Shown: positions 1-64,000 of the stretch, one piece after another
How the letters are laid out: every line of letters starts with the position of its first letter
Position numbering within the stretch: the first letter of the stretch is position 1
Assembly (NCBI GenBank): GCA_964394405.1
Contig: CAYMVY010000002.1
Coordinates: 64,092-128,091, forward strand
Reading direction: 5' to 3'
Source: an uncultured Gammaproteobacteria bacterium
Lineage (GTDB): Bacteria; Patescibacteriota; Patescibacteriia; Magasanikbacterales; UBA922
DNA: 64,000 nucleotides
Program-made: the position numbers and the translations under genes
The notes under the pieces: model-generated
Database searches by the model: none
The model's input: the letters and a program-made list of their open reading frames with translations, nothing else
What the model was told of the DNA's origin: nothing

Positions 1-120
1 ATCAAGTCGCCCACGGTCAACATCAAGCGAAGGTTCAACGACGAGGAGTTCGTCGTCGAGTACATCCAGGAGTCGCTCCGACTCTCTCACCTTCCGGTGA
101 TCGACTTCGCGACGGCATGA
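1..120 (+). CDS. 3' end of an upstream GC-rich ORF (partial, C-terminal 39 aa ...VIDFATA*)
   Basis: Open frame 1 from window edge to TGA at 118-120; GC-rich unlike surrounding genome; no family recognised. Confidence 0.3.
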   Translation: MKSPTVNIKRRFNDEEFVVEYIQESLRLSHLPVIDFATA

Positions 121-136
121 CGTGTCTCGTGCCTCA

Positions 137-176
137 GATCCGAAGTGTGTCTCCTACGGGAATCACACTTCGGATC
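137..176 (+). terminator. 13-bp perfect stem hairpin (gatccgaagtgtg / cacacttcggatc) downstream of the partial ORF
   Basis: Inverted repeat read directly; weak T tail so terminator role uncertain. Confidence 0.35.
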
Positions 177-265
177 GCTTTCAAATGTAATTGGTTTGTA
201 TCTGTACAGATTTTTTTGATAGATGCAAGCCAAGCACATCAACAACTTGGCGAGGAGGGTATACT

Positions 266-601
266 ATGGCTGTTGGGGCGGTTGAGGATTTGAGTGTCAG
301 TGACGAGGTGCTCGTGGCTATGCTCGGGATCGGGGCCCGCGTCTTCGGCGCTCTTCATACGGGCGTTGAGAGCGTTGGCTCTCTCGGTGTCCGAGTTGGC
401 ACGTTTCTTCTCGATACTCTCCCGGTCGACGCCAAGCGTCTTTTGGGGGATGTGTCGGACGAACATTTTTCGACCAACCTCCGCCGCAGTTTTGCGGATC
501 TGTGGGTCGAACTGTCGGAGTGGTTGCGGGAACTCATCTCGAGTCACCTGCCCGCTCAGGAGGATCTGGACGAGAACCTCTTCCGCGGATTCCACATCTA
601 G
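266..601 (+). CDS. hypothetical small protein (111 aa) in GC-rich island
   Basis: ATG at 266 preceded by AGGAGGG Shine-Dalgarno; ORF fills GC-rich island; overlapping ORFs in other frames are a GC artefact; no homology recognised. Confidence 0.4.
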   Translation: MAVGAVEDLSVSDEVLVAMLGIGARVFGALHTGVESVGSLGVRVGTFLLDTLPVDAKRLLGDVSDEHFSTNLRRSFADLWVELSEWLRELISSHLPAQEDLDENLFRGFHI

Positions 602-672
602 GACTATGCGGAGTGGTACTGCGTTGCGGGTCGAGAGTAATTTTTCGACCCGCTTCGCTTCATACAATATCT

Positions 673-1698
673 ATGTGGATCAAAAATATTTTAAATAATG
701 GTAAAAAAATTCTTGCACTTTCACCAATGGCCGACATGACTGATTCGGCCTTTTGTCAAATTGTAAGAATGATTGGTGGGGCTGATGTGGTGTTTCGCGA
801 AATGGTTTCAGCTGAAGCTCTCGTTCGTGATAATGAGAAGACACTAGGAATGACTGATTTTGTCGAAGCAGAGCGTCCTATTGTACAGCAGATATTTGGC
901 TCTGACCCGCTCACAATGGCTCGTGCTGCTGAGATTGTAATGACACATGCAGGGCCAGAAGGTATTGATATTAATATGGGCTGTCCGGTATATAAAATTA
1001 CGAGCAATTTCAATGGCTGTGCTCTGATGAAAGACCCAAAGCTTGCGCAGAATATTATTCGAGAAATTAAGCGAGCGATTGGAAATACACCACTTTCAGT
1101 AAAAATCAGATTGGGCTGGACGAATCGAGATGATTTCAAATATTTTATTCCTGCAATCGAAGAAGCAGGGGCAGAGCTGATTACCGTGCATGGTCGTACC
1201 AAAGAACAGGGATATAGTGGGGTTTCAGATTGGAATCTTATTGCTGAAGCAAAGAAAATTGCTACTGTCCCTCTTCTTGCGAATGGTGATATTCATAAAC
1301 CTAGACAAGTGGGTGATGCTCTCCAAGTGACTGGTGCTGATGGAGTATTGATTGCACGTGGTGCCCTTGGGAATCCATGGTTTTTCAAAGAGTATTTAGA
1401 TCCGAGTTTTACTGTTTCACTTCAAGAAAGAGTCGCAACCGTACTTCAACATGCGAAATTGCATATTGAATTTCAATCACGAGTGCGCACAATGGGGAAG
1501 AAGAATAGGGAAGAGGGAGTTACTGAAGAAATGGTTGCACAACGATCGATTACTACGTTTCGTAAACACCTCGCGTGGTATTTCAAGAATGACCGAGTAG
1601 GGGAGAGAGTGGAGGGGTTGAAGGAGCTTCGTATGAAGTTGATGAAGGTGGAGAGTTTTAGCGAGTTAGAGGAAATTTTAGGAAGCTTTATTAAGTAA
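673..1698 (+). CDS. dus: tRNA-dihydrouridine synthase (Dus family, TIM barrel, FMN)
   Basis: MADMTDSAFCQIVR...GCPV...KIRLGW motifs typical of DusB/DusA; start moved to ATG 673 (ORF call began upstream in GC island). Confidence 0.85.
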   Translation: MWIKNILNNGKKILALSPMADMTDSAFCQIVRMIGGADVVFREMVSAEALVRDNEKTLGMTDFVEAERPIVQQIFGSDPLTMARAAEIVMTHAGPEGIDINMGCPVYKITSNFNGCALMKDPKLAQNIIREIKRAIGNTPLSVKIRLGWTNRDDFKYFIPAIEEAGAELITVHGRTKEQGYSGVSDWNLIAEAKKIATVPLLANGDIHKPRQVGDALQVTGADGVLIARGALGNPWFFKEYLDPSFTVSLQERVATVLQHAKLHIEFQSRVRTMGKKNREEGVTEEMVAQRSITTFRKHLAWYFKNDRVGERVEGLKELRMKLMKVESFSELEEILGSFIK

Positions 1699-1793
1699 AA
1701 GTGAAAAAGTAAAAAGAATAAATTCACGTGCGGTTCTAGCTGTACAAAAATACACGACTTTATCTCGTGTATTTTCTTTTTACTTTTACGCTT

Positions 1794-2642
1794 TTACTTT
1801 TTCCTTTTGCCCGCTTGTATCACTGTATTTTTTAAAAGTAACGCGACAGTGATTGGTCCTACTCCTCCGGGCACGGGAGTGATGTAGGATGCTTTCTTTG
1901 AAACTTTTTTAAAATCAACGTCCCCATACATTTTTTTATCCACGAATACGATGCCCGTGTCGATTACTACACACCCTTTTTTTATATGAGATTTGGTAAT
2001 CAGATCTTTTTTTCCAACTGCACTGACCAGAATATCTGCTTTCTTCGTAATTGATTTGAGATTCTTTGTCTCAGAGTTGCAGACGCTTACGGTGGCTTGT
2101 TTATTTAGCAGCATAATTGCGAGTGGCTTTCCGACAAGCGCTCCTGCGCCTACAATAACCACATGCTTTCCTTTGACTTCTATATTCAGAGACTCGAGTA
2201 TCTCGAGCACAGCTCCAGGTGTCGGTGGTACGAGTGTGTTGGTTTTCATTACCAGCTTGCCGAGCTGTGCATCAGTCATACAGTCGACATCACGGTCAGG
2301 CTCGATTGTATTCAGTACCTCGGTTGTAAAAAGTGGCTCTGGGAGTGGTAGTTGTACAATCAGTCCAGACAAATGAGGATCTGTTTGGATTTTTTTTATC
2401 TCTGCTATTATTTTTTCTTTACTGGTCTCTGCGTCATATTTGTGCAATTCAAAATCAATCCCGACTGATTGAGCAGCAGCTTCTTTTTTCTTGATATAGG
2501 TCTGTGATGGTCGATCGTTGCCCACATATACGATTGCAAGCTTGGGAATTATTCCATCCTGCGACAAATCTCGCACTTTTGATTTGAGCGATGTTAGAAT
2601 ATTTTGGGATAATTGATTTCCATCGATAATTTTTTCTACCAT
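1794..2642 (-). CDS. folD: bifunctional methylenetetrahydrofolate dehydrogenase/cyclohydrolase
   Basis: Typical FolD N-terminus and NAD(P) Rossmann segment (VVIVGAGALVGKPLAIMLL). Confidence 0.9.
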   Translation of the reverse strand: MVEKIIDGNQLSQNILTSLKSKVRDLSQDGIIPKLAIVYVGNDRPSQTYIKKKEAAAQSVGIDFELHKYDAETSKEKIIAEIKKIQTDPHLSGLIVQLPLPEPLFTTEVLNTIEPDRDVDCMTDAQLGKLVMKTNTLVPPTPGAVLEILESLNIEVKGKHVVIVGAGALVGKPLAIMLLNKQATVSVCNSETKNLKSITKKADILVSAVGKKDLITKSHIKKGCVVIDTGIVFVDKKMYGDVDFKKVSKKASYITPVPGGVGPITVALLLKNTVIQAGKRKK

Positions 2643-2716
2643 AGTTGTGGGTATAGTATCAGAAAAGTCAAAAAAAATAAAGCCTCAGCACTTCGGCAGT
2701 TTTGACTTTTCTCGTT

Positions 2717-3649
2717 TTAATGCAACGAGGCTTGGAGATACCCAAAGAGTGAGAAAATCAACATGAGTACTACACCTTCTATCCGGCTCAACCGTTTATC
2801 GCTTTTGTAGAAATAGAGGAGCAAGATTGACATGACTATAAAAAAATAGAGAATTAACTGATACGAAATATCAACGGTAAGGAAAATGGGGCGCACTACC
2901 GCCATGACTCCGAGAATGACTGCGTTCACAATGGCGCTGCCCAGCATGTGACTAAATGAAATATCCCGAACCTTCTTTTTCCACGAGGTCAGGATAATAG
3001 TTAGTTCTGGCAAGTTGGTGCCGAGAGAGAAGAAAATCAACCCCACAAAAAATTGTGGAATAGTGAACCTCTCCATGAGTTCAATTGTAATTCGGATGAT
3101 GAGATTGGAGGAAATAATTATTCCGGTCATTCCGACAGCAATGAGAAAAATTTCTTCGACTACTCGATGTTTTTTTATGATGGTCGCGTGGATGTCGTGA
3201 ATGTGATGGTTTTTCTTGTAGAGATGAAATAGAAATCCGATGTACGCGATACAAATAAGTAATCCATCGATGAGCGCGAGTCTACCGTCGAGACCAAGTA
3301 TGAGTGGCAGAATAATCACGATAAAACCTGGTAAGGGTGTCAGGATATTTCCATCTGTTTTTATTTTTCGATTCAAGACCATGCTTAGACCGAGGATTAA
3401 ACCAAACACCACCATGATTCCTCCGAATAGGTTGCCGATTGAGATATCCTGTACTCCATTGATTGATGCAGTTATTGCAATTGAGAACTCAGGAAACGAG
3501 GTGAGAATCCCTAGTACTATTCCTAATACAAACATGGGGATTCCGAGCTGGATCGCGATTTTTTTGATGTTATTCACTACTACTGTTGCGGAGAGGGCAA
3601 GTAGGAAAAAAAGTCCACCGAGTGCTGCAATTGAGGCTAAGACAGGCAT
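2717..3649 (-). CDS. Ca2+/cation antiporter (CaCA/YrbG-like) membrane protein
   Basis: Polytopic membrane protein with duplicated GTNLPEL-type alpha-repeat motif. Confidence 0.7.
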   Translation of the reverse strand: MPVLASIAALGGLFFLLALSATVVVNNIKKIAIQLGIPMFVLGIVLGILTSFPEFSIAITASINGVQDISIGNLFGGIMVVFGLILGLSMVLNRKIKTDGNILTPLPGFIVIILPLILGLDGRLALIDGLLICIAYIGFLFHLYKKNHHIHDIHATIIKKHRVVEEIFLIAVGMTGIIISSNLIIRITIELMERFTIPQFFVGLIFFSLGTNLPELTIILTSWKKKVRDISFSHMLGSAIVNAVILGVMAVVRPIFLTVDISYQLILYFFIVMSILLLYFYKSDKRLSRIEGVVLMLIFSLFGYLQASLH

Positions 3650-3658
3650 ACGTACGAT

Positions 3659-5062
3659 TTACAATCTGATGTGTAGTTTGTCGAGCAAGATGAGGATACT
3701 AAAAAAACCAAAGAAAAGAAAAATGATACCGAGTATGATTTTTCTCCAGAGCCTTGGCTGGAGAATTTTTGGCAGAGATCGGTGATTTAGCCACGACACC
3801 ATTCCCACATGGACAAACATGGCGAATGCATTGATAATCGCACCAAGAACTATCAATGTCTTTGGTTCGTAAACATTGAGGAGAAATAGAATAATACCAA
3901 ACGCAATTTGCGCCCAGACGAATATATAATAAATTTTCGACAGATTTATTTTTTTGTCTCCAGATTGTGATAATTTTTTGATTGCAACATTTTCTGCCAT
4001 GATTCTGCTGGTGGAGTCGACAATTCCCATCTGTGTCTGGAAGAGCATGATTGAGACAATCAGGAGGAATAGTGTTCCCACAATCGGCGAGAGTTTTTCT
4101 CCAATTACTTTTCCCTCGTTGATGACAAAGTGGATACCCTCGGCATTATTTTCAAGACCGAAGGTGGTTGTGAATGAAAGTAACATCAAGAGTAGCATGG
4201 AAACACCGCCGACAAACCAAAAAACAATCAAGTGTTCGTTATTGATCGCTTTCCACCACTGTCTGAATCGGGATATGTTTTTTTCTGTTAGTTCGAATTT
4301 TTCACCATCTAATTTTATTTGACGCATTTTTTTGCGCGCAGTGAATAATCCACTGATTTTGTCTGCATATTTTCCCATTCCATACCCCTTTTCTTTTACA
4401 TAGATTGATTGTGTGAGGTTGAGATTGCCACCGGCTCCTGAATAGGCGAATGCGGCGAAGAATGTTGCAAGTACTATGCCTTCGGGTAAAAATCGAAAAT
4501 CGATTCCTTTGCCCACGAGTCCCGAAGCGAGTGCTGACCAGTCTGCAGAGGTGCTCAGTATAATCGTGAGAATAAAAATAAATGGAACACCCGCGAGTAT
4601 AATCGTTTTGGTGACACGCTCCATCATGCTGTAGACGGTTTTTCCTGTACTCAAGATGATACCGATACCCACAAGCATTGCGATTGCAATCCATTTGAAT
4701 TCAGTAATTCCGAATAACGATGCAAAAACTTCGGCAGATGCCGCAATAATACCCGGGAGTCCAAATCCAATAAAGGTTGATATGATAAACCAGTAGGTTG
4801 ACCAGGAGAATATTTTTGCAAGTCCCACGAATACACTTTCACCTTTGACGAGCGCATAGCGCTCTATTTCCATGTTGATAAAAAATTGGAAGGTGATGCC
4901 GAGGAGGGCTCCCCATGCAATGCCTAGTCCGTAATTTGACGCAAGATAGGGCCAGAGTATTACTTCACCTGATCCGAGACCAAGAGCGAGGATAATAAAA
5001 CTCGGTCCAAGTAGTTTTCGCATTTTGAATGCAGTAGGAAATTCTTTATATTTTTCTGGCAT
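3659..5062 (-). CDS. NRAMP-like divalent metal transporter family membrane protein
   Basis: About 11 TM segments, N-terminal region resembling the MntH/NRAMP fold; family assignment by eye only. Confidence 0.5.
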   Translation of the reverse strand: MPEKYKEFPTAFKMRKLLGPSFIILALGLGSGEVILWPYLASNYGLGIAWGALLGITFQFFINMEIERYALVKGESVFVGLAKIFSWSTYWFIISTFIGFGLPGIIAASAEVFASLFGITEFKWIAIAMLVGIGIILSTGKTVYSMMERVTKTIILAGVPFIFILTIILSTSADWSALASGLVGKGIDFRFLPEGIVLATFFAAFAYSGAGGNLNLTQSIYVKEKGYGMGKYADKISGLFTARKKMRQIKLDGEKFELTEKNISRFRQWWKAINNEHLIVFWFVGGVSMLLLMLLSFTTTFGLENNAEGIHFVINEGKVIGEKLSPIVGTLFLLIVSIMLFQTQMGIVDSTSRIMAENVAIKKLSQSGDKKINLSKIYYIFVWAQIAFGIILFLLNVYEPKTLIVLGAIINAFAMFVHVGMVSWLNHRSLPKILQPRLWRKIILGIIFLFFGFFSILILLDKLHIRL

Positions 5063-5159
5063 AGTAGTGTATATTGTAGCATATCTCAGCAGTTTTATAA
5101 AAAATAAGCCTTTTCAGAAAGGTTTTTTTATATTCTTTTTGTCCTTGTGGATAAGTTTC

Positions 5160-5190
5160 TTGACTCTAACGTTACGTTATAGTTTAGTAT
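5160..5190 (+). promoter_or_regulatory. MerR-type promoter: TTGACT - 19-bp spacer containing dyad AACGTtACGTT - TAGTAT
   Basis: -35 5160-5165, -10 5185-5190, 19-bp spacer with perfect dyad, directly upstream of the MerR-family gene at 5212. Confidence 0.5.
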
Positions 5191-5211
5191 AGGTATTATA
5201 GGATCCTATCT

Positions 5212-5970
5212 ATGTCGTATACCGTTCATAGCCTCGCACAATTGGCAGGAATTAGTGTTCGCACCCTCCATTACTATGATGAAATTGGTCTCTTGAAGCC
5301 CTCGGTCATCAAAAAGAATGGATATCGTTATTACGAGGATGCCGAACTTATTCGTTTGCAACAGATACTCTTTTTCCGCGAATTAGAGTTTCCACTGGAA
5401 GACATCAAGCGCATGCTTAATCGTCCTCAGTTTAGCGTAGTCGAAGCGCTGAAAGATCAGAAAAAATTAATACGATTGAAGCAGGCAAGACTTGAAAAAT
5501 TAATTAATTCAATTAATAAAACTATTAAAACTATGAGTAATAATCAGAAAATTAAGGATGAAGAGTTGTATGATGTGTTCAAAGACACTGAGGTAAAACA
5601 GTATCAGGATGAAGTAAAGGAGCGGTGGGGGAATAGCGACGCCTATCGTCAGAGCATGGCGAAAGTGGGTAAGATGACAAAAAAAGAAATGGAAAAACTA
5701 AAAGAAGACGGAAAAAAACATACGCAGGCAATTGCTGATGCAATGGATAAGGGAATTGGTCACCCTGATGTACAGAAGCTTATTAAGCAAAGTCATGAAG
5801 GGGTGAATTTCTTTTATGACTGCAGCTATGACATGTTTCGCAATCTGGGGAAGATGTATGTGGAGGATTCGCGATTCACTGCGTACTATGAAAAGTTCCG
5901 TCCGGGTCTTGCAGTATTCATGCGCGACGCTATTGCGTATTATTGCGACCAGCATGAGAATAAATCATAA
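5212..5970 (+). CDS. MerR-family transcriptional regulator with TipAS-like C-terminal domain (TipAL/Mta-like)
   Basis: N-terminal MerR HTH (LAGISVRTLHYYDEIGLL) plus about 140-aa TipAS-like effector domain. Confidence 0.8.
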   Translation: MSYTVHSLAQLAGISVRTLHYYDEIGLLKPSVIKKNGYRYYEDAELIRLQQILFFRELEFPLEDIKRMLNRPQFSVVEALKDQKKLIRLKQARLEKLINSINKTIKTMSNNQKIKDEELYDVFKDTEVKQYQDEVKERWGNSDAYRQSMAKVGKMTKKEMEKLKEDGKKHTQAIADAMDKGIGHPDVQKLIKQSHEGVNFFYDCSYDMFRNLGKMYVEDSRFTAYYEKFRPGLAVFMRDAIAYYCDQHENKS

Positions 5971-5984
5971 TATTTTTTCCTGAA

Positions 5985-6025
5985 TAAAAAAACATCCCCC
6001 GACGTCACGTCGGGGGATGTTTTTG
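5985..6025. terminator. bidirectional rho-independent terminator (catcccccgacg-tcac-gtcgggggatg with A-run/T-run)
   Basis: 12-bp GC stem flanked by A and T runs between convergent genes. Confidence 0.6.
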
Positions 6026-6033
6026 ATAAACTA

Positions 6034-6573
6034 CTATTTTTTCTTTTTCGTTTTAGCTTTTTTTGCTTTTGGCTTTTCAGTAACAACTTCCTCTTTCTTT
6101 TCTTCAGATTTTTTTGGTGTTTTTGTTACCACCTTTTTTTCTTCAGAAAATTCAGGGTTCAATGCTTTCAAGATTCTCTCGAGCTTGTTGTTCATGATTT
6201 CCATCTGCTGTTTGAGTTCGCTGATTGCTTTGTTATCCTGTGCAGGAGCTTGTCGGAAGTCAGGTCGTTTGTTTTCAAAGCGTGGTCGGTCGAAACTTCT
6301 CTCTCTTGATCCACCACCAAAATTTTTGCCTTCCTGGCTTTTCTGCTTGCCAAAACAAGTGCTGCAGAAAATAGGTCTAGCTCCAGTAGGTCTGAATGGA
6401 ACTTCGCAAGGATTTCCACATTCACTGCAGGTAGCAGCATGCATTTCTGATCGTCCACCATCTCTACGGTCTCCGCCTCGGAATCCACCTCGATCGCCAC
6501 CGCCAAAACTTCTTTTTCCAAATGAACGATGACCTCGATCGCCACCTGATCTATCTCTATTAAAATTACCCAT
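6034..6573 (-). CDS. hypothetical protein with RGG/RGD-rich N-terminus, CxxC...CxxC zinc-ribbon and Lys-rich tail
   Basis: CSECGNPC...CSTCF pattern and low-complexity flanks; no named family recognised. Confidence 0.5.
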   Translation of the reverse strand: MGNFNRDRSGGDRGHRSFGKRSFGGGDRGGFRGGDRRDGGRSEMHAATCSECGNPCEVPFRPTGARPIFCSTCFGKQKSQEGKNFGGGSRERSFDRPRFENKRPDFRQAPAQDNKAISELKQQMEIMNNKLERILKALNPEFSEEKKVVTKTPKKSEEKKEEVVTEKPKAKKAKTKKKK

Positions 6574-6709
6574 AGTAGCTTGTTGTATTAGTAACTATAT
6601 TGAATAAGAGGGGAGTCTATCAAATTTTGCTAAAAATAGCAATAGTCTGGCTATGGGCGGCTGTGTATCGGTTTGTTTATTCGTAGTTTGTCGATTGTCA
6701 CCAAAATAG

Positions 6710-7417
6710 TTATTTTTCACTTATTTCGACACTGGTGACAATCGTTGGGTTTACGGGCTGCGAGAGTTCTCCTGTGGAACTCATCTCTACTTTATCTGTT
6801 GCAATCGCATCTACTACTTCGAGTCCTTTGGTCACTCGGCCAAAGATTGTATAGCTTTTTGGCAGAGGATAATCTGCGTGCATGATGAAAAACTGACTGC
6901 CATTCGTATTTGGGCCCGCGTTTGCCATGGCAACTGCACCACGTGTATATTCTCCAGAAAAAGGTTCATCATTGAATCTGTATCCAGGTCCACCCGTGCC
7001 ATCACCATTGGGGTCGCCACCCTGGATCATGAATCCGCTGATTGCGCGGTGGAAAATAGTATTGGTGTAGAAATTTTTTCTGGCAAGATCTACAAAATTT
7101 TTCACCGTATTGGGAGTCTCACCAAAGTTGAGTGCTATTTCTATATCTCCTTTGCTCGTGTGGAGAATGGCAGTATATTGTTTTGAAGCGTTGAATTCCA
7201 TAGGGTCGCGTGTAGTTGGTGAATTAGTGGTCGTGTCTCCAGTGGGGGAAGGGGATTCTCCTGATCCTGAGTAATTATCCGTTGCTTGTGGTTGGGTGAA
7301 TACTTGTTCTGCAGTGAGTCCAGTATCTAGATTTTGGTCTACTGGTGTTTTGGTACACCCCGCGCCTACAGTGAGCAGTGTCGCGAGAGTTATATAGAGG
7401 AGTGTTCTTGATGGCAT
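6710..7417 (-). CDS. cyclophilin-type peptidyl-prolyl cis-trans isomerase, lipoprotein-type signal (LTVGAGC)
   Basis: FHRAISGFMIQGGDP cyclophilin signature; lipobox-like N-terminus. Confidence 0.85.
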   Translation of the reverse strand: MPSRTLLYITLATLLTVGAGCTKTPVDQNLDTGLTAEQVFTQPQATDNYSGSGESPSPTGDTTTNSPTTRDPMEFNASKQYTAILHTSKGDIEIALNFGETPNTVKNFVDLARKNFYTNTIFHRAISGFMIQGGDPNGDGTGGPGYRFNDEPFSGEYTRGAVAMANAGPNTNGSQFFIMHADYPLPKSYTIFGRVTKGLEVVDAIATDKVEMSSTGELSQPVNPTIVTSVEISEK

Positions 7418-7436
7418 AGTTTTTTATGAATAATAT

Positions 7437-8105
7437 TTATTGTGAGGGGGTTATTGTATTTTTTGCCTTATGTTTTTTTATGAGATGCCGTACTCCCCAT
7501 ATGAGCAATATACCGATTACCACGTATAGAATATAATCTTCACTCTTTTCTACTGTATGCGCAAATGCGCTGTATACTTCTCCTACTTTCCATCCAATAA
7601 GACCAAGAATGAATGCGCGGATAAATGCCCCGATAATAGTGATCGTGATAAATGGGACAAAGGGGTATCGTATAATGCCGAATAAACCAGAGATTGCGAC
7701 ACCTGGGATGATTGGGATAATACGAAGAAAAAATAATACCCATTCATCTTTTTTTCCTCTACGAAGTCTGTTTTCCACTTTTTGTACATCTTCCCATCCG
7801 AAACCCAGCCATTTTTTGGTACGATCAAGTACTGGTTTACCCCCGAAAAATCCAATTGCATATACACCGGAAGATCCGATTGCAATACCTGCAGTCACTG
7901 GAAGAGCAATCACGGTACATACTTTTATCAGTACATGTATGAACGATGTTGTCTCTGGTGTAATGAGGAAGAATCCTGCTGCCAGTGGAACAATAGGTGA
8001 GGGGATTGGAGCAATGATTTCTTCAATCATGGTTGCGAGAAATACTCCCCATGCACCATATGTTGCGATGAGCGATTGGATATAGACAACGAATTGTTCA
8101 ATCAT
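7437..8105 (-). CDS. DedA/SNARE-associated family membrane protein
   Basis: Size, TM pattern and N-terminal amphipathic region typical of DedA. Confidence 0.65.
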   Translation of the reverse strand: MIEQFVVYIQSLIATYGAWGVFLATMIEEIIAPIPSPIVPLAAGFFLITPETTSFIHVLIKVCTVIALPVTAGIAIGSSGVYAIGFFGGKPVLDRTKKWLGFGWEDVQKVENRLRRGKKDEWVLFFLRIIPIIPGVAISGLFGIIRYPFVPFITITIIGAFIRAFILGLIGWKVGEVYSAFAHTVEKSEDYILYVVIGILLIWGVRHLIKKHKAKNTITPSQ

Positions 8106-8163
8106 ACCACCACTATTTAATCTGCATTATAGGCAGTACTGTATCATATTATTTTTTTCTCAT

Positions 8164-8484
8164 CTAGTTTGGCTCGATGGGATATCCATTCTCTCTCCAC
8201 ATACGCATGCCACCTACCACATTACAGACATTCGTAAGTCCTGCAATTTCAAGCTGTGTCGTGGCAAGCAAACTTCTTCCGCCAGATTGACAAATAAGGT
8301 ATATCTGATTATAGGGAATAAGTCGGTCTTTTTCTCGTACTATCTGGTCTAGGGGAATATTGATTGCACCTTTGATTTTACCACTCTGAATTTCAAATGG
8401 CATTCGGACATCGACAATAATACGATGTGGATCGTCATGCTCGAGTAATGAATGGAGGTCCTGTACGGTGATTTCTTGGGGCAT
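8164..8484 (-). CDS. rhodanese-domain sulfurtransferase (single domain, active-site Cys in CQSGGRS)
   Basis: CQSGGRS loop and 106-aa size. Confidence 0.8.
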   Translation of the reverse strand: MPQEITVQDLHSLLEHDDPHRIIVDVRMPFEIQSGKIKGAINIPLDQIVREKDRLIPYNQIYLICQSGGRSLLATTQLEIAGLTNVCNVVGGMRMWRENGYPIEPN

Positions 8485-8528
8485 ATATCAATTCACCCAG
8501 AGGTGAATTTATTGTATAAGATAATCTT

Positions 8529-8556
8529 GACTTTTACTATATTTTTGATACAATTT
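8529..8556 (+). promoter_or_regulatory. sigma70-like promoter for tRNA-Gln (TTGACT-N16/17-TACAAT)
   Basis: Read directly about 30 nt upstream of tRNA. Confidence 0.45.
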
Positions 8557-8583
8557 TCTAGTCTAATATAGCATACCATATAT

Positions 8584-8657
8584 TCGGGGATCGTCTAATG
8601 GTAGGACTACAGGTTCTGGACCTGTGTATCGGGGTTCGAATCCCTGTCCCCGAGCCA
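8584..8657 (+). tRNA. tRNA-Gln (anticodon CUG), CCA encoded
   Basis: Acceptor stem UCGGGGA/UCCCCGA with U1-A72, anticodon loop uuCUGga, T-arm GGTTCGAATCC, 3' GCCA. Confidence 0.85.
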
Positions 8658-8691
8658 ACGAAAAACGAAGTGTTAGACAACTTCGTTTTTT
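8658..8691. terminator. bidirectional terminator hairpin (aacgaagt-gttagaca-acttcgtt + T-run)
   Basis: Stem-loop flanked by A/T runs between tRNA and dnaX 3' end. Confidence 0.6.
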
Positions 8692-8743
8692 AAATATTTC
8701 TTTGATTTCCGTTTTGATGGCAATGGACAAAGGTAGTGTGGTA

Positions 8744-10372
8744 TTAAATCACACTCCCGCCAAGCGCAGCTGCAAGGTCAGAGAGATCGGCGGCTGCGTT
8801 TTTTTGTTGCATATTTTCATTCACCTTTACTTCGAGCGCAAGTCGAAAACCGAGGATGGTTGCTAAGCCATCTTCAATTTTTTTCTTATTTGATATCTGT
8901 ATAATTTTGTCATGGTGAAAACTATACCCAACAGACAGTGAAAGTATCCCATTTTTTGCTGACGTTAGCTCAGCATTTTTGAGAATAAAAATCAGTGAAG
9001 GTGTTGTTTTTTCAATTTCAGCAATGAGTGAGTTCCATGCTTTTTTTACTTGCGCCATGTCTATGTTTTCTGGGGCATCTGTAGTTGGGGTAGGGTCTAG
9101 TTGTATTTCCGGTGTTGGAGCGGGAATCACTGGCTTGTGATTTGAGATTGAAGATTGAATATTGGGTTTTTGATCTGTTGCTTCTGGAGGTGTAGGTGAA
9201 CTTTGGGTTTTGGGCTTTGAGCTCGAAATATCTGAAGAAGTAACCTGTTTTTGATTTGAAAGAGGACTTTGCGAAGAAGCTTCGTCTCTAGATGACCATT
9301 CTACGACTAAGAGTTCGAGTGGTAGGTAGGGAAGTGGAGAAGATTTTATTTCTCCCATACGAGCAATTGCACAGTCGGTAAGTTCAACAATTTCTCGTCG
9401 CGTGATTTTTTTTGTAAGGTCGATGAGATTGTTGAAATCTGCATCAGGGAGGTAGGCTTCGTGGCGCGCAAGTTTGGGATCAATTGAAGTGATCAGTAGG
9501 ATACGGATAAGTTGTACAATTTCTTCCATGAAAATATGAGGGTATGTTCCTTGCTCGCTTAGTCTATGTATGTCATCTAGTCCGGCTGTAGCATTTTTTT
9601 CTACCAGATGAGTGAGGAACGTTAGTTGTGTTTCGTTTGAAGTGGCGGGCATTACAAATGACGCGCTTTCAAGCGTAATCTTTTTTTGCCCCAGGGCGAT
9701 TATCTGATCCAGGAGACTCACTGCGTCTCTAGCTCCACCCCGAGCTTTTCGTACGATTGCAGCGAGCACGTCGTCGTGCACCTCGATTCCTTCTTCTGTC
9801 GCAATTTTTGAGAGATGCGTCTTCATGGTGTCGTCAGGCACTCGAGAAAAGGCGAATCTCTGACAGCGAGAGATGACTGTTGCGGGCAATTTTTGCGCAT
9901 CAGTTGTCGCGAGTATAAAGACCACGTGCTCGGGCGGTTCTTCTAGTGTTTTCAAGAGGGCGTTGAAGGCGGCTGTGGACAACATGTGTACCTCGTCCAC
10001 GATGAAAATTTTGTATTTTCCCCTCGTTGGTTTGAACTGTGCATTATCAATAATATTTTCTCGCACATTGTCAACGCCGGTCTGACTCGCAGCGTCAATT
10101 TCTATGACATCAATTGATCGAGAAGCTGATATATCTTTGCACGAATCGCATGTGTCACAGGGATTTGGTTCATCTGACTTTCGATTCGTACAATTCAAAG
10201 ATTTCGCTAAAATACGGGCAGTTGTGGTCTTTCCAACCCCATGTGGGCCAGAGAATAGATATGCGTGCGCTACTTTGTTACCTGTAATTTCGTTCTTGAG
10301 CGTGGTGATAATGTGCTCCTGGTGAATGACTGTTTCAAACGTCTGTGGACGGTGTTTGTGATAGAGAGCCAT
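8744..10372 (-). CDS. dnaX: DNA polymerase III subunit gamma/tau
   Basis: Walker A GPHGVGKTT, zinc module CxxC-CDxC, clamp-loader boxes, Pro/Ser-rich linker. Confidence 0.9.
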   Translation of the reverse strand: MALYHKHRPQTFETVIHQEHIITTLKNEITGNKVAHAYLFSGPHGVGKTTTARILAKSLNCTNRKSDEPNPCDTCDSCKDISASRSIDVIEIDAASQTGVDNVRENIIDNAQFKPTRGKYKIFIVDEVHMLSTAAFNALLKTLEEPPEHVVFILATTDAQKLPATVISRCQRFAFSRVPDDTMKTHLSKIATEEGIEVHDDVLAAIVRKARGGARDAVSLLDQIIALGQKKITLESASFVMPATSNETQLTFLTHLVEKNATAGLDDIHRLSEQGTYPHIFMEEIVQLIRILLITSIDPKLARHEAYLPDADFNNLIDLTKKITRREIVELTDCAIARMGEIKSSPLPYLPLELLVVEWSSRDEASSQSPLSNQKQVTSSDISSSKPKTQSSPTPPEATDQKPNIQSSISNHKPVIPAPTPEIQLDPTPTTDAPENIDMAQVKKAWNSLIAEIEKTTPSLIFILKNAELTSAKNGILSLSVGYSFHHDKIIQISNKKKIEDGLATILGFRLALEVKVNENMQQKNAAADLSDLAAALGGSVI

Positions 10373-10470
10373 AGGTATTTTTTTCGTGTGTTGGTAATAT
10401 TTTTTTATCTGAAATTCAGAGCTAGTATATCTTACATTTTTTTTTGTTTCAACCCGATGATTAGGCCCCC

Positions 10471-10499
10471 TACTTGCGAGGGTAAGGGTAAGATGCTAT
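10471..10499 (+). promoter_or_regulatory. candidate promoter TTGCGA-N17-TATACT upstream of SWIB gene
   Basis: Read directly. Confidence 0.35.
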
Positions 10500-10544
10500 A
10501 CTCTCCCTGCATAGCACATTTTAATTATATTTAATCATATCTCT

Positions 10545-10808
10545 ATGCCACGCAAAGCAAATCCAGCGCTCATGAGACCATATAAGGTTTCAGCTGAGCT
10601 CGCAGCAGTAGTAGGAGCAGGTCCTATGCCTCGCTCACAGGTAGTAAAGAAAATGTGGGAATATATCAAGAAGAATGATCTTCAGAATCCAAAGAACAAA
10701 CGAAACATTCTCGCAGATGACAAACTCAAAGCAATTTTTGGTGGCAAGAGTGAAGTGACCATGTTTGAAATGGCTAAACTCGTAAACAATCATTTAACTG
10801 CTGCCTAA
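10545..10808 (+). CDS. SWIB/MDM2-domain protein
   Basis: 87-aa protein with characteristic SWIB motif (...QVVKKMWEYIKKNDLQNPKNKRNI...). Confidence 0.8.
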   Translation: MPRKANPALMRPYKVSAELAAVVGAGPMPRSQVVKKMWEYIKKNDLQNPKNKRNILADDKLKAIFGGKSEVTMFEMAKLVNNHLTAA

Positions 10809-10833
10809 GGCTCGATTCAATTCAAGTATTTTA

Positions 10834-10867
10834 CCCTGCACCAGAACGGTGCAGGGTTTGTTTTTGT
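10834..10867. terminator. terminator hairpin ccctgcacc-agaac-ggtgcaggg + T-run (identical hairpin recurs at 27926)
   Basis: Seen directly; exact 23-nt repeat at 27926-27948. Confidence 0.65.
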
Positions 10868-10942
10868 CCTTTGATTGACAATGTATAATAGAAGTGTTTA
10901 ACTTTTTCAAGTGTCTTTCCTCTTTTTGGTCGGAGTAAGCCA

Positions 10943-11167
10943 ATGACTAGTAGAAATTACGGTGCACGTCCGCCCCAGGGGGCTGAGTGGCAGATCGGGA
11001 AGACTGCTGCCTCAATCAAGTTCGTCAACGATGCTGTCCGGTACATCGAGACGTGTCAGAACGAGCAGGATCGAGGGAAGCTTCTCGGTGCGGTCGAGAA
11101 GCTCAAGCGTGGAGAAATGGTGCTCGAGGCCTCGCTCGACCCCGAAGACTTTCTCTCCCAAGAGTGA
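10943..11167 (+). CDS. hypothetical 74-aa protein in GC-rich island (extended -10 TGTATAAT at 10883-10890, GGAG Shine-Dalgarno)
   Basis: Promoter, Shine-Dalgarno, ORF and terminator arranged as a compact cassette; no homology recognised. Confidence 0.4.
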   Translation: MTSRNYGARPPQGAEWQIGKTAASIKFVNDAVRYIETCQNEQDRGKLLGAVEKLKRGEMVLEASLDPEDFLSQE

Positions 11168-11241
11168 CAACAGCACACTCCAGTCCTGTCCGAAGAAGTT
11201 CTACCCTGAACCATTCGGGGCAGGACTTCTTCATAAAATTA

Positions 11242-11269
11242 AACCCCGGCTAGTGCCGGGGTTTTGTTT
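11242..11269 (+). terminator. terminator hairpin aaccccggc-tagt-gccggggtt + T-run
   Basis: Seen directly. Confidence 0.55.
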
Positions 11270-11356
11270 GATTCTTAAAATATATAATACATTTGCCACC
11301 CCCGTACCCCTTGAGTTTGGCTTAACCTAAGTTTGAAGAACAATAAGAATTAGTAT

Positions 11357-12082
11357 TTAACTTGCGATGATGTTCTCCACCGCTCCCCACGAGCTTGGAG
11401 CATCTTTTGGTACCAGAATCACGACATGATCTCCGGGTTTGCCGTGGTAGAACGTGGCTGAAGCGGTGAGGATTTTGTATGTCTTTCCTTCGTGTACGAC
11501 GCTCCAGAGCTGAGTTGCTTCATCGAATTGCAAAACTCCGATAATGCGTTTGCGTTCGATTGGGCCGATTTGTTTGTAGATAAATTTGCCGTACGTCGTA
11601 ATCGTCAACTTCATATGATCGCCTTCGACCAGCTTTGATTTGCTTGCATAGTTTGGAGGCACTGCATATTCATGTCCGTCTGGACCCACCATTTTTTCAC
11701 CATTGAATACTCCTTCTAGTATTTGTTCGCCTCCAGTTGTTTGACTGTTGAATGGAGTTTGTTGTGATTCAACTGTATTTGTATTATTACTGGGCGAGGG
11801 GGATGGAAAGGCAGGGAAAAGGGGTAATTTGCCATCAGTTATCTCAAGTAGGCGAATGATACTCCCCACCTCATCTTTCAAAGCGTAGAGGCGTTTTTTG
11901 AGCTCGGTGACGTTGATTTCTGATAATGTTGGCTCGGGTTTACTACCTTGGTTATCGCTTATGCTTGATACAGGGGTAGAATCAAGTGGAAGATCAGAAA
12001 AAGTGGGGAGTTCTTTGTCCTTATCGTGTGGTGGATCAATTCCTGCAAGTGAAAAATTAAGATAGTTTGAGATGTGGTCCAT
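11357..12082 (-). CDS. hypothetical protein (Pro/Ser-rich N-half, about 110-aa C-terminal globular domain), last gene of the ATPase operon
   Basis: ORF only; no family recognised. Confidence 0.55.
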   Translation of the reverse strand: MDHISNYLNFSLAGIDPPHDKDKELPTFSDLPLDSTPVSSISDNQGSKPEPTLSEINVTELKKRLYALKDEVGSIIRLLEITDGKLPLFPAFPSPSPSNNTNTVESQQTPFNSQTTGGEQILEGVFNGEKMVGPDGHEYAVPPNYASKSKLVEGDHMKLTITTYGKFIYKQIGPIERKRIIGVLQFDEATQLWSVVHEGKTYKILTASATFYHGKPGDHVVILVPKDAPSSWGAVENIIAS

Positions 12083-12213
12083 ATTGATGTTTATTAGTTG
12101 ATTGGTTTATTTGTTGATTGAATTCAAAACTCAAATCTTTCGACAAGCTCAAGGCAAGGTTTTAAGATTTAAGTTGTAAGTTTTGATATTTGAGTTTTTC
12201 GTTTTGAGTTTAT

Positions 12214-14790
12214 TTATAGGCTTGCTTCTATCATGTCTGTTTTACCACTTTCGCTACTTTCTCCGAGTTTGGTACGCTCCATAATCTCTGCCTCTACAAT
12301 ACGTCGGTCGCGTCCATATTTCAAGCGGGATAATTCACGTATTGCTTCACCAAGTTCTCGATTGCCTGCAGTTGGGGGGTACGTCGACATGTTGAATGGT
12401 TTGGTGGGTTCATTGTCAACCAGTAGCTTCACGTTTGCGGTGAATTTTTCGACATTCATAAGGTCGTAGGGACCAAATACTGGAGCGAATTCTTTGGCGA
12501 GCAATTCTGCGTCTTCGGGTCCGATTCTGAATGCTGCCATAGTTCCCGCATTTCCTAATACTGCATCTCTGATGTCGCTTTTGCCTTTTTCATCAGTCAA
12601 TTGCCCGAGATATTGATGGGCGATGATGAGATCCAGACGATATTTACGGGCTTCGGAAAGAATCGTTGCGATTGAATCAGTGATAAAGTTTTGGAACTCG
12701 TCGATGTAGAGATAGAAATCTTTTCTCTGATCCTCTGGTAGATCAGCTCGTCCGAGCGCAGCCATCTGGAGTTTGGCTACAATAATCAAGCCGATTAATT
12801 TTGCATTTACTTCACCTGTTTTTCCTTTTGCTAGATTTACAATCAGGATTTTCTGTTTGTCCATGACGTCTCTGAAATCAAATCCTGATTTTTGTTGACC
12901 CATGATATTTCGCATCATTTCGTTTTCCACAAACCGTCCGACTTTTGAGATAAGATATCCCAACATTTCTGATTTGTGAAAGTCACTTGTCTTTGCCATT
13001 TCTTTTTCCCAGAATGCACGCACTACTGGATCTTTCAATTTGACTAAATACTTTTTTACGTACGCATCATCGGTGAACATGCGAGGAATATCGATAATGG
13101 TTCCTGGATCATCCAAATCTGCCATGAGGGTGAGCATTACATTGCGCATGTTGTGCTCAAACATAGGGCCGATCATTTCAGGAGGGAAGAGCTTGTAGAA
13201 AATGGCGATCATTTCCTGTACTGCAAAATCTTTTTCATCCTCACTGTGCGCTTCAAGCATGTTTAGCCCGACAGGTCTCTCAATATCAGAAGGATTGAAA
13301 ATGATGACATCATCAGCACGTTCTTTTGGAATATGTTGAAGCACGTAGTCTGCAAAATCTCCGTGTGGATCGATGACCGCTACTCCTTTTCCATTGACAA
13401 TATCCTGAACTGCGAGGTTTTCGATAAATACGGATTTTCCACCTCCAGATTTTCCGACGATGTAGAGGTGTCGTCTTCGGTCTTCTTCCTTCATGCGTAC
13501 CGGATATTCCTGCCCTCGATAGAGCACGCGGCCGAGAACTATTCCTTCTTTGGGGAGATTTGGTGGTGGCGGCGCTTTGCGAGCCATCAACCATTTGATA
13601 TTCGGAGCCTCGGTCGAATGAAGGGGGAGGTGCCAGAAACTCGCCATTTCTTCGGTATTGAGCGTACTGTAGCGTTTTTCATGGAATGAACGATAAATAA
13701 AAGAACGTATAATACTTTGTGGATTTTTTGGAATTGCAGCTCCGAGTGAATTGCCATACCGGTACAAATTGTATTGTGCAAATGAATTCACGATATTATC
13801 GAGATTGAGGCTTGCGAGTTCAGGACTATCTGATGCGGAGACGACTCGGATTGTTACTTCAAGCCCACCTTTGATCAGTTTTTCTTCTATTCCCTTCATC
13901 ATCTCATCTTCTAGTGCAGAGAGTTGGTAGTGTTCTTTTCCCTGTGTTTGATCTTTGGTATTAATTGTTGCCTGACGTTTCACCTCGCTTCCTACTGCAT
14001 TGATAAAATTTCCGAGTTTATTGCCACCAATCACTTCTTCAAATTTTTTCCCTTTGCGAACTTCGCGGACAATGTGTACACCTTTTTTTCTCCATTTTTT
14101 GGGAGCTGCTCGAACTACGAATTGTATTGCGGCAGAGCTATTCTGTTCATGAATCCGCGCCATGGCATTCAATACTCCAGACATAGGATCAGAATCCATT
14201 TTTTTGTATGTTTTGAAGGGGAGTGCTGCTACCTGCTTGCCTGTGAGGTATGCTCCGACAATTGCGCTGTGTTCTCCAAAAATATTGTAATCAGTAATTT
14301 CTTCAATATGTGCGTAGGGATACTGTGCATTGATCTGTTGTTCAATAAAAGGTTTGAGTTTTTGCGGAACTCCTACATAGAAATTAATCAGATTGTTGTG
14401 GACCACTACTTCAAATGAGATATGGTCATTGCGACCTCGCATCCATGCCTTGATTCCATGTTCTGGTTTGAGTCCTGCAAGAGTTGAAAAGAAGGTTTCA
14501 GTAATTCCAATTTCTTCTTTGATATGTTCCAGGCGGTCATCCTGCGAATTATTACTTGTTCCCTCGGATTTTCTTTCTTTTGGGACCAGGACATGTATCA
14601 CCACCCGATCAAATGCTTTTTGAATTTTTTGTATTGAATGGAGTACGTTTCGGACAATAAAAATAATAATCGTAGTGACAACAAGAGCGAGCGCTATGGT
14701 GACCAGTGCTGAGCCCGACAGGTCTACACTAGGAAGCATGAGTGTCTCTGTTTCTGGGAAGCCAGTGGTGAGTTGAAGAATAGGCAGCAT
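12214..14790 (-). CDS. membrane-anchored P-loop ATPase, TraD/TraG/VirD4 (type IV coupling protein)-like
   Basis: N-terminal TM helices, Walker A YIVGKSGGGKS, Walker B LYIDEFQNF, C-terminal AHQYLGQL region as in TraG-D_C; assignment by eye. Confidence 0.55.
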   Translation of the reverse strand: MLPILQLTTGFPETETLMLPSVDLSGSALVTIALALVVTTIIIFIVRNVLHSIQKIQKAFDRVVIHVLVPKERKSEGTSNNSQDDRLEHIKEEIGITETFFSTLAGLKPEHGIKAWMRGRNDHISFEVVVHNNLINFYVGVPQKLKPFIEQQINAQYPYAHIEEITDYNIFGEHSAIVGAYLTGKQVAALPFKTYKKMDSDPMSGVLNAMARIHEQNSSAAIQFVVRAAPKKWRKKGVHIVREVRKGKKFEEVIGGNKLGNFINAVGSEVKRQATINTKDQTQGKEHYQLSALEDEMMKGIEEKLIKGGLEVTIRVVSASDSPELASLNLDNIVNSFAQYNLYRYGNSLGAAIPKNPQSIIRSFIYRSFHEKRYSTLNTEEMASFWHLPLHSTEAPNIKWLMARKAPPPPNLPKEGIVLGRVLYRGQEYPVRMKEEDRRRHLYIVGKSGGGKSVFIENLAVQDIVNGKGVAVIDPHGDFADYVLQHIPKERADDVIIFNPSDIERPVGLNMLEAHSEDEKDFAVQEMIAIFYKLFPPEMIGPMFEHNMRNVMLTLMADLDDPGTIIDIPRMFTDDAYVKKYLVKLKDPVVRAFWEKEMAKTSDFHKSEMLGYLISKVGRFVENEMMRNIMGQQKSGFDFRDVMDKQKILIVNLAKGKTGEVNAKLIGLIIVAKLQMAALGRADLPEDQRKDFYLYIDEFQNFITDSIATILSEARKYRLDLIIAHQYLGQLTDEKGKSDIRDAVLGNAGTMAAFRIGPEDAELLAKEFAPVFGPYDLMNVEKFTANVKLLVDNEPTKPFNMSTYPPTAGNRELGEAIRELSRLKYGRDRRIVEAEIMERTKLGESSESGKTDMIEASL

Positions 14791-14793
14791 ACG

Positions 14794-15363
14794 TTATTCT
14801 AGAGACTGATGTTTTTTGAGGGACAAGATTTTATCTGCCTTGATTTTTGCTTCTTGTTCAATAAAAAATTTGTTAATACCGGGGAGCAATCGAAGCCATT
14901 CGACAAGGAGGCGAAATATTTCCTTTACTTTGAGATGAGTTTTTTTGAACAATTCTCTGATTTTCCATGCAGTCTCCTCACCTTTGATTTTGAATTCCTG
15001 TTGTTGTACGGGGGTTAATTCTCGATAGGCGTCTGCCAGACCTTCTTCCATTACTTGTTCAACTTTTCTGGTGAGTTCATCTTTTACACTAGGAATCACT
15101 GTTTTTTTCTTTTTATTTCCCTTCAGTTTTCTTTTTAGAGCATCAATAGCCGACTCAATATTTTCTATTTTTTCTTGTGGCATTCCTCCTTCTTTATTTT
15201 CTACTGGCTTTTCTATCTTCGGTGTTTCAGGGGTAGGTGAATCAGAAGAAACCTCTTTTGCAGGCAAGGATTCTTTTTGAATGTGAAACGCATTTCCTTC
15301 TTGTGGTTGTGGAGAAAATGCGTGTGGAAGTTTTTTTACATCGTGTTGATCACGTTCGGGCAT
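14794..15363 (-). CDS. hypothetical Lys/Glu-rich protein, first gene of the ATPase operon
   Basis: ORF 4 bp upstream of ATPase gene; no family recognised. Confidence 0.55.
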   Translation of the reverse strand: MPERDQHDVKKLPHAFSPQPQEGNAFHIQKESLPAKEVSSDSPTPETPKIEKPVENKEGGMPQEKIENIESAIDALKRKLKGNKKKKTVIPSVKDELTRKVEQVMEEGLADAYRELTPVQQQEFKIKGEETAWKIRELFKKTHLKVKEIFRLLVEWLRLLPGINKFFIEQEAKIKADKILSLKKHQSLE

Positions 15364-15460
15364 AGATGGAAGTCATGTGGTATGCAAGAAAAAGCGCATA
15401 CAAAATGATGCGCTTATAGTATATCAAAAAATAAATTGTTTAGCTACACAATGTGGAATA

Positions 15461-16828
15461 TTAGTGCGGAAGAACTTCTTGCCCTTGGTCAGTATCTGTG
15501 ACTTCAAAGCCAAGTTTCGCGATTTCATCTCGCAATTGATCGCTTTCGCTCCAGTTTTTTTCTTTGCGCGCTATTTCACGGTCGTCAAGTAATTTCTGGA
15601 CTGCCTCGGGGATTTCTACTTCATTTTTTTGCATATTGCTGAGACCTAGTCCGAGAACTTTGTCGAATGTATATGTTGTAGCGAGTTTTACTTCTTGTGA
15701 CAAATCAGACTTCAGCATTTCGTGAAGTACTGCCATTGCTTGGGGTGTGTTCAAATCTCCAGCTAGGTGTTCAGTGAATTTTGATACATATTTTTCATCA
15801 GATTCTCCAACCGCGTTTCCGAGTGATTGAATCGTGCGATAGAGATTTTCCAAACCTTTTTCCGCAGCATCGAGTGCTTCCCAGGTAAAGTTGAGTTGTT
15901 TTCGATAATGTGCCTGAAGTAGGAAGTAGCGATAGGCGAGCGGGGAATAGCCTTTTTTTACCAGTTCTTGTATGGTGATAAAGTTTCCATCTGATTTGGA
16001 CATTTTTTTCCCATCGACTAATAGCCACTCATTGTGAATCCAGTAGTTTACAAAAGGTTCACCAGTAGCACATTCTGATTGTGCAATTTCATTCTCATGG
16101 TGCGGAAAAATAAGATCAATTCCGCCTGTGTGGATATCAAAGTGGTTACCTAAGTGTTTCATGGACATAGCAGAGCATTCGATATGCCAGCCTGGACGCC
16201 CTTTACCAAGAGGTGTTTCCCAAAACACCTCACCATCCGCCTCATCCCACGCTTTCCATAACGCAAAGTCGTGCGCATTTTCTTTGTCGTAGTTATCTTT
16301 TTTTATTCGTCCGGCTGCATTTTCTTTGAGCGTTTTGAGATCTAGGCCAGAGAGGTGTCCATAGTCTTTCCATGATTGAACATTGAAGTAGACACTTCCA
16401 CTCTCATCGGTATATGCAAAATCTTTTTCAATCAGTTTTTGAATAATTGTGACCATTTCCTCGATATAGTCAGTTGCTTTGGTATAGGTCATGGCTGGCT
16501 GTATATTGAGAATAGACAAATCTTCGTAGAATTTTTTAGTATAATATTCGGTAAATTCTTTCAAACTTTTTCCTTCTTTTTGGGAATCGCGAATAGTCTT
16601 GTCGTCAACGTCGGTAAGATTCATGACATGATTTACGTCATAGCCGTAGGCTATCAGTGTCCGCTTGAGAATGTCTGCGGTAATATATGCTCGATAATTT
16701 CCAATATGAGGATAGTTGTAGACCGTAGGTCCGCAGGTGTAGAGACCAACTTTTTTGTCTGTTTCATTGATCGCTTTGAATGGTTCAATTGTTCGAGTGA
16801 GGGTGTTGTAGAGTTTGAGTTCGGACAT
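15461..16828 (-). CDS. cysS: cysteinyl-tRNA synthetase
   Basis: HIGN and KMSKS class I motifs, zinc-binding Cys, 455 aa. Confidence 0.9.
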   Translation of the reverse strand: MSELKLYNTLTRTIEPFKAINETDKKVGLYTCGPTVYNYPHIGNYRAYITADILKRTLIAYGYDVNHVMNLTDVDDKTIRDSQKEGKSLKEFTEYYTKKFYEDLSILNIQPAMTYTKATDYIEEMVTIIQKLIEKDFAYTDESGSVYFNVQSWKDYGHLSGLDLKTLKENAAGRIKKDNYDKENAHDFALWKAWDEADGEVFWETPLGKGRPGWHIECSAMSMKHLGNHFDIHTGGIDLIFPHHENEIAQSECATGEPFVNYWIHNEWLLVDGKKMSKSDGNFITIQELVKKGYSPLAYRYFLLQAHYRKQLNFTWEALDAAEKGLENLYRTIQSLGNAVGESDEKYVSKFTEHLAGDLNTPQAMAVLHEMLKSDLSQEVKLATTYTFDKVLGLGLSNMQKNEVEIPEAVQKLLDDREIARKEKNWSESDQLRDEIAKLGFEVTDTDQGQEVLPH

Positions 16829-17014
16829 AACAGAGTTTACTAGGTTGGCTAAGTGGTGGCGTATTGTTTATTTGAACTTTGAACTTTGAAATTTGGATTT
16901 TGAACTTTATCTAGTGTACCTGAGAGTATTTTTTCTGTAAATATCGACTTTTCCCATTGCTTGTTTGAATCTGTATGCTATACTTCTTGTATTAGTTATT
17001 AATCAGTTTGAATT

Positions 17015-17359
17015 ATGCTTTTTCTCCTTCGAATTGTGCTCAATGCTGGCGTACTTCTACTTATTTCAAATGTGGTTGAAGGTATTAAGCTCGGGGGATG
17101 GTGGTCCGCAATTGTGACGGTAGTAGTGCTTGGAATCGTGAACGCTTTGATTCGACCGTTAATTCTTATTTTGACTTTGCCTGTAAACATTTTAACACTT
17201 GGATTATTTACTTTTGTTATTAATGCACTCATGTTCTGGTTTGCCTCATCGATTGTCAAAGGATTTGAAGTTGCTGGGTTCTGGCCAGCATTCTGGGGTG
17301 CTCTGTTATTCAGTGTCGCAAGTTGGCTAATTTCAACTCTAGTCTCCAAAAGAAACTAG
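17015..17359 (+). CDS. small 4-TM membrane protein, Phage_holin_4_2/DUF360 (YvlD-like) family
   Basis: GGWWSA motif and 4 TM pattern; family by eye. Confidence 0.55.
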   Translation: MLFLLRIVLNAGVLLLISNVVEGIKLGGWWSAIVTVVVLGIVNALIRPLILILTLPVNILTLGLFTFVINALMFWFASSIVKGFEVAGFWPAFWGALLFSVASWLISTLVSKRN

Positions 17360-17467
17360 TTTTTATATGAAGAAGTATAGCTCGAATCGCGCGGGTAAAG
17401 GAAAGACAGCCTATCGCACTTCGAGCGGGTTTAAGGTACGCGCTAGTCAATTTAATCATTCACGTAT

Positions 17468-18175
17468 ATGGCGAAACGACAAACCAAAATTCTCTCCATT
17501 GGAGGATCGATTATCATCCCCGCGACCGGATTTGATATCGCATTTCTCAAAAAATTCAAAGCCCTTATCCTCGGAGAAGTAACAAAGGGAACGCGATTTA
17601 TTCTCGTTGTTGGCGGGGGAGCGACTGCTCGCACCTATCAAGCTGGACTCAAAGCCTTGATTGGTAGTAATAATCATACACTCGATTTAATTGGGATTGA
17701 AACTACGCGACTAAATGCGAATTTTGTTCGATTATTTTTTGGTCCTCATGCATATGGTGAGGTTATTTTTGATCCAACTAAGCCGGTAAAAACACAAAAA
17801 TCTATTATTGTCGCATGTGGATGGAAGCCGGGGTGTAGTACTGATGCTGATGCAGTATTACTTGCGCGTGCGTATGGCGCAAAAGAATTGATTAATGTTT
17901 CAAATATCGAATATGTATACACCAAAGATCCGAATAAGTTTGCTGATGCGGAAAAAGTAGAAGTGATTGATTGGGAGACATATCGAAGAGAGATTGTAGG
18001 AGATACCTGGACACCGGGAAAAAATTCTCCATTTGATCCAATTGCAAGTAGAGATGCAGAGAAATATGGAATGAGTGTATCAATTGTTCGTGGATCTGAT
18101 CTTCTCGAAGTAAAGAAAGCGATTCAAGGAAAGAAATTCAAGGGTACTATTATTCGTCCATTCATCAGATTGTAA
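17468..18175 (+). CDS. pyrH: uridylate (UMP) kinase, archaeal-type
   Basis: VVGGGATAR, GIETTRLNA and ...DGVY..DP... motifs aligning with archaeal PyrH. Confidence 0.8.
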   Translation: MAKRQTKILSIGGSIIIPATGFDIAFLKKFKALILGEVTKGTRFILVVGGGATARTYQAGLKALIGSNNHTLDLIGIETTRLNANFVRLFFGPHAYGEVIFDPTKPVKTQKSIIVACGWKPGCSTDADAVLLARAYGAKELINVSNIEYVYTKDPNKFADAEKVEVIDWETYRREIVGDTWTPGKNSPFDPIASRDAEKYGMSVSIVRGSDLLEVKKAIQGKKFKGTIIRPFIRL

Positions 18176-18397
18176 GTAGATACACACGAATTACGCATTG
18201 CTGGTTAATGTTTTGAGTTTATTGGTGATTCGTATGTAATCGGTTTATACAAAAAGACCAGTTGTAGATTCTCCTTTTGCCACATCCGATATGTATCGGG
18301 TACAGCAATGGGGGTGCAACTGGTCTTGTTGTTCCCCCCGACTCGCGTGAGCGAGCTATTTCGGCAGTGATGCCGCTACGGTATCAGGGGCGGAGGC

Positions 18398-18628
18398 TTA
18401 GAAGCCTCCGATGTCGAGATCGCTCAGGGTTCGTGCGGGAACTTTCTGACTCTTGTTCTCCATGGTTGTGTTGGGCGGGGGAACGTGGCCACTGACCATC
18501 GTCGAGGGAGGGGGCACCTCCGTAGTCATCTCCTGCTCGGGCGGGTTCCAGGATGATTCCTGGGACATCACCACGATCAGGATGAGGACGATAATCAGTA
18601 CGATTACACCAATAATCGTGCCAATCAT
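18398..18628 (-). CDS. hypothetical small membrane protein (76 aa; N-terminal TM, Pro-rich tail) in GC-rich island
   Basis: Own promoter TTGACA-N16-TATACT (plus coords 18681-18708), GGAGA Shine-Dalgarno; alternative plus-strand ORFs are Arg-rich GC artefacts. Confidence 0.4.
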   Translation of the reverse strand: MIGTIIGVIVLIIVLILIVVMSQESSWNPPEQEMTTEVPPPSTMVSGHVPPPNTTMENKSQKVPARTLSDLDIGGF

Positions 18629-18764
18629 TGTGATCTCCGCATGACTTGACGGTTTGAGACGACAGATATCACAAGCACAGAGTATAGACCCACTGCGTCC
18701 AGTGTCAATAGTTTTTATTCAAATCTTGATTATTTATCCACCGTGAGGTACTCTCGATCTGAGT

Positions 18765-20567
18765 ATGAATGATGATATATCACGTATAAAAGAGAAGATC
18801 GATGTAGTAGATTTGATTTCCGAATATGTGCAGTTGAAGCCTGCTGGAATCAATCACAAGGGCTTATGTCCGCTACATCATGAAAAATCACCCTCATTTA
18901 TGGTGAATCGCGAGCGACAAAGCTGGCATTGTTTTGGGTGTGCAAAAGGGGGAGATATTTTTACTTTTATTCAGGAAATAGAAGGAATGGAATTTCGGGA
19001 TGCGCTTCGGTTTTTGGCAGACAAAGCAGGGGTGCAGTTGTCAAAAACGGTAAGCACTTCTGAAACAACACAGAAAAATCGCGTAAAAGATATCAATCGA
19101 GAGGCTGCAAAATTTTTTCATTATATTTTACTTAGATTGGATCAATCAAAGCCAGCGCTTGATTATTTGCTTACCCGCGGACTCACCAGAGAAACTATTG
19201 AGGCGTGGCAGGTAGGATTTATTCCAGATCAATGGGATTTGTTGACCAAATATTTGCTCAAAAAAGGACACTCGATTGATGATATATTGGCGTCCGGACT
19301 CGCAATTAAAAAAGATGGTGCAGATGCACGGAGTGGAAGAGGGTATTATGACCGGTTTCGTGGACGTATCATGTTTCCGATTTGGGATCCACATGATACG
19401 GTGGTCGGATTTACCGGTCGAGTACTTGTCGAAACCGAACACAGTGGGGGAAAGTATGTGAATACTCCGCAGACAGTATTATATGATAAATCACGAGTAC
19501 TATTTGGATTGAATAAGGCAAAGCGTGAAATCAAAGCGAAAGATCTGATTGTGATGGTCGAGGGTCAGATGGATGTGATTGCCTGTCATCAGGCTGGTAT
19601 GACTAATGTAGTTGCAACGAGCGGAACTGCATTGACTGAGCATCAGGTCCAGTTGCTCAAACGTTATTCGAATACAATTGCGATGGCATTTGATTCTGAC
19701 GCAGCGGGAATCGCTGCAGCAAAACGCGGTATCGATCTCTTGATTGAAGGTGGTATGAATGTAAAGGTGATCGTGATTCCTGAGGGAGCTGGTAAAGATC
19801 CTGATGAATGTATCAAAAAAAATACAGAGGTCTGGTTTGCATCTGTTGCTCAGGCGCAAGATATTATGAATTGGTATTTTGATCGGTCGTTTGCAGGTAG
19901 GTCAGTCAGTGATCCAAAACAAAAACAGAAAATTGCAGATGAATTGTTGCAGGAAATCTCTCGTATTCCTTACGCGGTCGAACGTGATCATTGGCTTTCG
20001 CAACTGTCACATCGGCTGGGTGTGGACGTATCTGTATTGCGTGAAGATTTGGTGAGGATAGCAAAATCTTCAGATAACAAAAGGGGAGAAAAAATTCAGC
20101 ATAAAACCGAGGTACACCCACTGGTCTCGGCGCCCAAAAAAGAACGGATAGACGTGTTACGTGAGCGTTTTTTTGGGTTGATTGTGGCATATCCGGATTT
20201 GGTTCCACAGATACCGCATAATTTCTTTATTTTGGACTCTTTTTCCACAGCCTGGGAAGGGGATCTTTACGAAACCATCAAATTGGGCTATACTCAGAAT
20301 ATTCCATGTGACTTTACACATGTCAGAGAACGCTATTCACAAGAACAGACTGAAAATCCATTTGACGTCCTTCTTTTAATTGGAGAGAAGGATTTTTCTG
20401 ATTTAAGTCCAAAGGAACGAGAAAATGAATTGAGGGATCTGGCAACACAGATCCGTTCGGAATGGATTAAGTATAAACGGGGCCAGATACAGGCAGAGCT
20501 TGCGCAGGCAGAAGCAAGAGGGGGGAATACTGACGAGCTGATTCGGTCCTTACAACAGTATCAATAA
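18765..20567 (+). CDS. dnaG: DNA primase
   Basis: CHC2 zinc finger (CPLHHEKSPSF...HCFGC), TOPRIM region. Confidence 0.9.
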   Translation: MNDDISRIKEKIDVVDLISEYVQLKPAGINHKGLCPLHHEKSPSFMVNRERQSWHCFGCAKGGDIFTFIQEIEGMEFRDALRFLADKAGVQLSKTVSTSETTQKNRVKDINREAAKFFHYILLRLDQSKPALDYLLTRGLTRETIEAWQVGFIPDQWDLLTKYLLKKGHSIDDILASGLAIKKDGADARSGRGYYDRFRGRIMFPIWDPHDTVVGFTGRVLVETEHSGGKYVNTPQTVLYDKSRVLFGLNKAKREIKAKDLIVMVEGQMDVIACHQAGMTNVVATSGTALTEHQVQLLKRYSNTIAMAFDSDAAGIAAAKRGIDLLIEGGMNVKVIVIPEGAGKDPDECIKKNTEVWFASVAQAQDIMNWYFDRSFAGRSVSDPKQKQKIADELLQEISRIPYAVERDHWLSQLSHRLGVDVSVLREDLVRIAKSSDNKRGEKIQHKTEVHPLVSAPKKERIDVLRERFFGLIVAYPDLVPQIPHNFFILDSFSTAWEGDLYETIKLGYTQNIPCDFTHVRERYSQEQTENPFDVLLLIGEKDFSDLSPKERENELRDLATQIRSEWIKYKRGQIQAELAQAEARGGNTDELIRSLQQYQ

Positions 20568-20587
20568 TTTATTAATTTTTTTGGTGC

Positions 20588-21940
20588 ATGGCACGGAAAC
20601 CATCGACAACCAAAGCAAAGAAACGACCTATAACCGCTTCAAAAAAAGCGGTACTATCGGCTCCTAGAGCCAAACACCCGACCCGACGCACTGTTGGGAC
20701 AAAATTGGGCGCGCAGTCGAAGAAAATATCCCGATTTAATCGGGCGAAATTTGTGGGGAAAAAATTTAGAAATAGGCATCATCAGCGTGGTGTACCGAAA
20801 CGCAAGACACCGATCGATGATCCAATTGTTTCTCCGACGTTTACTGAAATACAGGAATTTGTGAGTAAGGGTAGAAATCGAGGATTTCTTACTGAAAAAG
20901 AAGTCTTGCTTAAGTTTCCTCGAGCCGAGCACTATCTGGAATCATATGAACATTTTCTCAATCTTCTTGATAAAAATAGTATTTCTCTGGTTGAGGGTCA
21001 GGAGGGATTGCTTGGAGGTAATCATTCGGTAGAACGCAAGAGGGAAGTGTTGCAAGAATTTCAGGGTGCTCAGCCTGATAGCAACAGCGGATCTTATTTT
21101 GACCTCGGCAGTATTTCACAGGATTCAATCCAGATGTATTTGCGTGAGATCGGTAAAGTTCCTCTCCTCAGTGCTGAAGACGAGATGTCATTGGCAAAAC
21201 GAAAAGAGAGAGGGGACAAAGAAGCAGAGCGACGAATGATCGAGGCAAATCTTCGTCTAGTAGTTTCTATTGCAAAGAAATTTGTCGGAAAACAACTGTC
21301 TCTTCTTGATTTGATCCAGGAAGGAAACATCGGATTGTTTCGAGCGGTTAAAAAATTTGACTATCGCAAAGGATTTAAATTTTCCACGTACGCAACGTGG
21401 TGGATTCGTCAGGCAATTACCCGCGCACTTGCTGATCATTCCCGCACGATTCGTATTCCGGTTCATATGGTTGAAACGATCAATCGATTGCAACAGGTAT
21501 CACGACGGTTGCTCCAGGATTTGGGTCGAGACGGAACTCCTGAAGAAATTGCAGCTGAAATGGGAGAAGACGTTGAGAAAGTTAAACATATTATCAAGAT
21601 TTCTCAGGACACTGTATCACTCGAAACATCGGTCGGCGATGATGATGACGACGACACATCACTTTCAGATTTTATTGAGGATGTGAAGAACATCAGTCCC
21701 TCAGCTGCTGCTGGATCTGAACTACTCAAAGATTATATTCGCGAGGCAATACAAGATCTGTCTCCACGTGAAAAGAAAATTCTAGAAATGCGATTCGGAC
21801 TTGATGATGGTGTGACGCATACCCTGGAAGAAGTAGGTAAAGAGTTTGGTGTTACCCGTGAACGTATTCGTCAGATTGAAGCTAAAGCAATTGAAAAAAT
21901 AAAGAGTTTTGAAGTTATTGAGAAACTTAGTGATTATTAG
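20588..21940 (+). CDS. rpoD: RNA polymerase sigma-70 factor (primary sigma)
   Basis: Regions 2.4 ([13 protein letters not shown]), 3 and 4.2 present; acidic linker. Confidence 0.9.
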
Positions 21941-21963
21941 TCTTGTCTCAATAGTTAGTGAAT

Positions 21964-21992
21964 AAAAAAATCGGCAGTGTGCCGATTTTTTT
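21964..21992. terminator. bidirectional terminator aaaaaaatcggca-gtgt-gccgattttttt
   Basis: Seen directly. Confidence 0.6.
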
Positions 21993-22024
21993 ATCTACAC
22001 TTGTTTCCTTGGGGTTTCAATAGA

Positions 22025-22440
22025 AAACAAAAGTAGGCGGGGGTGGGGATTGGATGTCTCCCCACCTGTTTTTTGGGTGGGAGCAGGTCCTGGTGGGCTA
22101 CATTGGGGGTTTTTGAAAAACCCCGGAAGGAGAAAAAGAACTGTCCTCTATTCTTTTTTTTGAAAAGTGCAGAGGACAGTGAGACACTTATTCCGATAGG
22201 CCGTCACCTCTACCAGAACAGGTGTCCCAAAAAACTCAATCTTGCGTGCCCAAACAAGATTTTTTTGCCGAAGTGGGGGGTAGTCGGCGGCTCGCGCCAC
22301 AGGCAGCGTCACTGCCAACATTTGCGTTCCGGCAAGAGTTTTGCTGGGGGGAGGTGCCTCACGTCTCGTCCCCAGACTGTCCTCTGGGGGAGACGCAATC
22401 TCACCCACAGACTATAAGCGTGAGAACAAGCCTATGGTGT
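22025..22440. ncRNA. GC-rich, hairpin-dense noncoding island between two terminators; candidate structured RNA of unassigned identity
   Basis: GC spike in AT-rich background; perfect palindromes (ggggtttttgaaaaacccc; ctgtcctct...agaggacag); ORFs in all frames with heterogeneous composition; no promoter/Shine-Dalgarno-supported CDS. Confidence 0.35.
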
Positions 22441-22465
22441 ATGGGTGAATATATGCCAAACATAG

Positions 22466-22486
22466 ACAAAAAATGGTTTTTTGTCA
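22466..22486. terminator. bidirectional terminator gacaaaaaa-tgg-ttttttgtc (3' of sodA)
   Basis: Seen directly. Confidence 0.5.
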
Positions 22487-22512
22487 AATTTTTTTTGACC
22501 CCAATTTTGTTT

Positions 22513-23094
22513 TTATATATTGACGACTACTTCCCACCACGCTTTGATATACTCTGGGCGTTTGTTTTGATATTTGAGGTAGTACGCATGCTCCCAGACG
22601 TCTAATCCAATGATAGGGGTGTGTCCCTTGAGATAGGGTGAATCTTGATTGGGAAGAGAATATATATTTAGTTTTCCTTCTGTATCACGCGCGAGCCACG
22701 CCCACCCGCTTCCAAAATGTTTGGCTGCAAGTGTACTAAACTGTTCCTTGAAAGAATCAACTGAACCAAATTGAGCGGTAATTTCTTTTTTTAATTCACT
22801 ATCTTCGCGTTTACTTGGCCCCATGATCGACCAGTAGAGATTGTGGTTGACCAATCCGCCTCCATGATTGCGAAGTATGAGTCGGTCACCTTCCTCTACC
22901 TGCAAAGTATCGAGTGAACTCAATATTTCTTCTGCAGTTTTATCACTGAGTTCTTCGTATTTTTCAACAACCTTTGAAAAATTGTCTAGGTAGGTTTGGT
23001 GGTGCTTGGTATAGTGGATTTCCATAGTCTGTGCATCAATGTGCGGTTCGAGTGCATTGAAGTCGTAGGGAAGTTGGTAGAGTTGGTGTTTCAT
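22513..23094 (-). CDS. sodA: Fe/Mn superoxide dismutase
   Basis: HYTKHHQTY and C-terminal DVWEHAYY motifs. Confidence 0.9.
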   Translation of the reverse strand: MKHQLYQLPYDFNALEPHIDAQTMEIHYTKHHQTYLDNFSKVVEKYEELSDKTAEEILSSLDTLQVEEGDRLILRNHGGGLVNHNLYWSIMGPSKREDSELKKEITAQFGSVDSFKEQFSTLAAKHFGSGWAWLARDTEGKLNIYSLPNQDSPYLKGHTPIIGLDVWEHAYYLKYQNKRPEYIKAWWEVVVNI

Positions 23095-23331
23095 ATAGGG
23101 AAAAGTTTAAGATTAAAGAATGAAGACTACATATACCTGTTATTATCGTAGTTTTTTAAGTACGTTAATCCTCAATCTTCAATCTTTAGTTTTAATTTTT
23201 ATACTATACAAGTATGCTTTCGTTACGTCAAATGGCTAAATTGAAACAAATTATTATCCACAATTGTATCAATATATGGGTCATGATATACTGTGTTTTG
23301 AGTTAATTAATTAACACCTAATTTGTGATCT

Positions 23332-24120
23332 ATGTCTGATGAGAAAAGCTTTTTTGAGTCACTTTCTCCAAAACAAATGTTCGTTACCGGACTTGTAGGC
23401 GGTGTCATGGTGCTCTGTACTATTGGTTTTTTTATTTTGCTTGGAATTATGCTGAGTAATGGCGGTACCGGAAAGACTGCCAAGAAAACAGGTACTGCTG
23501 TCGTGACTACTGATGCAAACGGGAATGTAGAAGGACCTGAGGAATTTAGTCAGTGTCTTGATTCTGGAAAACACGCTAATACAGTAAAACAAGATTTGCA
23601 GCTTGGAGCCTCGATTGGCGTCAACGGTACTCCAGCAACCTTTGTTAATGGAGTTTTAGTCGGCGGAGCATATCCCTATGATGCTCTGAAGCAAGTGATC
23701 GATGCGACACTTGCGGGAAAAGGTGTTGATGATCTCGAATTTTTGAAAGATCAAGCAACAGGTAAAGTCACACGAGTCACGATGCCTGAACTTCCAAATG
23801 CAATATGGCTTGGAGATGAAGATGCAAAAGTAAGTGTGGTTGAGTTTTCAGATTTTGAATGCCCATACTGTCTCCAGTTTGAACCTGCGATTGAACAGAT
23901 GCTTAGTGAATATGGTGATAAGATTAGATTTACGTATCGACATTTCCCCTTATCATTCCACCCAAATGCTCAGAAAGCTGCAGAGGCATATGAATGTGCC
24001 AAGGAGCAGGGCGCTGAAAAAGCATGGGAAATGCATGGTAAATTGTTTGAACTCCAGTCATCAGGTCAGCTAGGTATCAATGGTTACAAACGTGTTGCGA
24101 CAGAGATTGGACTTGATTAA
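23332..24120 (+). CDS. DsbA-like thiol:disulfide oxidoreductase, N-terminal TM anchor
   Basis: CPYC active site in thioredoxin fold (FSDFECPYCLQFEP). Confidence 0.8.
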   Translation: MSDEKSFFESLSPKQMFVTGLVGGVMVLCTIGFFILLGIMLSNGGTGKTAKKTGTAVVTTDANGNVEGPEEFSQCLDSGKHANTVKQDLQLGASIGVNGTPATFVNGVLVGGAYPYDALKQVIDATLAGKGVDDLEFLKDQATGKVTRVTMPELPNAIWLGDEDAKVSVVEFSDFECPYCLQFEPAIEQMLSEYGDKIRFTYRHFPLSFHPNAQKAAEAYECAKEQGAEKAWEMHGKLFELQSSGQLGINGYKRVATEIGLD

Positions 24121-24236
24121 TTTTGGGATCCCAGGTGTACCTGCGTATATAACAGTACGCAGACTGAAAAAAGTTCACCGCTGAAACTGCCGGGCCAAAC
24201 ACGGCGGTTTTTGTTTAAGCACGAATAAATCACGAA

Positions 24237-24566
24237 TTGATACGAATTTGGTTAGCTTGTATTTTGTCTAGAATTAGCTATACTAAGCTATATAGATTTT
24301 CTATGAAGAAATATATTATTTTTGATTTATTGCGATCTTTACTCATTGGGGCGGGATTTATTTTTTTAATTAGTCCTTTTTTGTTATATTGGTGGATACA
24401 TGGAGACTACGAGAGATATCGATGGATTATCCAAGGTCCTTTGCCCTATAGTCAATTTGGTAGCGGACCGTATCAATTGTATATGTATGTGACATTATTA
24501 GTGATTGGTCTTGTCTTATTAGCACTTAGTTTATTTTTTCGAAAATCTTCTATTCAGAAATATTAG
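24237..24566 (+). CDS. hypothetical small membrane protein (2 TM)
   Basis: ORF with two hydrophobic segments. Confidence 0.45.
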   Translation: MIRIWLACILSRISYTKLYRFSMKKYIIFDLLRSLLIGAGFIFLISPFLLYWWIHGDYERYRWIIQGPLPYSQFGSGPYQLYMYVTLLVIGLVLLALSLFFRKSSIQKY

Positions 24567-24569
24567 TAT

Positions 24570-25142
24570 ATGCTCAACACTAGCTTACTTTCAAAAATTA
24601 GAAAAGATTTACTCTCATACGCCGAAGTACGTCAAAAGGTTATCAAAGATTCTAATGATGCACTATTTCAGGCAAAGCGAGTTATTTTTTCATTGCATCG
24701 TGACCAGGTGAAGGAGGCAAAGGAAAAACTCGAAGCGTCGAAATCGTTGTTGGTCAAAATTTCAAAAGAATATGGTCGAGACGAACGCGTGCTTGAGGAA
24801 GGCGCATATAAAGCAGCGCTTGAGGAATTTGTGGAAGCAGAATTATTTTATCAATTTGTTACTACGCATAAAATCGGGGATATCAAGGGAATCAAGGTGT
24901 CTCCTGAATCATATGTCGCAGGACTCACTGATGTGCCAGGAGAGCTCTATCGATATGCCATCAAAGCTGCTACAGCAAGAGATGAAAATACCGTAAAGAC
25001 GTGTGCGGAAATGGCTGAAGAAATTATTGGTGAACTGATCGAGTGCAATCTCACGAGCTATCTTCGCAATAAATTTGACCAGGCAAAAACCGCGGTGCAT
25101 AAAATAGAGCATGTAGTATATGAACTCTCTTTGAGAGATTAG
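24570..25142 (+). CDS. translin/TRAX-family protein (all-alpha nucleic-acid-binding/RNase family)
   Basis: C-terminal block SYVAGLTDVPGELYRYAI...LRNKFDQAKTAVHKIEHVVYELSLRD closely resembles the TRAX/translin signature (DYLLGvADLTGELMR...VYDLSIRG). Confidence 0.55.
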   Translation: MLNTSLLSKIRKDLLSYAEVRQKVIKDSNDALFQAKRVIFSLHRDQVKEAKEKLEASKSLLVKISKEYGRDERVLEEGAYKAALEEFVEAELFYQFVTTHKIGDIKGIKVSPESYVAGLTDVPGELYRYAIKAATARDENTVKTCAEMAEEIIGELIECNLTSYLRNKFDQAKTAVHKIEHVVYELSLRD

Positions 25143-25160
25143 TCTTCCTGCGTATCTGAT

Positions 25161-26576
25161 ATGCTTCAAAAAGTGAAACAATTGATCAAAAAATATATTC
25201 CGAAACATATTCTGAATCTCAGACATTTGGTGTATGCATGGTATGGTGCGACACGATATCATCATCCCTCAAATGAGCTTCTAGTGATCGGTGTTACGGG
25301 AACGAGTGGAAAATCGACTACTGTTTTTTTGCTTCGCAATATGCTGGAGAGTCTAGGATATCGTGTGGGTTCTCTTTCTACAATTGATTTTCATATTGCG
25401 GGAGAAAACAAACTCAATAATCAGAAGATGACCATGCTTGGGAAAATGCAGATACAAAAATATTTGCGCGAGATGGTTGATAAGGGTTGTGAGATTGTAA
25501 TTGTGGAAACGACTTCTGAGGGAGCACTGCAATATCGGCATCGGTTCATCAATTATGATTTGATGATTTTGACTAATCTGTATCCTGAACATATCGAATC
25601 CCATGGAAGCTTTGAAAATTACAAGGAAGCAAAATTATCATTGTTTCGCCACACTGCGAGATATGGGAGAAACAAAAAACGGTCAGATGATCTAGGTTTC
25701 CCTCTGCTTACGAGACCTAATAGTGAATATATATCAAAAATAGCTCTGGTGAATGGTGACTCGGTTCATGCTCCAGAGTTTTTGTCGCAAGGCCCGTTTG
25801 ATTCTACTTATGCATTTGGAACAGGGGAGCGGATAATTGATACAGTCGATCATTATTTTCGCTTGTCTGATGTTCATAGTGAAGAAAAAGGTATTGCATT
25901 TTTGCTTGACAATCACGAAATACACGCACCTTTGTATGGGGAATATAATGCAAAAAATTGCTCGATTGCATTTGGAGTGCTTGCAATTCTCGGGGTGAGT
26001 TGGGATCGTATACGTGTTGCTGCTCGAGTGTGTACCAATGCGCCTGGTCGTGTAGAATTTATCAACCAGGCTGAAAAATATAATTTTAAAGTTATTGTGG
26101 ATTACGCATTTGAACCAAAAGCTGTTGAAGCGCTCTATTCGATTGTAAGTACTTTGTCTCCACAGCGAATTATACATGTGTTTGGTTCTACGGGTGGTGG
26201 ACGAGACAAGTCGCGTAGATTTACGGTCGGAGAATACGTGGGGAGACATGCGGATATTTGTATCGTGACCGACGAAGATCCTTATGATGATGATCCTCTT
26301 GAAATTATGAGAGATGTGGCGAGCGCGGCGGAAAAAAAAGGTAAAATTCCAGGGAAGGATTTGTTTTTGATTGAAGATAGGAGAGAAGCTATTGAGCGGG
26401 CGATTATGATGGCTGATCCGGGTGACGTTGTTTTGGTAACAGGGAAAGGAAGCGAACAGGCGATATGCGTAGCTGGGGGAAAGATGATTCCGTGGGATGA
26501 TCGAAAGGTTGTTCGAGAAGCACTGACACTCCGTGGTGGAGAGAAGAAAGAAATAAAATCATTATGGAGTATATAA
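25161..26576 (+). CDS. Mur ligase family protein (MurE-like; short N-terminal domain)
   Basis: GVTGTSGKST P-loop near residue 45, central Mur ligase domain, C-terminal GKGSEQ block. Confidence 0.65.
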   Translation: MLQKVKQLIKKYIPKHILNLRHLVYAWYGATRYHHPSNELLVIGVTGTSGKSTTVFLLRNMLESLGYRVGSLSTIDFHIAGENKLNNQKMTMLGKMQIQKYLREMVDKGCEIVIVETTSEGALQYRHRFINYDLMILTNLYPEHIESHGSFENYKEAKLSLFRHTARYGRNKKRSDDLGFPLLTRPNSEYISKIALVNGDSVHAPEFLSQGPFDSTYAFGTGERIIDTVDHYFRLSDVHSEEKGIAFLLDNHEIHAPLYGEYNAKNCSIAFGVLAILGVSWDRIRVAARVCTNAPGRVEFINQAEKYNFKVIVDYAFEPKAVEALYSIVSTLSPQRIIHVFGSTGGGRDKSRRFTVGEYVGRHADICIVTDEDPYDDDPLEIMRDVASAAEKKGKIPGKDLFLIEDRREAIERAIMMADPGDVVLVTGKGSEQAICVAGGKMIPWDDRKVVREALTLRGGEKKEIKSLWSI

Positions 26577-27295
26577 GTGTAGTTGTTCCGGTATATAATC
26601 GAGCACAGGTTTTTTTTCGGGCATTGGAGTCGATTGCAAAGCAGACATATCGACCACTTCAGATTATTGTGGTTGATGATGGAAGCACCGAAGACATAGA
26701 GACAGTTTTTGGAATCATTTCAAAGAGACATTCATCCAATGAATGTTCTTTTGCATATATCAGACAGGAAAATAGAGGTGCTCCTGCAGCGCGGAATAGG
26801 GGATTTACTGAAGTCAAAGGAGAATATGTGATTTTTTGGGATGCAGACATTATTGGTAAAGCGAATATGCTCGAAGTAATGCATGATATATTAGTCAAAA
26901 ATTCTGATGCATCGTTTGCATATTCCAATTTTTTATTAGGACGAAAATTATTTCGAGGAATACCTTTTTCACATGACGCACTTAAGAAAAATAATTATAT
27001 TACTTCTACATCACTTATTCGCACTGCGGATGCAGTGAAATGGGATGAGTCTTTGAAACGCTTTCAGGATTGGGATTTGTGGCTTACTATGGCGGGTCAG
27101 GGGAAGAAGGGTGTGTGGATTGATGAAATATTGTTTCAGGTGGAAGGTGGTGGAACCATCAGCTCATGGCTTCCATCATTTGCGTACAGAGTGCCATTTC
27201 GTTGGTTGCCGAGTATATACACGAAGGTCAAAAATTATGAAGCTGCTCGAGAGGTGTTGTGGTACAAGCATTCTATTTCTTCTAAGCACACTTGA
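26564..27295 (+). CDS. family 2 glycosyltransferase
   Basis: VVVPVYN...VVDDGS DxD-type GT2 N-terminus. Confidence 0.8.
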   Translation: MEYISVVVPVYNRAQVFFRALESIAKQTYRPLQIIVVDDGSTEDIETVFGIISKRHSSNECSFAYIRQENRGAPAARNRGFTEVKGEYVIFWDADIIGKANMLEVMHDILVKNSDASFAYSNFLLGRKLFRGIPFSHDALKKNNYITSTSLIRTADAVKWDESLKRFQDWDLWLTMAGQGKKGVWIDEILFQVEGGGTISSWLPSFAYRVPFRWLPSIYTKVKNYEAAREVLWYKHSISSKHT

Positions 27296-27332
27296 AATTT
27301 TTTTGATTGTATGATATAACCTGGGTGAATTT

Positions 27333-27545
27333 GTTGCACTCCTTGATTCCACGGTTGGATAGCGTGTCCGTTGCTCCGCCTGTCACTCTACCGGTAGAGT
27401 ACAGCGTGTGGGATTATCCTGGAATATCGGTATGCGGTAGGACGGTATCCGCTTTGTCTGATTTGTGCACTCACTGAGAAAAGACGAATTCACTCGGGAA
27501 CGCGAGAGATCACTCTCTCCCGCGTTCCCTTGTCCATAATATATT
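27333..27545 (+). ncRNA. candidate structured RNA (unit 1) with closing helix GGGUGAAUU/AAUUCACUC, bounded by terminator
   Basis: GC-rich, extended -10 TGaTATAAC at about 27316-27325, 5'/3' complementary ends, terminator at 27546-27576. Confidence 0.3.
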
Positions 27546-27576
27546 AAAAAAACCGACATACCGTCGGTTTTTTTAT
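27546..27576. terminator. bidirectional terminator aaaaaaaccgac-atac-cgtcggttttttt
   Basis: Seen directly. Confidence 0.6.
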
Positions 27577-27652
27577 TTTAATTTAGCAAAATTTATTAGT
27601 TATCCACCGTATTTCTTGTGGTCTGATTCGGCACATGGTATAAAGAGTATAA

Positions 27653-27925
27653 GGTTGAGGTAAGTAGGGGAGATCGGAAGTTGAGGATCATATCCTCGTT
27701 TCACGCAGGTTACCTGCAAACTGACTGGCACGCCTCGCGCGCCACAAAGTTCGCAACTCTTGCGAGAAACTGCTTCTTCGGAAGCGCCCTTTTTCCCCAT
27801 GGAACTCTCGGGTTCCACTACTTGCCTTCACTCAGGAGGCGGACTACTGGTGTTCTCGAACACCGTGTCCGCCTCCGCAACCTACACTCTTATCTTCTCC
27901 TCATGAGGAAATAAGAGCAATAAAA
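27653..27925 (+). ncRNA. candidate structured RNA (unit 2), GC-rich, nested hairpins (ggaggcggac...gtccgcctcc), promoter TTGTGG-N17-TATAAA at 27620-27646
   Basis: No convincing ORF; bounded by promoter and the ccctgcacc/ggtgcaggg terminator. Confidence 0.3.
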
Positions 27926-27955
27926 CCCTGCACCAGAACGGTGCAGGGTTTTATT
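27922..27955. terminator. bidirectional terminator ccctgcaccagaacggtgcaggg + T-run (second copy of this hairpin)
   Basis: Seen directly; identical to 10834-10856. Confidence 0.65.
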
Positions 27956-28875
27956 TATAGAAATTTTTGTTTATCAAGTGTGATCCAATATCCTGCAAGA
28001 CAAGCGTTTACATCGAGCGATTGCTTTCCTTCAAATTGAATTTTTTCAATTTTGATTGAACCATCTCTCGTTCCTACGAGTATCGTATTTTCTTCACATC
28101 GTATATATCCTGGGTCTAATTTTTCGTGTGCAGGTTTAATTTCAAGCAGCTTTACTCGTTCTCCGTTAAGAGTTGTCCAGATTCCTGGCCAGGGTGTGGT
28201 ACCGCGATACAGATTATATATTTCTTCAGTAGTTTTATTCCAATCAATTTTTCCGTCATCACGTGAAAGTTTTTTGCACAGTGTTACTTTTGATTCATCT
28301 TGTTTTTGTGGAATAATTTTTCCTTCAATATATTCGAGTACGGTTTTCAACAGAAGCGTTGATCCTATTTTCGCAAGTCGTGTATCAAGCTCGGGGTATG
28401 TTTCATCTGAGCTGATTGTAATTTTTTCTTGTGACAAAATATCTCCAGTATCCATTCCAGCGTCCATGATCATAATTGTAACGCCAGTTTCTGTTTCACC
28501 ATTAATAAGAGCTGTTTGAATGGGTGATGCACCACGATACTTTGGCAGGAGCGAGGTATGTACATTTATAAATCCATGCTTTGTTTCAGTAAACAAATGA
28601 GATGGAATAAGTAGACCATATTGCGCGGTGACTGCAACGTCAAACGTATCCTTTTCAAGATGAAAGTCTTTGAGTGTTTCTGGCTGTTCTATTTTTATAC
28701 CCAATTTTTCAGCTGCGAGTTTTACTGGAGAGGAGGTAAGGATTTGTTTTCTTCCCACTGGTTTATCAGGCTGGGTTATGACTAGATCAACTGAAAAACG
28801 ATCATCTGTAGTAAGTGATTCGAGGATGGTCACTCCAAATTCATGAGTTCCGAAGAATGCAATTTTGATTTTCAT
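27955..28875 (-). CDS. fmt: methionyl-tRNA formyltransferase
   Basis: N-terminal formyltransferase domain with HTSLLPKYRGASP, C-terminal Fmt domain. Confidence 0.9.
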   Translation of the reverse strand: MKIKIAFFGTHEFGVTILESLTTDDRFSVDLVITQPDKPVGRKQILTSSPVKLAAEKLGIKIEQPETLKDFHLEKDTFDVAVTAQYGLLIPSHLFTETKHGFINVHTSLLPKYRGASPIQTALINGETETGVTIMIMDAGMDTGDILSQEKITISSDETYPELDTRLAKIGSTLLLKTVLEYIEGKIIPQKQDESKVTLCKKLSRDDGKIDWNKTTEEIYNLYRGTTPWPGIWTTLNGERVKLLEIKPAHEKLDPGYIRCEENTILVGTRDGSIKIEKIQFEGKQSLDVNACLAGYWITLDKQKFL

Positions 28876-28958
28876 AATGAGTGAATATTATCTTATTTTA
28901 GCTTTTTTTTCAAGCTAGGGATGACAGTGTTGTTTATTTTTGCTATAGTACTGTAACT

Positions 28959-30170
28959 ATGCGATGGAAGATACTTCTTATTTTTTTTGTCTTGATTGTC
29001 GGGGTTTTTTTTGTTTTTCGCCCTCGTTTTTCTATTTTGGGTCAAAAGATTGAAGCTCCTGCGGAAGAGTCAACAGCTACAGAAGTGGTAGAGACTCATG
29101 TCCCACAATTTATATTTGAGACGCATGTGGTTGAAGAGGGGGAGACTTTTAGCATTGCGACAGATAAATTGGGTATTTCGTATACTGAGATGCTTGATAT
29201 TCTTGAACACTCTTCCTCGACATATGATTTTACTCGAATCAAAGTCGGACAACCTCTTATTCTTGCAAAAAATGCAGACGGAACACGTAATTATCTGGAC
29301 TACGAACGAAATCGCGAATCAATCGTTCGTTTTTATTTTGCAGAAAACAGAGCAGAAATTATTCCGATTGAATATGAAGTTGAAGAAGTGGTGGTGCAGG
29401 GAGTCGTCTCTTCATCGATGTATCTTGACGCGCTCGCACTTGGAATTCCTGACGCAGTCATTATGCAATTTGCAGATACGTTCGCCTGGACGATTGATTT
29501 TTCTACACAAGTTCAGTATGGAGATACTTTTTCAATTATTTATGAGAAACGAAAACGCAATGGGGCAGATGCTGGTACTGGATTGGTGCGTGCAGGAAAG
29601 TTTGTAAATAGTGGAAATGAATTATACGGATTCTTGTACGAACAGGAAGAAGGGAAACCTTCATATTTCAATGAAAAGGGTGAGTCTATGGTTAAGGCAT
29701 TTTTGCGCGCCCCTCTGGAGTATAAACGTATAACTTCTGGCTACACCACGGCTCGATTCCATCCCATATTGGGCAGAAACACAACACATCTTGCAATTGA
29801 CTATGCAGCGGCAATTGGTACGCCGATTATGGCAGTGGGTGATGGTACGGTAACATTTGCTGGATGGAATAGTGGGGGATTTGGTAATTTTGTAACTATC
29901 AAACATAACGATACATTTATTACTGAATATGCTCATTTATCCGGATTTGCAAAAGGGATTAAATCAGGGGTTCGTGTAGTGCAGGGACAGGTAATTGGGT
30001 ACGTTGGTTCGACGGGGTTATCAACTGGCCCTCATTTGCATTATCAAATTAGGCAGAATGGAACATTGGTCAATCCACTTAAGGTTGAGTTTCCTCCGGG
30101 GGATCCGATTAGCGATGAGCATCGAGGTGGATTTGAAGGTGAGGTTTTGAAGTATAAAGATAGACTTTAA
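28959..30170 (+). CDS. M23 family metallopeptidase with N-terminal TM and LysM/OapA-like domain
   Basis: HxxxD...GPHLHYQ M23 motifs. Confidence 0.85.
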   Translation: MRWKILLIFFVLIVGVFFVFRPRFSILGQKIEAPAEESTATEVVETHVPQFIFETHVVEEGETFSIATDKLGISYTEMLDILEHSSSTYDFTRIKVGQPLILAKNADGTRNYLDYERNRESIVRFYFAENRAEIIPIEYEVEEVVVQGVVSSSMYLDALALGIPDAVIMQFADTFAWTIDFSTQVQYGDTFSIIYEKRKRNGADAGTGLVRAGKFVNSGNELYGFLYEQEEGKPSYFNEKGESMVKAFLRAPLEYKRITSGYTTARFHPILGRNTTHLAIDYAAAIGTPIMAVGDGTVTFAGWNSGGFGNFVTIKHNDTFITEYAHLSGFAKGIKSGVRVVQGQVIGYVGSTGLSTGPHLHYQIRQNGTLVNPLKVEFPPGDPISDEHRGGFEGEVLKYKDRL

Positions 30171-30313
30171 TTATCTATAATTCAAATCTTGAATTTTTCA
30201 AAAATTCCAAGACAAAGATTTTAGTTTTTAGTTCCAGTTTTAAGCTTTGAGATTTACGTTTTGAGTTTGGTGTGCTACACTATTCTCCACTTAACTAAAT
30301 CAATTGTAAAACT

Positions 30314-30667
30314 ATGGAACAGGACATGCAGTCAATTTTCAATCGCATTCAGGAAACCAGGAAAAAGATGAAAGATATCAAGGCAATGTTTAGGGACGCC
30401 CTTGATGGGAACGGTGAATATCAAGAATTGATGGATAAGATGAAAACACTCCGTGAAAATAAAAAGCGTGTTGAGACTGCAATCAAAGAGGGGTTTTCCA
30501 GCGAAATGCAAAAACTGGATGATTTGAAAATCGACATTGAATCGGATATGGAGATGTTGAATGATATGGCGCTGACGAAGATGATGAAAGGTGAAACATT
30601 TGAATTATCTGATGAGTACAAGAATAATTACGAGCCAATTTTTTCAGTCAAATTTAAAAAACAGTAA
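30314..30667 (+). CDS. hypothetical coiled-coil protein
   Basis: ORF only. Confidence 0.45.
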   Translation: MEQDMQSIFNRIQETRKKMKDIKAMFRDALDGNGEYQELMDKMKTLRENKKRVETAIKEGFSSEMQKLDDLKIDIESDMEMLNDMALTKMMKGETFELSDEYKNNYEPIFSVKFKKQ

Positions 30668-30672
30668 ACTGT

Positions 30673-31254
30673 ATGTCTCGAGAAGTTATATTTGATATTG
30701 AGACAGTTGGTGATATCAAGGATTACAATACGATGAAAGTGACGGTGGTGTCGGTATATGAGTATGAGAGCGATTCGTATCGATCATTTGACGAGCATGA
30801 GCTTGGTAGCCTCTGGCCTATTTTAGAAAAAGCAGAACGGCTGATCGGATTTAATAGTGAATCATTCGATATTCCAATTTTGGCAAAATATTACAGTGGA
30901 GATTTAAAACGGATCGAACACCTCGACTTACTCAAAGTGGTAAAAGAATCTACGGGTAGACGATACAAATTGAATGATCTTGCGAAAGCCACACTCCAGA
31001 TTGAGAAGAGTGCGGATGGACTCCAGGCAATGGAGTGGTATAAGGAAGGAAAAATTGATTTGATCAAGAAATATTGCGAACAGGATGTGAAAGTGACCAA
31101 AGAGATTTATGATTTTGGTCGGAAGAATAAAATGTTGTATTTTCCAACGCTAACCGGGGAGATACAACCGTTTCCCGTAAACTTCGAACCAAAACCTAAG
31201 GCGACGGTGCAACAGGGTGTACAAGGTGGGGTAAATTTGACGTTACCGTTTTAA
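30673..31254 (+). CDS. RNase H-like/DnaQ-like 3'-5' exonuclease domain protein (YprB/PF13482-like)
   Basis: VIFDIETVG and GFNSESFDIPIL motifs. Confidence 0.6.
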   Translation: MSREVIFDIETVGDIKDYNTMKVTVVSVYEYESDSYRSFDEHELGSLWPILEKAERLIGFNSESFDIPILAKYYSGDLKRIEHLDLLKVVKESTGRRYKLNDLAKATLQIEKSADGLQAMEWYKEGKIDLIKKYCEQDVKVTKEIYDFGRKNKMLYFPTLTGEIQPFPVNFEPKPKATVQQGVQGGVNLTLPF

Positions 31255-31304
31255 AAAATCACTCGGCCTACAAAACTTTCTTAGCGGTTTTTTCAGGTAA
31301 ACTT

Positions 31305-31337
31305 AAAACCCATTACATTAAGTATTTTGGGTTTTTT
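31305..31337 (+). terminator. terminator aaaaccca-loop-tgggtttttt
   Basis: Seen directly. Confidence 0.5.
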
Positions 31338-31364
31338 AGGTTACTTGACAGTATGTTGCATTTT
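31335..31364 (+). promoter_or_regulatory. consensus-like promoter TTGACA-N17/18-TATCAT driving GC-rich small ORF
   Basis: Read directly. Confidence 0.45.
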
Positions 31365-31414
31365 TTTTATCATAAATTGAAACCTGTGCGTGTTTCCGAG
31401 GTGAGGGAGTCTAT

Positions 31415-31750
31415 ATGCCTGCGTACTTGATTACTACGGATGGGGTGAGGCTGTGTCCTCGGGATGGACTCAAGGGTATTCTCGATGAGAAGAGTACCTG
31501 TCCTACATTTGCGGTCTATTGGACCGCTCGTGAGTACGTGAGCCAGCTTCTGGTGGTCGGACAGTTTCCGACCTATGAAGCACTGTGCCACAAGGCTCGT
31601 TGGTCATTCGTCGCTCCTGCGCTTCCTCCTCACTTCGAACGATTCGACGGAGTGTGGAAGCTCACCGATGAGGGGCGGTGGGAGTGGGTTGCAGGAATGG
31701 TTGGGGTGATGCCTGATGCTGTTGCAGACGCGCTCTGTCTCAACAGGTAA
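31415..31750 (+). CDS. hypothetical 111-aa protein in GC-rich island (GAGGGAG Shine-Dalgarno)
   Basis: Promoter, Shine-Dalgarno, ORF and hairpin (ccggtcgc-ctaacac-gcgaccgg) cassette; no homology recognised. Confidence 0.4.
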   Translation: MPAYLITTDGVRLCPRDGLKGILDEKSTCPTFAVYWTAREYVSQLLVVGQFPTYEALCHKARWSFVAPALPPHFERFDGVWKLTDEGRWEWVAGMVGVMPDAVADALCLNR

Positions 31751-31820
31751 CACTACCTCCAACTCAACCTCTGGACCAATGTCCGGTCGCCTAACACGCG
31801 ACCGGATTGTTCTCAATAAT

Positions 31821-32504
31821 TTAAAAAATTTCAAAGTGTATTTTTTGCATTTCAGTTCCTCCTGTGATAAGCATTGCACGAACATCTTTTACCATTTCAG
31901 CACTTCCGCAGATGAATGCTCTCAGATTTGAAGTATCTTTTGGTATATGTTCGGTCACTCGACCGCGCAGTCTTGTCCACAAATCCTCAGGTCTAGAGAC
32001 TGTAAGTAAATAAGAAAAATTTGGGTATTCTTTTTGTAACTCATCAAGTCGATCTGTCCAGAAAATACTTTTTTCGTAGCGTACACCGAAGATAAGTTGA
32101 ATTTTTTGTTGATTCTTTTTGTTTTTTAGTTCATCTGTCAGTATCGACATGATAGGTCCTAGTCCTGCGCCAGTCGCAATAAAATATATATTTTCCGCAT
32201 TTGTATCGAGTACAAATCTTCCTGCGGGTTTTTTGAAAATAATTTGATCTCCGACTTGTTTACTTCGAAAATAATTTGATCCGACTCCATCTGGAAGAAG
32301 CTTCACGCATAGTTCAATATAGTTGTCAGCTGGAGTAGAGGAGATCGAGTATGATCTGAATACTTCTTTATCATCTTTGGGTATCACAATCTGGACAAAT
32401 TGCCCTGCAATGAAATTTAGATTATTTGGCTTAGTAAAGCGAATTTCAAGCATCTCATCTGCAATCTCCCTCTTTTCAATCACGACACCGGTAAATATGT
32501 CCAT
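31821..32504 (-). CDS. ferredoxin-NADP reductase-like FAD/NAD(P)-binding oxidoreductase
   Basis: RSYSISS FAD motif, GxGxxP NAD motif; start set at MDIFTGVV (ORF call extended to 32576, overlapping divergent Rrf2 gene). Confidence 0.75.
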   Translation of the reverse strand: MDIFTGVVIEKREIADEMLEIRFTKPNNLNFIAGQFVQIVIPKDDKEVFRSYSISSTPADNYIELCVKLLPDGVGSNYFRSKQVGDQIIFKKPAGRFVLDTNAENIYFIATGAGLGPIMSILTDELKNKKNQQKIQLIFGVRYEKSIFWTDRLDELQKEYPNFSYLLTVSRPEDLWTRLRGRVTEHIPKDTSNLRAFICGSAEMVKDVRAMLITGGTEMQKIHFEIF

Positions 32505-32559
32505 ACGGTTGACTATTAATAAGAATTCCTTTATCATACCATAAAAGTATGATTTCACT

Positions 32560-32946
32560 ATGCTCTCAATAAGCAAACAAACTGATTACGCGGTAGAGCT
32601 TATTCTTGCGCTCTCAAAACTTAAGGAAGATCATGTCCTTAGTCTTAAGGTATTCGCTAGACAGAGTAACATATCATTTTTGTTTTTGCAACGGATTGCC
32701 AGGCAATTAAGAAAGGCGAATCTTATTGAAGCTGTGCGTGGAATCAATGGGGGATATCGATTACTCAAACCAGCATCGACTATTTCATTTCGACAAGTGA
32801 TTGAGGCCGTGCAAGGGCCGTTTGCAGTACTTGCGTGTACCAAGAAAGAAGAATGTGGGCTTGAAGCTATGTGTACTGCAAAACATGGACTTCGTTCAGT
32901 CGAAGCTGAGATTGCTCAATTGCTCGATTCTCGCTTTGTGGTTTAG
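32560..32946 (+). CDS. Rrf2-family transcriptional regulator (IscR-like, Cys ligands C-x-C-x5-C present)
   Basis: HTH and Cys cluster typical of IscR/Rrf2. Confidence 0.85.
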   Translation: MLSISKQTDYAVELILALSKLKEDHVLSLKVFARQSNISFLFLQRIARQLRKANLIEAVRGINGGYRLLKPASTISFRQVIEAVQGPFAVLACTKKEECGLEAMCTAKHGLRSVEAEIAQLLDSRFVV

Positions 32947-32951
32947 TCTGT

Positions 32952-33011
32952 AATAGAATGGAACACGGATGACGCGGATTGAACGGATTTTCACGGATTA
33001 AATACGGATAC
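32952..33011. repeat. array of five CGGAT units at 9-11 bp spacing (half-copy of the ACGGAT palindromic element family)
   Basis: Seen directly between Rrf2 gene and nifS-like gene. Confidence 0.6.
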
Positions 33012-33066
33012 ATTTGATATTTTATTTGAAATTTGAACTTGGAACTTTGAACTTTTATCTAATAAT

Positions 33067-34248
33067 ATGTTTGGAAATAAAAATACAATTTATCTTGACT
33101 ATGCTGCAGCAACTCCTGTGGATGCGCAGATTGTTGATGCAATGAAACCTTATTTTTCTGAATTATATACGAATCCGTCGTCACTGTATGAATCTTCACG
33201 GAAACTCGCGGAGAAATATAGTGTGTGTAGAAAAAGTGTTGCTGATTTTTTTCATACCACACCTGACACTATTACATATGTGAGTGGAGGGAGTGAATCC
33301 ATTACCAGTGCGATTATGGGGATCGCTCGGACACATGTACTCAAGGGGAGGCATATCATTACCACACAGATTGAGCATAGCGCAGTACTCGAACCACTTC
33401 ATGCGCTTGAACGATATGGATTTGAAGTCACCTATGTGCCGGTTGACGAGTTTGGGTTTGTTTCAGTACAAGATGTGGTGAAAGCAATTCGCAAAGATAC
33501 GATTCTGATTTCCATCATGCACGCGAATAATGAGATTGGATCGATTCAGCCAATTGAAGAAATTGGTCGGGAAATTTTGAAATATAGAAAAAAAGAAAAT
33601 ACTATCTTTCCACTCTTTCATGTTGATGCGTGCCAAAGTGTTCTGTATCTCGAATCTTCAGTTGAAAAATTGCACGTGGATGCATTGTCGTGCAATGGCG
33701 GGAAAATATATGGACCGAAATCTTCGGGAATTCTCTATGTGCGACGAGGAGTTGAGTTTGACCCGACGATTCTTGGTGGAGGGCAACAGAACGGTAGGCG
33801 CAGTGGAACGATTGATATGGCTATGGTTGTGGGTATTACTGAAGCGATCAAATCAATTCCCGAGAATTCTGAGTATGAAAGAATTAAGATGCTTCGTGAT
33901 CGATTGTGGAATGGGATTAGGGAAAGTATCGATGACGTAGTTTTAAATGGTCCTGAAATTAGCGATGAAAAAAGATTGCCGAATAATCTCAATGTTTCGT
34001 TTATTGGAGCTCCTGGTGAAGCATTAGTTTTGTATCTGGATGCACAGGGGATTTGTGTGAGTACTGGCTCTGCATGCGCTGAGGATTCTCGATCTGGATC
34101 GCATGTTTTGGAAGCATGTGGATATGATAATGGGAGAAAAAATAGCGCGGTTCGCTTTACGCTTGGAAAAAATACTACTGAGAAAGAGATTGAACAGGTG
34201 ATTGATGTGTTGCCTGGTATCGTTGGAAAGGTTCGTTCTATGCAGTAA
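33067..34248 (+). CDS. cysteine desulfurase, class I (IscS/NifS-like)
   Basis: PLP Lys region and SSGSAC-type C-terminal loop (VSTGSACAE). Confidence 0.85.
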   Translation: MFGNKNTIYLDYAAATPVDAQIVDAMKPYFSELYTNPSSLYESSRKLAEKYSVCRKSVADFFHTTPDTITYVSGGSESITSAIMGIARTHVLKGRHIITTQIEHSAVLEPLHALERYGFEVTYVPVDEFGFVSVQDVVKAIRKDTILISIMHANNEIGSIQPIEEIGREILKYRKKENTIFPLFHVDACQSVLYLESSVEKLHVDALSCNGGKIYGPKSSGILYVRRGVEFDPTILGGGQQNGRRSGTIDMAMVVGITEAIKSIPENSEYERIKMLRDRLWNGIRESIDDVVLNGPEISDEKRLPNNLNVSFIGAPGEALVLYLDAQGICVSTGSACAEDSRSGSHVLEACGYDNGRKNSAVRFTLGKNTTEKEIEQVIDVLPGIVGKVRSMQ

Positions 34249-34252
34249 TAAA

Positions 34253-34337
34253 ATAGAACGCGGATGACACGGATAAACACGGGTCAACGCGGATTCAACC
34301 CGTGACAATCCGTTAAACCCGTGTTGTCAGCGTTCTA
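34253..34337. repeat. palindromic ACGGAT-repeat element (atagaacgcgg...cagcgttctat)
   Basis: 85-bp imperfect palindrome, intercistronic nifS-sufB. Confidence 0.7.
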
Positions 34338-34345
34338 TAAAATTT

Positions 34346-35755
34346 ATGTCAAATAAACCACAACCACATTTTACGATTGATCGTACACTCTACGACTCGG
34401 CAAATATTGACCGGTCTGTTTTTAAGACTGCGCCAGGACTCAGTGAAAATATTATTCGTGAAATTTCAGAGCAGAAAAAAGAACCGAGTTGGATGCTTGA
34501 GAAACGGCTCAAGGCATTTGAGTTTTTCAAACAGACAACAGTCCCTACCTGGGGACCTGATTTATCCAAGCTCAATCTTGATGAGATTATTTATTTTGTC
34601 CGTCCTGACACTGGCGAATCTACGAGCTGGGATACTGTACCAGATGATATCAAGAAAACATTTGAAAAATTGGGGATTCCAGAGGCTGAACGAACCGCAC
34701 TTGGTGGAGCAGGGGCACAGTATGATAGTAATGTGGTGTATCACAAGATCAAGGATGATTTGAAAGCCAAGGGTGTGATTTTTGAAAATATGGATGTGGC
34801 AGTACAACAGTATCCTGATCTAGTGAAGGAATATTTCATGACACAATGTATTCCGATCAATGACCACAAATTTATCATGCTTCATGCGGCTGTGTGGAGC
34901 GGAGGAACTTTTATTTATGTGCCAAAAAATGTCAAAGTTGATTTACCATTGCAAGCATACTTCCGCATGAACGCAGAAAAAGGTGGGCAATTCGAGCACA
35001 CGCTCATCATTGTTGACGAGGGAGCTGAGCTTCACTATATCGAAGGATGCTCGGCTCCTCGATATAATGCTAATTCACTTCATGCAGGTGGAGTAGAGAT
35101 ATTCGTAAAAAAAGGTGGGCGATGCAGATATTCATCAATCGAAAATTGGTCAAAGAATACGTATAACTTAAATACGAAGCGAGCTCTTGTGGATGAAGAG
35201 GCTGTGATCGAATGGGTGAATGGAAATATGGGATCAGGAACGACGATGCTCTATCCATCTTCGGTTCTTCGTGGGCGTGGAGCACGATCAGACAGTCTTG
35301 GAGTTGCATTTGCTGGTCCAGGACAGAATCAGGACACGGGTGCCAAAGCGATCCATGTGGCGCCAGATACCAAGTCAACAATCAAAGCAAAATCAATTTC
35401 AGTAAACGGTGGTGTTACGACGTATCGAGGGCAGGTAAAAGTTACCAAGGGTGCTGAACGATCAAAAGTATCTGTAGAATGTGATGCGCTTCTGATTGGG
35501 GACGATGCAATTTCAAACACTTATCCATACATGAAGATTAATAATAGTACGACTGATATTGCGCATGAAGCGCGAGTTGGAAAAATAGGGGATGATGAGA
35601 TATTTTATCTCCAGTCGCGTGGACTCTCAGCAGAATCTGCAATGAACCTCGTAGTAGCAGGATTTATTGAACCAATTGTAAAATCACTTCCGCTTGAATA
35701 TGCGCTTGAGCTTAATAAACTTATTGAGCTTGAGATGGAAGGAAGTGTCGGGTAA
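34346..35755 (+). CDS. sufB: Fe-S cluster assembly protein SufB
   Basis: Characteristic SufB C-terminal beta-helix region and size. Confidence 0.9.
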   Translation: MSNKPQPHFTIDRTLYDSANIDRSVFKTAPGLSENIIREISEQKKEPSWMLEKRLKAFEFFKQTTVPTWGPDLSKLNLDEIIYFVRPDTGESTSWDTVPDDIKKTFEKLGIPEAERTALGGAGAQYDSNVVYHKIKDDLKAKGVIFENMDVAVQQYPDLVKEYFMTQCIPINDHKFIMLHAAVWSGGTFIYVPKNVKVDLPLQAYFRMNAEKGGQFEHTLIIVDEGAELHYIEGCSAPRYNANSLHAGGVEIFVKKGGRCRYSSIENWSKNTYNLNTKRALVDEEAVIEWVNGNMGSGTTMLYPSSVLRGRGARSDSLGVAFAGPGQNQDTGAKAIHVAPDTKSTIKAKSISVNGGVTTYRGQVKVTKGAERSKVSVECDALLIGDDAISNTYPYMKINNSTTDIAHEARVGKIGDDEIFYLQSRGLSAESAMNLVVAGFIEPIVKSLPLEYALELNKLIELEMEGSVG

Positions 35756-35758
35756 GCA

Positions 35759-36260
35759 TATGAATAAAGACTTATCACACTATAAACGAATTTTGATTGT
35801 CGGAGATGCTGGACGAGGTAAAAGTACTCTGGCAAAGAAATTATCTGAACGTCTGAATATTCCGTGGTATGCGACTGATGATTTTCATTGGAAAGAAAAA
35901 TTTACGACTCTTGCTGATCGTGACGAAAGTATTGAAAAAATACAAAAGATTTATGAGCTCGATGAGTGGATCTTAGAGGGACCTACTGTGCGACTAGTCA
36001 AAGAAGGATTTGAGCGGGCTGAGATAATTTATTATCTGCGTTTTACCAACATTTTTAGTCAGTGGTTTATGCTTTTGAAAAGACACGGTGGTCGTAAAAA
36101 TGAAAGCATACCCCAATTACTCCACCTTCTTAGACATGTGTTTTATAAGCGATTTAGAGTAGGCTACAAGAAACATGACGAGACATTGGACGAAGCAATA
36201 CAGCCGTTTCACTCAAAAGTTTTAGTGTTAACGAGTTTTAAAGAAATTGATGCATTATGA
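35759..36260 (+). CDS. P-loop NMP-kinase-like protein (topology modulation/AAA-kinase family) inserted between sufB and sufD
   Basis: ILIVGDAGRGKSTLAKKL Walker A; start at ATG 35759. Confidence 0.6.
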
Positions 36261-37309
36261 AATCTACTCCCTATACAATCCATTATGGTATAGGAATGCT
36301 CATGAATTTTGAGCCACTGGCTTATGATACGCTCAAATTCGAAGCATCATTGAGCGTGGTTTCACTTTCTGATTCTGAAGTTTGTGATAAGAATACGCTT
36401 CAATCGATTTTAGAAAAAAATGAAAAGTTAAATTCTGTTGTGGGTAAACATTTGGGTGGCTTTCATTTGTTTAACATTGTACATACTCAACCCACTGACG
36501 AATTTTATTTTAGAATAAAAAAACAGGATATAGTAACTACTCACGCGTTGAATATTTCTGTATCAAATCCTACTCGAGTGAAAGTAATTGTAGAAGTAGA
36601 AGCTGGTGCACAAGTAATTATTGTAGAAAATTTTCAAGGCGAAGCGTATGTGGGGTATGAGCTTACTATTATTGCAGGCGAAGGATCAAAAGTTGATTTT
36701 ATTTCAGCTATCAAAGAACCTGGAATGCGAACGATACTCCGAAATGCATTTATGGGAAAAGATTCTAGTATTGTCTGGCATGAGGCCGTGATTGAAGGAA
36801 AATTAATTCAATCTCATACGAGAACATATCTATATGAATCTGGAGCGAGAGCTGAGGTGAAAGATATTTTTGTATTGTCATCTGATACAGTTCTTGATAT
36901 GTATCACTCAATGTATCATCTGGCGTCACACACAACTTCTGACATGCTTACTAAAGGAGTGTTAAGCGATAAATCGCGTGCATTGTATCAGGGGCTTATT
37001 CATATTGATGAGAAAGCTGTTGGTTGTACCGGGTACCAGAAAGAAGATAGTTTGATTCTCTCAAACAGTGCAGAGGTCAATGCGGTTCCTAATCTTGAGA
37101 TTGAGAATAGTGATGTGAAATGTTCGCATGGAGTGACTACTGCGCATATTGATAAGGAAAAACTATTTTATGCAGAGAGTAGGGGAATTGATACGCCAAC
37201 CGCGATAGACTTGTTTGTTGATGGACACCTCGCGCCGTGTCTCGGTACACTACCAGACAATATAAAATTAACAATCCAAGATAGAATAAGAAATAATTTA
37301 AGAAAATAG
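36257..37309 (+). CDS. sufD: Fe-S cluster assembly protein SufD
   Basis: SufB/D family C-terminal domain. Confidence 0.85.
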   Translation: MKSTPYTIHYGIGMLMNFEPLAYDTLKFEASLSVVSLSDSEVCDKNTLQSILEKNEKLNSVVGKHLGGFHLFNIVHTQPTDEFYFRIKKQDIVTTHALNISVSNPTRVKVIVEVEAGAQVIIVENFQGEAYVGYELTIIAGEGSKVDFISAIKEPGMRTILRNAFMGKDSSIVWHEAVIEGKLIQSHTRTYLYESGARAEVKDIFVLSSDTVLDMYHSMYHLASHTTSDMLTKGVLSDKSRALYQGLIHIDEKAVGCTGYQKEDSLILSNSAEVNAVPNLEIENSDVKCSHGVTTAHIDKEKLFYAESRGIDTPTAIDLFVDGHLAPCLGTLPDNIKLTIQDRIRNNLRK

Positions 37310-37398
37310 AACGCGGGTTTAACGGATAACACGGGTTGTCACGGGTAAATTCAAAAAAATCCGTGTGAACCCGTAAATCCGTGTTATCCGCGTTCCAT
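37306..37398. repeat. palindromic ACGGAT-repeat element
   Basis: Intercistronic sufD-sufS; generates spurious MLSAFH... N-terminal extension in ORF call. Confidence 0.7.
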
Positions 37399-37410
37399 TC
37401 TTCCATCAAT

Positions 37411-38610
37411 ATGAACCAAAAAATACGAGAACAATTTATACTTCTCAAAAACCGTCCGGAGTACGCGTATCTTGATAGTGGCGCCACTTCACTTACTCCT
37501 GATTCAGTTACTAAAGTTGTTGACGAATATTACAATTCTTATCGCGCGAATATTCATCGAGGTATGTACCCAGATAGTGAGCGCGCAAGCAAAGCGTATG
37601 AAGACGTGCGTGGAATCGCTGCGAATTTCTTTGGCTGTAACACAAATGAAATATTTTTTACCTTCGGTGCAACGCATGGGCTCAATATGATTGCGTATGG
37701 ACTTGAGCATATATTAAAAAAAGATGATGTTATTCTGCTTTCAGAATTGGAACATCACGCAAATCTCGTTCCATGGCAACAGGTTGCCAAGCGTACGGGT
37801 GCGATACTTCGTTTTATTCCGATTAATAAAGAAACTTTTGAATTAGATCATGATCTAAAAAAATATTTTGACAACAAAGTAAAAATTGTAAGTATCGCAC
37901 ATGTTTCAAATACATTAGGGACTATTCAACCAATTATCCAATTATCTCAATGGGCACATTCGGTTGGTGCGCTCATGATTGTGGATTCGTCACAGTCAGT
38001 CGCGCATGTACCGAGTAACGTTTCAGAATTAGGATGCGATTTTCTGGTATGCTCAGGACACAAGATGTATGCGCCCACCGGAACTGGAATTGTGTATGGA
38101 AATAGCAAGGCTCTAGAATTGCTTAGTCCTAGTATGTTTGGTGGGGATATGATTGATATGGTTGAATTGACTGAGAGTACCTGGGCAGACATTCCACATC
38201 GGTTTGAAGCAGGAACACCAAATATTGGAGGAATTATCGGACTTGGCGAAGCAATTAAATTTATTGAGTCAATTGGGTGGAATAATATTCAAGCACATGA
38301 ACAGAAAATGACTGAGAAGTTGATAGCTGTTATTTCTAAGTATGCGCGTATTATTGGTCCCAGTACTGTTACCAATCGGACTGGAGTGGTTTCGTTTGTT
38401 ATGGATAAGGTACACCCGCATGATATTGCAGGGTTCCTCGGTGAGCGGGTAGTCGCTATACGGGCAGGGCATCATTGTGCAATGCCACTTATGCGTGCAC
38501 TCAATCTGATGCAGGGGACTGCACGGGCAACAGTCGGTGTCTACACTACAGAGGAAGATATCGCACAGCTTGATTCTACATTGAAAGAATTACACACTAC
38601 TTTTGGTTAA
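37411..38610 (+). CDS. sufS: cysteine desulfurase SufS (class II)
   Basis: Aminotransferase class V, RAGHHCA C-terminal motif; start set at MNQKIREQF. Confidence 0.85.
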   Translation: MNQKIREQFILLKNRPEYAYLDSGATSLTPDSVTKVVDEYYNSYRANIHRGMYPDSERASKAYEDVRGIAANFFGCNTNEIFFTFGATHGLNMIAYGLEHILKKDDVILLSELEHHANLVPWQQVAKRTGAILRFIPINKETFELDHDLKKYFDNKVKIVSIAHVSNTLGTIQPIIQLSQWAHSVGALMIVDSSQSVAHVPSNVSELGCDFLVCSGHKMYAPTGTGIVYGNSKALELLSPSMFGGDMIDMVELTESTWADIPHRFEAGTPNIGGIIGLGEAIKFIESIGWNNIQAHEQKMTEKLIAVISKYARIIGPSTVTNRTGVVSFVMDKVHPHDIAGFLGERVVAIRAGHHCAMPLMRALNLMQGTARATVGVYTTEEDIAQLDSTLKELHTTFG

Positions 38611-38611
38611 T

Positions 38612-38998
38612 ATGTATACACACGATCACGAACTCAACTCAATTTACAAAGAATATATTCTTGATTTGTATCGCAATCCCAAGAATAAGAAGAAGATTGA
38701 GCATCCAACACATGTATCGACCAAGAGAAACGCGAGTTGCGGGGATGAATTAACAGTGTATCTGGTGATTACTGATGGAATAGTGACTGATGTGGGGTTT
38801 GATGGCATTGGGTGTGCAATATCACAAGCGTCTGCGTCACTTCTGACTGAACATATCAAGGGCAAATCGCTTGAAGAGGTTCGTAAACTTACGGAAGAAG
38901 ATGTTTTGAAATTATTGGGTATTGAAATTGGAATTACTCGGACCAAATGTGCGTTACTTGCGTACACGTCATGTATAAATGCAATAGAACACGGATAA
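38612..38998 (+). CDS. sufU: SufU/IscU-like sulfur acceptor
   Basis: Three conserved Cys (SCGD..., GCAIS, KCALL); possible TTG start at 38603 instead. Confidence 0.8.
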   Translation: MYTHDHELNSIYKEYILDLYRNPKNKKKIEHPTHVSTKRNASCGDELTVYLVITDGIVTDVGFDGIGCAISQASASLLTEHIKGKSLEEVRKLTEEDVLKLLGIEIGITRTKCALLAYTSCINAIEHG

Positions 38999-39077
38999 AA
39001 CGGATAAACACGGGTTACCGCGGATAAATTCAGAAAAATCCGTGTAAACCCGTAAAACCCGTGCTACCCGCGTTCTG
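38984..39077. repeat. palindromic ACGGAT-repeat element (overlaps sufU stop)
   Basis: Intercistronic sufU-sufC. Confidence 0.7.
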
Positions 39078-39091
39078 TTAAACTAAACTTT

Positions 39092-39820
39092 ATGTCACTA
39101 CAAATACAAAATTTACATGTGTCAGTTGAGGAAAAGCAAATTGTAAAAGGCTTGAATCTTGAAATAAAGCCAGGCGAGGTTCATGCGATCATGGGACCCA
39201 ATGGTTCTGGAAAATCAACATTGGCAAATACATTGCTAAGTCATCCGAAATATACCGTCACTGATGGGAAGATAATTGTTGATAATGTAGACGTTACTGA
39301 CATGGCGACCAATGAGAAAGCAAAACATGGGCTTTTTCTTTCCATGCAGTATCCTCCAGAGATTGAGGGAGTGACCATATCGAATTTTTTACGTCTCGCG
39401 TACAATTCTTTGAAAGGTGCTTCAGTTAATCCGCTTGAGTTTCATCGAAAATTAGTTGAAAAAATAAAAGAGTTTGGCATGGATCCCTCGTTTGCGACAA
39501 GGTATGTGAATGCGGGTTTTTCTGGAGGAGAGAAGAAACGTGCTGAGATTCTCCAGCTTTCAGTATTGGAACCAAAGTATGCTGTGCTTGATGAGACTGA
39601 TTCTGGACTTGATGTCGATGCTCTGAAAATTGTTGCAGAGGGTATTACCAAATTTAAGAGCGATAAAACTGGCGTACTTCTTATTACGCACTATAATCGC
39701 ATTCTTGATTTTGTGGTTCCTGATTTTGTACATATTATGATTGATGGGAAAATTGTGAAGAGTGGAGGGAAGGAACTGGCATATGAAGTGGAGAAGGGTG
39801 GGTATACTAATTTCAAATAG
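39092..39820 (+). CDS. sufC: Fe-S assembly ATPase SufC
   Basis: ABC ATPase Walker A/B and LSGGE signature. Confidence 0.9.
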   Translation: MSLQIQNLHVSVEEKQIVKGLNLEIKPGEVHAIMGPNGSGKSTLANTLLSHPKYTVTDGKIIVDNVDVTDMATNEKAKHGLFLSMQYPPEIEGVTISNFLRLAYNSLKGASVNPLEFHRKLVEKIKEFGMDPSFATRYVNAGFSGGEKKRAEILQLSVLEPKYAVLDETDSGLDVDALKIVAEGITKFKSDKTGVLLITHYNRILDFVVPDFVHIMIDGKIVKSGGKELAYEVEKGGYTNFK

Positions 39821-39902
39821 AACGCGGGTGACACGGGTAAACACGGATTTACGCTGATTTAATCCGTGACAACCCGTTAAACCCGTGTTATCCGTGTTCC
39901 AT
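39817..39902. repeat. palindromic ACGGAT-repeat element (overlaps sufC stop)
   Basis: Intercistronic sufC-sufT; generates spurious MLSVFH N-terminal extension. Confidence 0.7.
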
Positions 39903-39908
39903 AAATAT

Positions 39909-40205
39909 ATGATTACTAAGGAAGAAATTTTAGAAAAATTAAAAGGAGTTAAAGATCCTGAGGTCAATGTTGACATTGTGACTATGGGACTGATTTATGA
40001 TATCCATATTGATGAGAAAGGGGAGTCAGTTGCAATCACTATGACCTATACTACACCATTTTGTCCCTTTGGTCCGCAGCTCACTTCTGAAATAAAGGAT
40101 GCTATTGTTGAGCTTGGATTTTCGCCAGAAAAAGTATCAATTGACGTGACATTTGATCCACCATGGGAAGCACCGCCTGATTTGCGGGCTGCTATGGGAG
40201 TGTGA
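39909..40205 (+). CDS. MIP18/DUF59 Fe-S assembly protein (SufT-like)
   Basis: Conserved Cys in TTPFCPF context; start set at MITKEE. Confidence 0.7.
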   Translation: MITKEEILEKLKGVKDPEVNVDIVTMGLIYDIHIDEKGESVAITMTYTTPFCPFGPQLTSEIKDAIVELGFSPEKVSIDVTFDPPWEAPPDLRAAMGV

Positions 40206-40241
40206 CAAAGTCAAAAGGAAAAAGGTAAAAGTAAAAAGATT

Positions 40242-40544
40242 ATGGAGAAGAAAATACAAAAAATCGAAGTATGTTGCGGAGGGGACTGTATGGTCGAGGG
40301 CGCCCATGCTATTGTGGGTGTGCTGGAAGAGAAATATACAGGAACAGAAACTGCTGTTGGTATCTGTGGGTGTGTTGATCTGTGTGAGAAAGCAGTAAAT
40401 GTGATCGTTGACGATAATCGAATTTTCTCGTATAGTACTCCTGAAAATATAGTAGAAAAGATGGGGCGGGGGAGTGGTGAACCATACCACAAGTTTACCC
40501 CTGGGCAACTTGATCTGAATGATGATTTTTTGGGTGATTTGTAA
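40242..40544 (+). CDS. thioredoxin-like [2Fe-2S] ferredoxin-type protein
   Basis: CCGGDC...CGCVDLC cysteine pattern. Confidence 0.5.
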   Translation: MEKKIQKIEVCCGGDCMVEGAHAIVGVLEEKYTGTETAVGICGCVDLCEKAVNVIVDDNRIFSYSTPENIVEKMGRGSGEPYHKFTPGQLDLNDDFLGDL

Positions 40545-40590
40545 AATTACGATAGATGTTGGGTGGGGAAACGTATTTACGGAGGTTCTC

Positions 40591-40812
40591 ATGAGCGAGA
40601 GAAGGTGTCCTGAGCATCGAGGTACTGGCATTACGCCGAAGGATATCACATGCCACAATCATGTAGGCGTGTTGCAACAACGGTTTCACAACATGCACTG
40701 TCGTGCGCTCAAGTGCCCATTCGCACTCAAGGGTGCTGAACGTCATGTCGATGCTTCTACACATTTTGCTCGGAGCACTGTGGAATTCATCCTTTGGCTC
40801 GTCAGTGGTTAG
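40591..40812 (+). CDS. hypothetical 73-aa Cys/His-rich protein (GGAGG Shine-Dalgarno)
   Basis: ATG 40591 with Shine-Dalgarno; C6,H9,C21,H22,H24,H33,C36,C41 pattern; moderately GC-rich; minus-strand ORF overlaps. Confidence 0.35.
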   Translation: MSERRCPEHRGTGITPKDITCHNHVGVLQQRFHNMHCRALKCPFALKGAERHVDASTHFARSTVEFILWLVSG

Positions 40813-40872
40813 GAGGTGACTGGATTCTCGATACTGAACCCACTCACCCAAGATCTATTGTATATCATTATT

Positions 40873-41160
40873 ATGAGTACTGAACCAAAACTTCCTGATA
40901 ATTTACCAGAAGATATCTCAATGAAAATACGAAAAGGTGGCAAGATCCGCCGTATTGTGGTAGACAGACAGGCTTGTATTGGTGCGCAATCATGTGTGGT
41001 GGTTGCTCCCGGAGTATTCCAGATGGATGATGGGAATCTTGCGTATGTCGCAGATCCAGATGCAAATGACGAAGATACGATTATGATGGCAGCGCAAGTA
41101 TGTCCAGTACTCGCCATTCATCTGTATGATGAAGAGGGAAATAAGATATTTCCGAATTAG
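40873..41160 (+). CDS. ferredoxin (single-cluster 3Fe-4S/4Fe-4S type)
   Basis: CIGAQSC...AAQVCP motifs; start at MSTEPKL. Confidence 0.7.
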   Translation: MSTEPKLPDNLPEDISMKIRKGGKIRRIVVDRQACIGAQSCVVVAPGVFQMDDGNLAYVADPDANDEDTIMMAAQVCPVLAIHLYDEEGNKIFPN

Positions 41161-41232
41161 TATTAATAATAAAGAGTATGTAGAAAATTTTCGGTATATT
41201 AAGCTTATTTATAATTTATGTAATTTTGAAAT

Positions 41233-41799
41233 ATGAACACTAGAGAAAGTGGTATGAGCAACAATCCTGAGTTAAATAAGTCCTTGAATGATGAGATTTT
41301 TAATGATTTTTTGCTTCTTTATGCTGAGTTTAAAGCGGAAAAGTACACAACACCTGGCATAGGAGACCTTCTTGGGCAGCTTAATGATGGGCGTGGTCTG
41401 CAGGATGATGCTAAAATTACCCGACAACAATTAGAAAGTATGATTCAGTCAAAGGCAGGTTATATGAATGAACATGACTTTCTTGAAGAAGCTTCTGCGT
41501 CCCTTTACGAAAAAAGGCGTTTGAGTAATCTTACGCCAGAGCAAAGAAGAGATGAGGAACGAAGAAAGGGTGAGGATATACGAGAACGAGAAATATCCAG
41601 ACAGAAGTATTTATCTAAGTCTAAAAAACAATCCCACGATGACGCACCAATACCTCAGATATATTTAACTGACAAAGGTTATGTGACGGGTGTTGCACTT
41701 GGACCGAGTGCAAGCTTGGAAGGCGGCACTACTATACAGACTAGTAAAGGAAAGCTGGATGTTAATATTTTAGGTCCTGATAGACCAGGAACAAAATAA
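41233..41799 (+). CDS. hypothetical protein
   Basis: ORF with terminator downstream; no family recognised. Confidence 0.5.
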   Translation: MNTRESGMSNNPELNKSLNDEIFNDFLLLYAEFKAEKYTTPGIGDLLGQLNDGRGLQDDAKITRQQLESMIQSKAGYMNEHDFLEEASASLYEKRRLSNLTPEQRRDEERRKGEDIREREISRQKYLSKSKKQSHDDAPIPQIYLTDKGYVTGVALGPSASLEGGTTIQTSKGKLDVNILGPDRPGTK

Positions 41800-41840
41800 A
41801 TCCATGTGTTTCAGTGCGTGGTGGTTTATCTACTTAACAT

Positions 41841-41866
41841 AAATCCGCCCCAAAGGGCGGTTTTAT
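41841..41866. terminator. bidirectional terminator ccgccc-caaa-gggcgg + T-run
   Basis: Seen directly. Confidence 0.6.
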
Positions 41867-41867
41867 G

Positions 41868-44507
41868 TTAGTTAATTTTCAATCCTTCTTTTGTTACATC
41901 TATTGTCACGGTATCTCCCTCTCCTACACTCTTCTCAATAATCTTCATTGCAAGTTTATCAAGTAATTCAGTCTGGATCACGCGTTTGAGCGGACGAGCG
42001 CCGAGATTTTCATCGTATCCTTTCTTCGCAAGCCAATCTTTTGCCTTATCGGTTACTTCGAGCTTTATTTTTTGTTTATCAAGACGCTTCATGACAATCT
42101 CAAGCTGGAGATCGACGATTGATCTGATCTGGTCTTCTTTGAGTGGATGGAAGACAATGATTTCGTCTACTCGGTTCAAAAATTCTGGTTTGAATTGTTC
42201 ACGGAGCGCACCAAAGATTCGTTTATTTATTGCTTCTTCTGACTGTTTGTTTACATTGGCACCTTTTTGTTTTTCGCTAAACCCAAATTCTCCGCGTTTG
42301 CCCATCTGGACAATCAAGTCACTTGCAATGTTACTCGTCATGATAATGACGGTGTTTTTGAAGTTCACTTTGCGACCCTTGGCATCTGTGAGGTGTCCAT
42401 CTTCGAGAATCTGGAGCATGATATTGAAGATATCTGGGTGAGCTTTTTCAATTTCATCAAATAGAATAACTGAGTATGGTTTTCTTCGGACAATTTCTGT
42501 CAGTTGTCCGCCCTCATCAAAGCCAATATAGCCTGGGGGAGAGCCAATCATTTTACTGATTGCATGCTTTTCCATATATTCGGTCATATCAACGCGTACC
42601 AGTGCATCTCGGTCATTGAATAGGAATTCAGCAAGTGTTTTTGCAAGTTCAGTTTTTCCAACACCAGTTGGCCCCATGAAGATAAATGAACCAATTGGGC
42701 GTTTTTCTTCTGAGATTCCTGCTCGGTTTCTTCGAATTGCATTTGCGACTGCGGTAATAGCCTCTTCTTGCCCTATCACCTGTTTGCCAAGCTCAGACTC
42801 CATCTTTGCCAGCTTGTACACTTCATCTTCAAGCATTTTGTTCACTGGAATTCCGGTCCATTTTGAAACTACTCGAGCAATATCTTCATCAGTTACTTCC
42901 TCTTTCAAGATTGAGCTCTTTTTTTGCAAGTCAGCGAGTTTCACTTCGTATTTTTTGATTGCTTCTTCAATCACCGGAATTTTTCCATAGCGAATCTCGG
43001 CAACTTTTTGTAAGTCGCCTTTGCGTTCCATGATTTCTGCTTCCTGTTTCAGCTTATCGATCTCTTTCTTGTGTTCGCGCATCTTGGTAATGATTTCTTT
43101 TTCATTACTCCACTGCATTTCTATTTCTTTGCTTTTTTCTTTGAGATTTGCCAATTCTTCTTTCAAAAGTTTTTCACGTTCTTTTGAGTCAGTATCAGTC
43201 TCTTTTTTGAGCGCGCGAAGTTCGATGTCGATTTTCATCATCTTGCGTTTCATTTTGTCGAGGTCATCAGGCATGGAATCAATCTGCATTTTGAGAGCAC
43301 TCGCTGCCTCATCAATCAGGTCAATTGCTTTGTCTGGGAGAAAACGGTCGGTAATATATCGATCAGAAAAATTGACTGCGGCAACAATTGCAGGGTCAGT
43401 GATACGCACCCCATGGTGGATTTCGTATTTTTCTTTAATCCCACGGAGAATCGCAGTTGCATCATCGAGCGATGGCTCATGCACCATGACTGTCTGGAAC
43501 CGGCGTTCAAATGCGGCATCTTTTTCAATATGTTTTTGATGTTCTTTAATAGTCGTTGCGCCAATAATATGGAGCTCTCCCCGGGCGAGTCCTGGCTTCA
43601 ACATGTTTGAGGCATCAACCGCCCCTTCTGAACTTCCGGCACCGACAATCGTATGAAGCTCGTCAATAAAGAGGATAATTTGTCCATTACTATTCGTAAC
43701 TTCTTTGATCACTGCCTTGAAGCGTTCTTCGAATTCTCCTCTGAATTTGGTTCCTGCAAGAAGAGATCCGATATCGAGAGAGATTACTTCCTTGTCTTTG
43801 AGGTTTTCTGGGACATCACCGTTCACAATACGCTGTGCCAATCCCTCGACTACTGCAGTCTTTCCAACGCCAGGTTCTCCAATCAATACTGGGTTATTTT
43901 TGGTACGACGAGTAAGCACCTGCATCACACGACGAATTTCATCATCTCGTCCGATGACTGGGTCTAGTTTTTCTTTTCGTGCTCGTTCAGTCAGATTAAG
44001 TCCGTATTTTTCAAGCGCCTGGTATTTGCTCTCCGGTTCCTGAGAATCCACACGCTGGTTACCGCGGATTGACTGGAGGACTTTGAGCACTTCATGATAA
44101 TTGACTCCCTGCGTATTCACAAAATCGCTAATCGGGTTCTTGCCTGTAAGATAGGCGAGTAGGAGATGCTCAACCGAAATAAATTCGTCTTTCATTTTTT
44201 GAGCTTCGTTATTCGCATTCTGAAGAATATAGAGTGTTGCCTGTGAGAGCATGACTTGTCCAACACCTTGGGGAAGGGGATTCTGTTGTTTTGGTAGGCG
44301 ATCAATCAGGGATTGTGTAGCTACAATAATTTCTTCTACCTGCGCGTTTAATTTTTTGAATATTGATATTACCACCCCTTCTTCTTGCTGGAGTAGGGAC
44401 AAAAAAAGATGCGGCGGTTCAATCTGTTGCTGGCCGTTTTCTGTCGCGATTATCTGCGCGTTTTGGATCGCTTCTTGGGATTTATTGGTAAAATTTTGGG
44501 GCATCAT
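41868..44507 (-). CDS. clpB: ATP-dependent chaperone ClpB
   Basis: Two AAA+ modules (GEPGVGKTA; GPTGVGKTE), coiled-coil M domain, 879 aa. Confidence 0.95.
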
Positions 44508-44610
44508 AGAGGCATGAATTGCGAAATAAATTCAATTGTTCTAATTATACTAATTGACCTAAAATAAACAGGTATAGAATTTTTAGAATAATTTTCAATT
44601 TAGGCTTAAA

Positions 44611-44637
44611 TTATCACTCTATATATAAGAGTGATAA
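44611..44637. promoter_or_regulatory. CIRCE-like inverted repeat TTATCACTC-N9-GAGTGATAA upstream of clpB
   Basis: Matches HrcA operator consensus TTAGCACTC-N9-GAGTGCTAA with one symmetric substitution. Confidence 0.5.
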
Positions 44638-44708
44638 TCACTATACCATATTCGTAAAATGTGTCAATATATGCTAGTATAGCATGAGTATATACCCAAT
44701 AAAACTGT

Positions 44709-45461
44709 ATGGAAGTACTGAATGTGCGTATCGATGAGATCACTCTTGATGACGCTCGGAGGAAGATTCTCGACTTTATTCGAGGGAATAAATTACATCG
44801 GGTTTTTACTCCCAATCCTGAGATGCTGGTTGCAGCTACTAGGAATTCTCGTTTTGCTCAGATATTGAATACGGCTGATCTATCCCTCTGTGACGGGAAG
44901 GGTCTTGAAATAGTGTCAAAAGGAAAGCTGAAGCGAATTCCAGGTGTTGATTTTATGCTAGAAATCCTTACCATCGCTGAGCGTGAGGGGAAGTCAATTT
45001 TTTTATTAGGTGGCGGTAAAACCAAGACATTGAAAAAACTGTTTGCGTATATCCAGAAGCATTATCCTACGTTGCAAATAGCAGGCATGCATCCTGGTCC
45101 TCAGTTTTTTATCAATAAGGGTGCTATACGATTCAAAAATAATGAAGAAGAGATAGTCAATAAAAAGGTGCTTGCGGATATACGTATGAATAAACCGGAT
45201 ATTCTGTTCGTAGCATTTGGTCATGAAAAACAGGAAACCTGGATTGATCAGTATACTGATAAACTGGGTGGTGTGCGAGTCGCGATGGGGGTGGGTGGGG
45301 CATTTGACTACATATCTGGTTCAATACGACGAGCTCCGCCGTGGCTAAGGAGTGCGGGTTTTGAATGGCTGTACAGATTTTTTACTCAACCAAAACGCCT
45401 TAATCGAATCATTATTGCAACTATTTTATTCCCTTACTATGCTCTCATCAAAGATCGTTAA
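44709..45461 (+). CDS. WecG/TagA/CpsF-family glycosyltransferase
   Basis: Glyco_tran_WecG-like sequence over full length. Confidence 0.8.
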   Translation: MEVLNVRIDEITLDDARRKILDFIRGNKLHRVFTPNPEMLVAATRNSRFAQILNTADLSLCDGKGLEIVSKGKLKRIPGVDFMLEILTIAEREGKSIFLLGGGKTKTLKKLFAYIQKHYPTLQIAGMHPGPQFFINKGAIRFKNNEEEIVNKKVLADIRMNKPDILFVAFGHEKQETWIDQYTDKLGGVRVAMGVGGAFDYISGSIRRAPPWLRSAGFEWLYRFFTQPKRLNRIIIATILFPYYALIKDR

Positions 45462-46197
45462 ACACATAACCCAGCTCCAGGAAAAGAAATATCGACGCGA
45501 GTTTCATGAGTTTGTGGTAGAAGGCTTCAAGGGGGTGGGGGAGGCGCTCCAGTATGCCCAGGTGATTCTCGTCATTGTGGAAGGTAGTCGCAGAGAAGAG
45601 GAAGAGATTACTGCGTGCATACAACAGGCAGAGAAGTTGAAAATTCCCGTTGAATTTTGTGGTAGAAAAGATATTGGTAGTATCAAGACTACCGACACTT
45701 TTCCCGGCATTCTTGCCGTTGTTGATTCAGAGGAATATTCACTTGAAGACGTCGCAGAAGGACCGATTATTGCACTTGAAGATATAAAAGATCCGGGAAA
45801 TCTCGGAACCATTATCCGGACTGCAGATTGGTTTGGGATTACGAATATTTTGCTTTCAGAAAATAGTGTTGATGAATATAATCCTAAAGTGGTGAGAAGT
45901 ACTATGGGTTCGATTTTTCGCTCAAGGATATATCGTTCACATAATGTACTCAAAGATATTGAGAGACTCAAAAATGATTTTGGATATACGACGGTTGGAC
46001 TTGATATCGCGGGTAAGCCACTTCCTTCGACTATTTCAAAACCAGAACACATGATTTTTATCTTTGGATCAGAGTCTCATGGCATTTCTTCTGAGCTTGA
46101 AAACCTTGTCGATACCCGCTATACTATCCTTGGTAAAGGAAAGGCAGAATCTCTTAATCTCGCTATTTCTGCTGCAATCCTCATGTCACGTTTATGA
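45439..46197 (+). CDS. TrmH/SpoU-family RNA 2'-O-methyltransferase (RlmB-like)
   Basis: SPOUT motifs (LEDIKDPGNLGTIIRTA; FGSESHGIS); start set to ATG 45439. Confidence 0.8.
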   Translation: MLSSKIVKHITQLQEKKYRREFHEFVVEGFKGVGEALQYAQVILVIVEGSRREEEEITACIQQAEKLKIPVEFCGRKDIGSIKTTDTFPGILAVVDSEEYSLEDVAEGPIIALEDIKDPGNLGTIIRTADWFGITNILLSENSVDEYNPKVVRSTMGSIFRSRIYRSHNVLKDIERLKNDFGYTTVGLDIAGKPLPSTISKPEHMIFIFGSESHGISSELENLVDTRYTILGKGKAESLNLAISAAILMSRL

Positions 46198-46206
46198 AAA
46201 AGTCTA

Positions 46207-46292
46207 ATAGAACGCGGATTACACGGATAAACACGGGTCAACACGGACTTAATCCGTGACAACCTGTTAAACCCGTGTCATCAGTGTTCTAT
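46207..46292. repeat. palindromic ACGGAT-repeat element
   Basis: About 85% identical to copy at 34253-34337; intercistronic trmH-gltX. Confidence 0.7.
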
Positions 46293-46303
46293 TTATTAAT
46301 TTT

Positions 46304-47797
46304 ATGAAAATAAAGACTCGATACGCACCAAGTCCCACAGGAAAATTGCATGTAGGTGGTCTAAGGACCGCTCTTTTTTCATATTTGTATGCCCGCAAAC
46401 ATGGTGGAACTTTTATGATCCGCATTGAAGATACTGATCAGGAACGTTTTGTTCCTGGGGCTATGGAAGGAATTGCATCGTCCTTTCGATGGGCAGGTAT
46501 CACAGTTGATGAGGGTGTCACTCTCGATCCTCAGGGGAATATTATTGAACAGGGAAATGTTGGTCCCTACATCCAATCAAAACGGCTGTCTATCTATCAG
46601 GAATATATCAAGGAGCTTCTTGAAAAGGGGAGTGCCTATCATTGTTTCTGTACCAAAGAGCGTCTTAGTGAACTGCGAGAAAACCAGGAAAAGAATAAAT
46701 TGCCTGGAGGATATGACGGAAAATGTCGTAATTTGTCACGTGCTGAGGCAGAAGAACGAATTGCCAAGGGTGAAGTATTTGTTATTAGAATGAAAATGCC
46801 AAAAGAGGGGACTACGGTTATAGAAGACTTGGTTCGTGGAACTGTTGAATTCAAAAACGCTCTTGTTGATGATCAGGTGCTTATCAAAGCTGATGGTTTT
46901 CCTACCTATCATTTTGCTGTCGTAGTCGATGATCATCTGATGGAGGTCACCCATGTGATTCGTGGTGAAGAATGGCTCCCTTCGACTCCCAAACATGTGC
47001 AATTGCATCGTATGTTTGGCTGGGAAATTCCGCAGTTTGCGCATCTATCACTGCTCGTGAATGAACAAAAACAAAAACTCAGTAAAAGACATGGTGACGT
47101 GAGTGTTGAGGATTATAAAGAAAAAGGATATCTGCCTGAAGCATTGATTAATTTTGTTGCATTTTTGGGCTGGAATCCAGGGGACGAACGGGAAATATTT
47201 TCTTTGCACGAACTTGAAGCTGAATTTGAATTTGCCAAAGTCAGTAAGGCTGCGGCAGTATTTAATATCGAAAAATTGAATTGGTACAACAAGCAGTATA
47301 TGATGGCAATGGAAACCGTCGAGCTTGCTCGGAGGGTGGCGCCATTCATGCTCAATCATGGACTGCTCACAAAATTGCCAGAGTCTGATCAGGAATTAGA
47401 GCATTTGGCACAAATTATTGAGCTCGAGAAGGGGAGGGCTGCTACACTTGCTGAATTCCCCGAAGCGCTTGGATTTATTTTTGCAACCAATCTCGACTAT
47501 GAGCCCGAACTTCTAGTCTGGAAGAAAAGCACTAGAGAAGATGCTCGAGAAAAACTTGAAATACTACGCGAATATCTGTCTTCCAAAAATGATGCTGAGT
47601 GGGGGAGAGTGCAACTAGAGGCAGATACCCTCGCCTGGATCACCAATCAGGGCTTTGGAGTAGGAGATGTGCTCTGGCCAATGCGCACTGCCCTCTCGGG
47701 CCAAAAGAATTCTCCTGGACCTTTTGAAATAGCTTCGGTACTTGGGAAAAATCGTACGATTGAACGTATACAATTGGGGATAACTCGTCTTTCCTAG
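46304..47797 (+). CDS. gltX: glutamyl-tRNA synthetase
   Basis: HVGG (HIGH) and KLSKRHG (KMSKS) motifs. Confidence 0.9.
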   Translation: MKIKTRYAPSPTGKLHVGGLRTALFSYLYARKHGGTFMIRIEDTDQERFVPGAMEGIASSFRWAGITVDEGVTLDPQGNIIEQGNVGPYIQSKRLSIYQEYIKELLEKGSAYHCFCTKERLSELRENQEKNKLPGGYDGKCRNLSRAEAEERIAKGEVFVIRMKMPKEGTTVIEDLVRGTVEFKNALVDDQVLIKADGFPTYHFAVVVDDHLMEVTHVIRGEEWLPSTPKHVQLHRMFGWEIPQFAHLSLLVNEQKQKLSKRHGDVSVEDYKEKGYLPEALINFVAFLGWNPGDEREIFSLHELEAEFEFAKVSKAAAVFNIEKLNWYNKQYMMAMETVELARRVAPFMLNHGLLTKLPESDQELEHLAQIIELEKGRAATLAEFPEALGFIFATNLDYEPELLVWKKSTREDAREKLEILREYLSSKNDAEWGRVQLEADTLAWITNQGFGVGDVLWPMRTALSGQKNSPGPFEIASVLGKNRTIERIQLGITRLS

Positions 47798-47868
47798 CCT
47801 TTATATAATGGCAATTATACGAGACTTTTGTTTGGTCTCGAATCTTGCCTTGTGTTATACTGAGGAGC

Positions 47869-49119
47869 ATGACTAAACGCTTGTCTTTTATTATTGTTAT
47901 CTCTGCTATCTTGGTAACTGGATTATTCAACATCCGGGCTTTTTTTGTTGCTGTACCGGTAATTGCTGCGACTGAGGACGAAATTGCTGAGTTAAACAAA
48001 AAAATTGCTGAGGGAAAAAGCAAAATTGAACAATTGCAAAAAAGCATTGATGATTACAATAAAAAGATTTCTGAAAAGCGTACCGAAGCGCAATCACTCA
48101 CCAATCAGATTGCAATTATTGATAATCAATTGAAACAGATCCAGCTTGATATTGATCTGACCCAGGCAAAATTGGACACACTCGCCTTGGAAATTCAGGA
48201 ACTCGGTATTGGTATTTCTGGTAAGCAGGAAACTATTGATAAGCAACAAAAAATGCTTGCTGAGCTTATCCGTACCCTGAATTATGAAAATAATAAGAAA
48301 TATATTGAAGTTTTGGCAGCATATGATAATTTTTCTGACTTCTATAGCCGTGTACAGTATCTCAAAAGTATTGAACAAGACCTGGGACAGAGCGCAAAAG
48401 CGATTCGTATTGCAAAAGAAGAATTAGAGCAAAAAAAATCTGAGACTGAGGAAAGAAAGAAAACTTATGAAGGTCTAAAAGAACGATTGGAAAACAAGAA
48501 GCGTGATCTCGATGAACAATCAAAATACAAAGTAACACTGCTTGCAGAGACGCATTCTTCTGAAATGACCTATAAAACACTTGTTTCCAATCTCAAGGCA
48601 CAGTACAAACAAGTAGAAAATGAAATCGTGTCAGTCGAACAGCAAGTGCGGAAAAAATTGGCAGCAAATCAGAAGTTTAATAATTTAGTCGATGATCAGA
48701 CACTCCTCTCGTGGCCAACCGGAAGCAGATATATCACCGCCTATTTTCATGATCGGAGCTACCCATATCGATATATTTATGAGCATCCGGCAATTGATAT
48801 TCGTGGCGCCCATGGAACTGCTGTTGCGGCTGCAAAATCAGGCTATGTCGCCCGTGCGCGCACCTGTACGACTGCTAGTTGCTACGCCTATGTAATGATT
48901 GCGCATGAAGGCGGTGTGAGTACTGTCTACGGGCATTTGAGCAAGATTAGTGTAAAAGAAGACCAATTTGTGACCAGAGGAGACATTATTGGCTATTCTG
49001 GCGCTACACCGGGCACTGTAGGTGCAGGACCATTCACCACTGGCCCTCATCTACATTTTGAAGTTCGAAAAAATGGTATTCCGCAAGATCCACTTAATTA
49101 TTTGGTGAAAGATTGGTAA
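47869..49119 (+). CDS. M23 peptidase with N-terminal signal/TM and long coiled-coil (EnvC-like)
   Basis: Coiled-coil then M23 domain with GPHLHFEV. Confidence 0.8.
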   Translation: MTKRLSFIIVISAILVTGLFNIRAFFVAVPVIAATEDEIAELNKKIAEGKSKIEQLQKSIDDYNKKISEKRTEAQSLTNQIAIIDNQLKQIQLDIDLTQAKLDTLALEIQELGIGISGKQETIDKQQKMLAELIRTLNYENNKKYIEVLAAYDNFSDFYSRVQYLKSIEQDLGQSAKAIRIAKEELEQKKSETEERKKTYEGLKERLENKKRDLDEQSKYKVTLLAETHSSEMTYKTLVSNLKAQYKQVENEIVSVEQQVRKKLAANQKFNNLVDDQTLLSWPTGSRYITAYFHDRSYPYRYIYEHPAIDIRGAHGTAVAAAKSGYVARARTCTTASCYAYVMIAHEGGVSTVYGHLSKISVKEDQFVTRGDIIGYSGATPGTVGAGPFTTGPHLHFEVRKNGIPQDPLNYLVKDW

Positions 49120-49181
49120 TACTAACCCCACCCGGGCTTCGCCCACCCTCCCCTAAAAGGGGAGGGAAATACATATACGCT

Positions 49182-49712
49182 ATGAAAAATACTCGACAAA
49201 TTATATTCTTCGATACTGAGTTCACGTTTCTTGATGCGCGGAAAGGTGAATTATTGTCTTTGGGATTAGTAAAAGATTCTGGTGAAGAATTATATCTTGA
49301 ATTTGAGCAACCACCGCATGAACAAATGGATCCCTGGGTTATTGAACATGTGCTTCCATCACTGTCTGGAAATGTGGTGTCAAAAGATGAAGCTCGTGCA
49401 CAAATTCGTGAATTTGTCGGGACTGACAAGCCATACCTCATGGCATATGTGAATCAATTTGATTCAGTCTACTGGTACGATCTTTTTTCTGATCCACAGA
49501 AACATCCTGCATTCTGGATTCCGATTGATTTTGCGTCAATACTTTTTGCGCATGGATTTGATCCTGAAAGTATGGGGCAACAAGAATTCTTTGATCGGAT
49601 TGGTGTGAATCGATCCAATTACAGCACACGTGGTCATAATGCACTTGAAGACGCCCAACTTCTAAAAGAAGTATATACTCGCTTCATGTCGTATATCGGA
49701 CGCGCAAAATAG
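49182..49712 (+). CDS. DEDDh-family 3'-5' exonuclease (oligoribonuclease/RNase T-like)
   Basis: FFDTEFT, ...D..., HNALEDA motifs; start set to ATG 49182 with GGAGGG upstream. Confidence 0.65.
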   Translation: MKNTRQIIFFDTEFTFLDARKGELLSLGLVKDSGEELYLEFEQPPHEQMDPWVIEHVLPSLSGNVVSKDEARAQIREFVGTDKPYLMAYVNQFDSVYWYDLFSDPQKHPAFWIPIDFASILFAHGFDPESMGQQEFFDRIGVNRSNYSTRGHNALEDAQLLKEVYTRFMSYIGRAK

Positions 49713-50494
49713 TCTTGCTTCACAAACCTGCAGAAAAAGTTGATACTCTATACCTCTAGTTTTTGAACGCCAATTCTGTGGTGTCGCACAATGTAGGGGA
49801 TAGCATAGTCGAAAGTCTATAAAGTCATAAAGTCGAAAGTAAGAAATACAATACGCGTGTTAGTTGAACTGGTGCTAGGGGAGGGAAGGAAAAATTATAT
49901 GTGTAAAATGTTGACTCAAATACAGGAATCAAAGTTAGTTGGATTCAAAAGAACCTTTTTGTTCTATAGTATATAGTGTCGTATAAGATATATTGTGCGA
50001 CACGTAGTACTAAAGCGCGACACCTCACTTTCTGCTCTACCCTGCCTAGAAATGAGCTAAAAATAATTGTCTACGCATCTAATGTCGCAGGACGATTTCA
50101 CTACCTGACCTCAAACATTCTTTTACGAGTAAAAAACTAGGCATTTAAAAACCGATCAATTCAATGGTCGGCTTTTTTAATGTTTGGTTTATGGTTGGGA
50201 GGTTTTTTGACTGAATTTGGGGTGTTATCTACTCCCCGACCCTTAAGCCTGTAAAAGGTCAGGAGAGGTCAAGAAGTTATGAGAGTGTTCCCTACTACTT
50301 TTGCGGTCAGGTAGTTTGCGGTATAATTGTACTTAAATATATTCCCTTTCAACGGGGAGCATGAGCAAAATTGTCCCCTGAAGATTGAGTTTAATTATTG
50401 ACTACTGGATAGTCGCCCCCACAGTTAATCAACTTGGTTAGCTGTTGTGGGCGTTACTATCAGTGACGTTCAATTTTATTCTTAATCTCCTTCT

Positions 50495-50605
50495 ATGGCC
50501 AAGACCAAGAAAGGCAAGAAGATCGTGGAGGTTCGCCGCCACTATCGTCATGTCGGAGACAAGCGAATTCTCGTGAGAGAATATCGCAAGTCTACACCTA
50601 ATTAA
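50495..50605 (+). CDS. possible 36-aa highly basic peptide (MAKTKKGKKIVEVRRHYRHVGDKRILVREYRKSTPN)
   Basis: Small ORF followed by terminator 50645-50675, flanked by about 25-bp inverted repeats; no Shine-Dalgarno; could be noncoding. Confidence 0.25.
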   Translation: MAKTKKGKKIVEVRRHYRHVGDKRILVREYRKSTPN

Positions 50606-50644
50606 TTTTAGGTGAGGGGCTCCATGCTCCCCTTTCAAGGGGAA

Positions 50645-50675
50645 TAAAAAACGAGTCTTAGGTGACTCGTTTTGG
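50645..50675. terminator. terminator aacgagtc-ttaggt-gactcgtt + T-run
   Basis: Seen directly. Confidence 0.55.
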
Positions 50676-50690
50676 TTATTATATAAATTT

Positions 50691-51395
50691 TTATTCTAAA
50701 TCGAAGTTTTTCTTTAGCTTATTCAGTTCTTCAGAATCAGTAAGTCTCTTTACTTCCCTGCTCTTTTCAAGTTTTTTTATCTCGTCTAGAAGTGATTGAA
50801 AATCTTTTTCCCACTTACCTTGCTTATATGCGTGAACTGAGGTAGGGTTCAAGTACGTCGCCCATTCATCATCTGTTCGAGAGCAACCAACTTCGAATTT
50901 TTTATCTCCATTCTCAAGAACCTCGATATCTACATATTTGTCATCACTCGAATAACCTTGCCACTCTCTTGTCTGGATTGTATACAAAGAATCGTTAATA
51001 GTTAAAGTATAACCTTCTTTATCAGAGTCTTTTACTTTATCTATTTTCTCACTTAAAGAAACAACCATAGGCACAGATTCACGTCCCCGTTTAATCCAAC
51101 TTGGAAAATATTTTGTTTCGTCGTAAACTTTAACCACCAAGTCGTCTAGTCCTTTGTTCTTTGCTTCTTTTGATTTTTTCTCAGCTAAATCTCTAATTCT
51201 TTTGGCTTCTTTTACTGCTGTATCTTCTATTTCATTTTTATGGTTTGGTTGTATTTTTTCTGAAGTTTTTTTCTCAGCTTTTTCTTTTCTATTTAGATAT
51301 ATATAACAAGTGACAGTTAAAAAAACACAGCCTACCCAAAAGCTTTTAAAGATAAGAGCTACTATTATTGAAATAAAAACGAGAAGCCAAATCAT
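50691..51395 (-). CDS. hypothetical membrane protein: 2 N-terminal TM helices, Lys/Glu-rich linker, about 150-aa C-terminal domain of unknown family
   Basis: 8 bp downstream of the TIR-like gene on the same strand. Confidence 0.6.
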   Translation of the reverse strand: MIWLLVFISIIVALIFKSFWVGCVFLTVTCYIYLNRKEKAEKKTSEKIQPNHKNEIEDTAVKEAKRIRDLAEKKSKEAKNKGLDDLVVKVYDETKYFPSWIKRGRESVPMVVSLSEKIDKVKDSDKEGYTLTINDSLYTIQTREWQGYSSDDKYVDIEVLENGDKKFEVGCSRTDDEWATYLNPTSVHAYKQGKWEKDFQSLLDEIKKLEKSREVKRLTDSEELNKLKKNFDLE

Positions 51396-51403
51396 AATAA
51401 TAT

Positions 51404-52087
51404 TTAGAGATCCTTTACTTCAATATCGTATCCTTTGTCTGTCATTTCTTGTGCCAATTGTAGACGGGACTCTTTTACGTCTTCTTTGAATGGAATGTAT
51501 ATAAGTCCTTGGATGTCAGATGGACGCTCCATGTCAGCCTGATGCTTTAGCAAAATAGCAACCTTGTCTCTTCCTAATTTTGCCAGCATCATTCCAAGTT
51601 CGAGAACCACATTTTGTCTTGCTCTAAATGTTTTTGCTTCCTCATTATCTTTTTTATATCCTATGTCATCAGGTGTTGCAAGTACAATACAAAAATCAAC
51701 TTTGGAAGTATATTTTTCCAATTTTTCAATTATGGTTTTTCCACCAGAGGGTAGTTGGTCTAGGATCAAAGGGTTTAGACCCCATTTTCTGAGCATGGCT
51801 TCTAGTTGAGTTTTTGCGTCGTCGTCGTGTCCATATACAACAAAAACATCTTTCTTTGGTTCCTTCATAGGAGTAACTTGTAATACTCCCCCTGTTTTAT
51901 CGGGGAGCCCAAGTAATTGCTTTAAAGGTTCTGGGTTTTTGCCCTGAACACTTATTCGACCTGTTTTATATACGTTTACGATTGTGCCGTCCGCAATGGT
52001 TAGTTTTATTCCGTGGGGTATCTCTTTTTCAGCAGTTACGGTAAATCCCTTGTTTTGAAGCAATTCCTTGAGTTGATTTATATCCAT
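51404..52087 (-). CDS. TIR-like domain protein (DUF2263/COG4271, Pfam CAP12-PCTIR_TIR-type) with about 75-aa N-terminal domain of unknown function
   Basis: VFVVYGHDDDA...CIVLATPDDIGY...RARQNVVLELGMMLAKLGRDKVAILL...PSDIQGLIYIP matches the family signature from memory; promoter TTGAAA-N17-TATGAT at 52111-52139 (minus). Confidence 0.65.
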   Translation of the reverse strand: MDINQLKELLQNKGFTVTAEKEIPHGIKLTIADGTIVNVYKTGRISVQGKNPEPLKQLLGLPDKTGGVLQVTPMKEPKKDVFVVYGHDDDAKTQLEAMLRKWGLNPLILDQLPSGGKTIIEKLEKYTSKVDFCIVLATPDDIGYKKDNEEAKTFRARQNVVLELGMMLAKLGRDKVAILLKHQADMERPSDIQGLIYIPFKEDVKESRLQLAQEMTDKGYDIEVKDL

Positions 52088-52199
52088 ATTTTTGAGGTTT
52101 ATTTATCTCAATCATAGGTTATTTCGGTATTTTTTTCAACTCCCCCATTCATGGCACCTTCTGGGCATCTACAGTCTGGGTGGTTTTCTACCAAAACCC

Positions 52200-52228
52200 T
52201 TGACAATCCCCCTTTTTTGCGATAGTAT
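52200..52228 (+). promoter_or_regulatory. consensus promoter TTGACA-N17-TAGTAT followed by about 110-nt GC-rich structured leader
   Basis: Read directly. Confidence 0.45.
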
Positions 52229-52345
52229 GCCCAGCCGCTCTTTGAGAAATCCCTGCCTGTATGGGTAGGTCGGTCTCGGTAACGGGACTAAGAGGGTAAT
52301 TGCTCCTACCCTGCCCAAAGGAGTATCTAGGAAAGGATAAGGTCA

Positions 52346-52672
52346 ATGTCGCTGCAGCACATGAAGATCCTCCAGGGTCCCTGCAAGTTCCGCCTCATGG
52401 AGTCCCTGTTCCACGTCGCGGATGATCCGATCGATTACCCCCGGGAAGCGGTGACGTTCCTCGTGGAGTACAGAGGGGAGAAGTGCCGTATCTCGATCCC
52501 CTCGGTCGAGAGCATCGGACGTGTCTTCGGTGAGTACGAGACTTACCGAGTCAAGGGATATGGCAAGATGGTCCCGAACGCTGACCGTGCCAACTCCCTG
52601 TTCGAGCACCTGCCGGTCGAGCTCGTCTACTCGGTCCGGGACCGAAACGGGGTCGCTCAGGCCTCTTTCTGA
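52346..52672 (+). CDS. hypothetical 108-aa protein in GC-rich island
   Basis: ORF fills GC island; terminator hairpin ggccccga...tcggggcc at 52689-52723; no homology recognised. Confidence 0.4.
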   Translation: MSLQHMKILQGPCKFRLMESLFHVADDPIDYPREAVTFLVEYRGEKCRISIPSVESIGRVFGEYETYRVKGYGKMVPNADRANSLFEHLPVELVYSVRDRNGVAQASF

Positions 52673-52921
52673 CCCCTAGTGTGCCGTGGCCCCGATTCTT
52701 GTATGAGAGTCGGGGCCGTTCTAATGTAAACTATATTTTCAAATAAAAAAGCCGTAGTTGTATAGACTATGACTTTTTTATTTTTTTGATGTTATTTACT
52801 CTTTTTTAATTCCAGCATCCGTCTGAATCCTCGCAGAAAAAATGATGATCGACTCTTCCCTATCTTTGCCTGATAAAAGTCGCTCCTGCAATTTTGTAAT
52901 GTTTTATACATATAGTTTTGT

Positions 52922-53194
52922 TTAAGATTGAGTGAGCCAATTGACTGTTTTTTCTGCTAGATTTGATGATGTCCAATTTCTGGTTACTTCAGTCACGTAG
53001 ATTTTATCGTTTTTATTGGTGACGCTTTTCAGCTGTCTAATAATATCGAGTGAAGTGAGGTCTGTTTTTATAAGCCAGAATGATCCCATTGGTCTGGTCC
53101 AGAAATTGGCAGTTTTGATCATCTGGATTAATTTGGCATATTCAGGACTAGACTCTGGTTCTGCCAAGTCGTATGAAATGAGGTAGGTCTTCAT
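52922..53194 (-). CDS. hypothetical 90-aa protein translationally coupled to lexA (start overlaps lexA stop)
   Basis: MKTYLISYDL... ferredoxin-like-fold look; family not assigned. Confidence 0.5.
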   Translation of the reverse strand: MKTYLISYDLAEPESSPEYAKLIQMIKTANFWTRPMGSFWLIKTDLTSLDIIRQLKSVTNKNDKIYVTEVTRNWTSSNLAEKTVNWLTQS

Positions 53195-53197
53195 AGT

Positions 53198-53785
53198 CTA
53201 GATGTATTGTCGTACTACTCCAGTCACCACTCCCCCGACCTTCAGTTCGTATTTTGGAAATATGTCTGGATATTTTTTGTTTGCTGCCCGGAGAAACATT
53301 TTTTTGCCCCGCTGCATCAAGTATTTGAGTGTCCATTCGTGATCGACTTCTGCAACCACGACTGCTCCTGGTTTTGCAGGTTTCTTTCTATTCACGATTA
53401 CCATGTCCCCTGACATGATACCTGCGCCTTGCATCGAATCACCAGAAACTTTGAGTAGAAATGTGTGTGTGGGTTCGTGAATCAGTAGATCATTCAGTGA
53501 AATACAGTCGAGCAGGCTTTCTTCTGCGTCATGCGGGATGCCTGCGCGGACTTCTCCCAGCACCCGGACTCCGTAGAGTTTTGGGGTTGCAATGAGAAAT
53601 CCTTCATCGCTTTTACGCACTACATCATCTTCGATAAATTTTTCAATATAGTCATGTACGGTTGATTTTGATTTTACTCCGAAGACTTTGGTAAGTTCTT
53701 CGTATGTCGGGAGGCGCTTGTTCCGGTTGTAGTATGCTACGAGCGCTTCCATTCTTTTTTTGTAGAGATCTATAGGCATATACAA
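53198..53785 (-). CDS. lexA: LexA repressor (S24 peptidase, HTH N-terminal domain)
   Basis: Ser-Lys dyad (GDSM...K), cleavage-site region and winged HTH. Confidence 0.85.
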   Translation of the reverse strand: MYMPIDLYKKRMEALVAYYNRNKRLPTYEELTKVFGVKSKSTVHDYIEKFIEDDVVRKSDEGFLIATPKLYGVRVLGEVRAGIPHDAEESLLDCISLNDLLIHEPTHTFLLKVSGDSMQGAGIMSGDMVIVNRKKPAKPGAVVVAEVDHEWTLKYLMQRGKKMFLRAANKKYPDIFPKYELKVGGVVTGVVRQYI

Positions 53786-53854
53786 TGGGTTAGGTATTTA
53801 AATTTGCGTTACGCTTTTTGTCCCCGGCCGGACGGACAATAGCGGAACGTAAAT

Positions 53855-53902
53855 CGAACGATTGTTCTCCTCCTAAAAATAGTATATACGAACGTTCGTT
53901 CG
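53855..53902. promoter_or_regulatory. two Cheo-type SOS boxes (CGAACgattGTTC at 53855-53868; CGAACGTTCGTTCG at 53889-53902) embedded in lexA promoter TTGACG-N17-TATACT (minus)
   Basis: GAAC-N4-GTTC palindromes read directly; box 2 lies in the promoter spacer. Confidence 0.5.
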
Positions 53903-54149
53903 GCGTCAAAGCTTTTTGTAGGCACATATGTGGATAACTTAATGTCATTCCCGCGAAAGCAGGAATCCAGAATAAAAATACAATATTGAGTACACTCTCT
54001 GTACTTTTTGTAACCAAAAAGTACCACAAAAAGTTTCGGGGGTGACAAAACTCGCCTCACTAAGTTTGGTTAGTGATTTTACGCTCTTAGCTCAAACAGT
54101 TGTCACCCCCGAACCCCCTTTGTTCGCTTTATATATATTGGGCGTTTAA

Positions 54150-54176
54150 TAACAAAACCGCCCTTATCGGGCGGTA
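54150..54176 (-). terminator. terminator accgccc-ttatc-gggcggt with T-run on minus strand
   Basis: Seen directly. Confidence 0.5.
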
Positions 54177-54316
54177 GTCTATTCTATCATTCACTATACA
54201 CGAATTTCATGCGCAGTGAATGGTTCGCGATCGAGTGTGTTTTGCCTTACACAGTCGATCGCGAGTGGTGATTCCTCCTCAAAGAGGGTGAATCACTTTC
54301 CCGAAGAGGGGTGGGG

Positions 54317-54519
54317 TCAGATGTTCTCGTGATCCTCGGGCGGCGCGTCGGTCACGACGTTCTCCGGATCGTGAGGCGGAGACTTGGGCTGCGGCACTGG
54401 CTGCCAGAAGGCCTCCGGCTCCAGATCGTCCGGTCCGCAGGCCTTCTGCATCGGCGGCTTGTACTTGCCACCGGTGGGGTCGTAGCCACGCACCGTAGTG
54501 CTATCTTTCGAATTCGACA
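54317..54519 (-). CDS. hypothetical 67-aa Pro/Asp-rich protein in GC-rich island (GGAGAAG Shine-Dalgarno)
   Basis: ATG (minus) at 54517-54519; 15-bp inverted repeat hairpin at 54225-54264 and terminator at 54150-54176 downstream. Confidence 0.35.
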
Positions 54520-54680
54520 TCTTCTCTTCTCCAGTGCCCCCTGCTTGAGGTATAACGCGTGAGCGTCGAGTGTGAGGGCGAATCATATTCCAATTATTAC
54601 TTAGAATATTATTTACCCGCACACTCAAAAAAGAACTAGTCAACATTAGTGTATATCATGTTTTGTATGTTTTGTCAATC

Positions 54681-55751
54681 CTATTTCCAATAAATTCGAT
54701 TCTCATATCGAAGATCGATATATGAGAGATTTTTGGTATTGTCTATCTTCCCGAGCGCGAGTTTCAGCTCCCTCAACTGGTCTAGGGTGTCTGTTCGTAT
54801 AAATCTTCCTTTGATTATCCATCCCTCACGTGTTTCTATTGAAAAATCAATATCATTTTCAATGACAAACGCGCGTATGCCAAATTCATTATTCTTGATT
54901 CCATTGTACCACTCGATCATGAGACGCACTTCTTCTGGAGTGAGTACTGAGAGTCCTTTTTCTACTACATGACCCCGCTTGTCGTAGATAAGTGGATAGT
55001 CGCCCACCTCGCCTATTATTTTTTTGTAGTCAGGAACATGTTTTTTTCCAATGACAGCAGTGAGTGTGGTTGTCGCTCCATCTGCGGTTGTCGTAACGGT
55101 CTCTCCGAATACTTCTTCCCACTCATGATTTTCAACTTCTCGTACCAATTCGATGATCGATCCGTCGAGTCCGACCAGTGCATAGGTCGAGCTATTATCG
55201 TAGATAATCGTAGAAATTTTTTCAGTGATTTCAACCTTGAGATCATGCGGAAATTCTTTTGTTATACTGATGGTATCAATCGGAAATCTGCGCTTGAGTA
55301 CCTCACTAATATCCTCGATATTGGCCAAAAAATAACTTGAGTTTGGGATAACACGTAGTGTTTTGTAATCCAGGGTATTTTTGATTACTGTCTCTATTTC
55401 CGCAGTGGTAATTTTTTTGTTTCCTGAGATAGTGATATGTGTGATATTGAATAATCCGCTGAATACGATGAGATATACAAGCGATATCACTGAAACCGCA
55501 AGAATTGAAAGCTCTAGAACAAGCTTTTTTCTGTCTGAAGTGTCTTCCCGTTTATACGGGCTATATTGTGTGCCTTTCCAGGTGAAGTCTTTCTTTTTTC
55601 GGAGGTCTCTATTTTTGAATAGTTTATCAAAAAAACGTTCTGTCTTGTCTGCAGTTCGGTCAAATGATTTTATTAGTTTGTGATGATTGACGATACGTCT
55701 TCTCATGATTGTTGTGTTAAAAACCTCGTTTGATACGTCGGAGGGTTTCAA
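54681..55751 (-). CDS. ftsQ: cell division protein FtsQ/DivIB-like (TM + POTRA)
   Basis: Single TM followed by POTRA-like region; N-terminal extent uncertain. Confidence 0.65.
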   Translation of the reverse strand: MKPSDVSNEVFNTTIMRRRIVNHHKLIKSFDRTADKTERFFDKLFKNRDLRKKKDFTWKGTQYSPYKREDTSDRKKLVLELSILAVSVISLVYLIVFSGLFNITHITISGNKKITTAEIETVIKNTLDYKTLRVIPNSSYFLANIEDISEVLKRRFPIDTISITKEFPHDLKVEITEKISTIIYDNSSTYALVGLDGSIIELVREVENHEWEEVFGETVTTTADGATTTLTAVIGKKHVPDYKKIIGEVGDYPLIYDKRGHVVEKGLSVLTPEEVRLMIEWYNGIKNNEFGIRAFVIENDIDFSIETREGWIIKGRFIRTDTLDQLRELKLALGKIDNTKNLSYIDLRYENRIYWK

Positions 55752-56748
55752 ATATCCGCATTGGCCAGTAAGTAATCGGATTGATAATCAGATCATGACA
55801 TTCGACCAGATTTTTCACTTCACCACCAAAACCTTTTTTGAAATGTGTTATACCTTTGAATGGGTGATTTTTTTTGGCATCTTCGGGTGCTACTCCCCAG
55901 AAATTATACCATCGCATGCCCCTCTTCTTTGCCTCGAGTATCGCACTCCACTGCAGTAGATAGGGTGTCGGAATTTTGTTATTGTTCCCGAGCGATGCGC
56001 CATGTCGATATGCTGCCGTCGATCCGTAGTAATACACCACGGCACTTGAGTCGAGTGTTCCATTAGGGAGATAGCAGTAGAACACTACGGCTTCTGCATT
56101 TTTTTCAAACGAAGTAAATTCTTTTTCCACGTATTCATTTGAAAAGCGCACGAATCGGTGCCGTTTTGCGGTACGATCATGTAGTTCGTGGAATTCTTTC
56201 AGTTTTTCTGAGTGTGTAAATGATTGTACGGTGACACCCTCTTTCTCACATCTTCGGATGAGATTTCGATGATTTTTATTCATGTGCGCCATGAGCTCAT
56301 CTTCTCCTTGGGTTACATCGAGGATACAGGTGGTTTCTGCTAGTGCGTGTATCGGAGATTTTTTGAATCCAATTCGCTCGATTGTGTCTACTATGGTATC
56401 ACTTGATTCAACAAATGGACTTATTCGTATGCACGACACACGATGCTCGCGCGCTTTATTTTTGAGATACGCGACGCATGATTCCAATAATTCTGCATAG
56501 ATGTTCTGATCAGTTGCTATCGGACCATAGGGGAGATAGAAGTACGATCCCCTCTTTGCATGTATCACGATGACGAGTGCACCTCCGACTAATGTTTCTT
56601 TTTCATACGCGCCAATAATAAAGGAGGTGTCCCCCATAGACGCATAAAAATCTCCATATGCAGGTGCCTGGGTCATCGGTGAGTATATGACTCCGCGCAC
56701 GAGTGTGTCCCAGATATTTTTTTCTTGTATCTCTCTAACGGTGATCAT
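55717..56748 (-). CDS. FemAB-family peptidyltransferase (peptidoglycan interpeptide bridge formation)
   Basis: Size and GNAT-like duplicated fold features typical of FemAB. Confidence 0.7.
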   Translation of the reverse strand: MITVREIQEKNIWDTLVRGVIYSPMTQAPAYGDFYASMGDTSFIIGAYEKETLVGGALVIVIHAKRGSYFYLPYGPIATDQNIYAELLESCVAYLKNKAREHRVSCIRISPFVESSDTIVDTIERIGFKKSPIHALAETTCILDVTQGEDELMAHMNKNHRNLIRRCEKEGVTVQSFTHSEKLKEFHELHDRTAKRHRFVRFSNEYVEKEFTSFEKNAEAVVFYCYLPNGTLDSSAVVYYYGSTAAYRHGASLGNNNKIPTPYLLQWSAILEAKKRGMRWYNFWGVAPEDAKKNHPFKGITHFKKGFGGEVKNLVECHDLIINPITYWPMRIFETLRRIKRGF

Positions 56749-57973
56749 AAAATGAATTTATCAGACGAGAAATTCGATCCGCGGTCTTGGTGGGGATGTT
56801 CCTGCTGGTCGGCAGATTGATAGATTCTTTTGCCAGTTTTTCTGCTGTAGGACAACTCCCTGCTGTGTATCCTGTCACTGCCATATCACTATCATCAGGA
56901 GCGATGACCGTGTCATACCAGTCACCGAGTAGAATTCCCTTGCTCTTGAAGTGGGTATGGAGTTCTCCTGGATTTGGAACAAGGAGAGGGTACCGCACCA
57001 GGTAGCTACTCTGTACCTCCTTGGGTTTTCGCACTTGCTTTGCTTCAATTTCTTCTCGATACCAATGCGCAATCTGATGGCGATGCTCATTGGTCTCCTC
57101 CAGCTGATTCAATTGATTGTAGAGTATATGTGCAAGTGAATTGGCCAGGCGAGAAACTTTGAAATGGCTGCGTTTCCCCTTTTTTTCTTTTTCATAAATT
57201 ACGCGCCCACTTATTGAGAGTTTTTTTAGTATTGCAAGCATGAATTTGCCGATTTTGATTCGGTAGAGAGATTTTCCGATTACAAATAGGGGGAAATTCC
57301 ACAGATATGGAAGTATCCAGTGCAAGCGTGGATATTTGATTTTTTCATATTCAGCTTGAATTTTTTCGCCCATTGCGTCGTCGGTCGCGATCAATGCACC
57401 ACCTCTGCCACATGAAATTACTTTGTCTGATCCAAAACTAAACATACCAATATCACCGATGGTGCCTAGTTTTTTGCCTCTGTATTCTCCCCCCATTACG
57501 TGCGCGCAATCTTCGATTACTGCGATTCCTTTTTCTTTTGCAAGAGCCATGATTTTTTCCATGTCAGCGGGAATACCGAATGTGTGCTGCACGATAATCG
57601 CTTTTGTTTGTGGAGTGATTTTTTTCTCCAGATCCAGAGGATCCATGGTAAAGTCGTTTTTGACATCCACATATACGGGCGTCGCTCCTACCCATCTGAT
57701 GGGATTGATGACCACAATACAGGTGTATGCCTGAACAATCACCTCATCCCCTTCCCCTACTTCGAGAGACCGGAGCGCGATTTCCAAAGCACTTCTCCCA
57801 CTATCGAATAGATATGCCTCTGAAACTGAGAAATTTTTTCTTATGATTCTTGAAACTTTGTTTTCGTATTCACCCCGTATCAGATTACGCCATCTCCATG
57901 GCGCTATGAGGTAGGCCATTGCAGTGAGAATATCTTCACGTGTTGCGTTGGGTTGGAATCCAGTAAATATCAT
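56735..57973 (-). CDS. DegT/DnrJ/EryC1/StrS-family PLP-dependent sugar aminotransferase
   Basis: FGSDKVISCGRGGAL Lys-PLP region. Confidence 0.85.
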   Translation of the reverse strand: MIFTGFQPNATREDILTAMAYLIAPWRWRNLIRGEYENKVSRIIRKNFSVSEAYLFDSGRSALEIALRSLEVGEGDEVIVQAYTCIVVINPIRWVGATPVYVDVKNDFTMDPLDLEKKITPQTKAIIVQHTFGIPADMEKIMALAKEKGIAVIEDCAHVMGGEYRGKKLGTIGDIGMFSFGSDKVISCGRGGALIATDDAMGEKIQAEYEKIKYPRLHWILPYLWNFPLFVIGKSLYRIKIGKFMLAILKKLSISGRVIYEKEKKGKRSHFKVSRLANSLAHILYNQLNQLEETNEHRHQIAHWYREEIEAKQVRKPKEVQSSYLVRYPLLVPNPGELHTHFKSKGILLGDWYDTVIAPDDSDMAVTGYTAGSCPTAEKLAKESINLPTSRNIPTKTADRISRLINSFYDHR

Positions 57974-58003
57974 GGGAAAAAATTATTCTAATAATATGAG
58001 TCC

Positions 58004-59608
58004 TTAGGTACTCTGATTATTCGAACTATACAATTCTCGAACAGTGTCCGGCACTTTGTTTTCTATCAATACCACCACATTTTCATCTTTTAAATTTTTT
58101 ACAAAATTCATGAGTTCTTCAGTTTCGAATATTTCTTTGACTACGGTATGATATTTTTCCAGGATACCCCTCTTCATGTCAGACGCAAAATCAGGGGTAA
58201 TGATAACTAGCTCATCAGCAAAGAATGATATCTCGTTCCCAATTCGTTCGTGAAGCTCACTACTCTCGCTCCCTAGCTCGTGCATACCCCGTGTGAGTAC
58301 CACTCGTCTTCTAGATGAAGGAAATGAGCCAATGAGTTCAAGCGCAGCTTTGAACCCATCAGGATTTGAATTATAGCTATCGTCAATTATCGTCGCTTTT
58401 CCAAATGAAAAAATTTTGAGTAATTGATCGGGTTGTGTGAGCGATTCTATTGCGGTAGCTATTTTTTCATTCGACATACCTACTGTTTTTGCTGCGAGAA
58501 TACATGCGGCAATATTCGTAGCCTGGTGTTCGCCAATAACTTTGGTCTGCACTTGCATTTTTTCTTCGCTTTTTTCCATGTGCAGTGAATATCTGATTTC
58601 AAGTGTGTCACCTTTTTGATTGGCTGACTCTATAAGGCAATTCGGATGATTTTCTGACTCGATTCCAAAGGTAAGAACCTTACTTTCGAGCTCTGCTACC
58701 CATTCCATGCAGAGACGATTGTCTGCATTGGTTATAGACACGCCACTTTTTGGAATTGAACGCAGGAGCTCGTATTTTGTACTTTGTATGTTTTGTATTG
58801 ACCCAAACAGGCTCAGGTGTTGCTGATTGATCGCAGTCAAAATTCCAATAGTCGGATGTACAATGTCACATACGAGTTTGATATCTCCCTTGTTGTACGC
58901 TCCCATCTCGATGATACAGATATCAATGTTTGAAAAATCAGTTGCCAGAATGAATTTTGAAATTCCGATATCACTATTGGTATTTTTGGGAGTATAGGCA
59001 ACGTGGTATGAATGTGAGAGAATCTGCGCCAGCAGTTCTTTTACTGAAGTTTTTCCATAGCTTCCCGTGATCCCGATTCGGATAAGTTTTGGATATTTTT
59101 TTAGTTTATTTTCAGCTTTTCTAAAGTAAATCCGTTTGATTTGGTCGGTCAGCCAATTAATAGCGATGACTATGAGACTCAGTATGTAGAGTCTGAGTGC
59201 ACTCATCAATAATATGAAAATCCAGTCTTTTGTGATCGCGTATACGATATATTCCAATATTACTGCGCTCATGATAATGATAAGCGCCTTGATACTCATA
59301 CTCGGGCGACGATAGACACCTCTGTATTTTCGCCAAATGACATGCAGAATGTCAAAAATAAAAATAGTACCAATACTATATAGGAGTATGGTGTGATTAA
59401 AAGGAACGGTGATAAATAGAAAAATTGCTAGTATTGTCCGTGCGATGACATAGCGATTGTTGAGTAGATATTTACCTTGTTTGGTACTCAGATAGTCTCT
59501 AAATCGGTCTATACGATACCATTTGAGTTGCCAGAAATAGCAGTACTCGGCATAAACCAGTGCTGCGCTTAGAAACCAAACGATAAGAATTAGAGTGTGT
59601 CTGTTCAT
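58004..59608 (-). CDS. Mur ligase family protein (MurF-like) fused to an N-terminal polytopic membrane domain (about 170 aa, about 5 TM)
   Basis: GITGSYGKTS P-loop at about residue 180 after hydrophobic N-terminus; Mur central and C-terminal domains. Confidence 0.7.
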   Translation of the reverse strand: MNRHTLILIVWFLSAALVYAEYCYFWQLKWYRIDRFRDYLSTKQGKYLLNNRYVIARTILAIFLFITVPFNHTILLYSIGTIFIFDILHVIWRKYRGVYRRPSMSIKALIIIMSAVILEYIVYAITKDWIFILLMSALRLYILSLIVIAINWLTDQIKRIYFRKAENKLKKYPKLIRIGITGSYGKTSVKELLAQILSHSYHVAYTPKNTNSDIGISKFILATDFSNIDICIIEMGAYNKGDIKLVCDIVHPTIGILTAINQQHLSLFGSIQNIQSTKYELLRSIPKSGVSITNADNRLCMEWVAELESKVLTFGIESENHPNCLIESANQKGDTLEIRYSLHMEKSEEKMQVQTKVIGEHQATNIAACILAAKTVGMSNEKIATAIESLTQPDQLLKIFSFGKATIIDDSYNSNPDGFKAALELIGSFPSSRRRVVLTRGMHELGSESSELHERIGNEISFFADELVIITPDFASDMKRGILEKYHTVVKEIFETEELMNFVKNLKDENVVVLIENKVPDTVRELYSSNNQST

Positions 59609-59612
59609 AACA

Positions 59613-60353
59613 TTATCTTCCAGTATATCGCTCTTTTAACTTCATGAGAATATCTGCAGTGTGCGTGTGATGCAGACCATGCTTTCCAGTGGGAAATATG
59701 ACCAATTCTGATTGTGGGAGCATTTTTTGGATCCGTCGTCCGTGCCTCAGTGGTGTGTAGGTATCTTGTGCACCCCAAAACAGGAGAACATTAGAAGTAA
59801 TACTTGGTAATACGTCTCGCATATCTTCCCGTATGACTTTTTTAAAAATTTCTCGTTCAATCCCATGGGTGTTGGTGTAATCTGGAGAGAAAAATGCGTT
59901 GTACATTTTTCTTTTTATTTCAGAGATTTTTGTATTGTTTTGTCGTGTGCCTAAGATGCTTTTTCCCATCTGTGCCATCACCTTGAATATTGCCCGTTTT
60001 ATTTTTCGTTTTGGTCGTATTACTGCCGGAGCGATGAGGACCAATTCATCGAATAGACGCGGTTGCCTACCTGCAAGACATGTAGCCACTTGTCCTCCAA
60101 ATGAGTGACCCAGAAGAATGAGTTTGCTATTTGGGTTTTCTTTTTTTATCTCAGCGATCTGTAGGTTCACATAGTCGGCAAATTGTTCGACCCCCCATAC
60201 GGTGCTCGGACATGAGACTCCCCCGAAACAGGGTAGTTCAATACAGCGGACATCAAAAAAATCTTTTGCATGTGCAATGAATTCTTTCCAGGTTTCTTTT
60301 GTCCCTCCCCAACCAGGGACAATACATAATATTCCCCGCGAGTGCTCCACCAT
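59613..60353 (-). CDS. alpha/beta hydrolase fold protein
   Basis: GHSFGG nucleophile elbow. Confidence 0.75.
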   Translation of the reverse strand: MVEHSRGILCIVPGWGGTKETWKEFIAHAKDFFDVRCIELPCFGGVSCPSTVWGVEQFADYVNLQIAEIKKENPNSKLILLGHSFGGQVATCLAGRQPRLFDELVLIAPAVIRPKRKIKRAIFKVMAQMGKSILGTRQNNTKISEIKRKMYNAFFSPDYTNTHGIEREIFKKVIREDMRDVLPSITSNVLLFWGAQDTYTPLRHGRRIQKMLPQSELVIFPTGKHGLHHTHTADILMKLKERYTGR

Positions 60354-60357
60354 ACGC

Positions 60358-61602
60358 TTACAATGTTTTTTTATTTCCTAAGTATGGACGCAATGCTTTG
60401 GGTACAGTGATAGTACCATCTTCATTCTGATGATTTTCTACTATGGCTATGGGAAATCTACTGGTGACTACTGCAGTACCATTGAGCGTATGAACCAATT
60501 CTTTTTTCCCCTCTTCTGTCTTGTACTTGATATTAGCTCGTCTCGCCTGATAATCCGTACAGTTGCTCGTGCTGGTGATCTCACCATATCCTTCATTCAT
60601 AACCATCCATGCCTCAATATCAAATTTGCGATATGCGGGACCGCCGAGGTCACCACTTGCAATATCAATCACTCGATACGGAATCTCGAGTCCATCGCAA
60701 ATTTCTTTTTCTACTGATAATAATTCGGCATGCATTTTCTCACTATCTTCTGGTTTGCAGAATATAAACATCTCGAGTTTGGTAAATTGGTGTACGCGAT
60801 ATAATCCTTTGCTTGTGCGTCCATATGCCCCTGCTTCGGTTCGGAAACAGTGTGAGAGTGCTACATATTTTTTGGGACCTTCTGAAAGATCGAGTACTTC
60901 GTCTGCGTGATATCCGAGAACCGAAATTTCTGCAGTTCCAATCAAGCTTAAGTCTTCGCCTTGTATAGAGTAGATTTGCGTTTCTTCACCTCGAGGATTG
61001 AACCCTGCACTCTCCAGTACATCCTTTTTTGCAAGATCGGGTGTTTCAATCAGTTCAAAGCCATGTTTCTCTGCAGTATCGATTCCAAATGCAATGAGCG
61101 CCTGATTCAGACGGACCAAATCACCTTTTGCAAAATAAAATTTTGATCCTGCCACTTTTGCTCCACGTTCAAAATCAATCATCCCCCGTTTGAGGAGCAA
61201 TTCTTCGTGGTCTTTGGGTGTGAAAGAAAATTTTTGCGCTTCACCATGTTGTTCGAGTATCTTGAAGTCATCTTCACCGCCGACGGGTGTTTGTGGGTGA
61301 GTAAAATTGGGTATTGCGCGCAATAGTGCAGTATATGTTTCTTCAGTTGCTGCTCGTTCATTATCCATTTTTTCGATTGTTGCGCCAATTTCCTTCATTT
61401 TTTTGATTGTTTCTGGGGAAGGTTTTCCTACAGTCTTTGAACCTTGATTTCTTTCACTGCGAAGATCATCAATTTTTTGCTGCAATGATCTTCGTTTTTC
61501 ATCCAACTGCAATAATTGGTCTATATCAATACGCACATTTCGAATTTCGCAATTCTTTTTTACTTCGTCTGTGTGTTCTCTGATAAATTTTGTATCGATC
61601 AT
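60358..61602 (-). CDS. serS: seryl-tRNA synthetase
   Basis: N-terminal coiled-coil, class II motifs. Confidence 0.9.
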   Translation of the reverse strand: MIDTKFIREHTDEVKKNCEIRNVRIDIDQLLQLDEKRRSLQQKIDDLRSERNQGSKTVGKPSPETIKKMKEIGATIEKMDNERAATEETYTALLRAIPNFTHPQTPVGGEDDFKILEQHGEAQKFSFTPKDHEELLLKRGMIDFERGAKVAGSKFYFAKGDLVRLNQALIAFGIDTAEKHGFELIETPDLAKKDVLESAGFNPRGEETQIYSIQGEDLSLIGTAEISVLGYHADEVLDLSEGPKKYVALSHCFRTEAGAYGRTSKGLYRVHQFTKLEMFIFCKPEDSEKMHAELLSVEKEICDGLEIPYRVIDIASGDLGGPAYRKFDIEAWMVMNEGYGEITSTSNCTDYQARRANIKYKTEEGKKELVHTLNGTAVVTSRFPIAIVENHQNEDGTITVPKALRPYLGNKKTL

Positions 61603-61612
61603 AGGCGTGTGA

Positions 61613-62659
61613 TTATAGATTGTTAGTTTTGATTATCTCTGCGAGCTCTTCATATATTTTCTCGTACATTTTTTTATTCTCCCCTATCAGTGCATAGTTG
61701 GTCACTTCTTCTGGTAGTACCCATGTGGTTTCCTGGACTTCCTCGTCATTTACTTTTCCGTCCCCTCCAATAATTTTGCATACGAATGGTAGAAGATAAA
61801 TTTGTATACCCTGATGCGAGCTTCGTGGATTTTTGATCTGCACTGTCCAGGCACATCGTAGTTGGCTCACTATCGCGACTGTATATCCGCATTCTTCTCC
61901 TACCTCGCGAATTACACTTTCCTCAACGGTCTCTCCAATCTCGACACCTCCCCCGGGAAATTCCCATAAGCCGTGGACATCGGGTTGTTCGGGGTCGTTT
62001 CGTTTGTTGAGTAGAATCTTTCCATTTTTTACAACAACGCCTATTGGGACTACCAGATGTTTTCCCCCAAATGTGTTTAGTATATGGCGTTTTATTCCTC
62101 CGATAGCCTTTGCTCTATGACTTATACTATTTTTTTCTTCCTCACTCATCTCTGCATATGTTTTTTCTATCTCTGGTACATAGAAAATTGGATCATATCC
62201 AAAACCATTTTCACCTTTTTTTTCTTTGAGTATTATTCCTCTGGTTTCACCGGTCGTTACCACCAGGTCTTTGCTTTTTGGGTCATACAGCGCGAGAACC
62301 CCTGCAAATGTAGCTGTGCGTTCTTTTTCGTCCGTGTTTTTTTCAAGTTTTTTTAGTGTTTCATCTACACGAGCATCAGAGCTATCAGCTATTCGAGCGC
62401 TATGCACGCCTGGCCAGCCACCTAGCTGATCGATGAACATTCCCGCATCATCTGCTAGTGTGCTGTGCCCGCTCTCATGAGCATAGTATTTTGCTTTGAG
62501 TATGGCATTTCCTTCGATAGTACTCTCAGTTTCATCTGGCGCCGGAATTTTTGTATCAAGATCATTCAGTGAGATGCAGGTGATCGGTAATCCGCGCAAC
62601 ATATGTGATAATTCTCGGTATTTTCCTTCATTCGTTGTGGCAATTAGGATAGTCTTCAT
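61613..62659 (-). CDS. fusion: Ham1/RdgB non-canonical NTP pyrophosphatase (N) + Nudix hydrolase (C)
   Basis: TTNEGKYRE and ...FGYDPIF Ham1 motifs; Nudix box GGGVEIGETVEESVIREVGEECG. Confidence 0.8.
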   Translation of the reverse strand: MKTILIATTNEGKYRELSHMLRGLPITCISLNDLDTKIPAPDETESTIEGNAILKAKYYAHESGHSTLADDAGMFIDQLGGWPGVHSARIADSSDARVDETLKKLEKNTDEKERTATFAGVLALYDPKSKDLVVTTGETRGIILKEKKGENGFGYDPIFYVPEIEKTYAEMSEEEKNSISHRAKAIGGIKRHILNTFGGKHLVVPIGVVVKNGKILLNKRNDPEQPDVHGLWEFPGGGVEIGETVEESVIREVGEECGYTVAIVSQLRCAWTVQIKNPRSSHQGIQIYLLPFVCKIIGGDGKVNDEEVQETTWVLPEEVTNYALIGENKKMYEKIYEELAEIIKTNNL

Positions 62660-63087
62660 ACGTACTTGAGCAGATTTTGTTTTAGAATGGTCGTTTTGTA
62701 TTTTTTGGATTTGTAGGGTTTTGCGCGTTTTACTATTGTTTTCAATCCGAATTCTTGTATTTTTTGCTCCAATTTTTCAGTAAACGCCTGCTGATCATAG
62801 CCGAGAACAATAACATCTGGCTTTATTTCTCTGATCCTTCGGTACATGTCTGTCGGATGTCCCAGAACTATCCTATCAATTAGTGAAAATTCTTTGAGAA
62901 ATATAGCCCGCTCTCTTTCTGAAAAAAGTGGAGTTGTGCCTTTCACCTCTCTCGCTCGGTTGTCTCGAGCAACGACGACCACTAGATTTGTTCCATATCT
63001 TTTTGCTTCTTTGAAAAACGCAATATGTCCGAGATGTACGATATCAAATGTACCGAATACCATGACTGTTTTTTGTTTTGTTTCCAT
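62656..63087 (-). CDS. cytidylyltransferase-like nucleotidyltransferase (GTFDxxHxGH; NMNAT/RibL/TagD-like)
   Basis: VFGTFDIVHLGH motif, 143 aa. Confidence 0.7.
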   Translation of the reverse strand: METKQKTVMVFGTFDIVHLGHIAFFKEAKRYGTNLVVVVARDNRAREVKGTTPLFSERERAIFLKEFSLIDRIVLGHPTDMYRRIREIKPDVIVLGYDQQAFTEKLEQKIQEFGLKTIVKRAKPYKSKKYKTTILKQNLLKYV

Positions 63088-63097
63088 ACTCAGTACA

Positions 63098-63150
63098 ATA
63101 GAACACGGATTTCACAGAATTAGACGGAATTGGAACGAATTTAATTCTGA
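63098..63150. repeat. degenerate copy of the ACGGAT-repeat element (atagaacacggat...)
   Basis: Begins with the family's atagaac terminus; units at about 10-bp spacing; intercistronic lysS and downstream gene. Confidence 0.5.
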
Positions 63151-64000
63151 CTCTTTTGACTTTTGACTTTTGACTTTTGATTTTCTATCGGTTTCACGGT
63201 CGGGAAAACGATCACATCTTTCAGTGTATGTGATCCGGTAATCAATGCAGCGAGTCGGTCGATACCAATACCAGTCCCTGTTGCCGGAGGCATACCATGT
63301 TCGAGCGCTTCAACGAAATCAGCGTCGAATTCCATGGCTTCATCGTCTCCTGCCTGCTTATTTTTCATCTGCTCTTCAAATCGTTCTCGCTGGTCGAGAG
63401 GATCGTTTAATTCAGTATATGAATTGCTTACCTCGAATCCATTCACTACCAATTGGAAAACTTCGGTGTAGCGAGCATCTTCGGACTTTTTTGCAAGTGG
63501 CTTGAGTTCTGCAGGATAATTGAGAATAAAGGTTGGTTGAATTATTTTGGGTCGCGCTGACGCTTTCCAGAGATCATCGGCAAGTCTTCCAAATCCTGCT
63601 TTTGGATCGACTTCATATTTTTTTGCTTTCATGGCGCGCGCTAATTTTTCTTTGGTATCTTCGATATTCAGATCAATTCCAGAGTGCTCTAATACCACCT
63701 CTCTAAAGGTGCGACGCATATAGGGCGGTTTGAAATCTATAGTATTTTCTTCAAGCTTGATTTGCGAGCTACCTACTGCATCGGTGATAATTTTTGGCAA
63801 CATTTCTTCATGTAATTTCATGTTGTCCTCGTAATCGGCATATGCCCAGTAGTACTCAATCTGAGTGAATTCTGGATTATGCTGATGATCGACCCCTTCA
63901 TTGCGAAAACAGCGACCAATTTCAAATATTTTTTCAAATCCGCCCACTAGCAGACGTTTTTGTGGAATTTCAATTGCAATGCGGAGATGTACTGGCATGT
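63141..64000 (-). CDS. lysS: lysyl-tRNA synthetase class II (C-terminal catalytic part; N-terminus beyond window)
   Basis: Class II motifs 2 and 3 (FRNEG...; GIGIDRL). Confidence 0.85.
   Translation of the reverse strand, partial: MPVHLRIAIEIPQKRLLVGGFEKIFEIGRCFRNEGVDHQHNPEFTQIEYYWAYADYEDNMKLHEEMLPKIITDAVGSSQIKLEENTIDFKPPYMRRTFREVVLEHSGIDLNIEDTKEKLARAMKAKKYEVDPKAGFGRLADDLWKASARPKIIQPTFILNYPAELKPLAKKSEDARYTEVFQLVVNGFEVSNSYTELNDPLDQRERFEEQMKNKQAGDDEAMEFDADFVEALEHGMPPATGTGIGIDRLAALITGSHTLKDVIVFPTVKPIENQKSKVKSQKSQN

Follow-up and report, generated by a model that had tools for sequence, protein, structure and literature searches.

GC-rich, moron-like cassettes and a possible Shine-Dalgarno-dependent expression class in Candidatus Magasanikbacteria

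Phage morons are independent transcription units located between phage genes (review PMC3594210). In Shine-Dalgarno (SD)-poor Bacteroidetes, the strong SDs of a few genes (rpsU, rpsR) are attributed to translation by ribosomes with a transiently free anti-SD (PMC7797042). Here, we compare these systems with GC-rich islands in a 64-kb stretch of DNA (the window) from a Candidatus Magasanikbacteria MAG (CPR, ultra-small bacterium). The island units resemble morons in having a single gene with its own putative sigma-70-type promoter and intrinsic terminator, a base composition unlike that of the flanks, often a small product of unknown or accessory function, and insertion between genes that relatives carry side by side (judged for islands 2 and 3, where close relatives gave coverage). 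Unlike morons, they lie between chromosomal housekeeping genes (SWIB/DUF87 ATPase, pyrH-like/dnaG, exonuclease/oxidoreductase and the ftsQ region) with no phage or prophage; integrase, capsid and terminase genes were all absent from the 64-kb window. They also form a lineage-wide class that shares codon choice and SD and has apparently been long kept. As in the Bacteroidetes, SD motifs are nearly absent genome-wide, with a strong, correctly spaced SD on a few genes. However, the Bacteroidetes genes encode anti-SD-occluding ribosomal proteins (bS21, bS18) and are autoregulated, whereas the islands encode orphans with no resemblance to ribosomal proteins (Pfam), are many per genome, and differ additionally in codon choice and -1 context.

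Integron cassettes and CALINs offer a further likeness, namely small, mostly orphan ORFs (about 0.3-0.6 kb) exchanged as units, and in an array at related locus L096 several cassettes end in the same ~40-nt terminal repeat. The repeats shared at these 3' ends resemble ordinary intrinsic terminators, and the units in the window are solitary, each with a promoter-like site; the window contains no integrase, and no attC-type site was evident. The product of island 3 (i3) recalls type I toxins and other small membrane proteins through its hydrophobic N-terminal helix, putative promoter and long structured 3' end, but it has a 55-residue polar, acidic tail whose end is conserved, and the remaining products of the islands are soluble. 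DGR variable-protein genes were rejected as an identity for the islands, as neither RT nor Avd was found within the 64-kb window; RT/Avd occurred only beside a GC3-rich 208-aa gene at L104 and L105. Known structured RNAs were also rejected: searches of the window with Rfam covariance models passed only a tRNA-Gln, and sub-threshold matches were terminator look-alikes.

Anatomy and coding status of the islands

Mean GC across the window is 41.4% (standard deviation of 0.052 among 200-bp windows). A sequence-only reading of this DNA had listed seven GC-rich islands, each with a single ORF of 67-111 aa. Six are distinct, with peak GC of 59-67% (200-bp windows; 0.605 at 182-688, 0.605 at 10893-11280, 0.615 at 18224-18706, 0.59 at 31371-31839, 0.625 at 52194-52779 and 0.67 at 54151-54629), but the seventh (40555-40783) peaks at only 0.52, and several ordinary coding stretches are equally high. 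All ORFs were located, although the starts of i5 and i7 required correction and island 1 holds a second ORF (i1a). Promoters, SD use and translation of the units listed below are predicted from sequence.

1-120, + strand: i1a, 3' end of a GC-rich ORF truncated at the start of the window; GC3 0.85
136-176, + strand: hairpin after i1a
252-258, + strand: SD of i1, GAGGAGG; duplex -12.3 kcal/mol
266-601, + strand: i1, 111-aa acidic ORF; 3-periodicity P = 4e-7
602-660, + strand: 3' hairpin/terminator of i1 (stem 626-653); z = -5.4
10834-11241, + strand: island 2, 408 bp inserted where relatives have an empty site
10833-10857, + strand: upstream hairpin of island 2, part of the insertion
10882-10889, + strand: candidate extended -10 of island 2, TGTATAAT, read by eye
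10932-10935, + strand: GGAG in the AT-rich leader of island 2
10943-11167, + strand: i2, 74-aa ORF, then a 3' hairpin
11241-11264, + strand: resident terminator putatively used by island 2
18249-18708, - strand: island 3, whole unit
18708-18681, - strand: candidate promoter of island 3, TTGACA-N16-TATACT; 11/12 matches, top match in 1-20 kb
18638-18635, - strand: SD of island 3, GGAG
18628-18398, - strand: i3, 76-aa single-pass membrane ORF
18339-18249, - strand: conserved long 3' hairpin/terminator of island 3; 5 compensatory pairs
31345-31805, + strand: island 4, whole unit
31345-31373, + strand: candidate promoter of island 4, TTGACA-N17-TATCAT
31399-31409, + strand: SD of island 4, GAGGTGAGGGAG
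31415-31750, + strand: i4, 111-aa ORF; marginal coding signal, P = 0.07
31783-31805, + strand: hairpin of island 4
40582-40812, + strand: i5, in the suf Fe-S operon; SD GGAGG and a Cys/His-rich ORF of 73 aa (corrected start 40591; ORF 40591-40812)
52200-52717, + strand: island 6, whole unit
52200-52228, + strand: candidate promoter of island 6, TTGACA-N17-TAGTAT
52236-52345, + strand: leader of island 6, 110 nt, with three hairpins and SD-like AGGAAAGGA
52346-52672, + strand: i6, 108-aa ORF; 3-periodicity P = 3e-10
52688-52717, + strand: hairpin of island 6
54157-54678, - strand: island 7, whole unit
54678-54650, - strand: candidate promoter of island 7, TTGACA-N17-TATACA, read by eye, then a 128-nt leader
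54534-54526, - strand: SD of island 7, CTGGAGAAG
54520-54317, - strand: i7 (corrected start), 67-aa acidic Pro-rich ORF; periodicity P = 5e-4
54316-54176, - strand: 3' UTR of island 7, three long hairpins; z = -8.95
54175-54157, - strand: terminator of island 7

The near-consensus promoters described earlier were recovered as TTGACA sites in islands 3, 4, 6 and 7 and as the extended -10 of island 2, while a clear promoter for i1 was not found in island 1. Promoter-like matches were no commoner than in shuffles (45 vs 42.6), so the promoters alone are little proof. The promoter and leader of island 2 are AT-rich and resemble native sequence. The proposed closing hairpins were borne out, as island 3' ends are more strongly folded than shuffles (z of -2.9 to -8.95). 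A 27-nt hairpin present twice is the only repeat common to the islands, and the 3' hairpins are otherwise unrelated in sequence. Both i2 and i5 were found again in independent assemblies, and hence are not assembly artefacts.

GC 3-periodicity was significant (P ≤ 0.003) in the SD-preceded frame of i1a (P = 1e-5), i1, i2, i3, i6 and i7, and absent from island UTRs and ORF-less islands. These six ORFs are coding and i4 is marginal. The GC content of i5 is 0.51 with no 3-periodicity; it is an ordinary suf-operon gene, and its membership among the cassettes is rejected or at best doubtful. Island products are mostly small acidic proteins, with i6 near-neutral and i3, the only hydrophobic product, carrying a very hydrophobic N-terminal helix. 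They are unrelated among themselves, as had been noted from the sequence. The accompanying claim that they lack recognisable homology was correct as regards Pfam and PHROG (zero matches), and i1 matched only itself among 5.8 billion proteins, but i3 and i6 do have homologs. Those of i6 align over the full length with 17 invariant residues, and its AF2 model is confident (pLDDT 82).

Three more GC-rich islands, outside the seven originally listed, lie at 22030-22480, 27320-27575 and 27640-27950 and have no coding signal. Relatives conserve one of the three as a non-coding element, and a structured-RNA reading fits them all.

Translation signals and codon choice

All seven island ORFs (7/7) have strong predicted SD-anti-SD duplexes (-5.4 to -12.3 kcal/mol), whereas the median for native genes is 0 kcal/mol and only 2/45 reach -5.4 or stronger, in agreement with the sequence-only reading on both counts. 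Within the window, 44/45 native genes have no SD and 43/45 have U(-1); island genes show no U(-1) preference (native, about 80%-95%). The suggested check of GC and codon usage also separated the two groups, with GC3 of 0.57-0.85 in islands versus 0.34-0.48 in 14 native genes. A-ending codons make up 7.8% in islands and 32% in native genes, and island genes use AAG (92% vs 23%), GAG (80% vs 28%) and AAC (88% vs 25%) far more often. NNC codons are preferred (TTC, TAC, AAC, ATC, CAC), and GCT and CGT rise instead of falling.

At related loci, about 85 in all, this contrast recurs both for the SD (P = 1e-15) and for the -1 base (P = 2e-17), and cassettes in relatives have the same codon choice and architecture as the island units. 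With ORFs at related loci called crudely as the longest ATG ORFs, which adds noise, an SD at -20..-4 preceded 60% of 43 GC-outlier small ORFs (25 loci) versus 9% of other ORFs (OR 14.6, P = 1.4e-15). At control positions the frequency was only 14%-21%, so the enrichment is no composition artefact. T(-1) was found in 14% of the GC-outlier small ORFs and 78% of the others (P = 1.7e-17). Cassette GC is about 0.54-0.61 across genome GC of 0.33-0.47, a constancy that is partly circular because the set was chosen by composition.

Turnover and persistence among relatives

Absence of islands from close relatives was confirmed at two sites. Island 2 is present only in strains of ≥92% identity (L001-L003), its site is empty in L005, L007 and L008, and L004 has a different cassette there; i2 is thus, judging from these sites, a demonstrable insertion lacking in species-level relatives. 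Island 3 is missing in L008, where there is a 95-bp gap only. Between L095 and L088, the ORF is swapped and the 3' element kept. Compared across relatives, intergenic sites beside resident terminators gain, lose and swap units, and most products are lineage-restricted orphan proteins.

Other cassette families persist. The i3 family occurs in five genomes (positional homologs in L004-L007), with GC3 of 0.49-0.71 over a background of 0.30-0.44. In five species, with DNA identity of only about 75% in the flanking genes, its orthologs remain GC-rich, and they conserve a hydrophobic segment at the N-terminus as well as an acidic C-terminus with a final F. Four remote homologs of i6 (37%-46% identity) keep its leader and SD, and lie in ORFan clusters beside Mur ligase genes on contigs of 46%-50% GC. 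Covariation, another proposed check, gave 7 compensatory pairs in the i6 leader and 5 in the 3' structure of island 3, with no match to an Rfam family. A 210-aa family with >880 homologs in Patescibacteria has a conserved AAAGGAG leader and GC3 of 0.52-0.81 (neighbours, 0.22-0.38), and keeps this excess in genomes of 32%-41% GC. Homologs of island proteins were not found outside Patescibacteria-type (CPR) contexts, nor were viral relatives of i1, i4 or the i6 family (PHROG, IMG/VR). As the i3, i6 and 210-aa families keep SD and GC-rich codons over deep divergence, their composition appears to be maintained and not a scar of recent import, which suggests that cassette families are old within the CPR, with stable GC3.

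Origin and expression of the cassettes

The acquisition of foreign small genes, proposed from the sequence alone, would here mean recent and repeated import from GC-rich, SD-using donors (a host bacterium, its phages or plasmids), with donor features still unameliorated. The foreign composition and translation signals, the young i2 insertion and the predominance of orphans all fit such import, and known Patescibacteria hosts are GC-rich (10.64898/2026.06.21.733656). Nonetheless, old Patescibacteria families retain the cassette architecture, and the GC3 excess of the 210-aa family in AT-rich genomes and the GC-rich i3 orthologs between diverged flanks are poorly explained by it, as are the AT-rich promoter and leader of i2 and the lack of non-CPR relatives and, for i1, i4 and the i6 family, of viral ones. 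Random import would also be expected to include genes of all sizes and known domains, and nearly all those seen here are small orphans. Simple recent gene import is insufficient to explain the pattern, and we consider this origin unlikely. Alternatively, the islands could be native genes of a very highly expressed class, in which G/C-ending codons are optimal, mutation pressure pushes the bulk of the genome towards A/T-ending codons, and output would be maximised by strong promoters, SDs and 3' hairpins. Optimal codons usually show such an NNC preference, GCT and CGT go up, not down, the predicted signals are strong, old families conserve the GC3 excess and one GC3-rich unit (L027) encodes a cold-shock-domain protein. 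However, so nearly complete a shift to AAG, GAG and CAG would be unusual if these were the optimal codons of an AT-rich bacterium, and highly expressed genes are normally conserved, whereas the cassettes are strain-variable orphans. The only two classical high-expression genes among related loci, IF1 (L052) and a Csp-like gene (L036), have no SD and a small GC3 excess (+0.05 and +0.10). Moreover, ribosomal-protein codon usage in Patescibacteria is reported to be distinct from, and poorly compatible with, that of GC-rich host genomes (2026 preprint, 10.64898/2026.06.21.733656), so that the cassette codon choice would be non-optimal, not optimal. High native expression is accordingly quite improbable as an explanation.

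The sequence-only reading had also allowed for structured non-coding RNAs whose ORFs are a by-product of the scarcity of stop codons in GC-rich sequence. UTRs with strong folding and, in part, conservation with compensatory changes are compatible with this, as are the three GC-rich islands without coding signal, the marginal or absent periodicity in i4 and i5, and the different ORFs beside a conserved 3' element in L095 and L088. For i1a, i1, i2, i3, i6 and i7 it is rejected, however, by GC 3-periodicity exactly in the SD-preceded frame and not in the UTRs, and in addition by the homologs and confident fold of i6. The position-tied SD enrichment, the conserved termini of i3 orthologs and the lack of an Rfam family match also count against it, and for the islands in general we hold it to be very improbable.

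Our preferred reading, which we regard as about an even call, is that the islands are cassettes resembling morons and make up an SD-dependent expression class of their own. Each would be a stand-alone monocistronic unit with a sigma-70-type promoter, a leader of 25-130 nt (structured in some), a canonical SD, a small ORF with nearly all codons G/C-ending, and long perfect hairpins before an intrinsic terminator. The class appears to be present throughout Candidatus Magasanikbacteria and is seen in other Patescibacteria, and it departs from the bulk of the genes in three independent translation-related features, namely SD, -1 base and codon ending. Selection may maintain the composition, which would then belong to the expression mode of cassette genes. 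Such a channel presupposes an anti-SD: the motif was detected in only 48% of Parcubacteria in a published survey (PMC9297842), the 64-kb window and the related loci examined contain no 16S rRNA 3' end, and in a lineage with no anti-SD an SD-dependent channel inside the cell would be impossible. Under the moron-like cassette reading, cassette mRNAs would be recruited through SD-anti-SD pairing on the leader, and ordinary mRNAs would initiate without an SD. From these patterns we infer an SD-dependent channel, mRNA stabilisation and an accessory role for the products. Such a channel, probably stabilised, would let these ultra-small bacteria control the expression of fast-evolving accessory proteins separately.

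Composition and anatomy of the islands

GC content across the window is 41.4% (standard deviation of 0.052 among 200-bp windows). Six of the seven islands listed as GC-rich in the sequence-only reading have GC peaks of 0.59-0.67, i.e., 3.4 to 5 standard deviations over the window mean, whereas the seventh reaches just 0.52. The anatomy described in that reading, comprising a promoter, a strong Shine-Dalgarno (SD) motif, a single small ORF and a closing hairpin, was borne out on inspection of the sequence, with two ORF starts corrected.

GC-rich islands and their small ORFs (i1 to i7, numbered by island)
1-120: i1a, tail of a further GC-rich ORF at the window edge
182-688: island 1; i1 at 266-601
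10893-11280: island 2; i2 at 10943-11167
18224-18706: island 3; i3 at 18628-18398, minus strand
31371-31839: island 4; i4 at 31415-31750
40555-40783: island 5 (peak 0.52); i5 at 40591-40812
52194-52779: island 6; i6 at 52346-52672
54151-54629: island 7; i7 at 54520-54317, minus strand

The islands are flanked by ordinary genes, encoding Dus, a SWIB protein, an amino-acid-kinase-family (pyrH-like) protein, DnaG, RpoD, SodA, Fmt, an exonuclease, an oxidoreductase, an FtsQ-like protein, a LexA-like peptidase and a TIR protein, and by the suf operon. The window contains no genes for phage structural proteins, nor for an integrase, a transposase or a reverse transcriptase. The neighboring 858-aa ATPase retrieves syntenic loci of Candidatus Magasanikbacteria MAGs at 61-85% identity. 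The neighbors of i5 on a near-identical strain contig are an FeS-assembly-P gene and a ferredoxin gene, with i5 inside the suf operon; its product is Cys/His-rich, its GC content is 51%, and, its SD apart, it looks like an operon member.

Several further features of the surroundings were observed. A 114-aa protein matching the "mycobacterial 4-TMS phage holin" family (PF04020) is encoded at 17015-17359 (plus strand), about 0.9 kb from island 3, with no other phage genes nearby. Island 6 is flanked by genes for a TIR-domain protein of the CAP12/Pycsar-effector type (51404-52087, minus strand) and a LexA-like S24 peptidase (53198-53785, minus strand), which may form a small defense or stress neighborhood. 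Palindromic, REP/MITE-like intergenic repeats of about 100 nt occur at 32951, 34239, 37299, 38970, 39803, 46193 and 63091, mostly between suf operon genes (pattern ATAGAACGCGGAT..ACACGGGT..CCCGTGTT..GTTCTAT). In the region 49740-50606, about 750 nt without an ORF precede a very basic 36-aa ORF (MAKTKKGKKIVEVRRHYRHVGDKRILVREYRKSTPN, 50496-50606), which uses AAG for six of its seven lysines, yet has no SD and carries T at -1 (the base directly before ATG).

Translation signals separate the island ORFs from their neighbors. The best SD-anti-SD duplex at -20 to -4 has a median of 0 kcal/mol among native genes, only 2 of 45 reaching -5.4, whereas all seven island ORFs fall at -5.4 to -12.3 kcal/mol; the earlier remark that native genes lack an SD thus proved stronger than stated. 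Likewise, T occupies position -1 in 43/45 native genes versus 2/7 island ORFs. Examples of native genes with T at -1 and no SD are found at 3659-5062 (minus), 28959-30170 (plus) and 60358-61602 (minus). Hexamers resembling -10 boxes are about twice as dense within the final 15 nt ahead of the ATG of native genes, a hint that leaders are very short or lacking altogether; this density supports leaderless native genes only weakly, and we do not claim them.

A consensus scan placed TTGACA-N16-TATACT, ahead of i3, as its top match across the first 20 kb, and also found TTGACA-N17-TATCAT (i4) and TTGACA-N17-TAGTAT (i6); read by eye, i7 is preceded by TTGACA-N17-TATACA and i2 by TGTATAAT. Because promoter-like matches in general were no rarer in shuffles, these promoters only lend support. 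The 3' regions fold far more strongly than their shuffles (z of -5.4 for i1, -6.1 for i2, -2.9 for i3, -4.8 for i4 and -8.95 for i7), and that of i7 contains three long hairpins ahead of the terminator. GC at third codon positions (GC3) is 0.57-0.85 in the island ORFs (0.50 in i5) versus 0.34-0.48 in 14 native genes. Since the UTRs are just moderately GC-enriched (0.38-0.58), the effect is chiefly one of synonymous-site choice: A-ending codons make up 7.8% of the pooled island ORFs versus 32% of native genes.

Use of individual codons (island ORFs; native genes)
AAG: 92%; 23%
GAG: 80%; 28%
CAG: 94%; 48%
AAC: 88%; 25%
TAC: 80%; 29%
ATC: 78%; 29%
TTC: 75%; 30%

Protein genes and GC-rich stretches without an ORF

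A 3-base periodicity of GC content marks the SD-preceded frame of i1a (P = 1e-5), i1 (P = 4e-7), i2 (P = 0.003), i3 (P = 5e-4), i6 (P = 3e-10) and i7 (P = 5e-4), and is marginal in i4 (P = 0.07). No such periodicity was detected in i5, in any island UTR, or in three additional GC-rich stretches (scored at 22030-22440, 27320-27540 and 27640-27920). When 1.8 billion representatives were scanned in full with HMMER, i6 recovered four homologs that match it over the whole length, at 37-43% identity and with 17 residues invariant, and an AlphaFold model built from the five sequences predicts an alpha+beta fold (pLDDT 82, pTM 0.74) with no convincing structural neighbor. Positional homologs of i3 in four related genomes retain a hydrophobic segment at the N-terminus and, at the C-terminus, an acidic stretch whose last residue is F. 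Taken at the sequence level, the periodicity, the i6 homologs and predicted fold, and the i3 positional homologs argue that the islands of the list encode proteins, i4 being a candidate only. The suggestion that some islands are structured RNAs whose ORFs are artefactual therefore fails by 3-periodicity for i1a, i1, i2, i3, i6 and i7, and fits the three unlisted stretches instead.

GC-rich stretches without a convincing ORF (approximate ends)
22030-22480: minus strand, between rpoD and sodA, with promoter TTGACA-N17-TATGTT and terminators
27320-27575: plus strand, upstream of fmt, terminator-closed
27640-27950: plus strand, upstream of fmt, terminator-closed

The element at 22030-22480 contains the conserved blocks CAGAGGACAG ... 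CTGTCCTCTG and is common to the window and three species-level relatives (L005, L007 and L008), while a fourth (L004) lacks it. It has no Rfam match and is probably an undescribed, non-essential ncRNA. The stretch at 27640-27950 ends in a 27-nt hairpin (ACCCTGCACCAGAACGGTGCAGGGTTT, at 27925), which recurs as an exact copy at the left end of the i2 block.

Annotation of the islands yielded little. Searches of Pfam and PHROGs with all island proteins and ten long cassette proteins of relatives returned just one weak cold-shock domain, in one relative, and Rfam searches at gathering and permissive thresholds returned only tRNA-Gln and terminator look-alikes. Word-indexed homolog searches with i6 and i1 found nothing or only the query itself, and three of the seven island ORFs are missing from the public protein collection.

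Turnover and persistence of a lineage-wide class

Gene order in species-level relatives follows that of the window, with DNA identity of about 75-80%, but the islands are points of difference. At the SWIB-gene site, for example, the stop codon in L005, L007 and L008 is followed by AAGTATTTTA and the resident terminator AAACCCCGGCTAGTGCCGGGGTTTT, whereas the window carries a 408-bp block (10834-11241) between TATTTTA and AACCCCGG. Within this block, which is bounded by TTTTA/AATTA, i2 is preceded by a hairpin, an extended -10 promoter and an AT-rich leader, and followed by a 3' hairpin. L004 carries another small gene at this site, on the opposite strand and equipped with AAAGGAG and a TTGACA promoter of its own. 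Among close strains, i2 is almost unchanged in three independent assemblies, the ORF differing at only two substitutions, so that dN/dS is uninformative. The Logan runs DRR736411, SRR8893622 and SRR22387877 contain i2. Strains L001-L003, elsewhere 92-97% identical, have a completely different sequence in the spacer just past the resident terminator (11268-11352), a second variable segment of this intergenic site. Island 3 is missing in L008 and strongly diverged in L004-L007. Between two related loci (L095 and L088), the ORF has been replaced, while the last codons, 3' hairpin and terminator are about 90% identical. Homologs of i6 occur in clusters of eight to nine orphan genes (209-5075 in locus L096; 3849-9376 in locus L098), several of them SD-led; in L096, some have TTGACA-type promoters and four end in one terminator repeat of about 40 nt (ACCCCGCGAGGCCCCGCTTCGGCGGGGyCTTCTTTT). 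For islands 6 and 7, a metagenome scan with the MurG-like neighbor found only relatives at ≤54% identity, too distant for mapping the presence or absence of the two islands.

The same features recur across the lineage. A crude ORF map of about 85 loci of other Magasanikbacteria yielded 43 small ORFs, in 25 loci, that were outlying in both GC and GC3. A correctly spaced SD precedes 60% of these versus 9% of the remaining ORFs (odds ratio 14.6, P = 1.4e-15); scored at control positions, the same outliers gave 14-21%, and the SD is thus not a by-product of GC-richness. In these loci, T at -1 was found in 78% of 810 long ORFs versus 14% of outliers (P = 1.7e-17). The outliers are flanked according to a common plan: upstream, boxes resembling TTGACA and TATAAT within AT-rich DNA and a leader carrying GGAGG or AGGAG; downstream, GC-rich hairpins and a T-run. 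The codon choice is also the same (e.g., AAG 12/12, AAC 12/13 and TTC 7/7 in a 35% GC genome), and cassette GC stays at about 0.54-0.61 across genome GC of 0.33 to 0.47 in this set, which was itself chosen by composition. No description of a class with these traits was found in the literature searched.

The sequence-only reading had proposed either repeated acquisition of foreign small genes or a class of highly expressed small proteins; its observation was confirmed and its interpretation is supported in part. If the G/C-ending codons were "optimal" ones, the preference for NNC codons would fit, but AAG, GAG and CAG fit poorly, and IF1 and Csp-like genes in related loci have ordinary composition. 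As to simple recent import, a neutral foreign insert would be expected to drift to resident composition over the distances seen here. Island 3 orthologs have GC3 of 0.49-0.71 versus a background of 0.30-0.44 in five species, although their proteins have diverged to 16-39% identity, and the 29-pair hairpin of the 3' element is conserved with five compensatory pairs. The i6 family, at 37-46% protein identity, keeps its SD and a three-hairpin leader (seven compensatory pairs). A GC3-rich gene of 210 aa from a 32% GC relative (GC3 0.81 versus 0.22) has >880 homologs, those named being almost all from Patescibacteria at 50-70% identity; in three other genomes, the family has GC3 of 0.52-0.75 versus 0.22-0.40 in neighbors, and its leader is conserved (...AAAGGAGAAAACGCC-ATG). 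These comparisons argue that codon choice and SD are maintained, and that the cassettes are not simply recent imports. Phage origin is not supported, since IMG/VR gave no hits to i4, to i1 or to the i6 family.

Two other explanations were rejected. Transposition via island-end repeats or target-site duplications is represented by one shared 27-nt hairpin, and the TTTTA/AATTA at i2 is too short for a transposase case. Assembly chimerism is countered by the recurrence of i2 and i5 in independent assemblies and by the syntenic homologs of island 3. Separately, a member of the roughly 210-aa family in loci L104 and L105 (8001-10542) is directly followed by bAvd and a reverse transcriptase, and may serve as the variable protein in a diversity-generating retroelement.

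A putative second expression class and its possible readers

The cassettes may constitute a second expression class beside the ordinary genes, their long 3' hairpins possibly stabilizing the messages. The units behave like phage morons (PMC3594210), but sit in a bacterial chromosome. An SD-poor background with a few SD-bearing genes is also seen in Bacteroidetes, an SD-lacking lineage in which ribosomes with a transiently free anti-SD are proposed to translate the minority genes (PMC7797042). By analogy, our preferred reading is that cassette genes would use a separate SD-dependent channel, and we rate the island class as putative moron-like cassettes combined with a minority SD regime. Such a channel depends on an anti-SD in the organism's 16S rRNA; a search of all loci for a 16S 3' end found none, and the motif was detected in just 48% of Parcubacteria 16S genes (PMC9297842).

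Because Patescibacteria are reported to have codon usage complementary to GC-rich hosts, and to exchange RNA with hosts and take up host RNA (10.64898/2026.06.21.733656, preprint), the cassettes could conceivably be written for a host's translation machinery, although we consider this very improbable. An SD, no U at -1 and G/C-ending codons would be best for a GC-rich, SD-using host and worst for the parasite's own apparatus. Either the units or their hairpin-protected mRNAs would be delivered to the host cell and expressed as effectors, or the parasite would translate them only with host-derived tRNAs or ribosomal components, as a host-contact switch.

Patescibacteria, or CPR bacteria, account for a large part of bacterial diversity and are obligate symbionts with tiny genomes, whose lineage-specific genes are mostly unannotated. 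If an SD, the absence of U(-1), G/C-ending codons, and an own promoter and hairpins do mark a distinct fast-turnover gene class, candidate host-interaction and accessory genes could be retrieved cheaply from thousands of MAGs, genes that finders trained on bulk genomes would miss, as the three ORFs absent from the public collection illustrate. Two modes of translation initiation would then operate within one reduced cell, which bears on the reported loss of the anti-SD in many Parcubacteria, and the rule would tie codon usage to the relationship of parasite and host in a way that can be tested.

Follow-up and report, generated by a model that had tools for sequence, protein, structure and literature searches.

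Type I small RNAs derived from 3' untranslated regions (3'UTRs), DapZ and MicL among them, have their own promoter, are 80-150 nt long and carry a simple seed and a terminator hairpin. The raiA motif RNA, OLE, ROOL and GOLLD are orphan bacterial non-coding RNAs (ncRNAs) with complex folds, and their biochemical function is unknown. Patescibacteria (CPR) have tiny genomes with few recognizable regulators. To our knowledge almost no ncRNAs have been described in them beyond the universal ones, and no literature on structured RNAs in this group was found. RsaC from Staphylococcus aureus is reported to be an atypically large, structured 3'UTR-derived RNA whose length varies by isolate and whose structured part is conserved; it is tied to superoxide dismutase and oxidative stress, lies behind mntABC, is released by RNase III and represses sodA in trans (PMC6765141).

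The locus described here belongs to a Magasanikbacteria-like Patescibacteria bacterium and lies in a stretch of 64,000 nt that was analysed as a whole (the window). Just after sodA, on the minus strand, the sequence points to a conserved gene of about 320 bases for a folded ncRNA. We put at roughly 60% the probability that this RNA, directly downstream of sodA, represents a previously undescribed family of structured ncRNAs. The family appears to be lineage-restricted, complex in its fold and linked to sodA; its mechanism we can only infer.

The locus and its GC content

An earlier note on this DNA had picked out 22025-22440 for a sharp rise in GC content, and the rise is real: 52.6% against 41.4% for the whole window, within the top 1.7% of 416-nt windows. 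The note took such a peak as a sign of structured RNA. A folded RNA does lie here, but the rise is not unique: the window has several further GC-rich islands that turn out to be genes for small proteins. The three palindromes or hairpins it listed are found at 22042-22066 (GGTGGGGA/TCCCCACC), 22106-22124 (GGGGTTTTT/AAAAACCCC) and 22140-22180 (ACTGTCCTCT...AGAGGACAGT), and the motif ACTGTCCTCT is indeed repeated, at 22140 and 22376. The limits of the interval were right only in part. From about 22131 rightward the sequence is conserved, but the left 105 nt, with two of the three palindromes, are lineage-specific, and on the right the interval ends at or before two further parts of the RNA, its 5' hairpin (22402-22448) and the fourth conserved partner with which the repeated motif can pair. 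The placing of the interval between two terminators likewise needs amending: the rpoD terminator is present, but no convincing sodA terminator was found at the locus, and a conserved minus-strand promoter stands there instead. The genes named at this oxidative-stress locus are sodA and dsbA. The features of the locus outside the fold are as follows.

21962-21994, no strand assigned: rpoD terminator, a symmetric A-run, stem and T-run with a 15-nt perfect inverted repeat
22000-22130, no strand assigned: spacer specific to this lineage, containing hairpins at 22106-22124 and 22042-22066; absent from all relatives
22131-22455, minus strand: predicted RNA of about 320 nt, its start taken from the promoter and its end from the terminator
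22459-22464, minus strand: -10 box TATGTT, exactly 17 nt past the -35 box
22482-22487, minus strand: -35 box TTGACA

The spacer folds only weakly better than shuffled sequences (z = -2.5) and lies outside the conserved RNA. Relatives lack it, and in them the element abuts a terminator of the rpoD type, which follows directly.

Promoter, predicted transcript and the probable sodA 3'UTR

A conserved sigma-70-type promoter (TTGACA, 17 nt, TAnnTT) seems to serve the RNA. The heptamer TTGACAA is invariant in 7/7 distinct homologs while its flanks diverge, and the 17-nt spacing and TAnnTT hexamer are likewise kept in all seven, as TATGTT, TATTTT (three times), TACTTT and TAGTTT. The site scores 10/12 in a promoter scan and is one of four perfect matches to TTGACA-N16-18-TAnnWT in the 64 kb window. 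The other three precede GC-rich small open reading frames (ORFs) with ribosome-binding sites, so the promoter alone is no proof of an RNA gene. The start, 3' end and abundance of the RNA are predictions, as are the transcript lengths of 320-460 nt in relatives. The minimum free energy (MFE) of the predicted RNA is -134.9 kcal/mol, and the conserved core reaches z = -8.05 on the minus strand.

In the seven genomes that carry the element, sodA is without a terminator of its own, so the RNA sequence probably doubles as the sodA 3'UTR. Between the sodA stop codon, which starts at 22513 in the window (the -35 box begins at 22487), and the element there are only weak A/U hairpins in 7/7 of these genomes, and no GC-rich terminator in any of them. 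The RNA would then have two sources, read-through from sodA and its own strong promoter. The element always follows sodA immediately, in the same orientation, and ends in or next to a terminator. This would suit a purely cis-acting 3'UTR whose only work is to terminate and stabilize sodA mRNA and to keep convergent transcription out of rpoD; the promoter would then be incidental or minor. We consider this unlikely. About 40 nt would be enough for a terminator, whereas the element has 320-460 nt, seven covarying helices and conserved nucleotides at its junctions; in L175, which lacks the element, a simple canonical terminator after sodA suffices; and both promoter boxes and the distance between them are kept exactly although the surrounding spacer cannot be aligned.

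Architecture of the RNA

In the predicted layout, a 5' hairpin, P1, is followed by P2, whose loop complements a strand near the 3' end. The long-range helix P3 closes a three-way junction made up of P4, with P5 inside it, and P6, and the P7 domain and a terminal hairpin complete the molecule. Its parts, from the 5' end and all on the minus strand, are listed here.

22402-22448, minus strand: P1, long 5' hairpin; 14 pairs, five with compensatory changes, 92% of cells paired
22361-22396, minus strand: P2 hairpin; 11 pairs, three with compensatory changes
22343-22356, minus strand: C-rich segment CACCUCCCCCCAGC (consensus CCUCCnCCAGAGAAA), conserved in all homologs
22336-22342, minus strand: P3 5' arm AAAACUC, pairing with 22231-22237
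22330-22335, minus strand: P4 5' arm UUGCCG, pairing with 22265-22270 (CGGCAA, the 'GCCGAA' motif)
22320-22328, minus strand: conserved unpaired motif AACGCAAAU within the P4 domain
22302-22316, minus strand: P5 hairpin GGCAG-UGACG-CUGCC; the stem varies among homologs with complementarity kept
22238-22261, minus strand: P6 hairpin AAUCUUG...CAAGAUU, with seven different stems; it adjoins the 3' arm of P3
22231-22237, minus strand: P3 3' arm GAGUUUU, pairing with the P3 5' arm
22181-22228, minus strand: P7 domain GGGACAC...GUGUCUC, enclosing an inner hairpin
22170-22180, minus strand: strand d, ACUGUCCUCUG, an 11-nt perfect inverted repeat with 22376-22386
22131-22149, minus strand: 3' arm of the terminal hairpin, AGAGGACAGU, and U-run UCUUUUUCU; a perfect 10-bp stem, then the U-run

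The helices differ in sequence from homolog to homolog. P3 has 7 bp in 6/7 sequences and 6 bp in L083, and two of its positions run through the series C-G, U-A and U.G. The arms of P4 differ in sequence in six of the seven homologs and remain complementary in all (cognate arms -8.4 kcal/mol, swapped arms -4.0). The corresponding values are -6.3 and -1.4 kcal/mol for P6, in which four pairs show compensatory changes in the model-based alignment, and -9.4 and -3.2 for P7, which is GACAC/GUGUC in some homologs and GGCA/UGCC in others. A pairing of UGAGGCA with UGUCUCA, predicted by MFE in the window, is not conserved, and P7 is preferred. The conserved unpaired motifs are CCUCCnCCAGAGAAA, AACGCAAAU, GCCGAA and GAGUUUUUUG; the P4-domain motif has the form AACGYRMAU in six of seven homologs and GACGCACAU in L171. 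The two ends of the RNA do not pair with each other, the 5' end being a local hairpin.

The apical sequence of P2, CAGAGGACAGU (22386-22376), is complementary to 22180-22170, and this complementarity between loop and 3' strand is present in 8/8 units. Strand d has two partners, the P2 loop, giving a pseudoknot, or 22140-22149, giving the terminal hairpin; the P2-loop pairing is the stronger in seven of the eight units. The pseudoknot comprises 6-12 bp in all eight, and its core shifts in step (GGACAG/CUGUCC, GGGCAG/CUGCCC, GGCAG/CUGCC); where two tandem paralogous units occur in one genome, each complements its own partner. The C-rich segment could pair alternatively with the P2 3' arm, perfectly over 11 bp in L085. 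In the window genome the terminal-hairpin arm and U-run (hairpin CTGTCCTCT/AGAGGACAG) look like an intrinsic terminator; in relatives the terminal hairpin is weaker and has no U-run, and the shared rpoD terminator comes directly after it.

These alternatives may amount to a switch. The strand CUGUCCUCU has a choice of partner between the P2 loop and the arm of the terminal hairpin, and the P2 3' arm a choice between the P2 5' arm and the C-rich segment. Two mutually exclusive conformations follow, and in the window genome these would determine whether or not a terminator is made by the terminal hairpin. A riboswitch-like sensor could work in this way: a ligand or protein would pick one conformation (P2 and the terminal hairpin, as against P2 loop with strand d and P2 3' arm with the C-rich segment) and so set a stop at 22131-22139 or read-on, yielding short and long isoforms. 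A chain of five segments whose neighbours are complementary (e:d, d:a, a:b, b:c) occurs in all units, the terminal hairpin in the window has a perfect stem and U-run, and the junctions carry conserved unpaired nucleotides. We nonetheless hold such a sensor to be very unlikely, as no known aptamer family matches and all that follows is sequence antisense to the 3' end of rpoD, behind a strong bidirectional terminator. A riboswitch or cis-regulatory leader would sit upstream of the gene it controls; no minus-strand gene lies downstream of the element, where the next feature is the convergent rpoD. Since in relatives the terminal hairpin lacks a U-run and a terminator follows at once, control of termination cannot be the conserved function.

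Conservation, covariation and strand

The slot between rpoD and sodA holds the element in seven distinct genomes with RpoD 80-86% identical. The conservation in relatives on which the candidate RNA of the earlier note depended is thus seen, and homology is full-length in L083, L084, L171, L085, L087 and L170. Only about 22131-22490 is conserved. Identity of the element between genomes is 55-59%, against 33-46% at fourfold-degenerate sites of sodA, and this was counted as selection. The element is absent from the slot in the more distant L173, L174, L175 and L176 (RpoD 72-77% identical). A scan of GTDB species genomes with RpoD reached relatives at most 62% identical and a scan of JGI metagenomes with SodA went no higher than 68% identity; the element occurs in none of the relatives from either scan. 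In viral contigs, two motif scans yielded 0 and 46 matches, and the 46 look like chance because none was confirmed by covariance model. The RNA family may be very young and narrow. A 26-bit match had suggested that plus-strand 22036-22186 repeats part of the 3' domain in inverted form; the match consists only of the palindromic terminal hairpin and a generic hairpin, and such a copy was rejected.

Covariation in relatives, which the note had proposed as a check, is found for P1 and P3-P7, although with a sample of seven fairly close sequences the statistics are of limited power. In the 5' domain 91% of cells are paired, eight pairs show compensatory changes, and the covariation score is 0.398 as against 0.28 in shuffles (0/500 shuffles reach 0.398; slid controls stay at or below 0.145). 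The 3' domain has six compensatory pairs, and again none of 500 shuffles matches its score. As MAFFT misaligns the centre both in the full-length alignment (A2, 519 columns) and in that of the 3' domain (A4), P3, P4, P5 and the pseudoknot were scored on hand-defined arms; the central-domain alignment, the P3-P5 helices and the pseudoknot were thus set by eye, and the pair counts may be biased as a result. Cognate arms of P1 and P3-P7 are 2-6 kcal/mol more stable than swapped arms, and helix topology is identical in 7/7 sequences. The swap test of P2 and the pseudoknot gives -12.7 against -12.2 kcal/mol, these sequences being too conserved for proof by swapping.

The earlier note had assigned no strand. 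The minus strand is indicated by RNAalifold (-35.2 kcal/mol, against -21.3 when the same alignment is folded as the plus strand) and by G-U to A-C counts of 42:7 as against 21:18. The hairpins are strand-symmetric, and folding of 22020-22450 beats dinucleotide shuffles on both strands (z = -4.4 plus, -7.3 minus); in L083 and L085 the plus-strand MFE is even slightly the lower. A functional plus-strand RNA that prolongs rpoD at its 3' end would agree with these observations. We rate it highly improbable, since the strong rpoD terminator precedes the region, the promoter scan finds no plus-strand promoter while that on the minus strand is conserved, and both the consensus folding energy and the ratio of G-U to A-C speak for the minus strand.

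Known RNA families

Rfam 15 (4227 families) was searched at gathering score with the window and eight related loci; the limit was relaxed to E<=10 for three members, the elements of the window, L087 and L084. At gathering score no family matched in 56 kb of related loci, and only tRNA matched in the window; raiA, OLE, ROOL, GOLLD, HEARO and riboswitches were all negative at this threshold. At E<=10 there was no match to RNase P RNA, tmRNA, 6S RNA or SRP RNA in the three elements; the sub-threshold matches are terminator look-alikes that differ between members. ARAGORN found no tmRNA in the window, and only a tRNA-Gln at 8584-8657. As both searches came back empty, the RNA is not RNase P RNA, tmRNA, 6S or SRP RNA. 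The size had suggested RNase P RNA or tmRNA to the earlier note, and neither finds support; of its wider proposal of a divergent or novel RNA, novelty stands and a divergent standard housekeeping RNA is unsupported.

The individual candidates fail in different ways. RNaseP_bact_a and RNaseP_bact_b give no covariance-model match in the window, the eight loci or, at E<=10, the three elements. The P2 loop GAGGACAGUCUGGGG is like the RNase P CR-I (GAGGAAAGUCCGGGC) at 12/17 positions. In RNase P, P4 is the pairing of CR-I with CR-V, and a ACAGAAnCCGGCUUA-like strand is expected; here there is no such strand, the ends are unpaired and the CR-I-like string lies in a different pairing register. The RNA thus resembles bacterial RNase P RNA in its similar length and in having a GAGGA(C/A)AGUC-like sequence in long-range pairing near the 3' end, and is unlike it in register and in having no CR-V, no end-to-end P1 and no covariance-model match. 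For tmRNA there is no tRNA-like domain (paired ends, T-arm and CCA end) or tag ORF in addition to the missing Rfam and ARAGORN matches. 6S RNA is a rod closed by its two ends around a large central bubble; the consensus here is divided into several domains and begins with local hairpins. SRP RNA (4.5S or large bacterial), known by its domain IV helix and conserved loops, found no match at any Rfam threshold used.

A highly divergent form of one of these four housekeeping RNAs would fit the size, the consensus promoter, which hints at abundance, and the likeness to CR-I. We give it scarcely any chance: three different members match none of these families at either threshold, the ends do not pair, the CR-V partner, tRNA-like domain, tag ORF and central-bubble rod are missing, and so is the element itself from the slot of relatives with RpoD 72-77% identical.

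Coding potential

No ORF is conserved between the element and its relatives, and none has support, the latter as the earlier note had said for this locus; Pfam gives no match. Mechanical calling yields an 86-aa ORF on the minus strand and one of 124 aa on the plus strand. A gene for a small protein, or a pseudogene in decay, would be in keeping with these ORFs, with the genome's other GC-rich islands, with the three other consensus promoters of the window and with L175, where this slot has the same promoter in front of a GC-rich ORF of 114 aa. There is, however, next to no likelihood of it. L084 and L171 have no sense-strand ORF of at least 30 aa, tblastx matches are at most 33 aa and scattered over all frames, and indels among homologs are not multiples of three. 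The element has no similarity to the L175 114-aa protein and was rejected as its pseudogene, and compensatory base-pair changes are unexpected in a decaying one. With conservation, covariation, a conserved promoter and no coding signal, the unassigned structured RNA of the earlier note is upheld.

Possible working of the RNA

Given a conserved multi-junction fold with variable peripheral insertions, we infer that the undescribed ncRNA acts via its three-dimensional shape. Most likely it would be a stable trans-acting RNA, a protein-binding scaffold or a regulator tied to the oxidative-stress or metal context of sodA; a simple antisense RNA or a bare terminator is less likely. A conserved unpaired C-rich segment exists; no seed or target was identified. 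Duplex predictions between the RNA and the start regions of sodA, dsbA and rpoD gave no consistent site, and no sign of pairing with sodA mRNA was seen. CCUCC resembles an anti-Shine-Dalgarno sequence and has no obvious role because the genome hardly uses Shine-Dalgarno sites (Shine-Dalgarno-like sequences precede 4/46 ORFs in the window genome); the idea of a decoy is weakened by this scarcity and by the uninformative duplex predictions for the neighbouring start regions.

A bolder and unlikely reading is that of a new complex-fold class, in which the multi-junction core and pseudoknot perform a task (catalysis, or oxidative-stress protein or metal binding) and the alternative pairings are a true conformational switch. 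If it were true, the extra tandem units in relatives (unit B of L170, units 2 and 3 of L087) would make the sodA-rpoD gap a nursery of such RNAs in Patescibacteria.

Comparison with known systems

The narrow distribution so far and the lack of a functional clue limit the present importance of the RNA. An RNA of 320-460 nt with a strong promoter and a conserved architecture is costly for a tiny genome, however, and is therefore likely to be important in this oxidative-stress locus. For an uncultured lineage it supplies a concrete and testable candidate, be it for regulation by RNA or for a complex of RNA and protein, and the seven sequences are a seed alignment for a new RNA family.

Like the type I 3'UTR-derived small RNAs, the RNA adjoins the 3' side of a coding sequence on the same strand, without an intervening terminator after sodA, has an independent internal promoter (predicted from sequence) and would share its 3' end and terminator with the mRNA. 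It differs from them in its 320-460 nt, seven covarying helices, three-way junction and loop-to-tail pseudoknot.

With RsaC the RNA has in common that it is a large structured, probably 3'UTR-derived RNA, variable in length with a conserved structured part, and linked to superoxide dismutase; it differs in lying behind sodA itself, in having its own promoter and in showing no sequence similarity and no Rfam match.

From the raiA motif RNA, OLE, ROOL and GOLLD it is set apart by matching no Rfam family and by a far narrower distribution, in one Magasanikbacteria-like clade, and OLE, ROOL and GOLLD are larger. In other respects it is like them: a predicted stand-alone transcript with promoter and terminator, multi-junction, with long-range helices or a pseudoknot, a conserved core, variable peripheral insertions and a fixed gene neighbourhood.

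The rpoD-sodA locus

The genes for the primary sigma factor (rpoD, 20588-21940, plus strand) and a Fe/Mn superoxide dismutase (sodA, 22513-23094, minus strand) converge on a GC-rich region. The GC spike (22025-22440; 52.6% GC against 41.4% for the window, in the top 1.7% among windows of the same size), the palindromes (22106-22124, 22042-22066 and 22140-22180) and the repeated motif ACTGTCCTCT (at 22140 and 22376) from which the earlier note proposed a structured RNA are all present, and 22020-22450 is more stable than dinucleotide shuffles on both strands (z = -4.4 plus; z = -7.3 minus). The GC rise is not unique, and GC content alone proves nothing because other GC-rich islands in the window are small protein genes. 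The island at 18390-18628 (minus strand), between a 235-aa ORF (17468-18175; AA_kinase domain in relatives' Pfam calls) and a 600-aa ORF (18765-20567; DnaG-type primase domains), was rejected as an RNA candidate, as it looks like a gene for a small membrane protein, starting ATGATTGGCACGATTATTGGTGTAATC and followed by the hairpin GGAGGCTTCTAAGCCTCC.

The sigma factor carries an N-terminal extension of ~170 aa (20588-21100, plus strand), very rich in lysine and arginine, that aligns with the closest relatives only. A Translin-domain protein (PF01997) of 190 aa is encoded two genes from sodA (24570-25142, plus strand) and keeps this neighbourhood in relatives; the Translin family is mostly known from eukaryotes and archaea.

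Conservation and distribution

By its RpoD the genome belongs to Patescibacteria, the nearest proteins carrying the label Candidatus Magasanikbacteria. The rpoD/sodA arrangement is kept in contigs with RpoD 80-86% identical, where the intergenic gap is 430-1320 nt, and a single-sequence nhmmer search followed by a profile search matched the element region in every one of them. Seven distinct sequences resulted: the window, L083, L084, L171 (identical to L172), L085 (identical to L086), L087 and L170 (close to L168 and L169). Conservation is limited to ~22131-22490, and the element is 55-59% identical between genomes against 33-46% at sodA fourfold-degenerate sites. Four contigs with RpoD 72-77% identical (L173-L176) gave no match to the profile, their rpoD-sodA slot holding protein genes or the neighbourhood being different, and nothing similar was found among GTDB species representatives, whose RpoD is at most 62% identical. 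So far a single narrow clade of uncultured Patescibacteria accounts for all known copies of the element.

In L170 (2350-2761, minus strand), and likewise in L168 and L169, a second tandem copy, shorter and more AT-rich, comes after the first without an intervening terminator; it holds a direct repeat of ~32 nt, TATTCTGAGGGTAAGTCTTTTACAGAAGCCCC, twice, and is recognised by both covariance models. In L087 (rpoD-sodA gap 1.3 kb), two more units follow the element homologue (4425-5160, minus strand), both having an intrinsic terminator and a promoter of the form TTGACA-17-TAnnnT. A motif built of outer stem, AGGACC, hairpin, ACC(G/A)A and outer stem occurs three times across the two units; a hydrophobic ORF of 61 aa is possible in one of them, and neither matches Rfam. 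In L175 (4951-5295, minus strand; RpoD 77% identical), the canonical sodA terminator is followed by a promoter of the same kind, TTGACAAAAAA, driving an ORF of 114 aa that is GC-rich and has a strong ribosome-binding site. It seems that this slot behind sodA can take different GC-rich cargo.

Promoter and strand

On the minus strand of all seven sequences stands TTGACAA, exactly 17 nt and TAnnTT, amid neighbouring spacer that cannot be aligned. This was the top promoter-like site in the promoter scan, and the 64 kb contain just four perfect sites of the TTGACA-N16-18-TAnnWT kind, this one included. The conserved promoter therefore predicts a start at ~22452-22455 and transcription leftwards. 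The other three perfect sites (10875-11167, 31345-31750 and 52200-52672, all plus strand) each precede a GC-rich small ORF (74, 111 and 108 aa; GC3 up to 0.82) with a Shine-Dalgarno-like site, in a genome of 41% GC otherwise almost without such sites. None of the three ORFs matches Pfam, and the loci have the appearance of a distinct class of cassettes, highly expressed or foreign.

An RNA read from the plus strand would share the excess stability seen there. On the same alignment, however, RNAalifold scores the minus-strand reading at -35.2 kcal/mol and its plus-strand counterpart at -21.3, and G-U to A-C counts in predicted pairs are 42:7 (minus) and 21:18 (plus). Consensus folding, these counts and the promoter together assign the RNA to the minus strand. 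The interval first flagged, 22025-22440, thus stands as a structured locus, with boundaries corrected to the conserved ~22131-22490 and the strand set to minus.

Fold and covariation

Predicted features (window coordinates; arm-swap duplex energies in kcal/mol, cognate then swapped)
22487-22482, minus: -35 box TTGACA, conserved in relatives
22464-22459, minus: -10 box TATGTT, 17 nt after the -35 box
22448-22402, minus: P1, long 5' hairpin (-19.3; -12.9)
22396-22361, minus: P2, apical sequence CAGAGGACAGU
22356-22343, minus: C-rich segment, conserved
22342-22336 with 22237-22231, minus: P3, long-range helix (-3.2; -1.2)
22335-22330 with 22270-22265, minus: P4, stacked on P3 (-8.4; -4.0)
22328-22320, minus: AACGCAAAU, unpaired motif
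22316-22302, minus: P5, hairpin (-4.7; -2.4)
22261-22238, minus: P6, hairpin (-6.3; -1.4)
22228-22181, minus: P7, domain enclosing an inner hairpin (-9.4; -3.2)
22180-22170, minus: strand d, ACUGUCCUCUG, partner of either the P2 loop or the terminal arm
22149-22131, minus: 3' arm of the terminal hairpin and U-run, predicted terminator in this genome

The predicted fold (z = -8.05 for the element core in the window) includes a three-way junction closed by P3, with P4 (P5 inside it) and P6 as arms, and the order of helices is identical in all seven sequences. In the 5' domain 91% of cells are paired and both partners changed in eight pairs; a covariation score of 0.398 compares with 0.28 in shuffles, none of 500 reaching it, and slid controls stay at or below 0.145. 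In the 3' domain, a covariance-model alignment gives six compensatory pairs and a score again reached by 0 of 500 shuffles. The last pair of P3 forms a clean series, C-G, U.G and U-A, and two pairs in, C-G stands against U-A. When arms were exchanged between sequences, cognate duplexes were the more stable for P1 and for P3 to P7.

The P2 loop and strand d are perfectly complementary over 11 nt in the window and over 6-12 bp in all eight units (the seven sequences and the second L170 copy). The core shifts in step, from GGACAG/CUGUCC (five sequences) to GGGCAG/CUGCCC (L085) and GGCAG/CUGCC (L170), and the second L170 unit matches within itself, AGAGGGCAG/CUGCCCUCU. A pseudoknot is rated as likely and no higher, since conservation of the sequences is too strong for the swap test to be decisive on this pairing. 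Alternatively, the P2 3' arm is complementary to the C-rich segment (a perfect 11 bp in L085, where a change in this arm is compensated in the C-rich segment and not in the P2 5' arm). Given these competing pairings of strand d and of the P2 3' arm, two mutually exclusive conformations are possible.

Coding potential

A small protein gene or a pseudogene would suit the GC content of the region. Between members, however, tblastx finds only short matches (at most 33 aa) scattered over all six frames, indels are of arbitrary length, L084 and L171 have no sense-strand ORF of at least 30 aa, and the window's mechanical ORFs have no Pfam match. With coding signal absent, the element is judged non-coding. 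Kinship with the 114-aa protein filling the L175 slot was considered and rejected, there being no similarity.

Termination and relation to sodA

The predicted end of the RNA is, in the window, a perfect hairpin, ACUGUCCUCU...AGAGGACAGU, followed by UCUUUUUCU (22180-22131), and in relatives the shared, symmetric rpoD terminator, which the conserved part of the element directly adjoins. The intervening spacer 22000-22130, with hairpins GGGGTTTTTGAAAAACCCC and GGTGGGGA/TCCCCACC, is missing from all relatives and folds weakly better than shuffles (z = -2.5). It sits between the predicted terminator and the rpoD terminator; its minus strand holds mutually exclusive hairpins, CUCCCACC...GGUGGGGAG and GGUGGGGA...UCCCCACC, as well as GGGGUUUUU/AAAAACCCC. 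A lineage-specific 130-nt insertion may have separated the RNA from the shared terminator, after which the terminal hairpin would have taken over termination. Riboswitch-like terminator control, a rival reading, would draw on the two possible partners of strand d. In seven of eight units its pairing with the P2 loop is the stronger of the two; the terminal hairpin is perfect and has a U-run in the window only.

In all seven genomes the spacer from the sodA stop codon to the element lacks a GC-rich terminator, its best folds being A/U hairpins worth -4 to -11 kcal/mol, and for this reason the element probably doubles as the sodA 3'UTR. L175, without the element, has a canonical terminator after sodA. 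The RNA could then be made in two ways, by read-through from sodA and from its own promoter. A purely cis-acting 3'UTR, another rival reading, would account for the missing terminator and leave the conserved promoter aside. The preferred proposal is a stable trans-acting RNA that would act via its fold in the context of oxidative stress, either as a scaffold that binds protein or as a regulator, a conformational switch possibly being part of its action.

Of the 46 window ORFs of at least 150 aa, only 4 have a Shine-Dalgarno-like sequence within 21 nt upstream of the start codon, and sodA, dsbA and rpoD have none. Translation initiation in this organism appears largely independent of such pairing, and the idea that the CCUCC segment is an anti-Shine-Dalgarno mimic is weakened by the 4/46 count. 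Duplex predictions between the element and neighbouring start regions were uninformative.

Comparison with known RNAs

A divergent housekeeping RNA was suggested by size in the earlier note, which named RNase P RNA and tmRNA, and the string GAGGACAGUCUGGGG resembles RNase P CR-I. RNase P RNA is nevertheless ruled out, as CR-V is missing, the ends are unpaired and the pairing register differs, and ARAGORN finds no tmRNA. At gathering score no Rfam 15 family hits the element in the window, nor any part of 56 kb of related loci, and at E<=10 three different members return only terminator look-alikes, differing from member to member, so the guess fails. No homologue could be confirmed from two motif scans over viral contigs, and nothing was found in the literature on structured RNAs in this patescibacterial lineage.

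The comparisons show a conserved promoter, a conserved and covarying fold, no sign of coding and a place behind sodA that does not vary; the first three, with the lack of an Rfam family, uphold the call of an unassigned structured RNA. Judged from these comparisons, the element is a real feature and a predicted new RNA family of a known general kind, the independently transcribed, 3'UTR-embedded structured ncRNA, for which it is unusually large and architecturally complex. The nearest analogues, functional ones without homology to it, are sRNAs embedded in a 3'UTR that have a promoter of their own; orphan complex-fold RNAs such as raiA or OLE; and RsaC, a large 3'UTR-derived RNA tied to sodA and manganese (PMC6765141).

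Follow-up and report, generated by a model that had tools for sequence, protein, structure and literature searches.

Two candidate structured RNA genes in a rapidly exchanging GT2–fmt spacer of Candidatus Magasanikbacteria

The described RNAs closest to the two units analysed here are 6S RNA (RF00013 and relatives; Ms1), the 3′-UTR-derived small RNAs of the DapZ type, RNAIII and the CsrB/RsmZ-type sponges, and the Bacillus-type large SRP RNA and bacterial RNase P RNA. DapZ-type RNAs of Enterobacteria are derived from 3′ UTRs and have an internal promoter; they are short and Hfq-bound and carry an open seed region. RNAIII and the CsrB/RsmZ-type sponges, grouped under Gram-positive bacteria, are large RNAs with many hairpins that serve as regulators or bind proteins. 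6S RNAs can be dispensed with, and in certain phyla they are missed by covariance models. A literature search found no work on noncoding RNAs of CPR/Patescibacteria bacteria or on their 6S RNA. Here we compare these systems with an intergenic site that, in our judgement, likely carries two independent, plus-strand genes for structured noncoding RNAs, which would represent new families confined to one small Candidatus Magasanikbacteria clade and be accessory at a hotspot.

The site is the 659-nt spacer at 27296–27954 of the 64-kb window (the whole stretch of DNA analysed, 64,000 nucleotides), which houses both RNA units. It is flanked on the left by a GT2 glycosyltransferase gene (26564–27295, + strand; Pfam PF00535, E=3.6e-24) and on the right by fmt, encoding methionyl-tRNA formyltransferase (27955–28875, − strand; PF00551 and PF02911), so that GT2 and fmt are convergent. 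Neighbouring genes have housekeeping functions (amino-acid kinase, dnaG, rpoD, sodA, DsbA-like, translin, Mur ligase, GT2, fmt, M23 peptidase and exonuclease), and in the close relatives that were fetched, translin, Mur ligase and GT2 likewise converge on fmt. The rpoD gene lies 6 kb from the units. The window's Fmt protein shares 85% identity with its MAG_812 counterpart, its 12 nearest genome matches are Magasanikbacteria or related metagenome-assembled genomes, and an identical protein (P0001) is encoded on a 257-kb NCBI/Logan contig. To sample the clade, fmt-anchored loci were taken from GTDB genomes and from contigs encoding close Fmt homologues, giving 17 further loci, of which 15 reach GT2 and two (L151 and L183) end before it. 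The original prediction had placed two adjacent GC-rich structured units between GT2 and fmt, and all of the elements it described are present; the RNA bodies have GC contents of 0.527 and 0.528, compared with 0.395 and 0.375 in the flanking genes and 0.414 in the window (about 52% versus 41%).

Unit 1 (type A) has a predicted promoter at 27292–27320 on the + strand, comprising a −35 element TTGAAA (27292–27297), which overlaps the GT2 stop codon, and, after 14 nt, an extended −10 element TGATATAAC (27312–27320). These elements are invariant or near-invariant across five homologues, with a variable spacer. A rod domain follows (27323–27495, + strand), an imperfect long hairpin of about 173 nt whose 5′ and 3′ ends close it through the pairing of GGGTGAATT (27323–27331) with AATTCACTC (27487–27495). 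This closing helix had been predicted correctly, with the start of the unit set at about 27333 when it actually lies near 27323. On its 5′ arm, the rod carries a conserved unpaired CUGUCACUCU, the complement of which showed no enriched target within the window. Next to the rod is a GC hairpin (27496–27529, + strand; GGGAACGCGAGAGA/TCTCTCCCGCGTTCCC, also given as GGGAACGCGAGAGA/UCUCUCCCGCGUUCCC), designated helix 7, which shows the clearest covariation in unit 1: in 9 of its 18 pairs both partners have changed, as in GGGAACGCG/CGCGUUCCC versus GGAGGCAUG/CAUGCCUCC in L001. The unit ends in an intrinsic terminator (27546–27576, + strand but bidirectional; also given as 27546–27574 and a T run) with a stem of 13–14 bp followed by T7, and this stem (helix 8) also covaries among homologues. 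With a length of about 205–250 nt, unit 1 folds far more stably than its dinucleotide shuffles (z = −5.67; 0 shuffles equal).

Because no terminator separates GT2 from unit 1, the RNA lies inside any GT2 read-through transcript. Unit 1 may therefore also be read through from GT2, and in this it resembles a 3′-UTR-type small RNA with an internal promoter: as in the DapZ type, its promoter lies partly within the end of the preceding coding sequence, and it shares that gene's only downstream terminator. It differs from the DapZ type in being about 250 nt long and almost fully paired.

Unit 2 (type B) has a predicted promoter at 27616–27644 (+ strand), with TTGTGG at 27616–27621, 14 nt and TGGTATAAA at 27636–27644; read in the conventional way, this is TTGTGG, N17 and TATAAA (27639–27644), with TG directly before TATAAA. 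CTTG and TGnTAnAAA of this promoter are kept in four homologues. The extended −10 of unit 1 and the TTGTGG-N17-TATAAA of unit 2 had both been anticipated by the original prediction; both were located, and their motif is conserved in relatives. The core of unit 2 (27650–27884, + strand) comprises a closing helix P1 (AGGUUG/CAACCU, 27652–27657 with 27878–27883) that encloses a long P2 with a four-hairpin multiloop, and a hairpin P7. The multiloop hairpins include those at 27683–27697, 27772–27785 and 27800–27817; the second of these had been described as a gcttc/gaagc stem, which is present, with a CGAA loop, which proves to be TTCG (GCTTC-TTCG-GAAGC). P7 (27835–27876, + strand; GGAGGCGGAC...GUCCGCCUCC, also given as GGAGGCGGAC...GTCCGCCTCC) is invariant in sequence at its base, where all ten pairs of helix 10 never vary, and the short unit of L001 also has it (GGAGGCGCGAC...GUCCGCCUCC, then ACACUCU). 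Downstream lies hairpin P8 (27887–27917, + strand; CUCUUAUCUUCUC/GAGGAAAUAAGAG, also given as UUAUCUUCUC/GAGGAAAUAAG), designated helix 12, with 11 of 12 pairs invariant; it is a conserved 3′ module that recurs where the predicted L144 transcript ends (nhmmer E=1.3e-11). The unit is about 270–300 nt long, its fold has a dG of −149 kcal/mol (z = −12.80 relative to dinucleotide shuffles; 0 shuffles equal), and it ends in a bidirectional intrinsic terminator (27919–27955, stem 16–17 bp) that it shares with fmt. An exact 27-nt copy of this terminator occurs at 10833–10859. The expectation that each unit has a rho-independent terminator was thus borne out, with the correction that both are bidirectional and that the second also ends fmt; an inner hairpin, likewise predicted, is present and reads GGTGTTCTCGAACACC, not ...CTCGAGAACACC.

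Both folds are kept in relatives, in five sequences for unit 1 and four for unit 2, as the original prediction had asked of a genuine RNA gene. Type A homologues (L001, L004, L138 and L140) are 76–84% identical to the window, and type B homologues (L137, L142 and L150) 72–81%. RNAalifold consensus structures contain 82 pairs for type A, 15 of them with compensatory double changes, and 97 pairs for type B, 13 with such changes, from 4–5 sequences per family, so that the statistics are weak in absolute terms. Paired cells amount to 95.8% for type A (slid controls 36–46%) and 95.1% for type B (slid controls 43–50%), and in each case 0 of 500 column shuffles were as good, a control that ignores phylogeny. 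We regard the covariation in A and B as supportive, not definitive. In type B, covariation is located in P2–P4, and P1, P7 and P8 are invariant in sequence, which suggests that these three helices may be subject to sequence-specific recognition.

The + strand fits the conserved pairing better than its complement (96.4% versus 79.3% for type A; 95.3% versus 88.9% for type B) because of many conserved G-U pairs, in a comparison that is somewhat biased by structures having been predicted on the + strand. A covariance model of the type A rod (R1) gives scores of 168–196 bits in the + sense, those of the five homologues being 182–196 bits, compared with 18 bits for the reverse. Variable columns show no 3-base periodicity (27/31/29 and 35/33/35 per codon position), indels between homologues are of 1–2 nt and not multiples of three, and the open reading frames within the units differ in frame and start codon among homologues. 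Taken together, the G-U strand asymmetry, the R1 scores, the lack of periodicity and the unconserved reading frames argue that the RNAs are noncoding and lie on the + strand. This agrees with the idea, already put forward from the window's letters, of small noncoding structured RNA genes, for which the compensatory changes also speak. That the units instead encode small proteins, as GC-rich foreign mini-genes similar to a 74-aa open reading frame at 10943–11167, is extremely improbable: frames of 50–77 codons with GTG or TTG starts can be drawn, and GC-rich small open reading frames occur elsewhere in the window, but the short indels break the frames, start codons are not conserved, no Shine-Dalgarno sequence lies at the right distance, the frames have no Pfam match, and that of L001 runs through a terminator.

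The same pairing data bear on the proposal that the hairpins are DNA-level or cis elements, either MITE/REP-like palindromes or 3′-UTR and terminator padding that insulates GT2 and fmt. The convergence of the genes, the bidirectionality of both terminators, the good folding of the minus strand and the position of unit 1 within GT2 read-through would all suit such an arrangement. We nevertheless consider it very unlikely, since the G-U pairs make the pairing strand-specific, each unit has its own conserved promoter, and 43–69 nt between the genes suffice in close relatives. Moreover, the units are single-copy in the 64-kb window, with no further copy in 1.2 Mb of related loci, and neither terminal inverted repeats nor target-site duplications were found when filled and empty sites were compared; a MITE or REP element was rejected on these grounds.

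Further support for dedicated RNA genes comes from the promoters. The motif TTGnnn-N14-TGnTAnAA is kept in all homologues, whose spacers vary, and precedes 16 of 16 sibling RNA units in relatives. Within the window it occurs four times, at both units, at tRNA-Gln (8527–8553) and at one protein gene, and it looks like this organism's promoter type for stable RNAs. A strict sigma-70 consensus scan of the window listed neither unit promoter, since the last base of their −10 hexamers is C or A. Each unit would thus be driven by its own sigma-70-type extended −10 promoter and ended by its own intrinsic terminator; unit 1 would yield a rod of 173 nt, closed by the pairing of its two ends, with a covarying GC hairpin behind it, and unit 2 a junction of closing P1, large covarying multi-hairpin P2 and invariant P7, followed by invariant P8. 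A predicted promoter, an intrinsic terminator and a conserved structure, together with the lack of a conserved reading frame, are the features of stand-alone sRNA genes, and we infer that each unit is expressed as a discrete small RNA.

Several features invite comparison with housekeeping RNAs. Unit 1 resembles 6S RNA in being a mostly double-stranded rod of about 170 nt that is closed by its ends, has a strong predicted promoter and is dispensable, and unit 2 falls within the size range of the large SRP and RNase P RNAs and shares their GC-richness and branched fold. Accordingly, unit 1 might be a 6S RNA, or unit 2 an SRP RNA, RNase P RNA or tmRNA, or both might be such housekeeping RNAs, diverged too far in CPR bacteria to be recognised by Rfam, and the sizes, GC-richness, closing helices, strong stable-RNA-type promoters and the variable detectability of 6S RNAs by covariance models would fit; the proximity of rpoD is probably irrelevant. 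However, at gathering score Rfam 15 found only tRNA-Gln in the 64-kb window, and at E≤10 with lax filters the 851 nt at 27200–28050 gave only weak terminator-driven matches (Thr_leader, AgrB and others), and none of the models for 6S, SRP, RNase P, tmRNA, riboswitches or ribozymes was matched. The original prediction had called the units 6S-like or SRP-like in size and had named this covariance-model search as a check; the result does not favour that likeness. Sibling units in relatives likewise matched none of the 6S, SRP, RNase P and tmRNA models (8 loci at gathering score, 6 loci at E≤1), and ARAGORN reported only tRNA-Gln in the window and no tmRNA in the window or related loci, which together with the Rfam result speaks against tmRNA.

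Structural details point in the same direction. In contrast to 6S RNA, unit 1 lacks a two-sided central bubble and has an extra 3′ hairpin; the largest interruption in its consensus places 10 nt of the 5′ arm against a single nucleotide, and the adjacent 4-bp helix covaries. Unit 2 is multi-branched, which likewise does not match 6S. For SRP RNA, domain IV is absent: the sole tetraloop hairpin is a perfect GCUUC-UUCG-GAAGC without internal loops, and there is no GNAR helix 8. RNase P RNA had no model match on either strand, and unit 2 lacks P4, CR-I and CR-V. The P4 motifs (GAGGAAAGUCC ... ACAGAAnnCGGCUUA), which had earlier been reported as not evident, were not seen on reading the region, where the nearest string is GAGGAAAUAAGAG at the 3′ end, within hairpin P8. 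A minus-strand resemblance of unit 2 to RNase P that centred on GGUAAC did not hold up, as this string is specific to the window, differs in L137, L142 and L150 at columns 122–131 of alignment A2, and lies on the disfavoured strand. Finally, unit 1 occurs in only a few species, sister genomes having unrelated RNAs in its place, unit 2 is not kept at the syntenic site, and both are missing or swapped for unrelated RNAs in relatives with 80–99% identical fmt. As several very close relatives have neither RNA at the syntenic site, we consider a housekeeping role decidedly unlikely, and return to accessory RNA genes of new families as the preferred reading.

The comparison of relatives indicates how variable this site is, with spacer contents differing among genomes whose fmt genes are 70–99% identical. 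The spacer is empty (43–69 nt) in L002, L003 and L006, holds a 140-aa HEPN-domain gene (Pfam E=1e-4) in L146 and L147, and in L005 carries a small membrane open reading frame with an RNA of type C. Type A stands alone in L004, together with a mini-B in L001, with type C in L138 and L140, and with type B in the window. Type B occurs alone in L137, with type E in L142 and behind type F in L150, type G occurs alone in L145 and with type C in L183, and L144 has type D, a tRNA-like element whose anticodon arm has a 95-nt insertion (Rfam tRNA, 43 bits) and a B-type 3′ end. Even loci with closely similar fmt differ: that of L002 (empty) is 99% identical to that of L147 (HEPN gene), and those of L004, L138 and L145 are 86–89% identical to each other. 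Two slots can be distinguished. Slot 1 is proximal to GT2, with a promoter that overlaps the GT2 stop, and is occupied by A, G, F or D; slot 2 is proximal to fmt and is occupied by B, C, E or mini-B. Across these two promoter-conserved slots there are at least seven unrelated structured RNA types, all of one design: a promoter, a variable GC-rich structured body, a long G-rich/C-rich hairpin, a short tail and a terminator. No sequence or model homology was detected among the types; R1 fails to detect the sibling rods C, D, F and G even with filters off, and because of this C, D, F and G are treated as separate families despite their similar architecture. Type B looks ancestral, being present in the deepest branches, and would have been inherited vertically with losses; L002 apparently retains a remnant of its 3′ end. 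On this comparison of loci, the site is best described as a fast-turnover intergenic hotspot, with A and B as putative accessory, dispensable cargo.

Such turnover would be explained if the units were RNA parts of a conflict system (toxin–antitoxin, anti-phage defence or counter-defence, or symbiont–host manipulation), because unrelated cassettes would then be exchanged at one hotspot; RNA-only cassettes could serve as effectors or immunity elements in conflicts of this episymbiotic CPR bacterium with phages, hosts or competitors. The island-like variability, the alternation of an empty site and a HEPN gene next to 99% identical fmt, the small membrane open reading frame of L005 and the number of unrelated RNA types in two slots are all compatible with this. 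Other observations speak against it: no gene for a partner protein lies beside either unit, both flanking genes have housekeeping functions, there are no conserved small hydrophobic reading frames and no type III antitoxin-like repeats, and B seems to have been passed on vertically across the clade and lost in places. A type I toxin–antitoxin system was rejected for want of such a hydrophobic reading frame, and a reading of the region revealed neither a second promoter nor an antisense unit; retrons, omega-RNA/TnpB and bridge RNAs were rejected because no reverse transcriptase, TnpB/IscB or IS110 is encoded among the neighbours within about 10 kb. The phage, plasmid and viral collections contained no copy of the units. 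A distant blastn search against phages and plasmids did not match the units, and the invariant 22-mer of type B had 0 matches in viral contigs. A 16-mer of type A had 31 viral matches, which we judged to be due to chance; the best (L153) lies in apparent coding sequence and lacks the fold. A metagenome scan with the GT2 protein yielded 80 loci at 45–60% identity, the GT2-downstream spacers of which are heterogeneous and contain no A or B sequence homologues. On balance, we regard a conflict role as unlikely; were it true, the two units would exemplify a so far undescribed class of stand-alone RNA conflict elements.

With regard to function, near-complete pairing, several invariant helices and the lack of a long single-stranded seed favour a protein-binding mode. 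We tentatively suggest, by analogy and as a possibility that falls short of probable, that the units work in trans through their folded structure, binding or sequestering a protein as scaffold or decoy, and are not classical antisense sRNAs. Here unit 2 invites comparison with RNAIII and the CsrB/RsmZ-type sponges, being a stand-alone, multi-hairpin RNA of 270–300 nt whose invariant hairpins suggest recognition sites; it differs in having neither repeated GGA/UCCC loop motifs nor an encoded peptide, and the resemblance is architectural only. A base-pairing regulatory role, for which the conserved unpaired CUGUCACUCU of unit 1 would be relevant, is conceivable.

Matching no Rfam family, units 1 and 2 are, as far as their sequences and those of their relatives indicate, new families within the known kind of bacterial sRNA genes, at an unusual locus that exchanges its content rapidly. 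In a very small genome, about 600 nt of dedicated RNA genes are unlikely to be idle, and it is unusual for one site to exchange at least seven unrelated structured RNAs while keeping promoters and similar 3′ hairpin modules. The locus is a testable entry point to accessory-RNA turnover and function in reduced, symbiotic genomes; if the units are ordinary lineage-specific regulators, interest would be modest.

Two minor features recur among the types. An apparently common 3′ hairpin and CCACUC tail motif are soft observations; an exact-complement search for the shared GGGAG.GCGGG hairpin used a criterion too strict to be informative. A DnaA-box-like element TTATCCAC (27600–27607, + strand) precedes the −35 element of unit 2 by 8 nt. 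The same box is found for types B, F and D, 8–9 nt upstream of the −35 element in L137, L150 (twice) and L144 and in degenerate form in L142, with a distance of 8 nt in all but the F unit of L150.

The bidirectional intrinsic terminator between unit 2, the second of the two structured sRNA genes in the GT2–fmt spacer, and the oppositely oriented fmt gene is built on the hairpin ACCCTGCACCAGAACGGTGCAGGGTTT (window 27925–27951), which recurs as an exact 27-nt copy at 10833–10859, downstream of a SWIB-domain gene (10545–10808). The terminator module is therefore duplicated at sites 17 kb apart. At 10866–11272 lies an arrangement comprising a TTGACA...TATAAT promoter, an ORF, two hairpins and a terminator. 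The ORF (10943–11167) is GC-rich, encodes 74 amino acids without a Pfam match, and is followed by the two hairpins and terminator at 11192–11272. This unit looks like a foreign mini-gene within an AT-rich genome.

A second recurrent element is the DnaA-box-like motif TTATCCAC. Of its six occurrences, five (window positions 5147, 18734, 23254, 27600 and 53930) fall within intergenic promoter regions or next to them, and dnaG and a DsbA-like gene each have one upstream. In related genomes, the box is positioned 8–9 nt upstream of the −35 element of sRNA types B (the type of unit 2), F and D, the latter two being structured RNAs found in the same spacer of relatives. Possibly, TTATCCAC acts as a regulator site common to these promoters.

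Turning to the GT2–fmt spacer of relatives, a hotspot of variable content, several further types of cargo were identified. Locus L144 carries a tRNA-like element (3531–3689, minus strand; 43 bits to the Rfam tRNA model), with a type D RNA on one side and, on the other, a 3′ end resembling that of type B. This element possesses acceptor, D and T arms, with the anticodon loop replaced by a 95-nt structured insertion, and was not called by ARAGORN. Loci L146 (2665–3087) and L147 (3467–3889) encode a HEPN-domain protein of 140 amino acids on the minus strand at the hotspot; the gene is solitary, with no MNT partner in the adjacent position. At L005, the hotspot harbors a putative membrane ORF of ~72 amino acids with its own terminator (about 5300–5520, minus strand). 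The window also carries a bacterial translin-family gene (24570–25142, plus strand; PF01997, E = 1e-22), located two genes before the RNA hotspot. It is retained in relatives whose loci extend that far, and among these its presence does not track with the hotspot RNAs.

Other structured segments occur elsewhere in the window. Downstream of a 109-aa gene (54317–54646), three successive strong hairpins and a terminator (54160–54320, minus strand) gave z = −12.9 in the 150-nt scan and −7.5 over 271 nt, making this region a candidate for a further structured 3′ region or sRNA. A GC-rich intergenic segment at 18226–18400 (plus strand) also folds strongly, with a scan z-score of about −8 and a value of −4.85 over 211 nt. 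Its minus-strand neighbor is a 76-aa ORF (18398–18628) that is likewise GC-rich. Finally, the 978-nt stretch 49713–50690 is devoid of any long ORF; a small basic ORF lies at about 50497–50604, and the stretch also includes a terminator and several segments of moderate structure.
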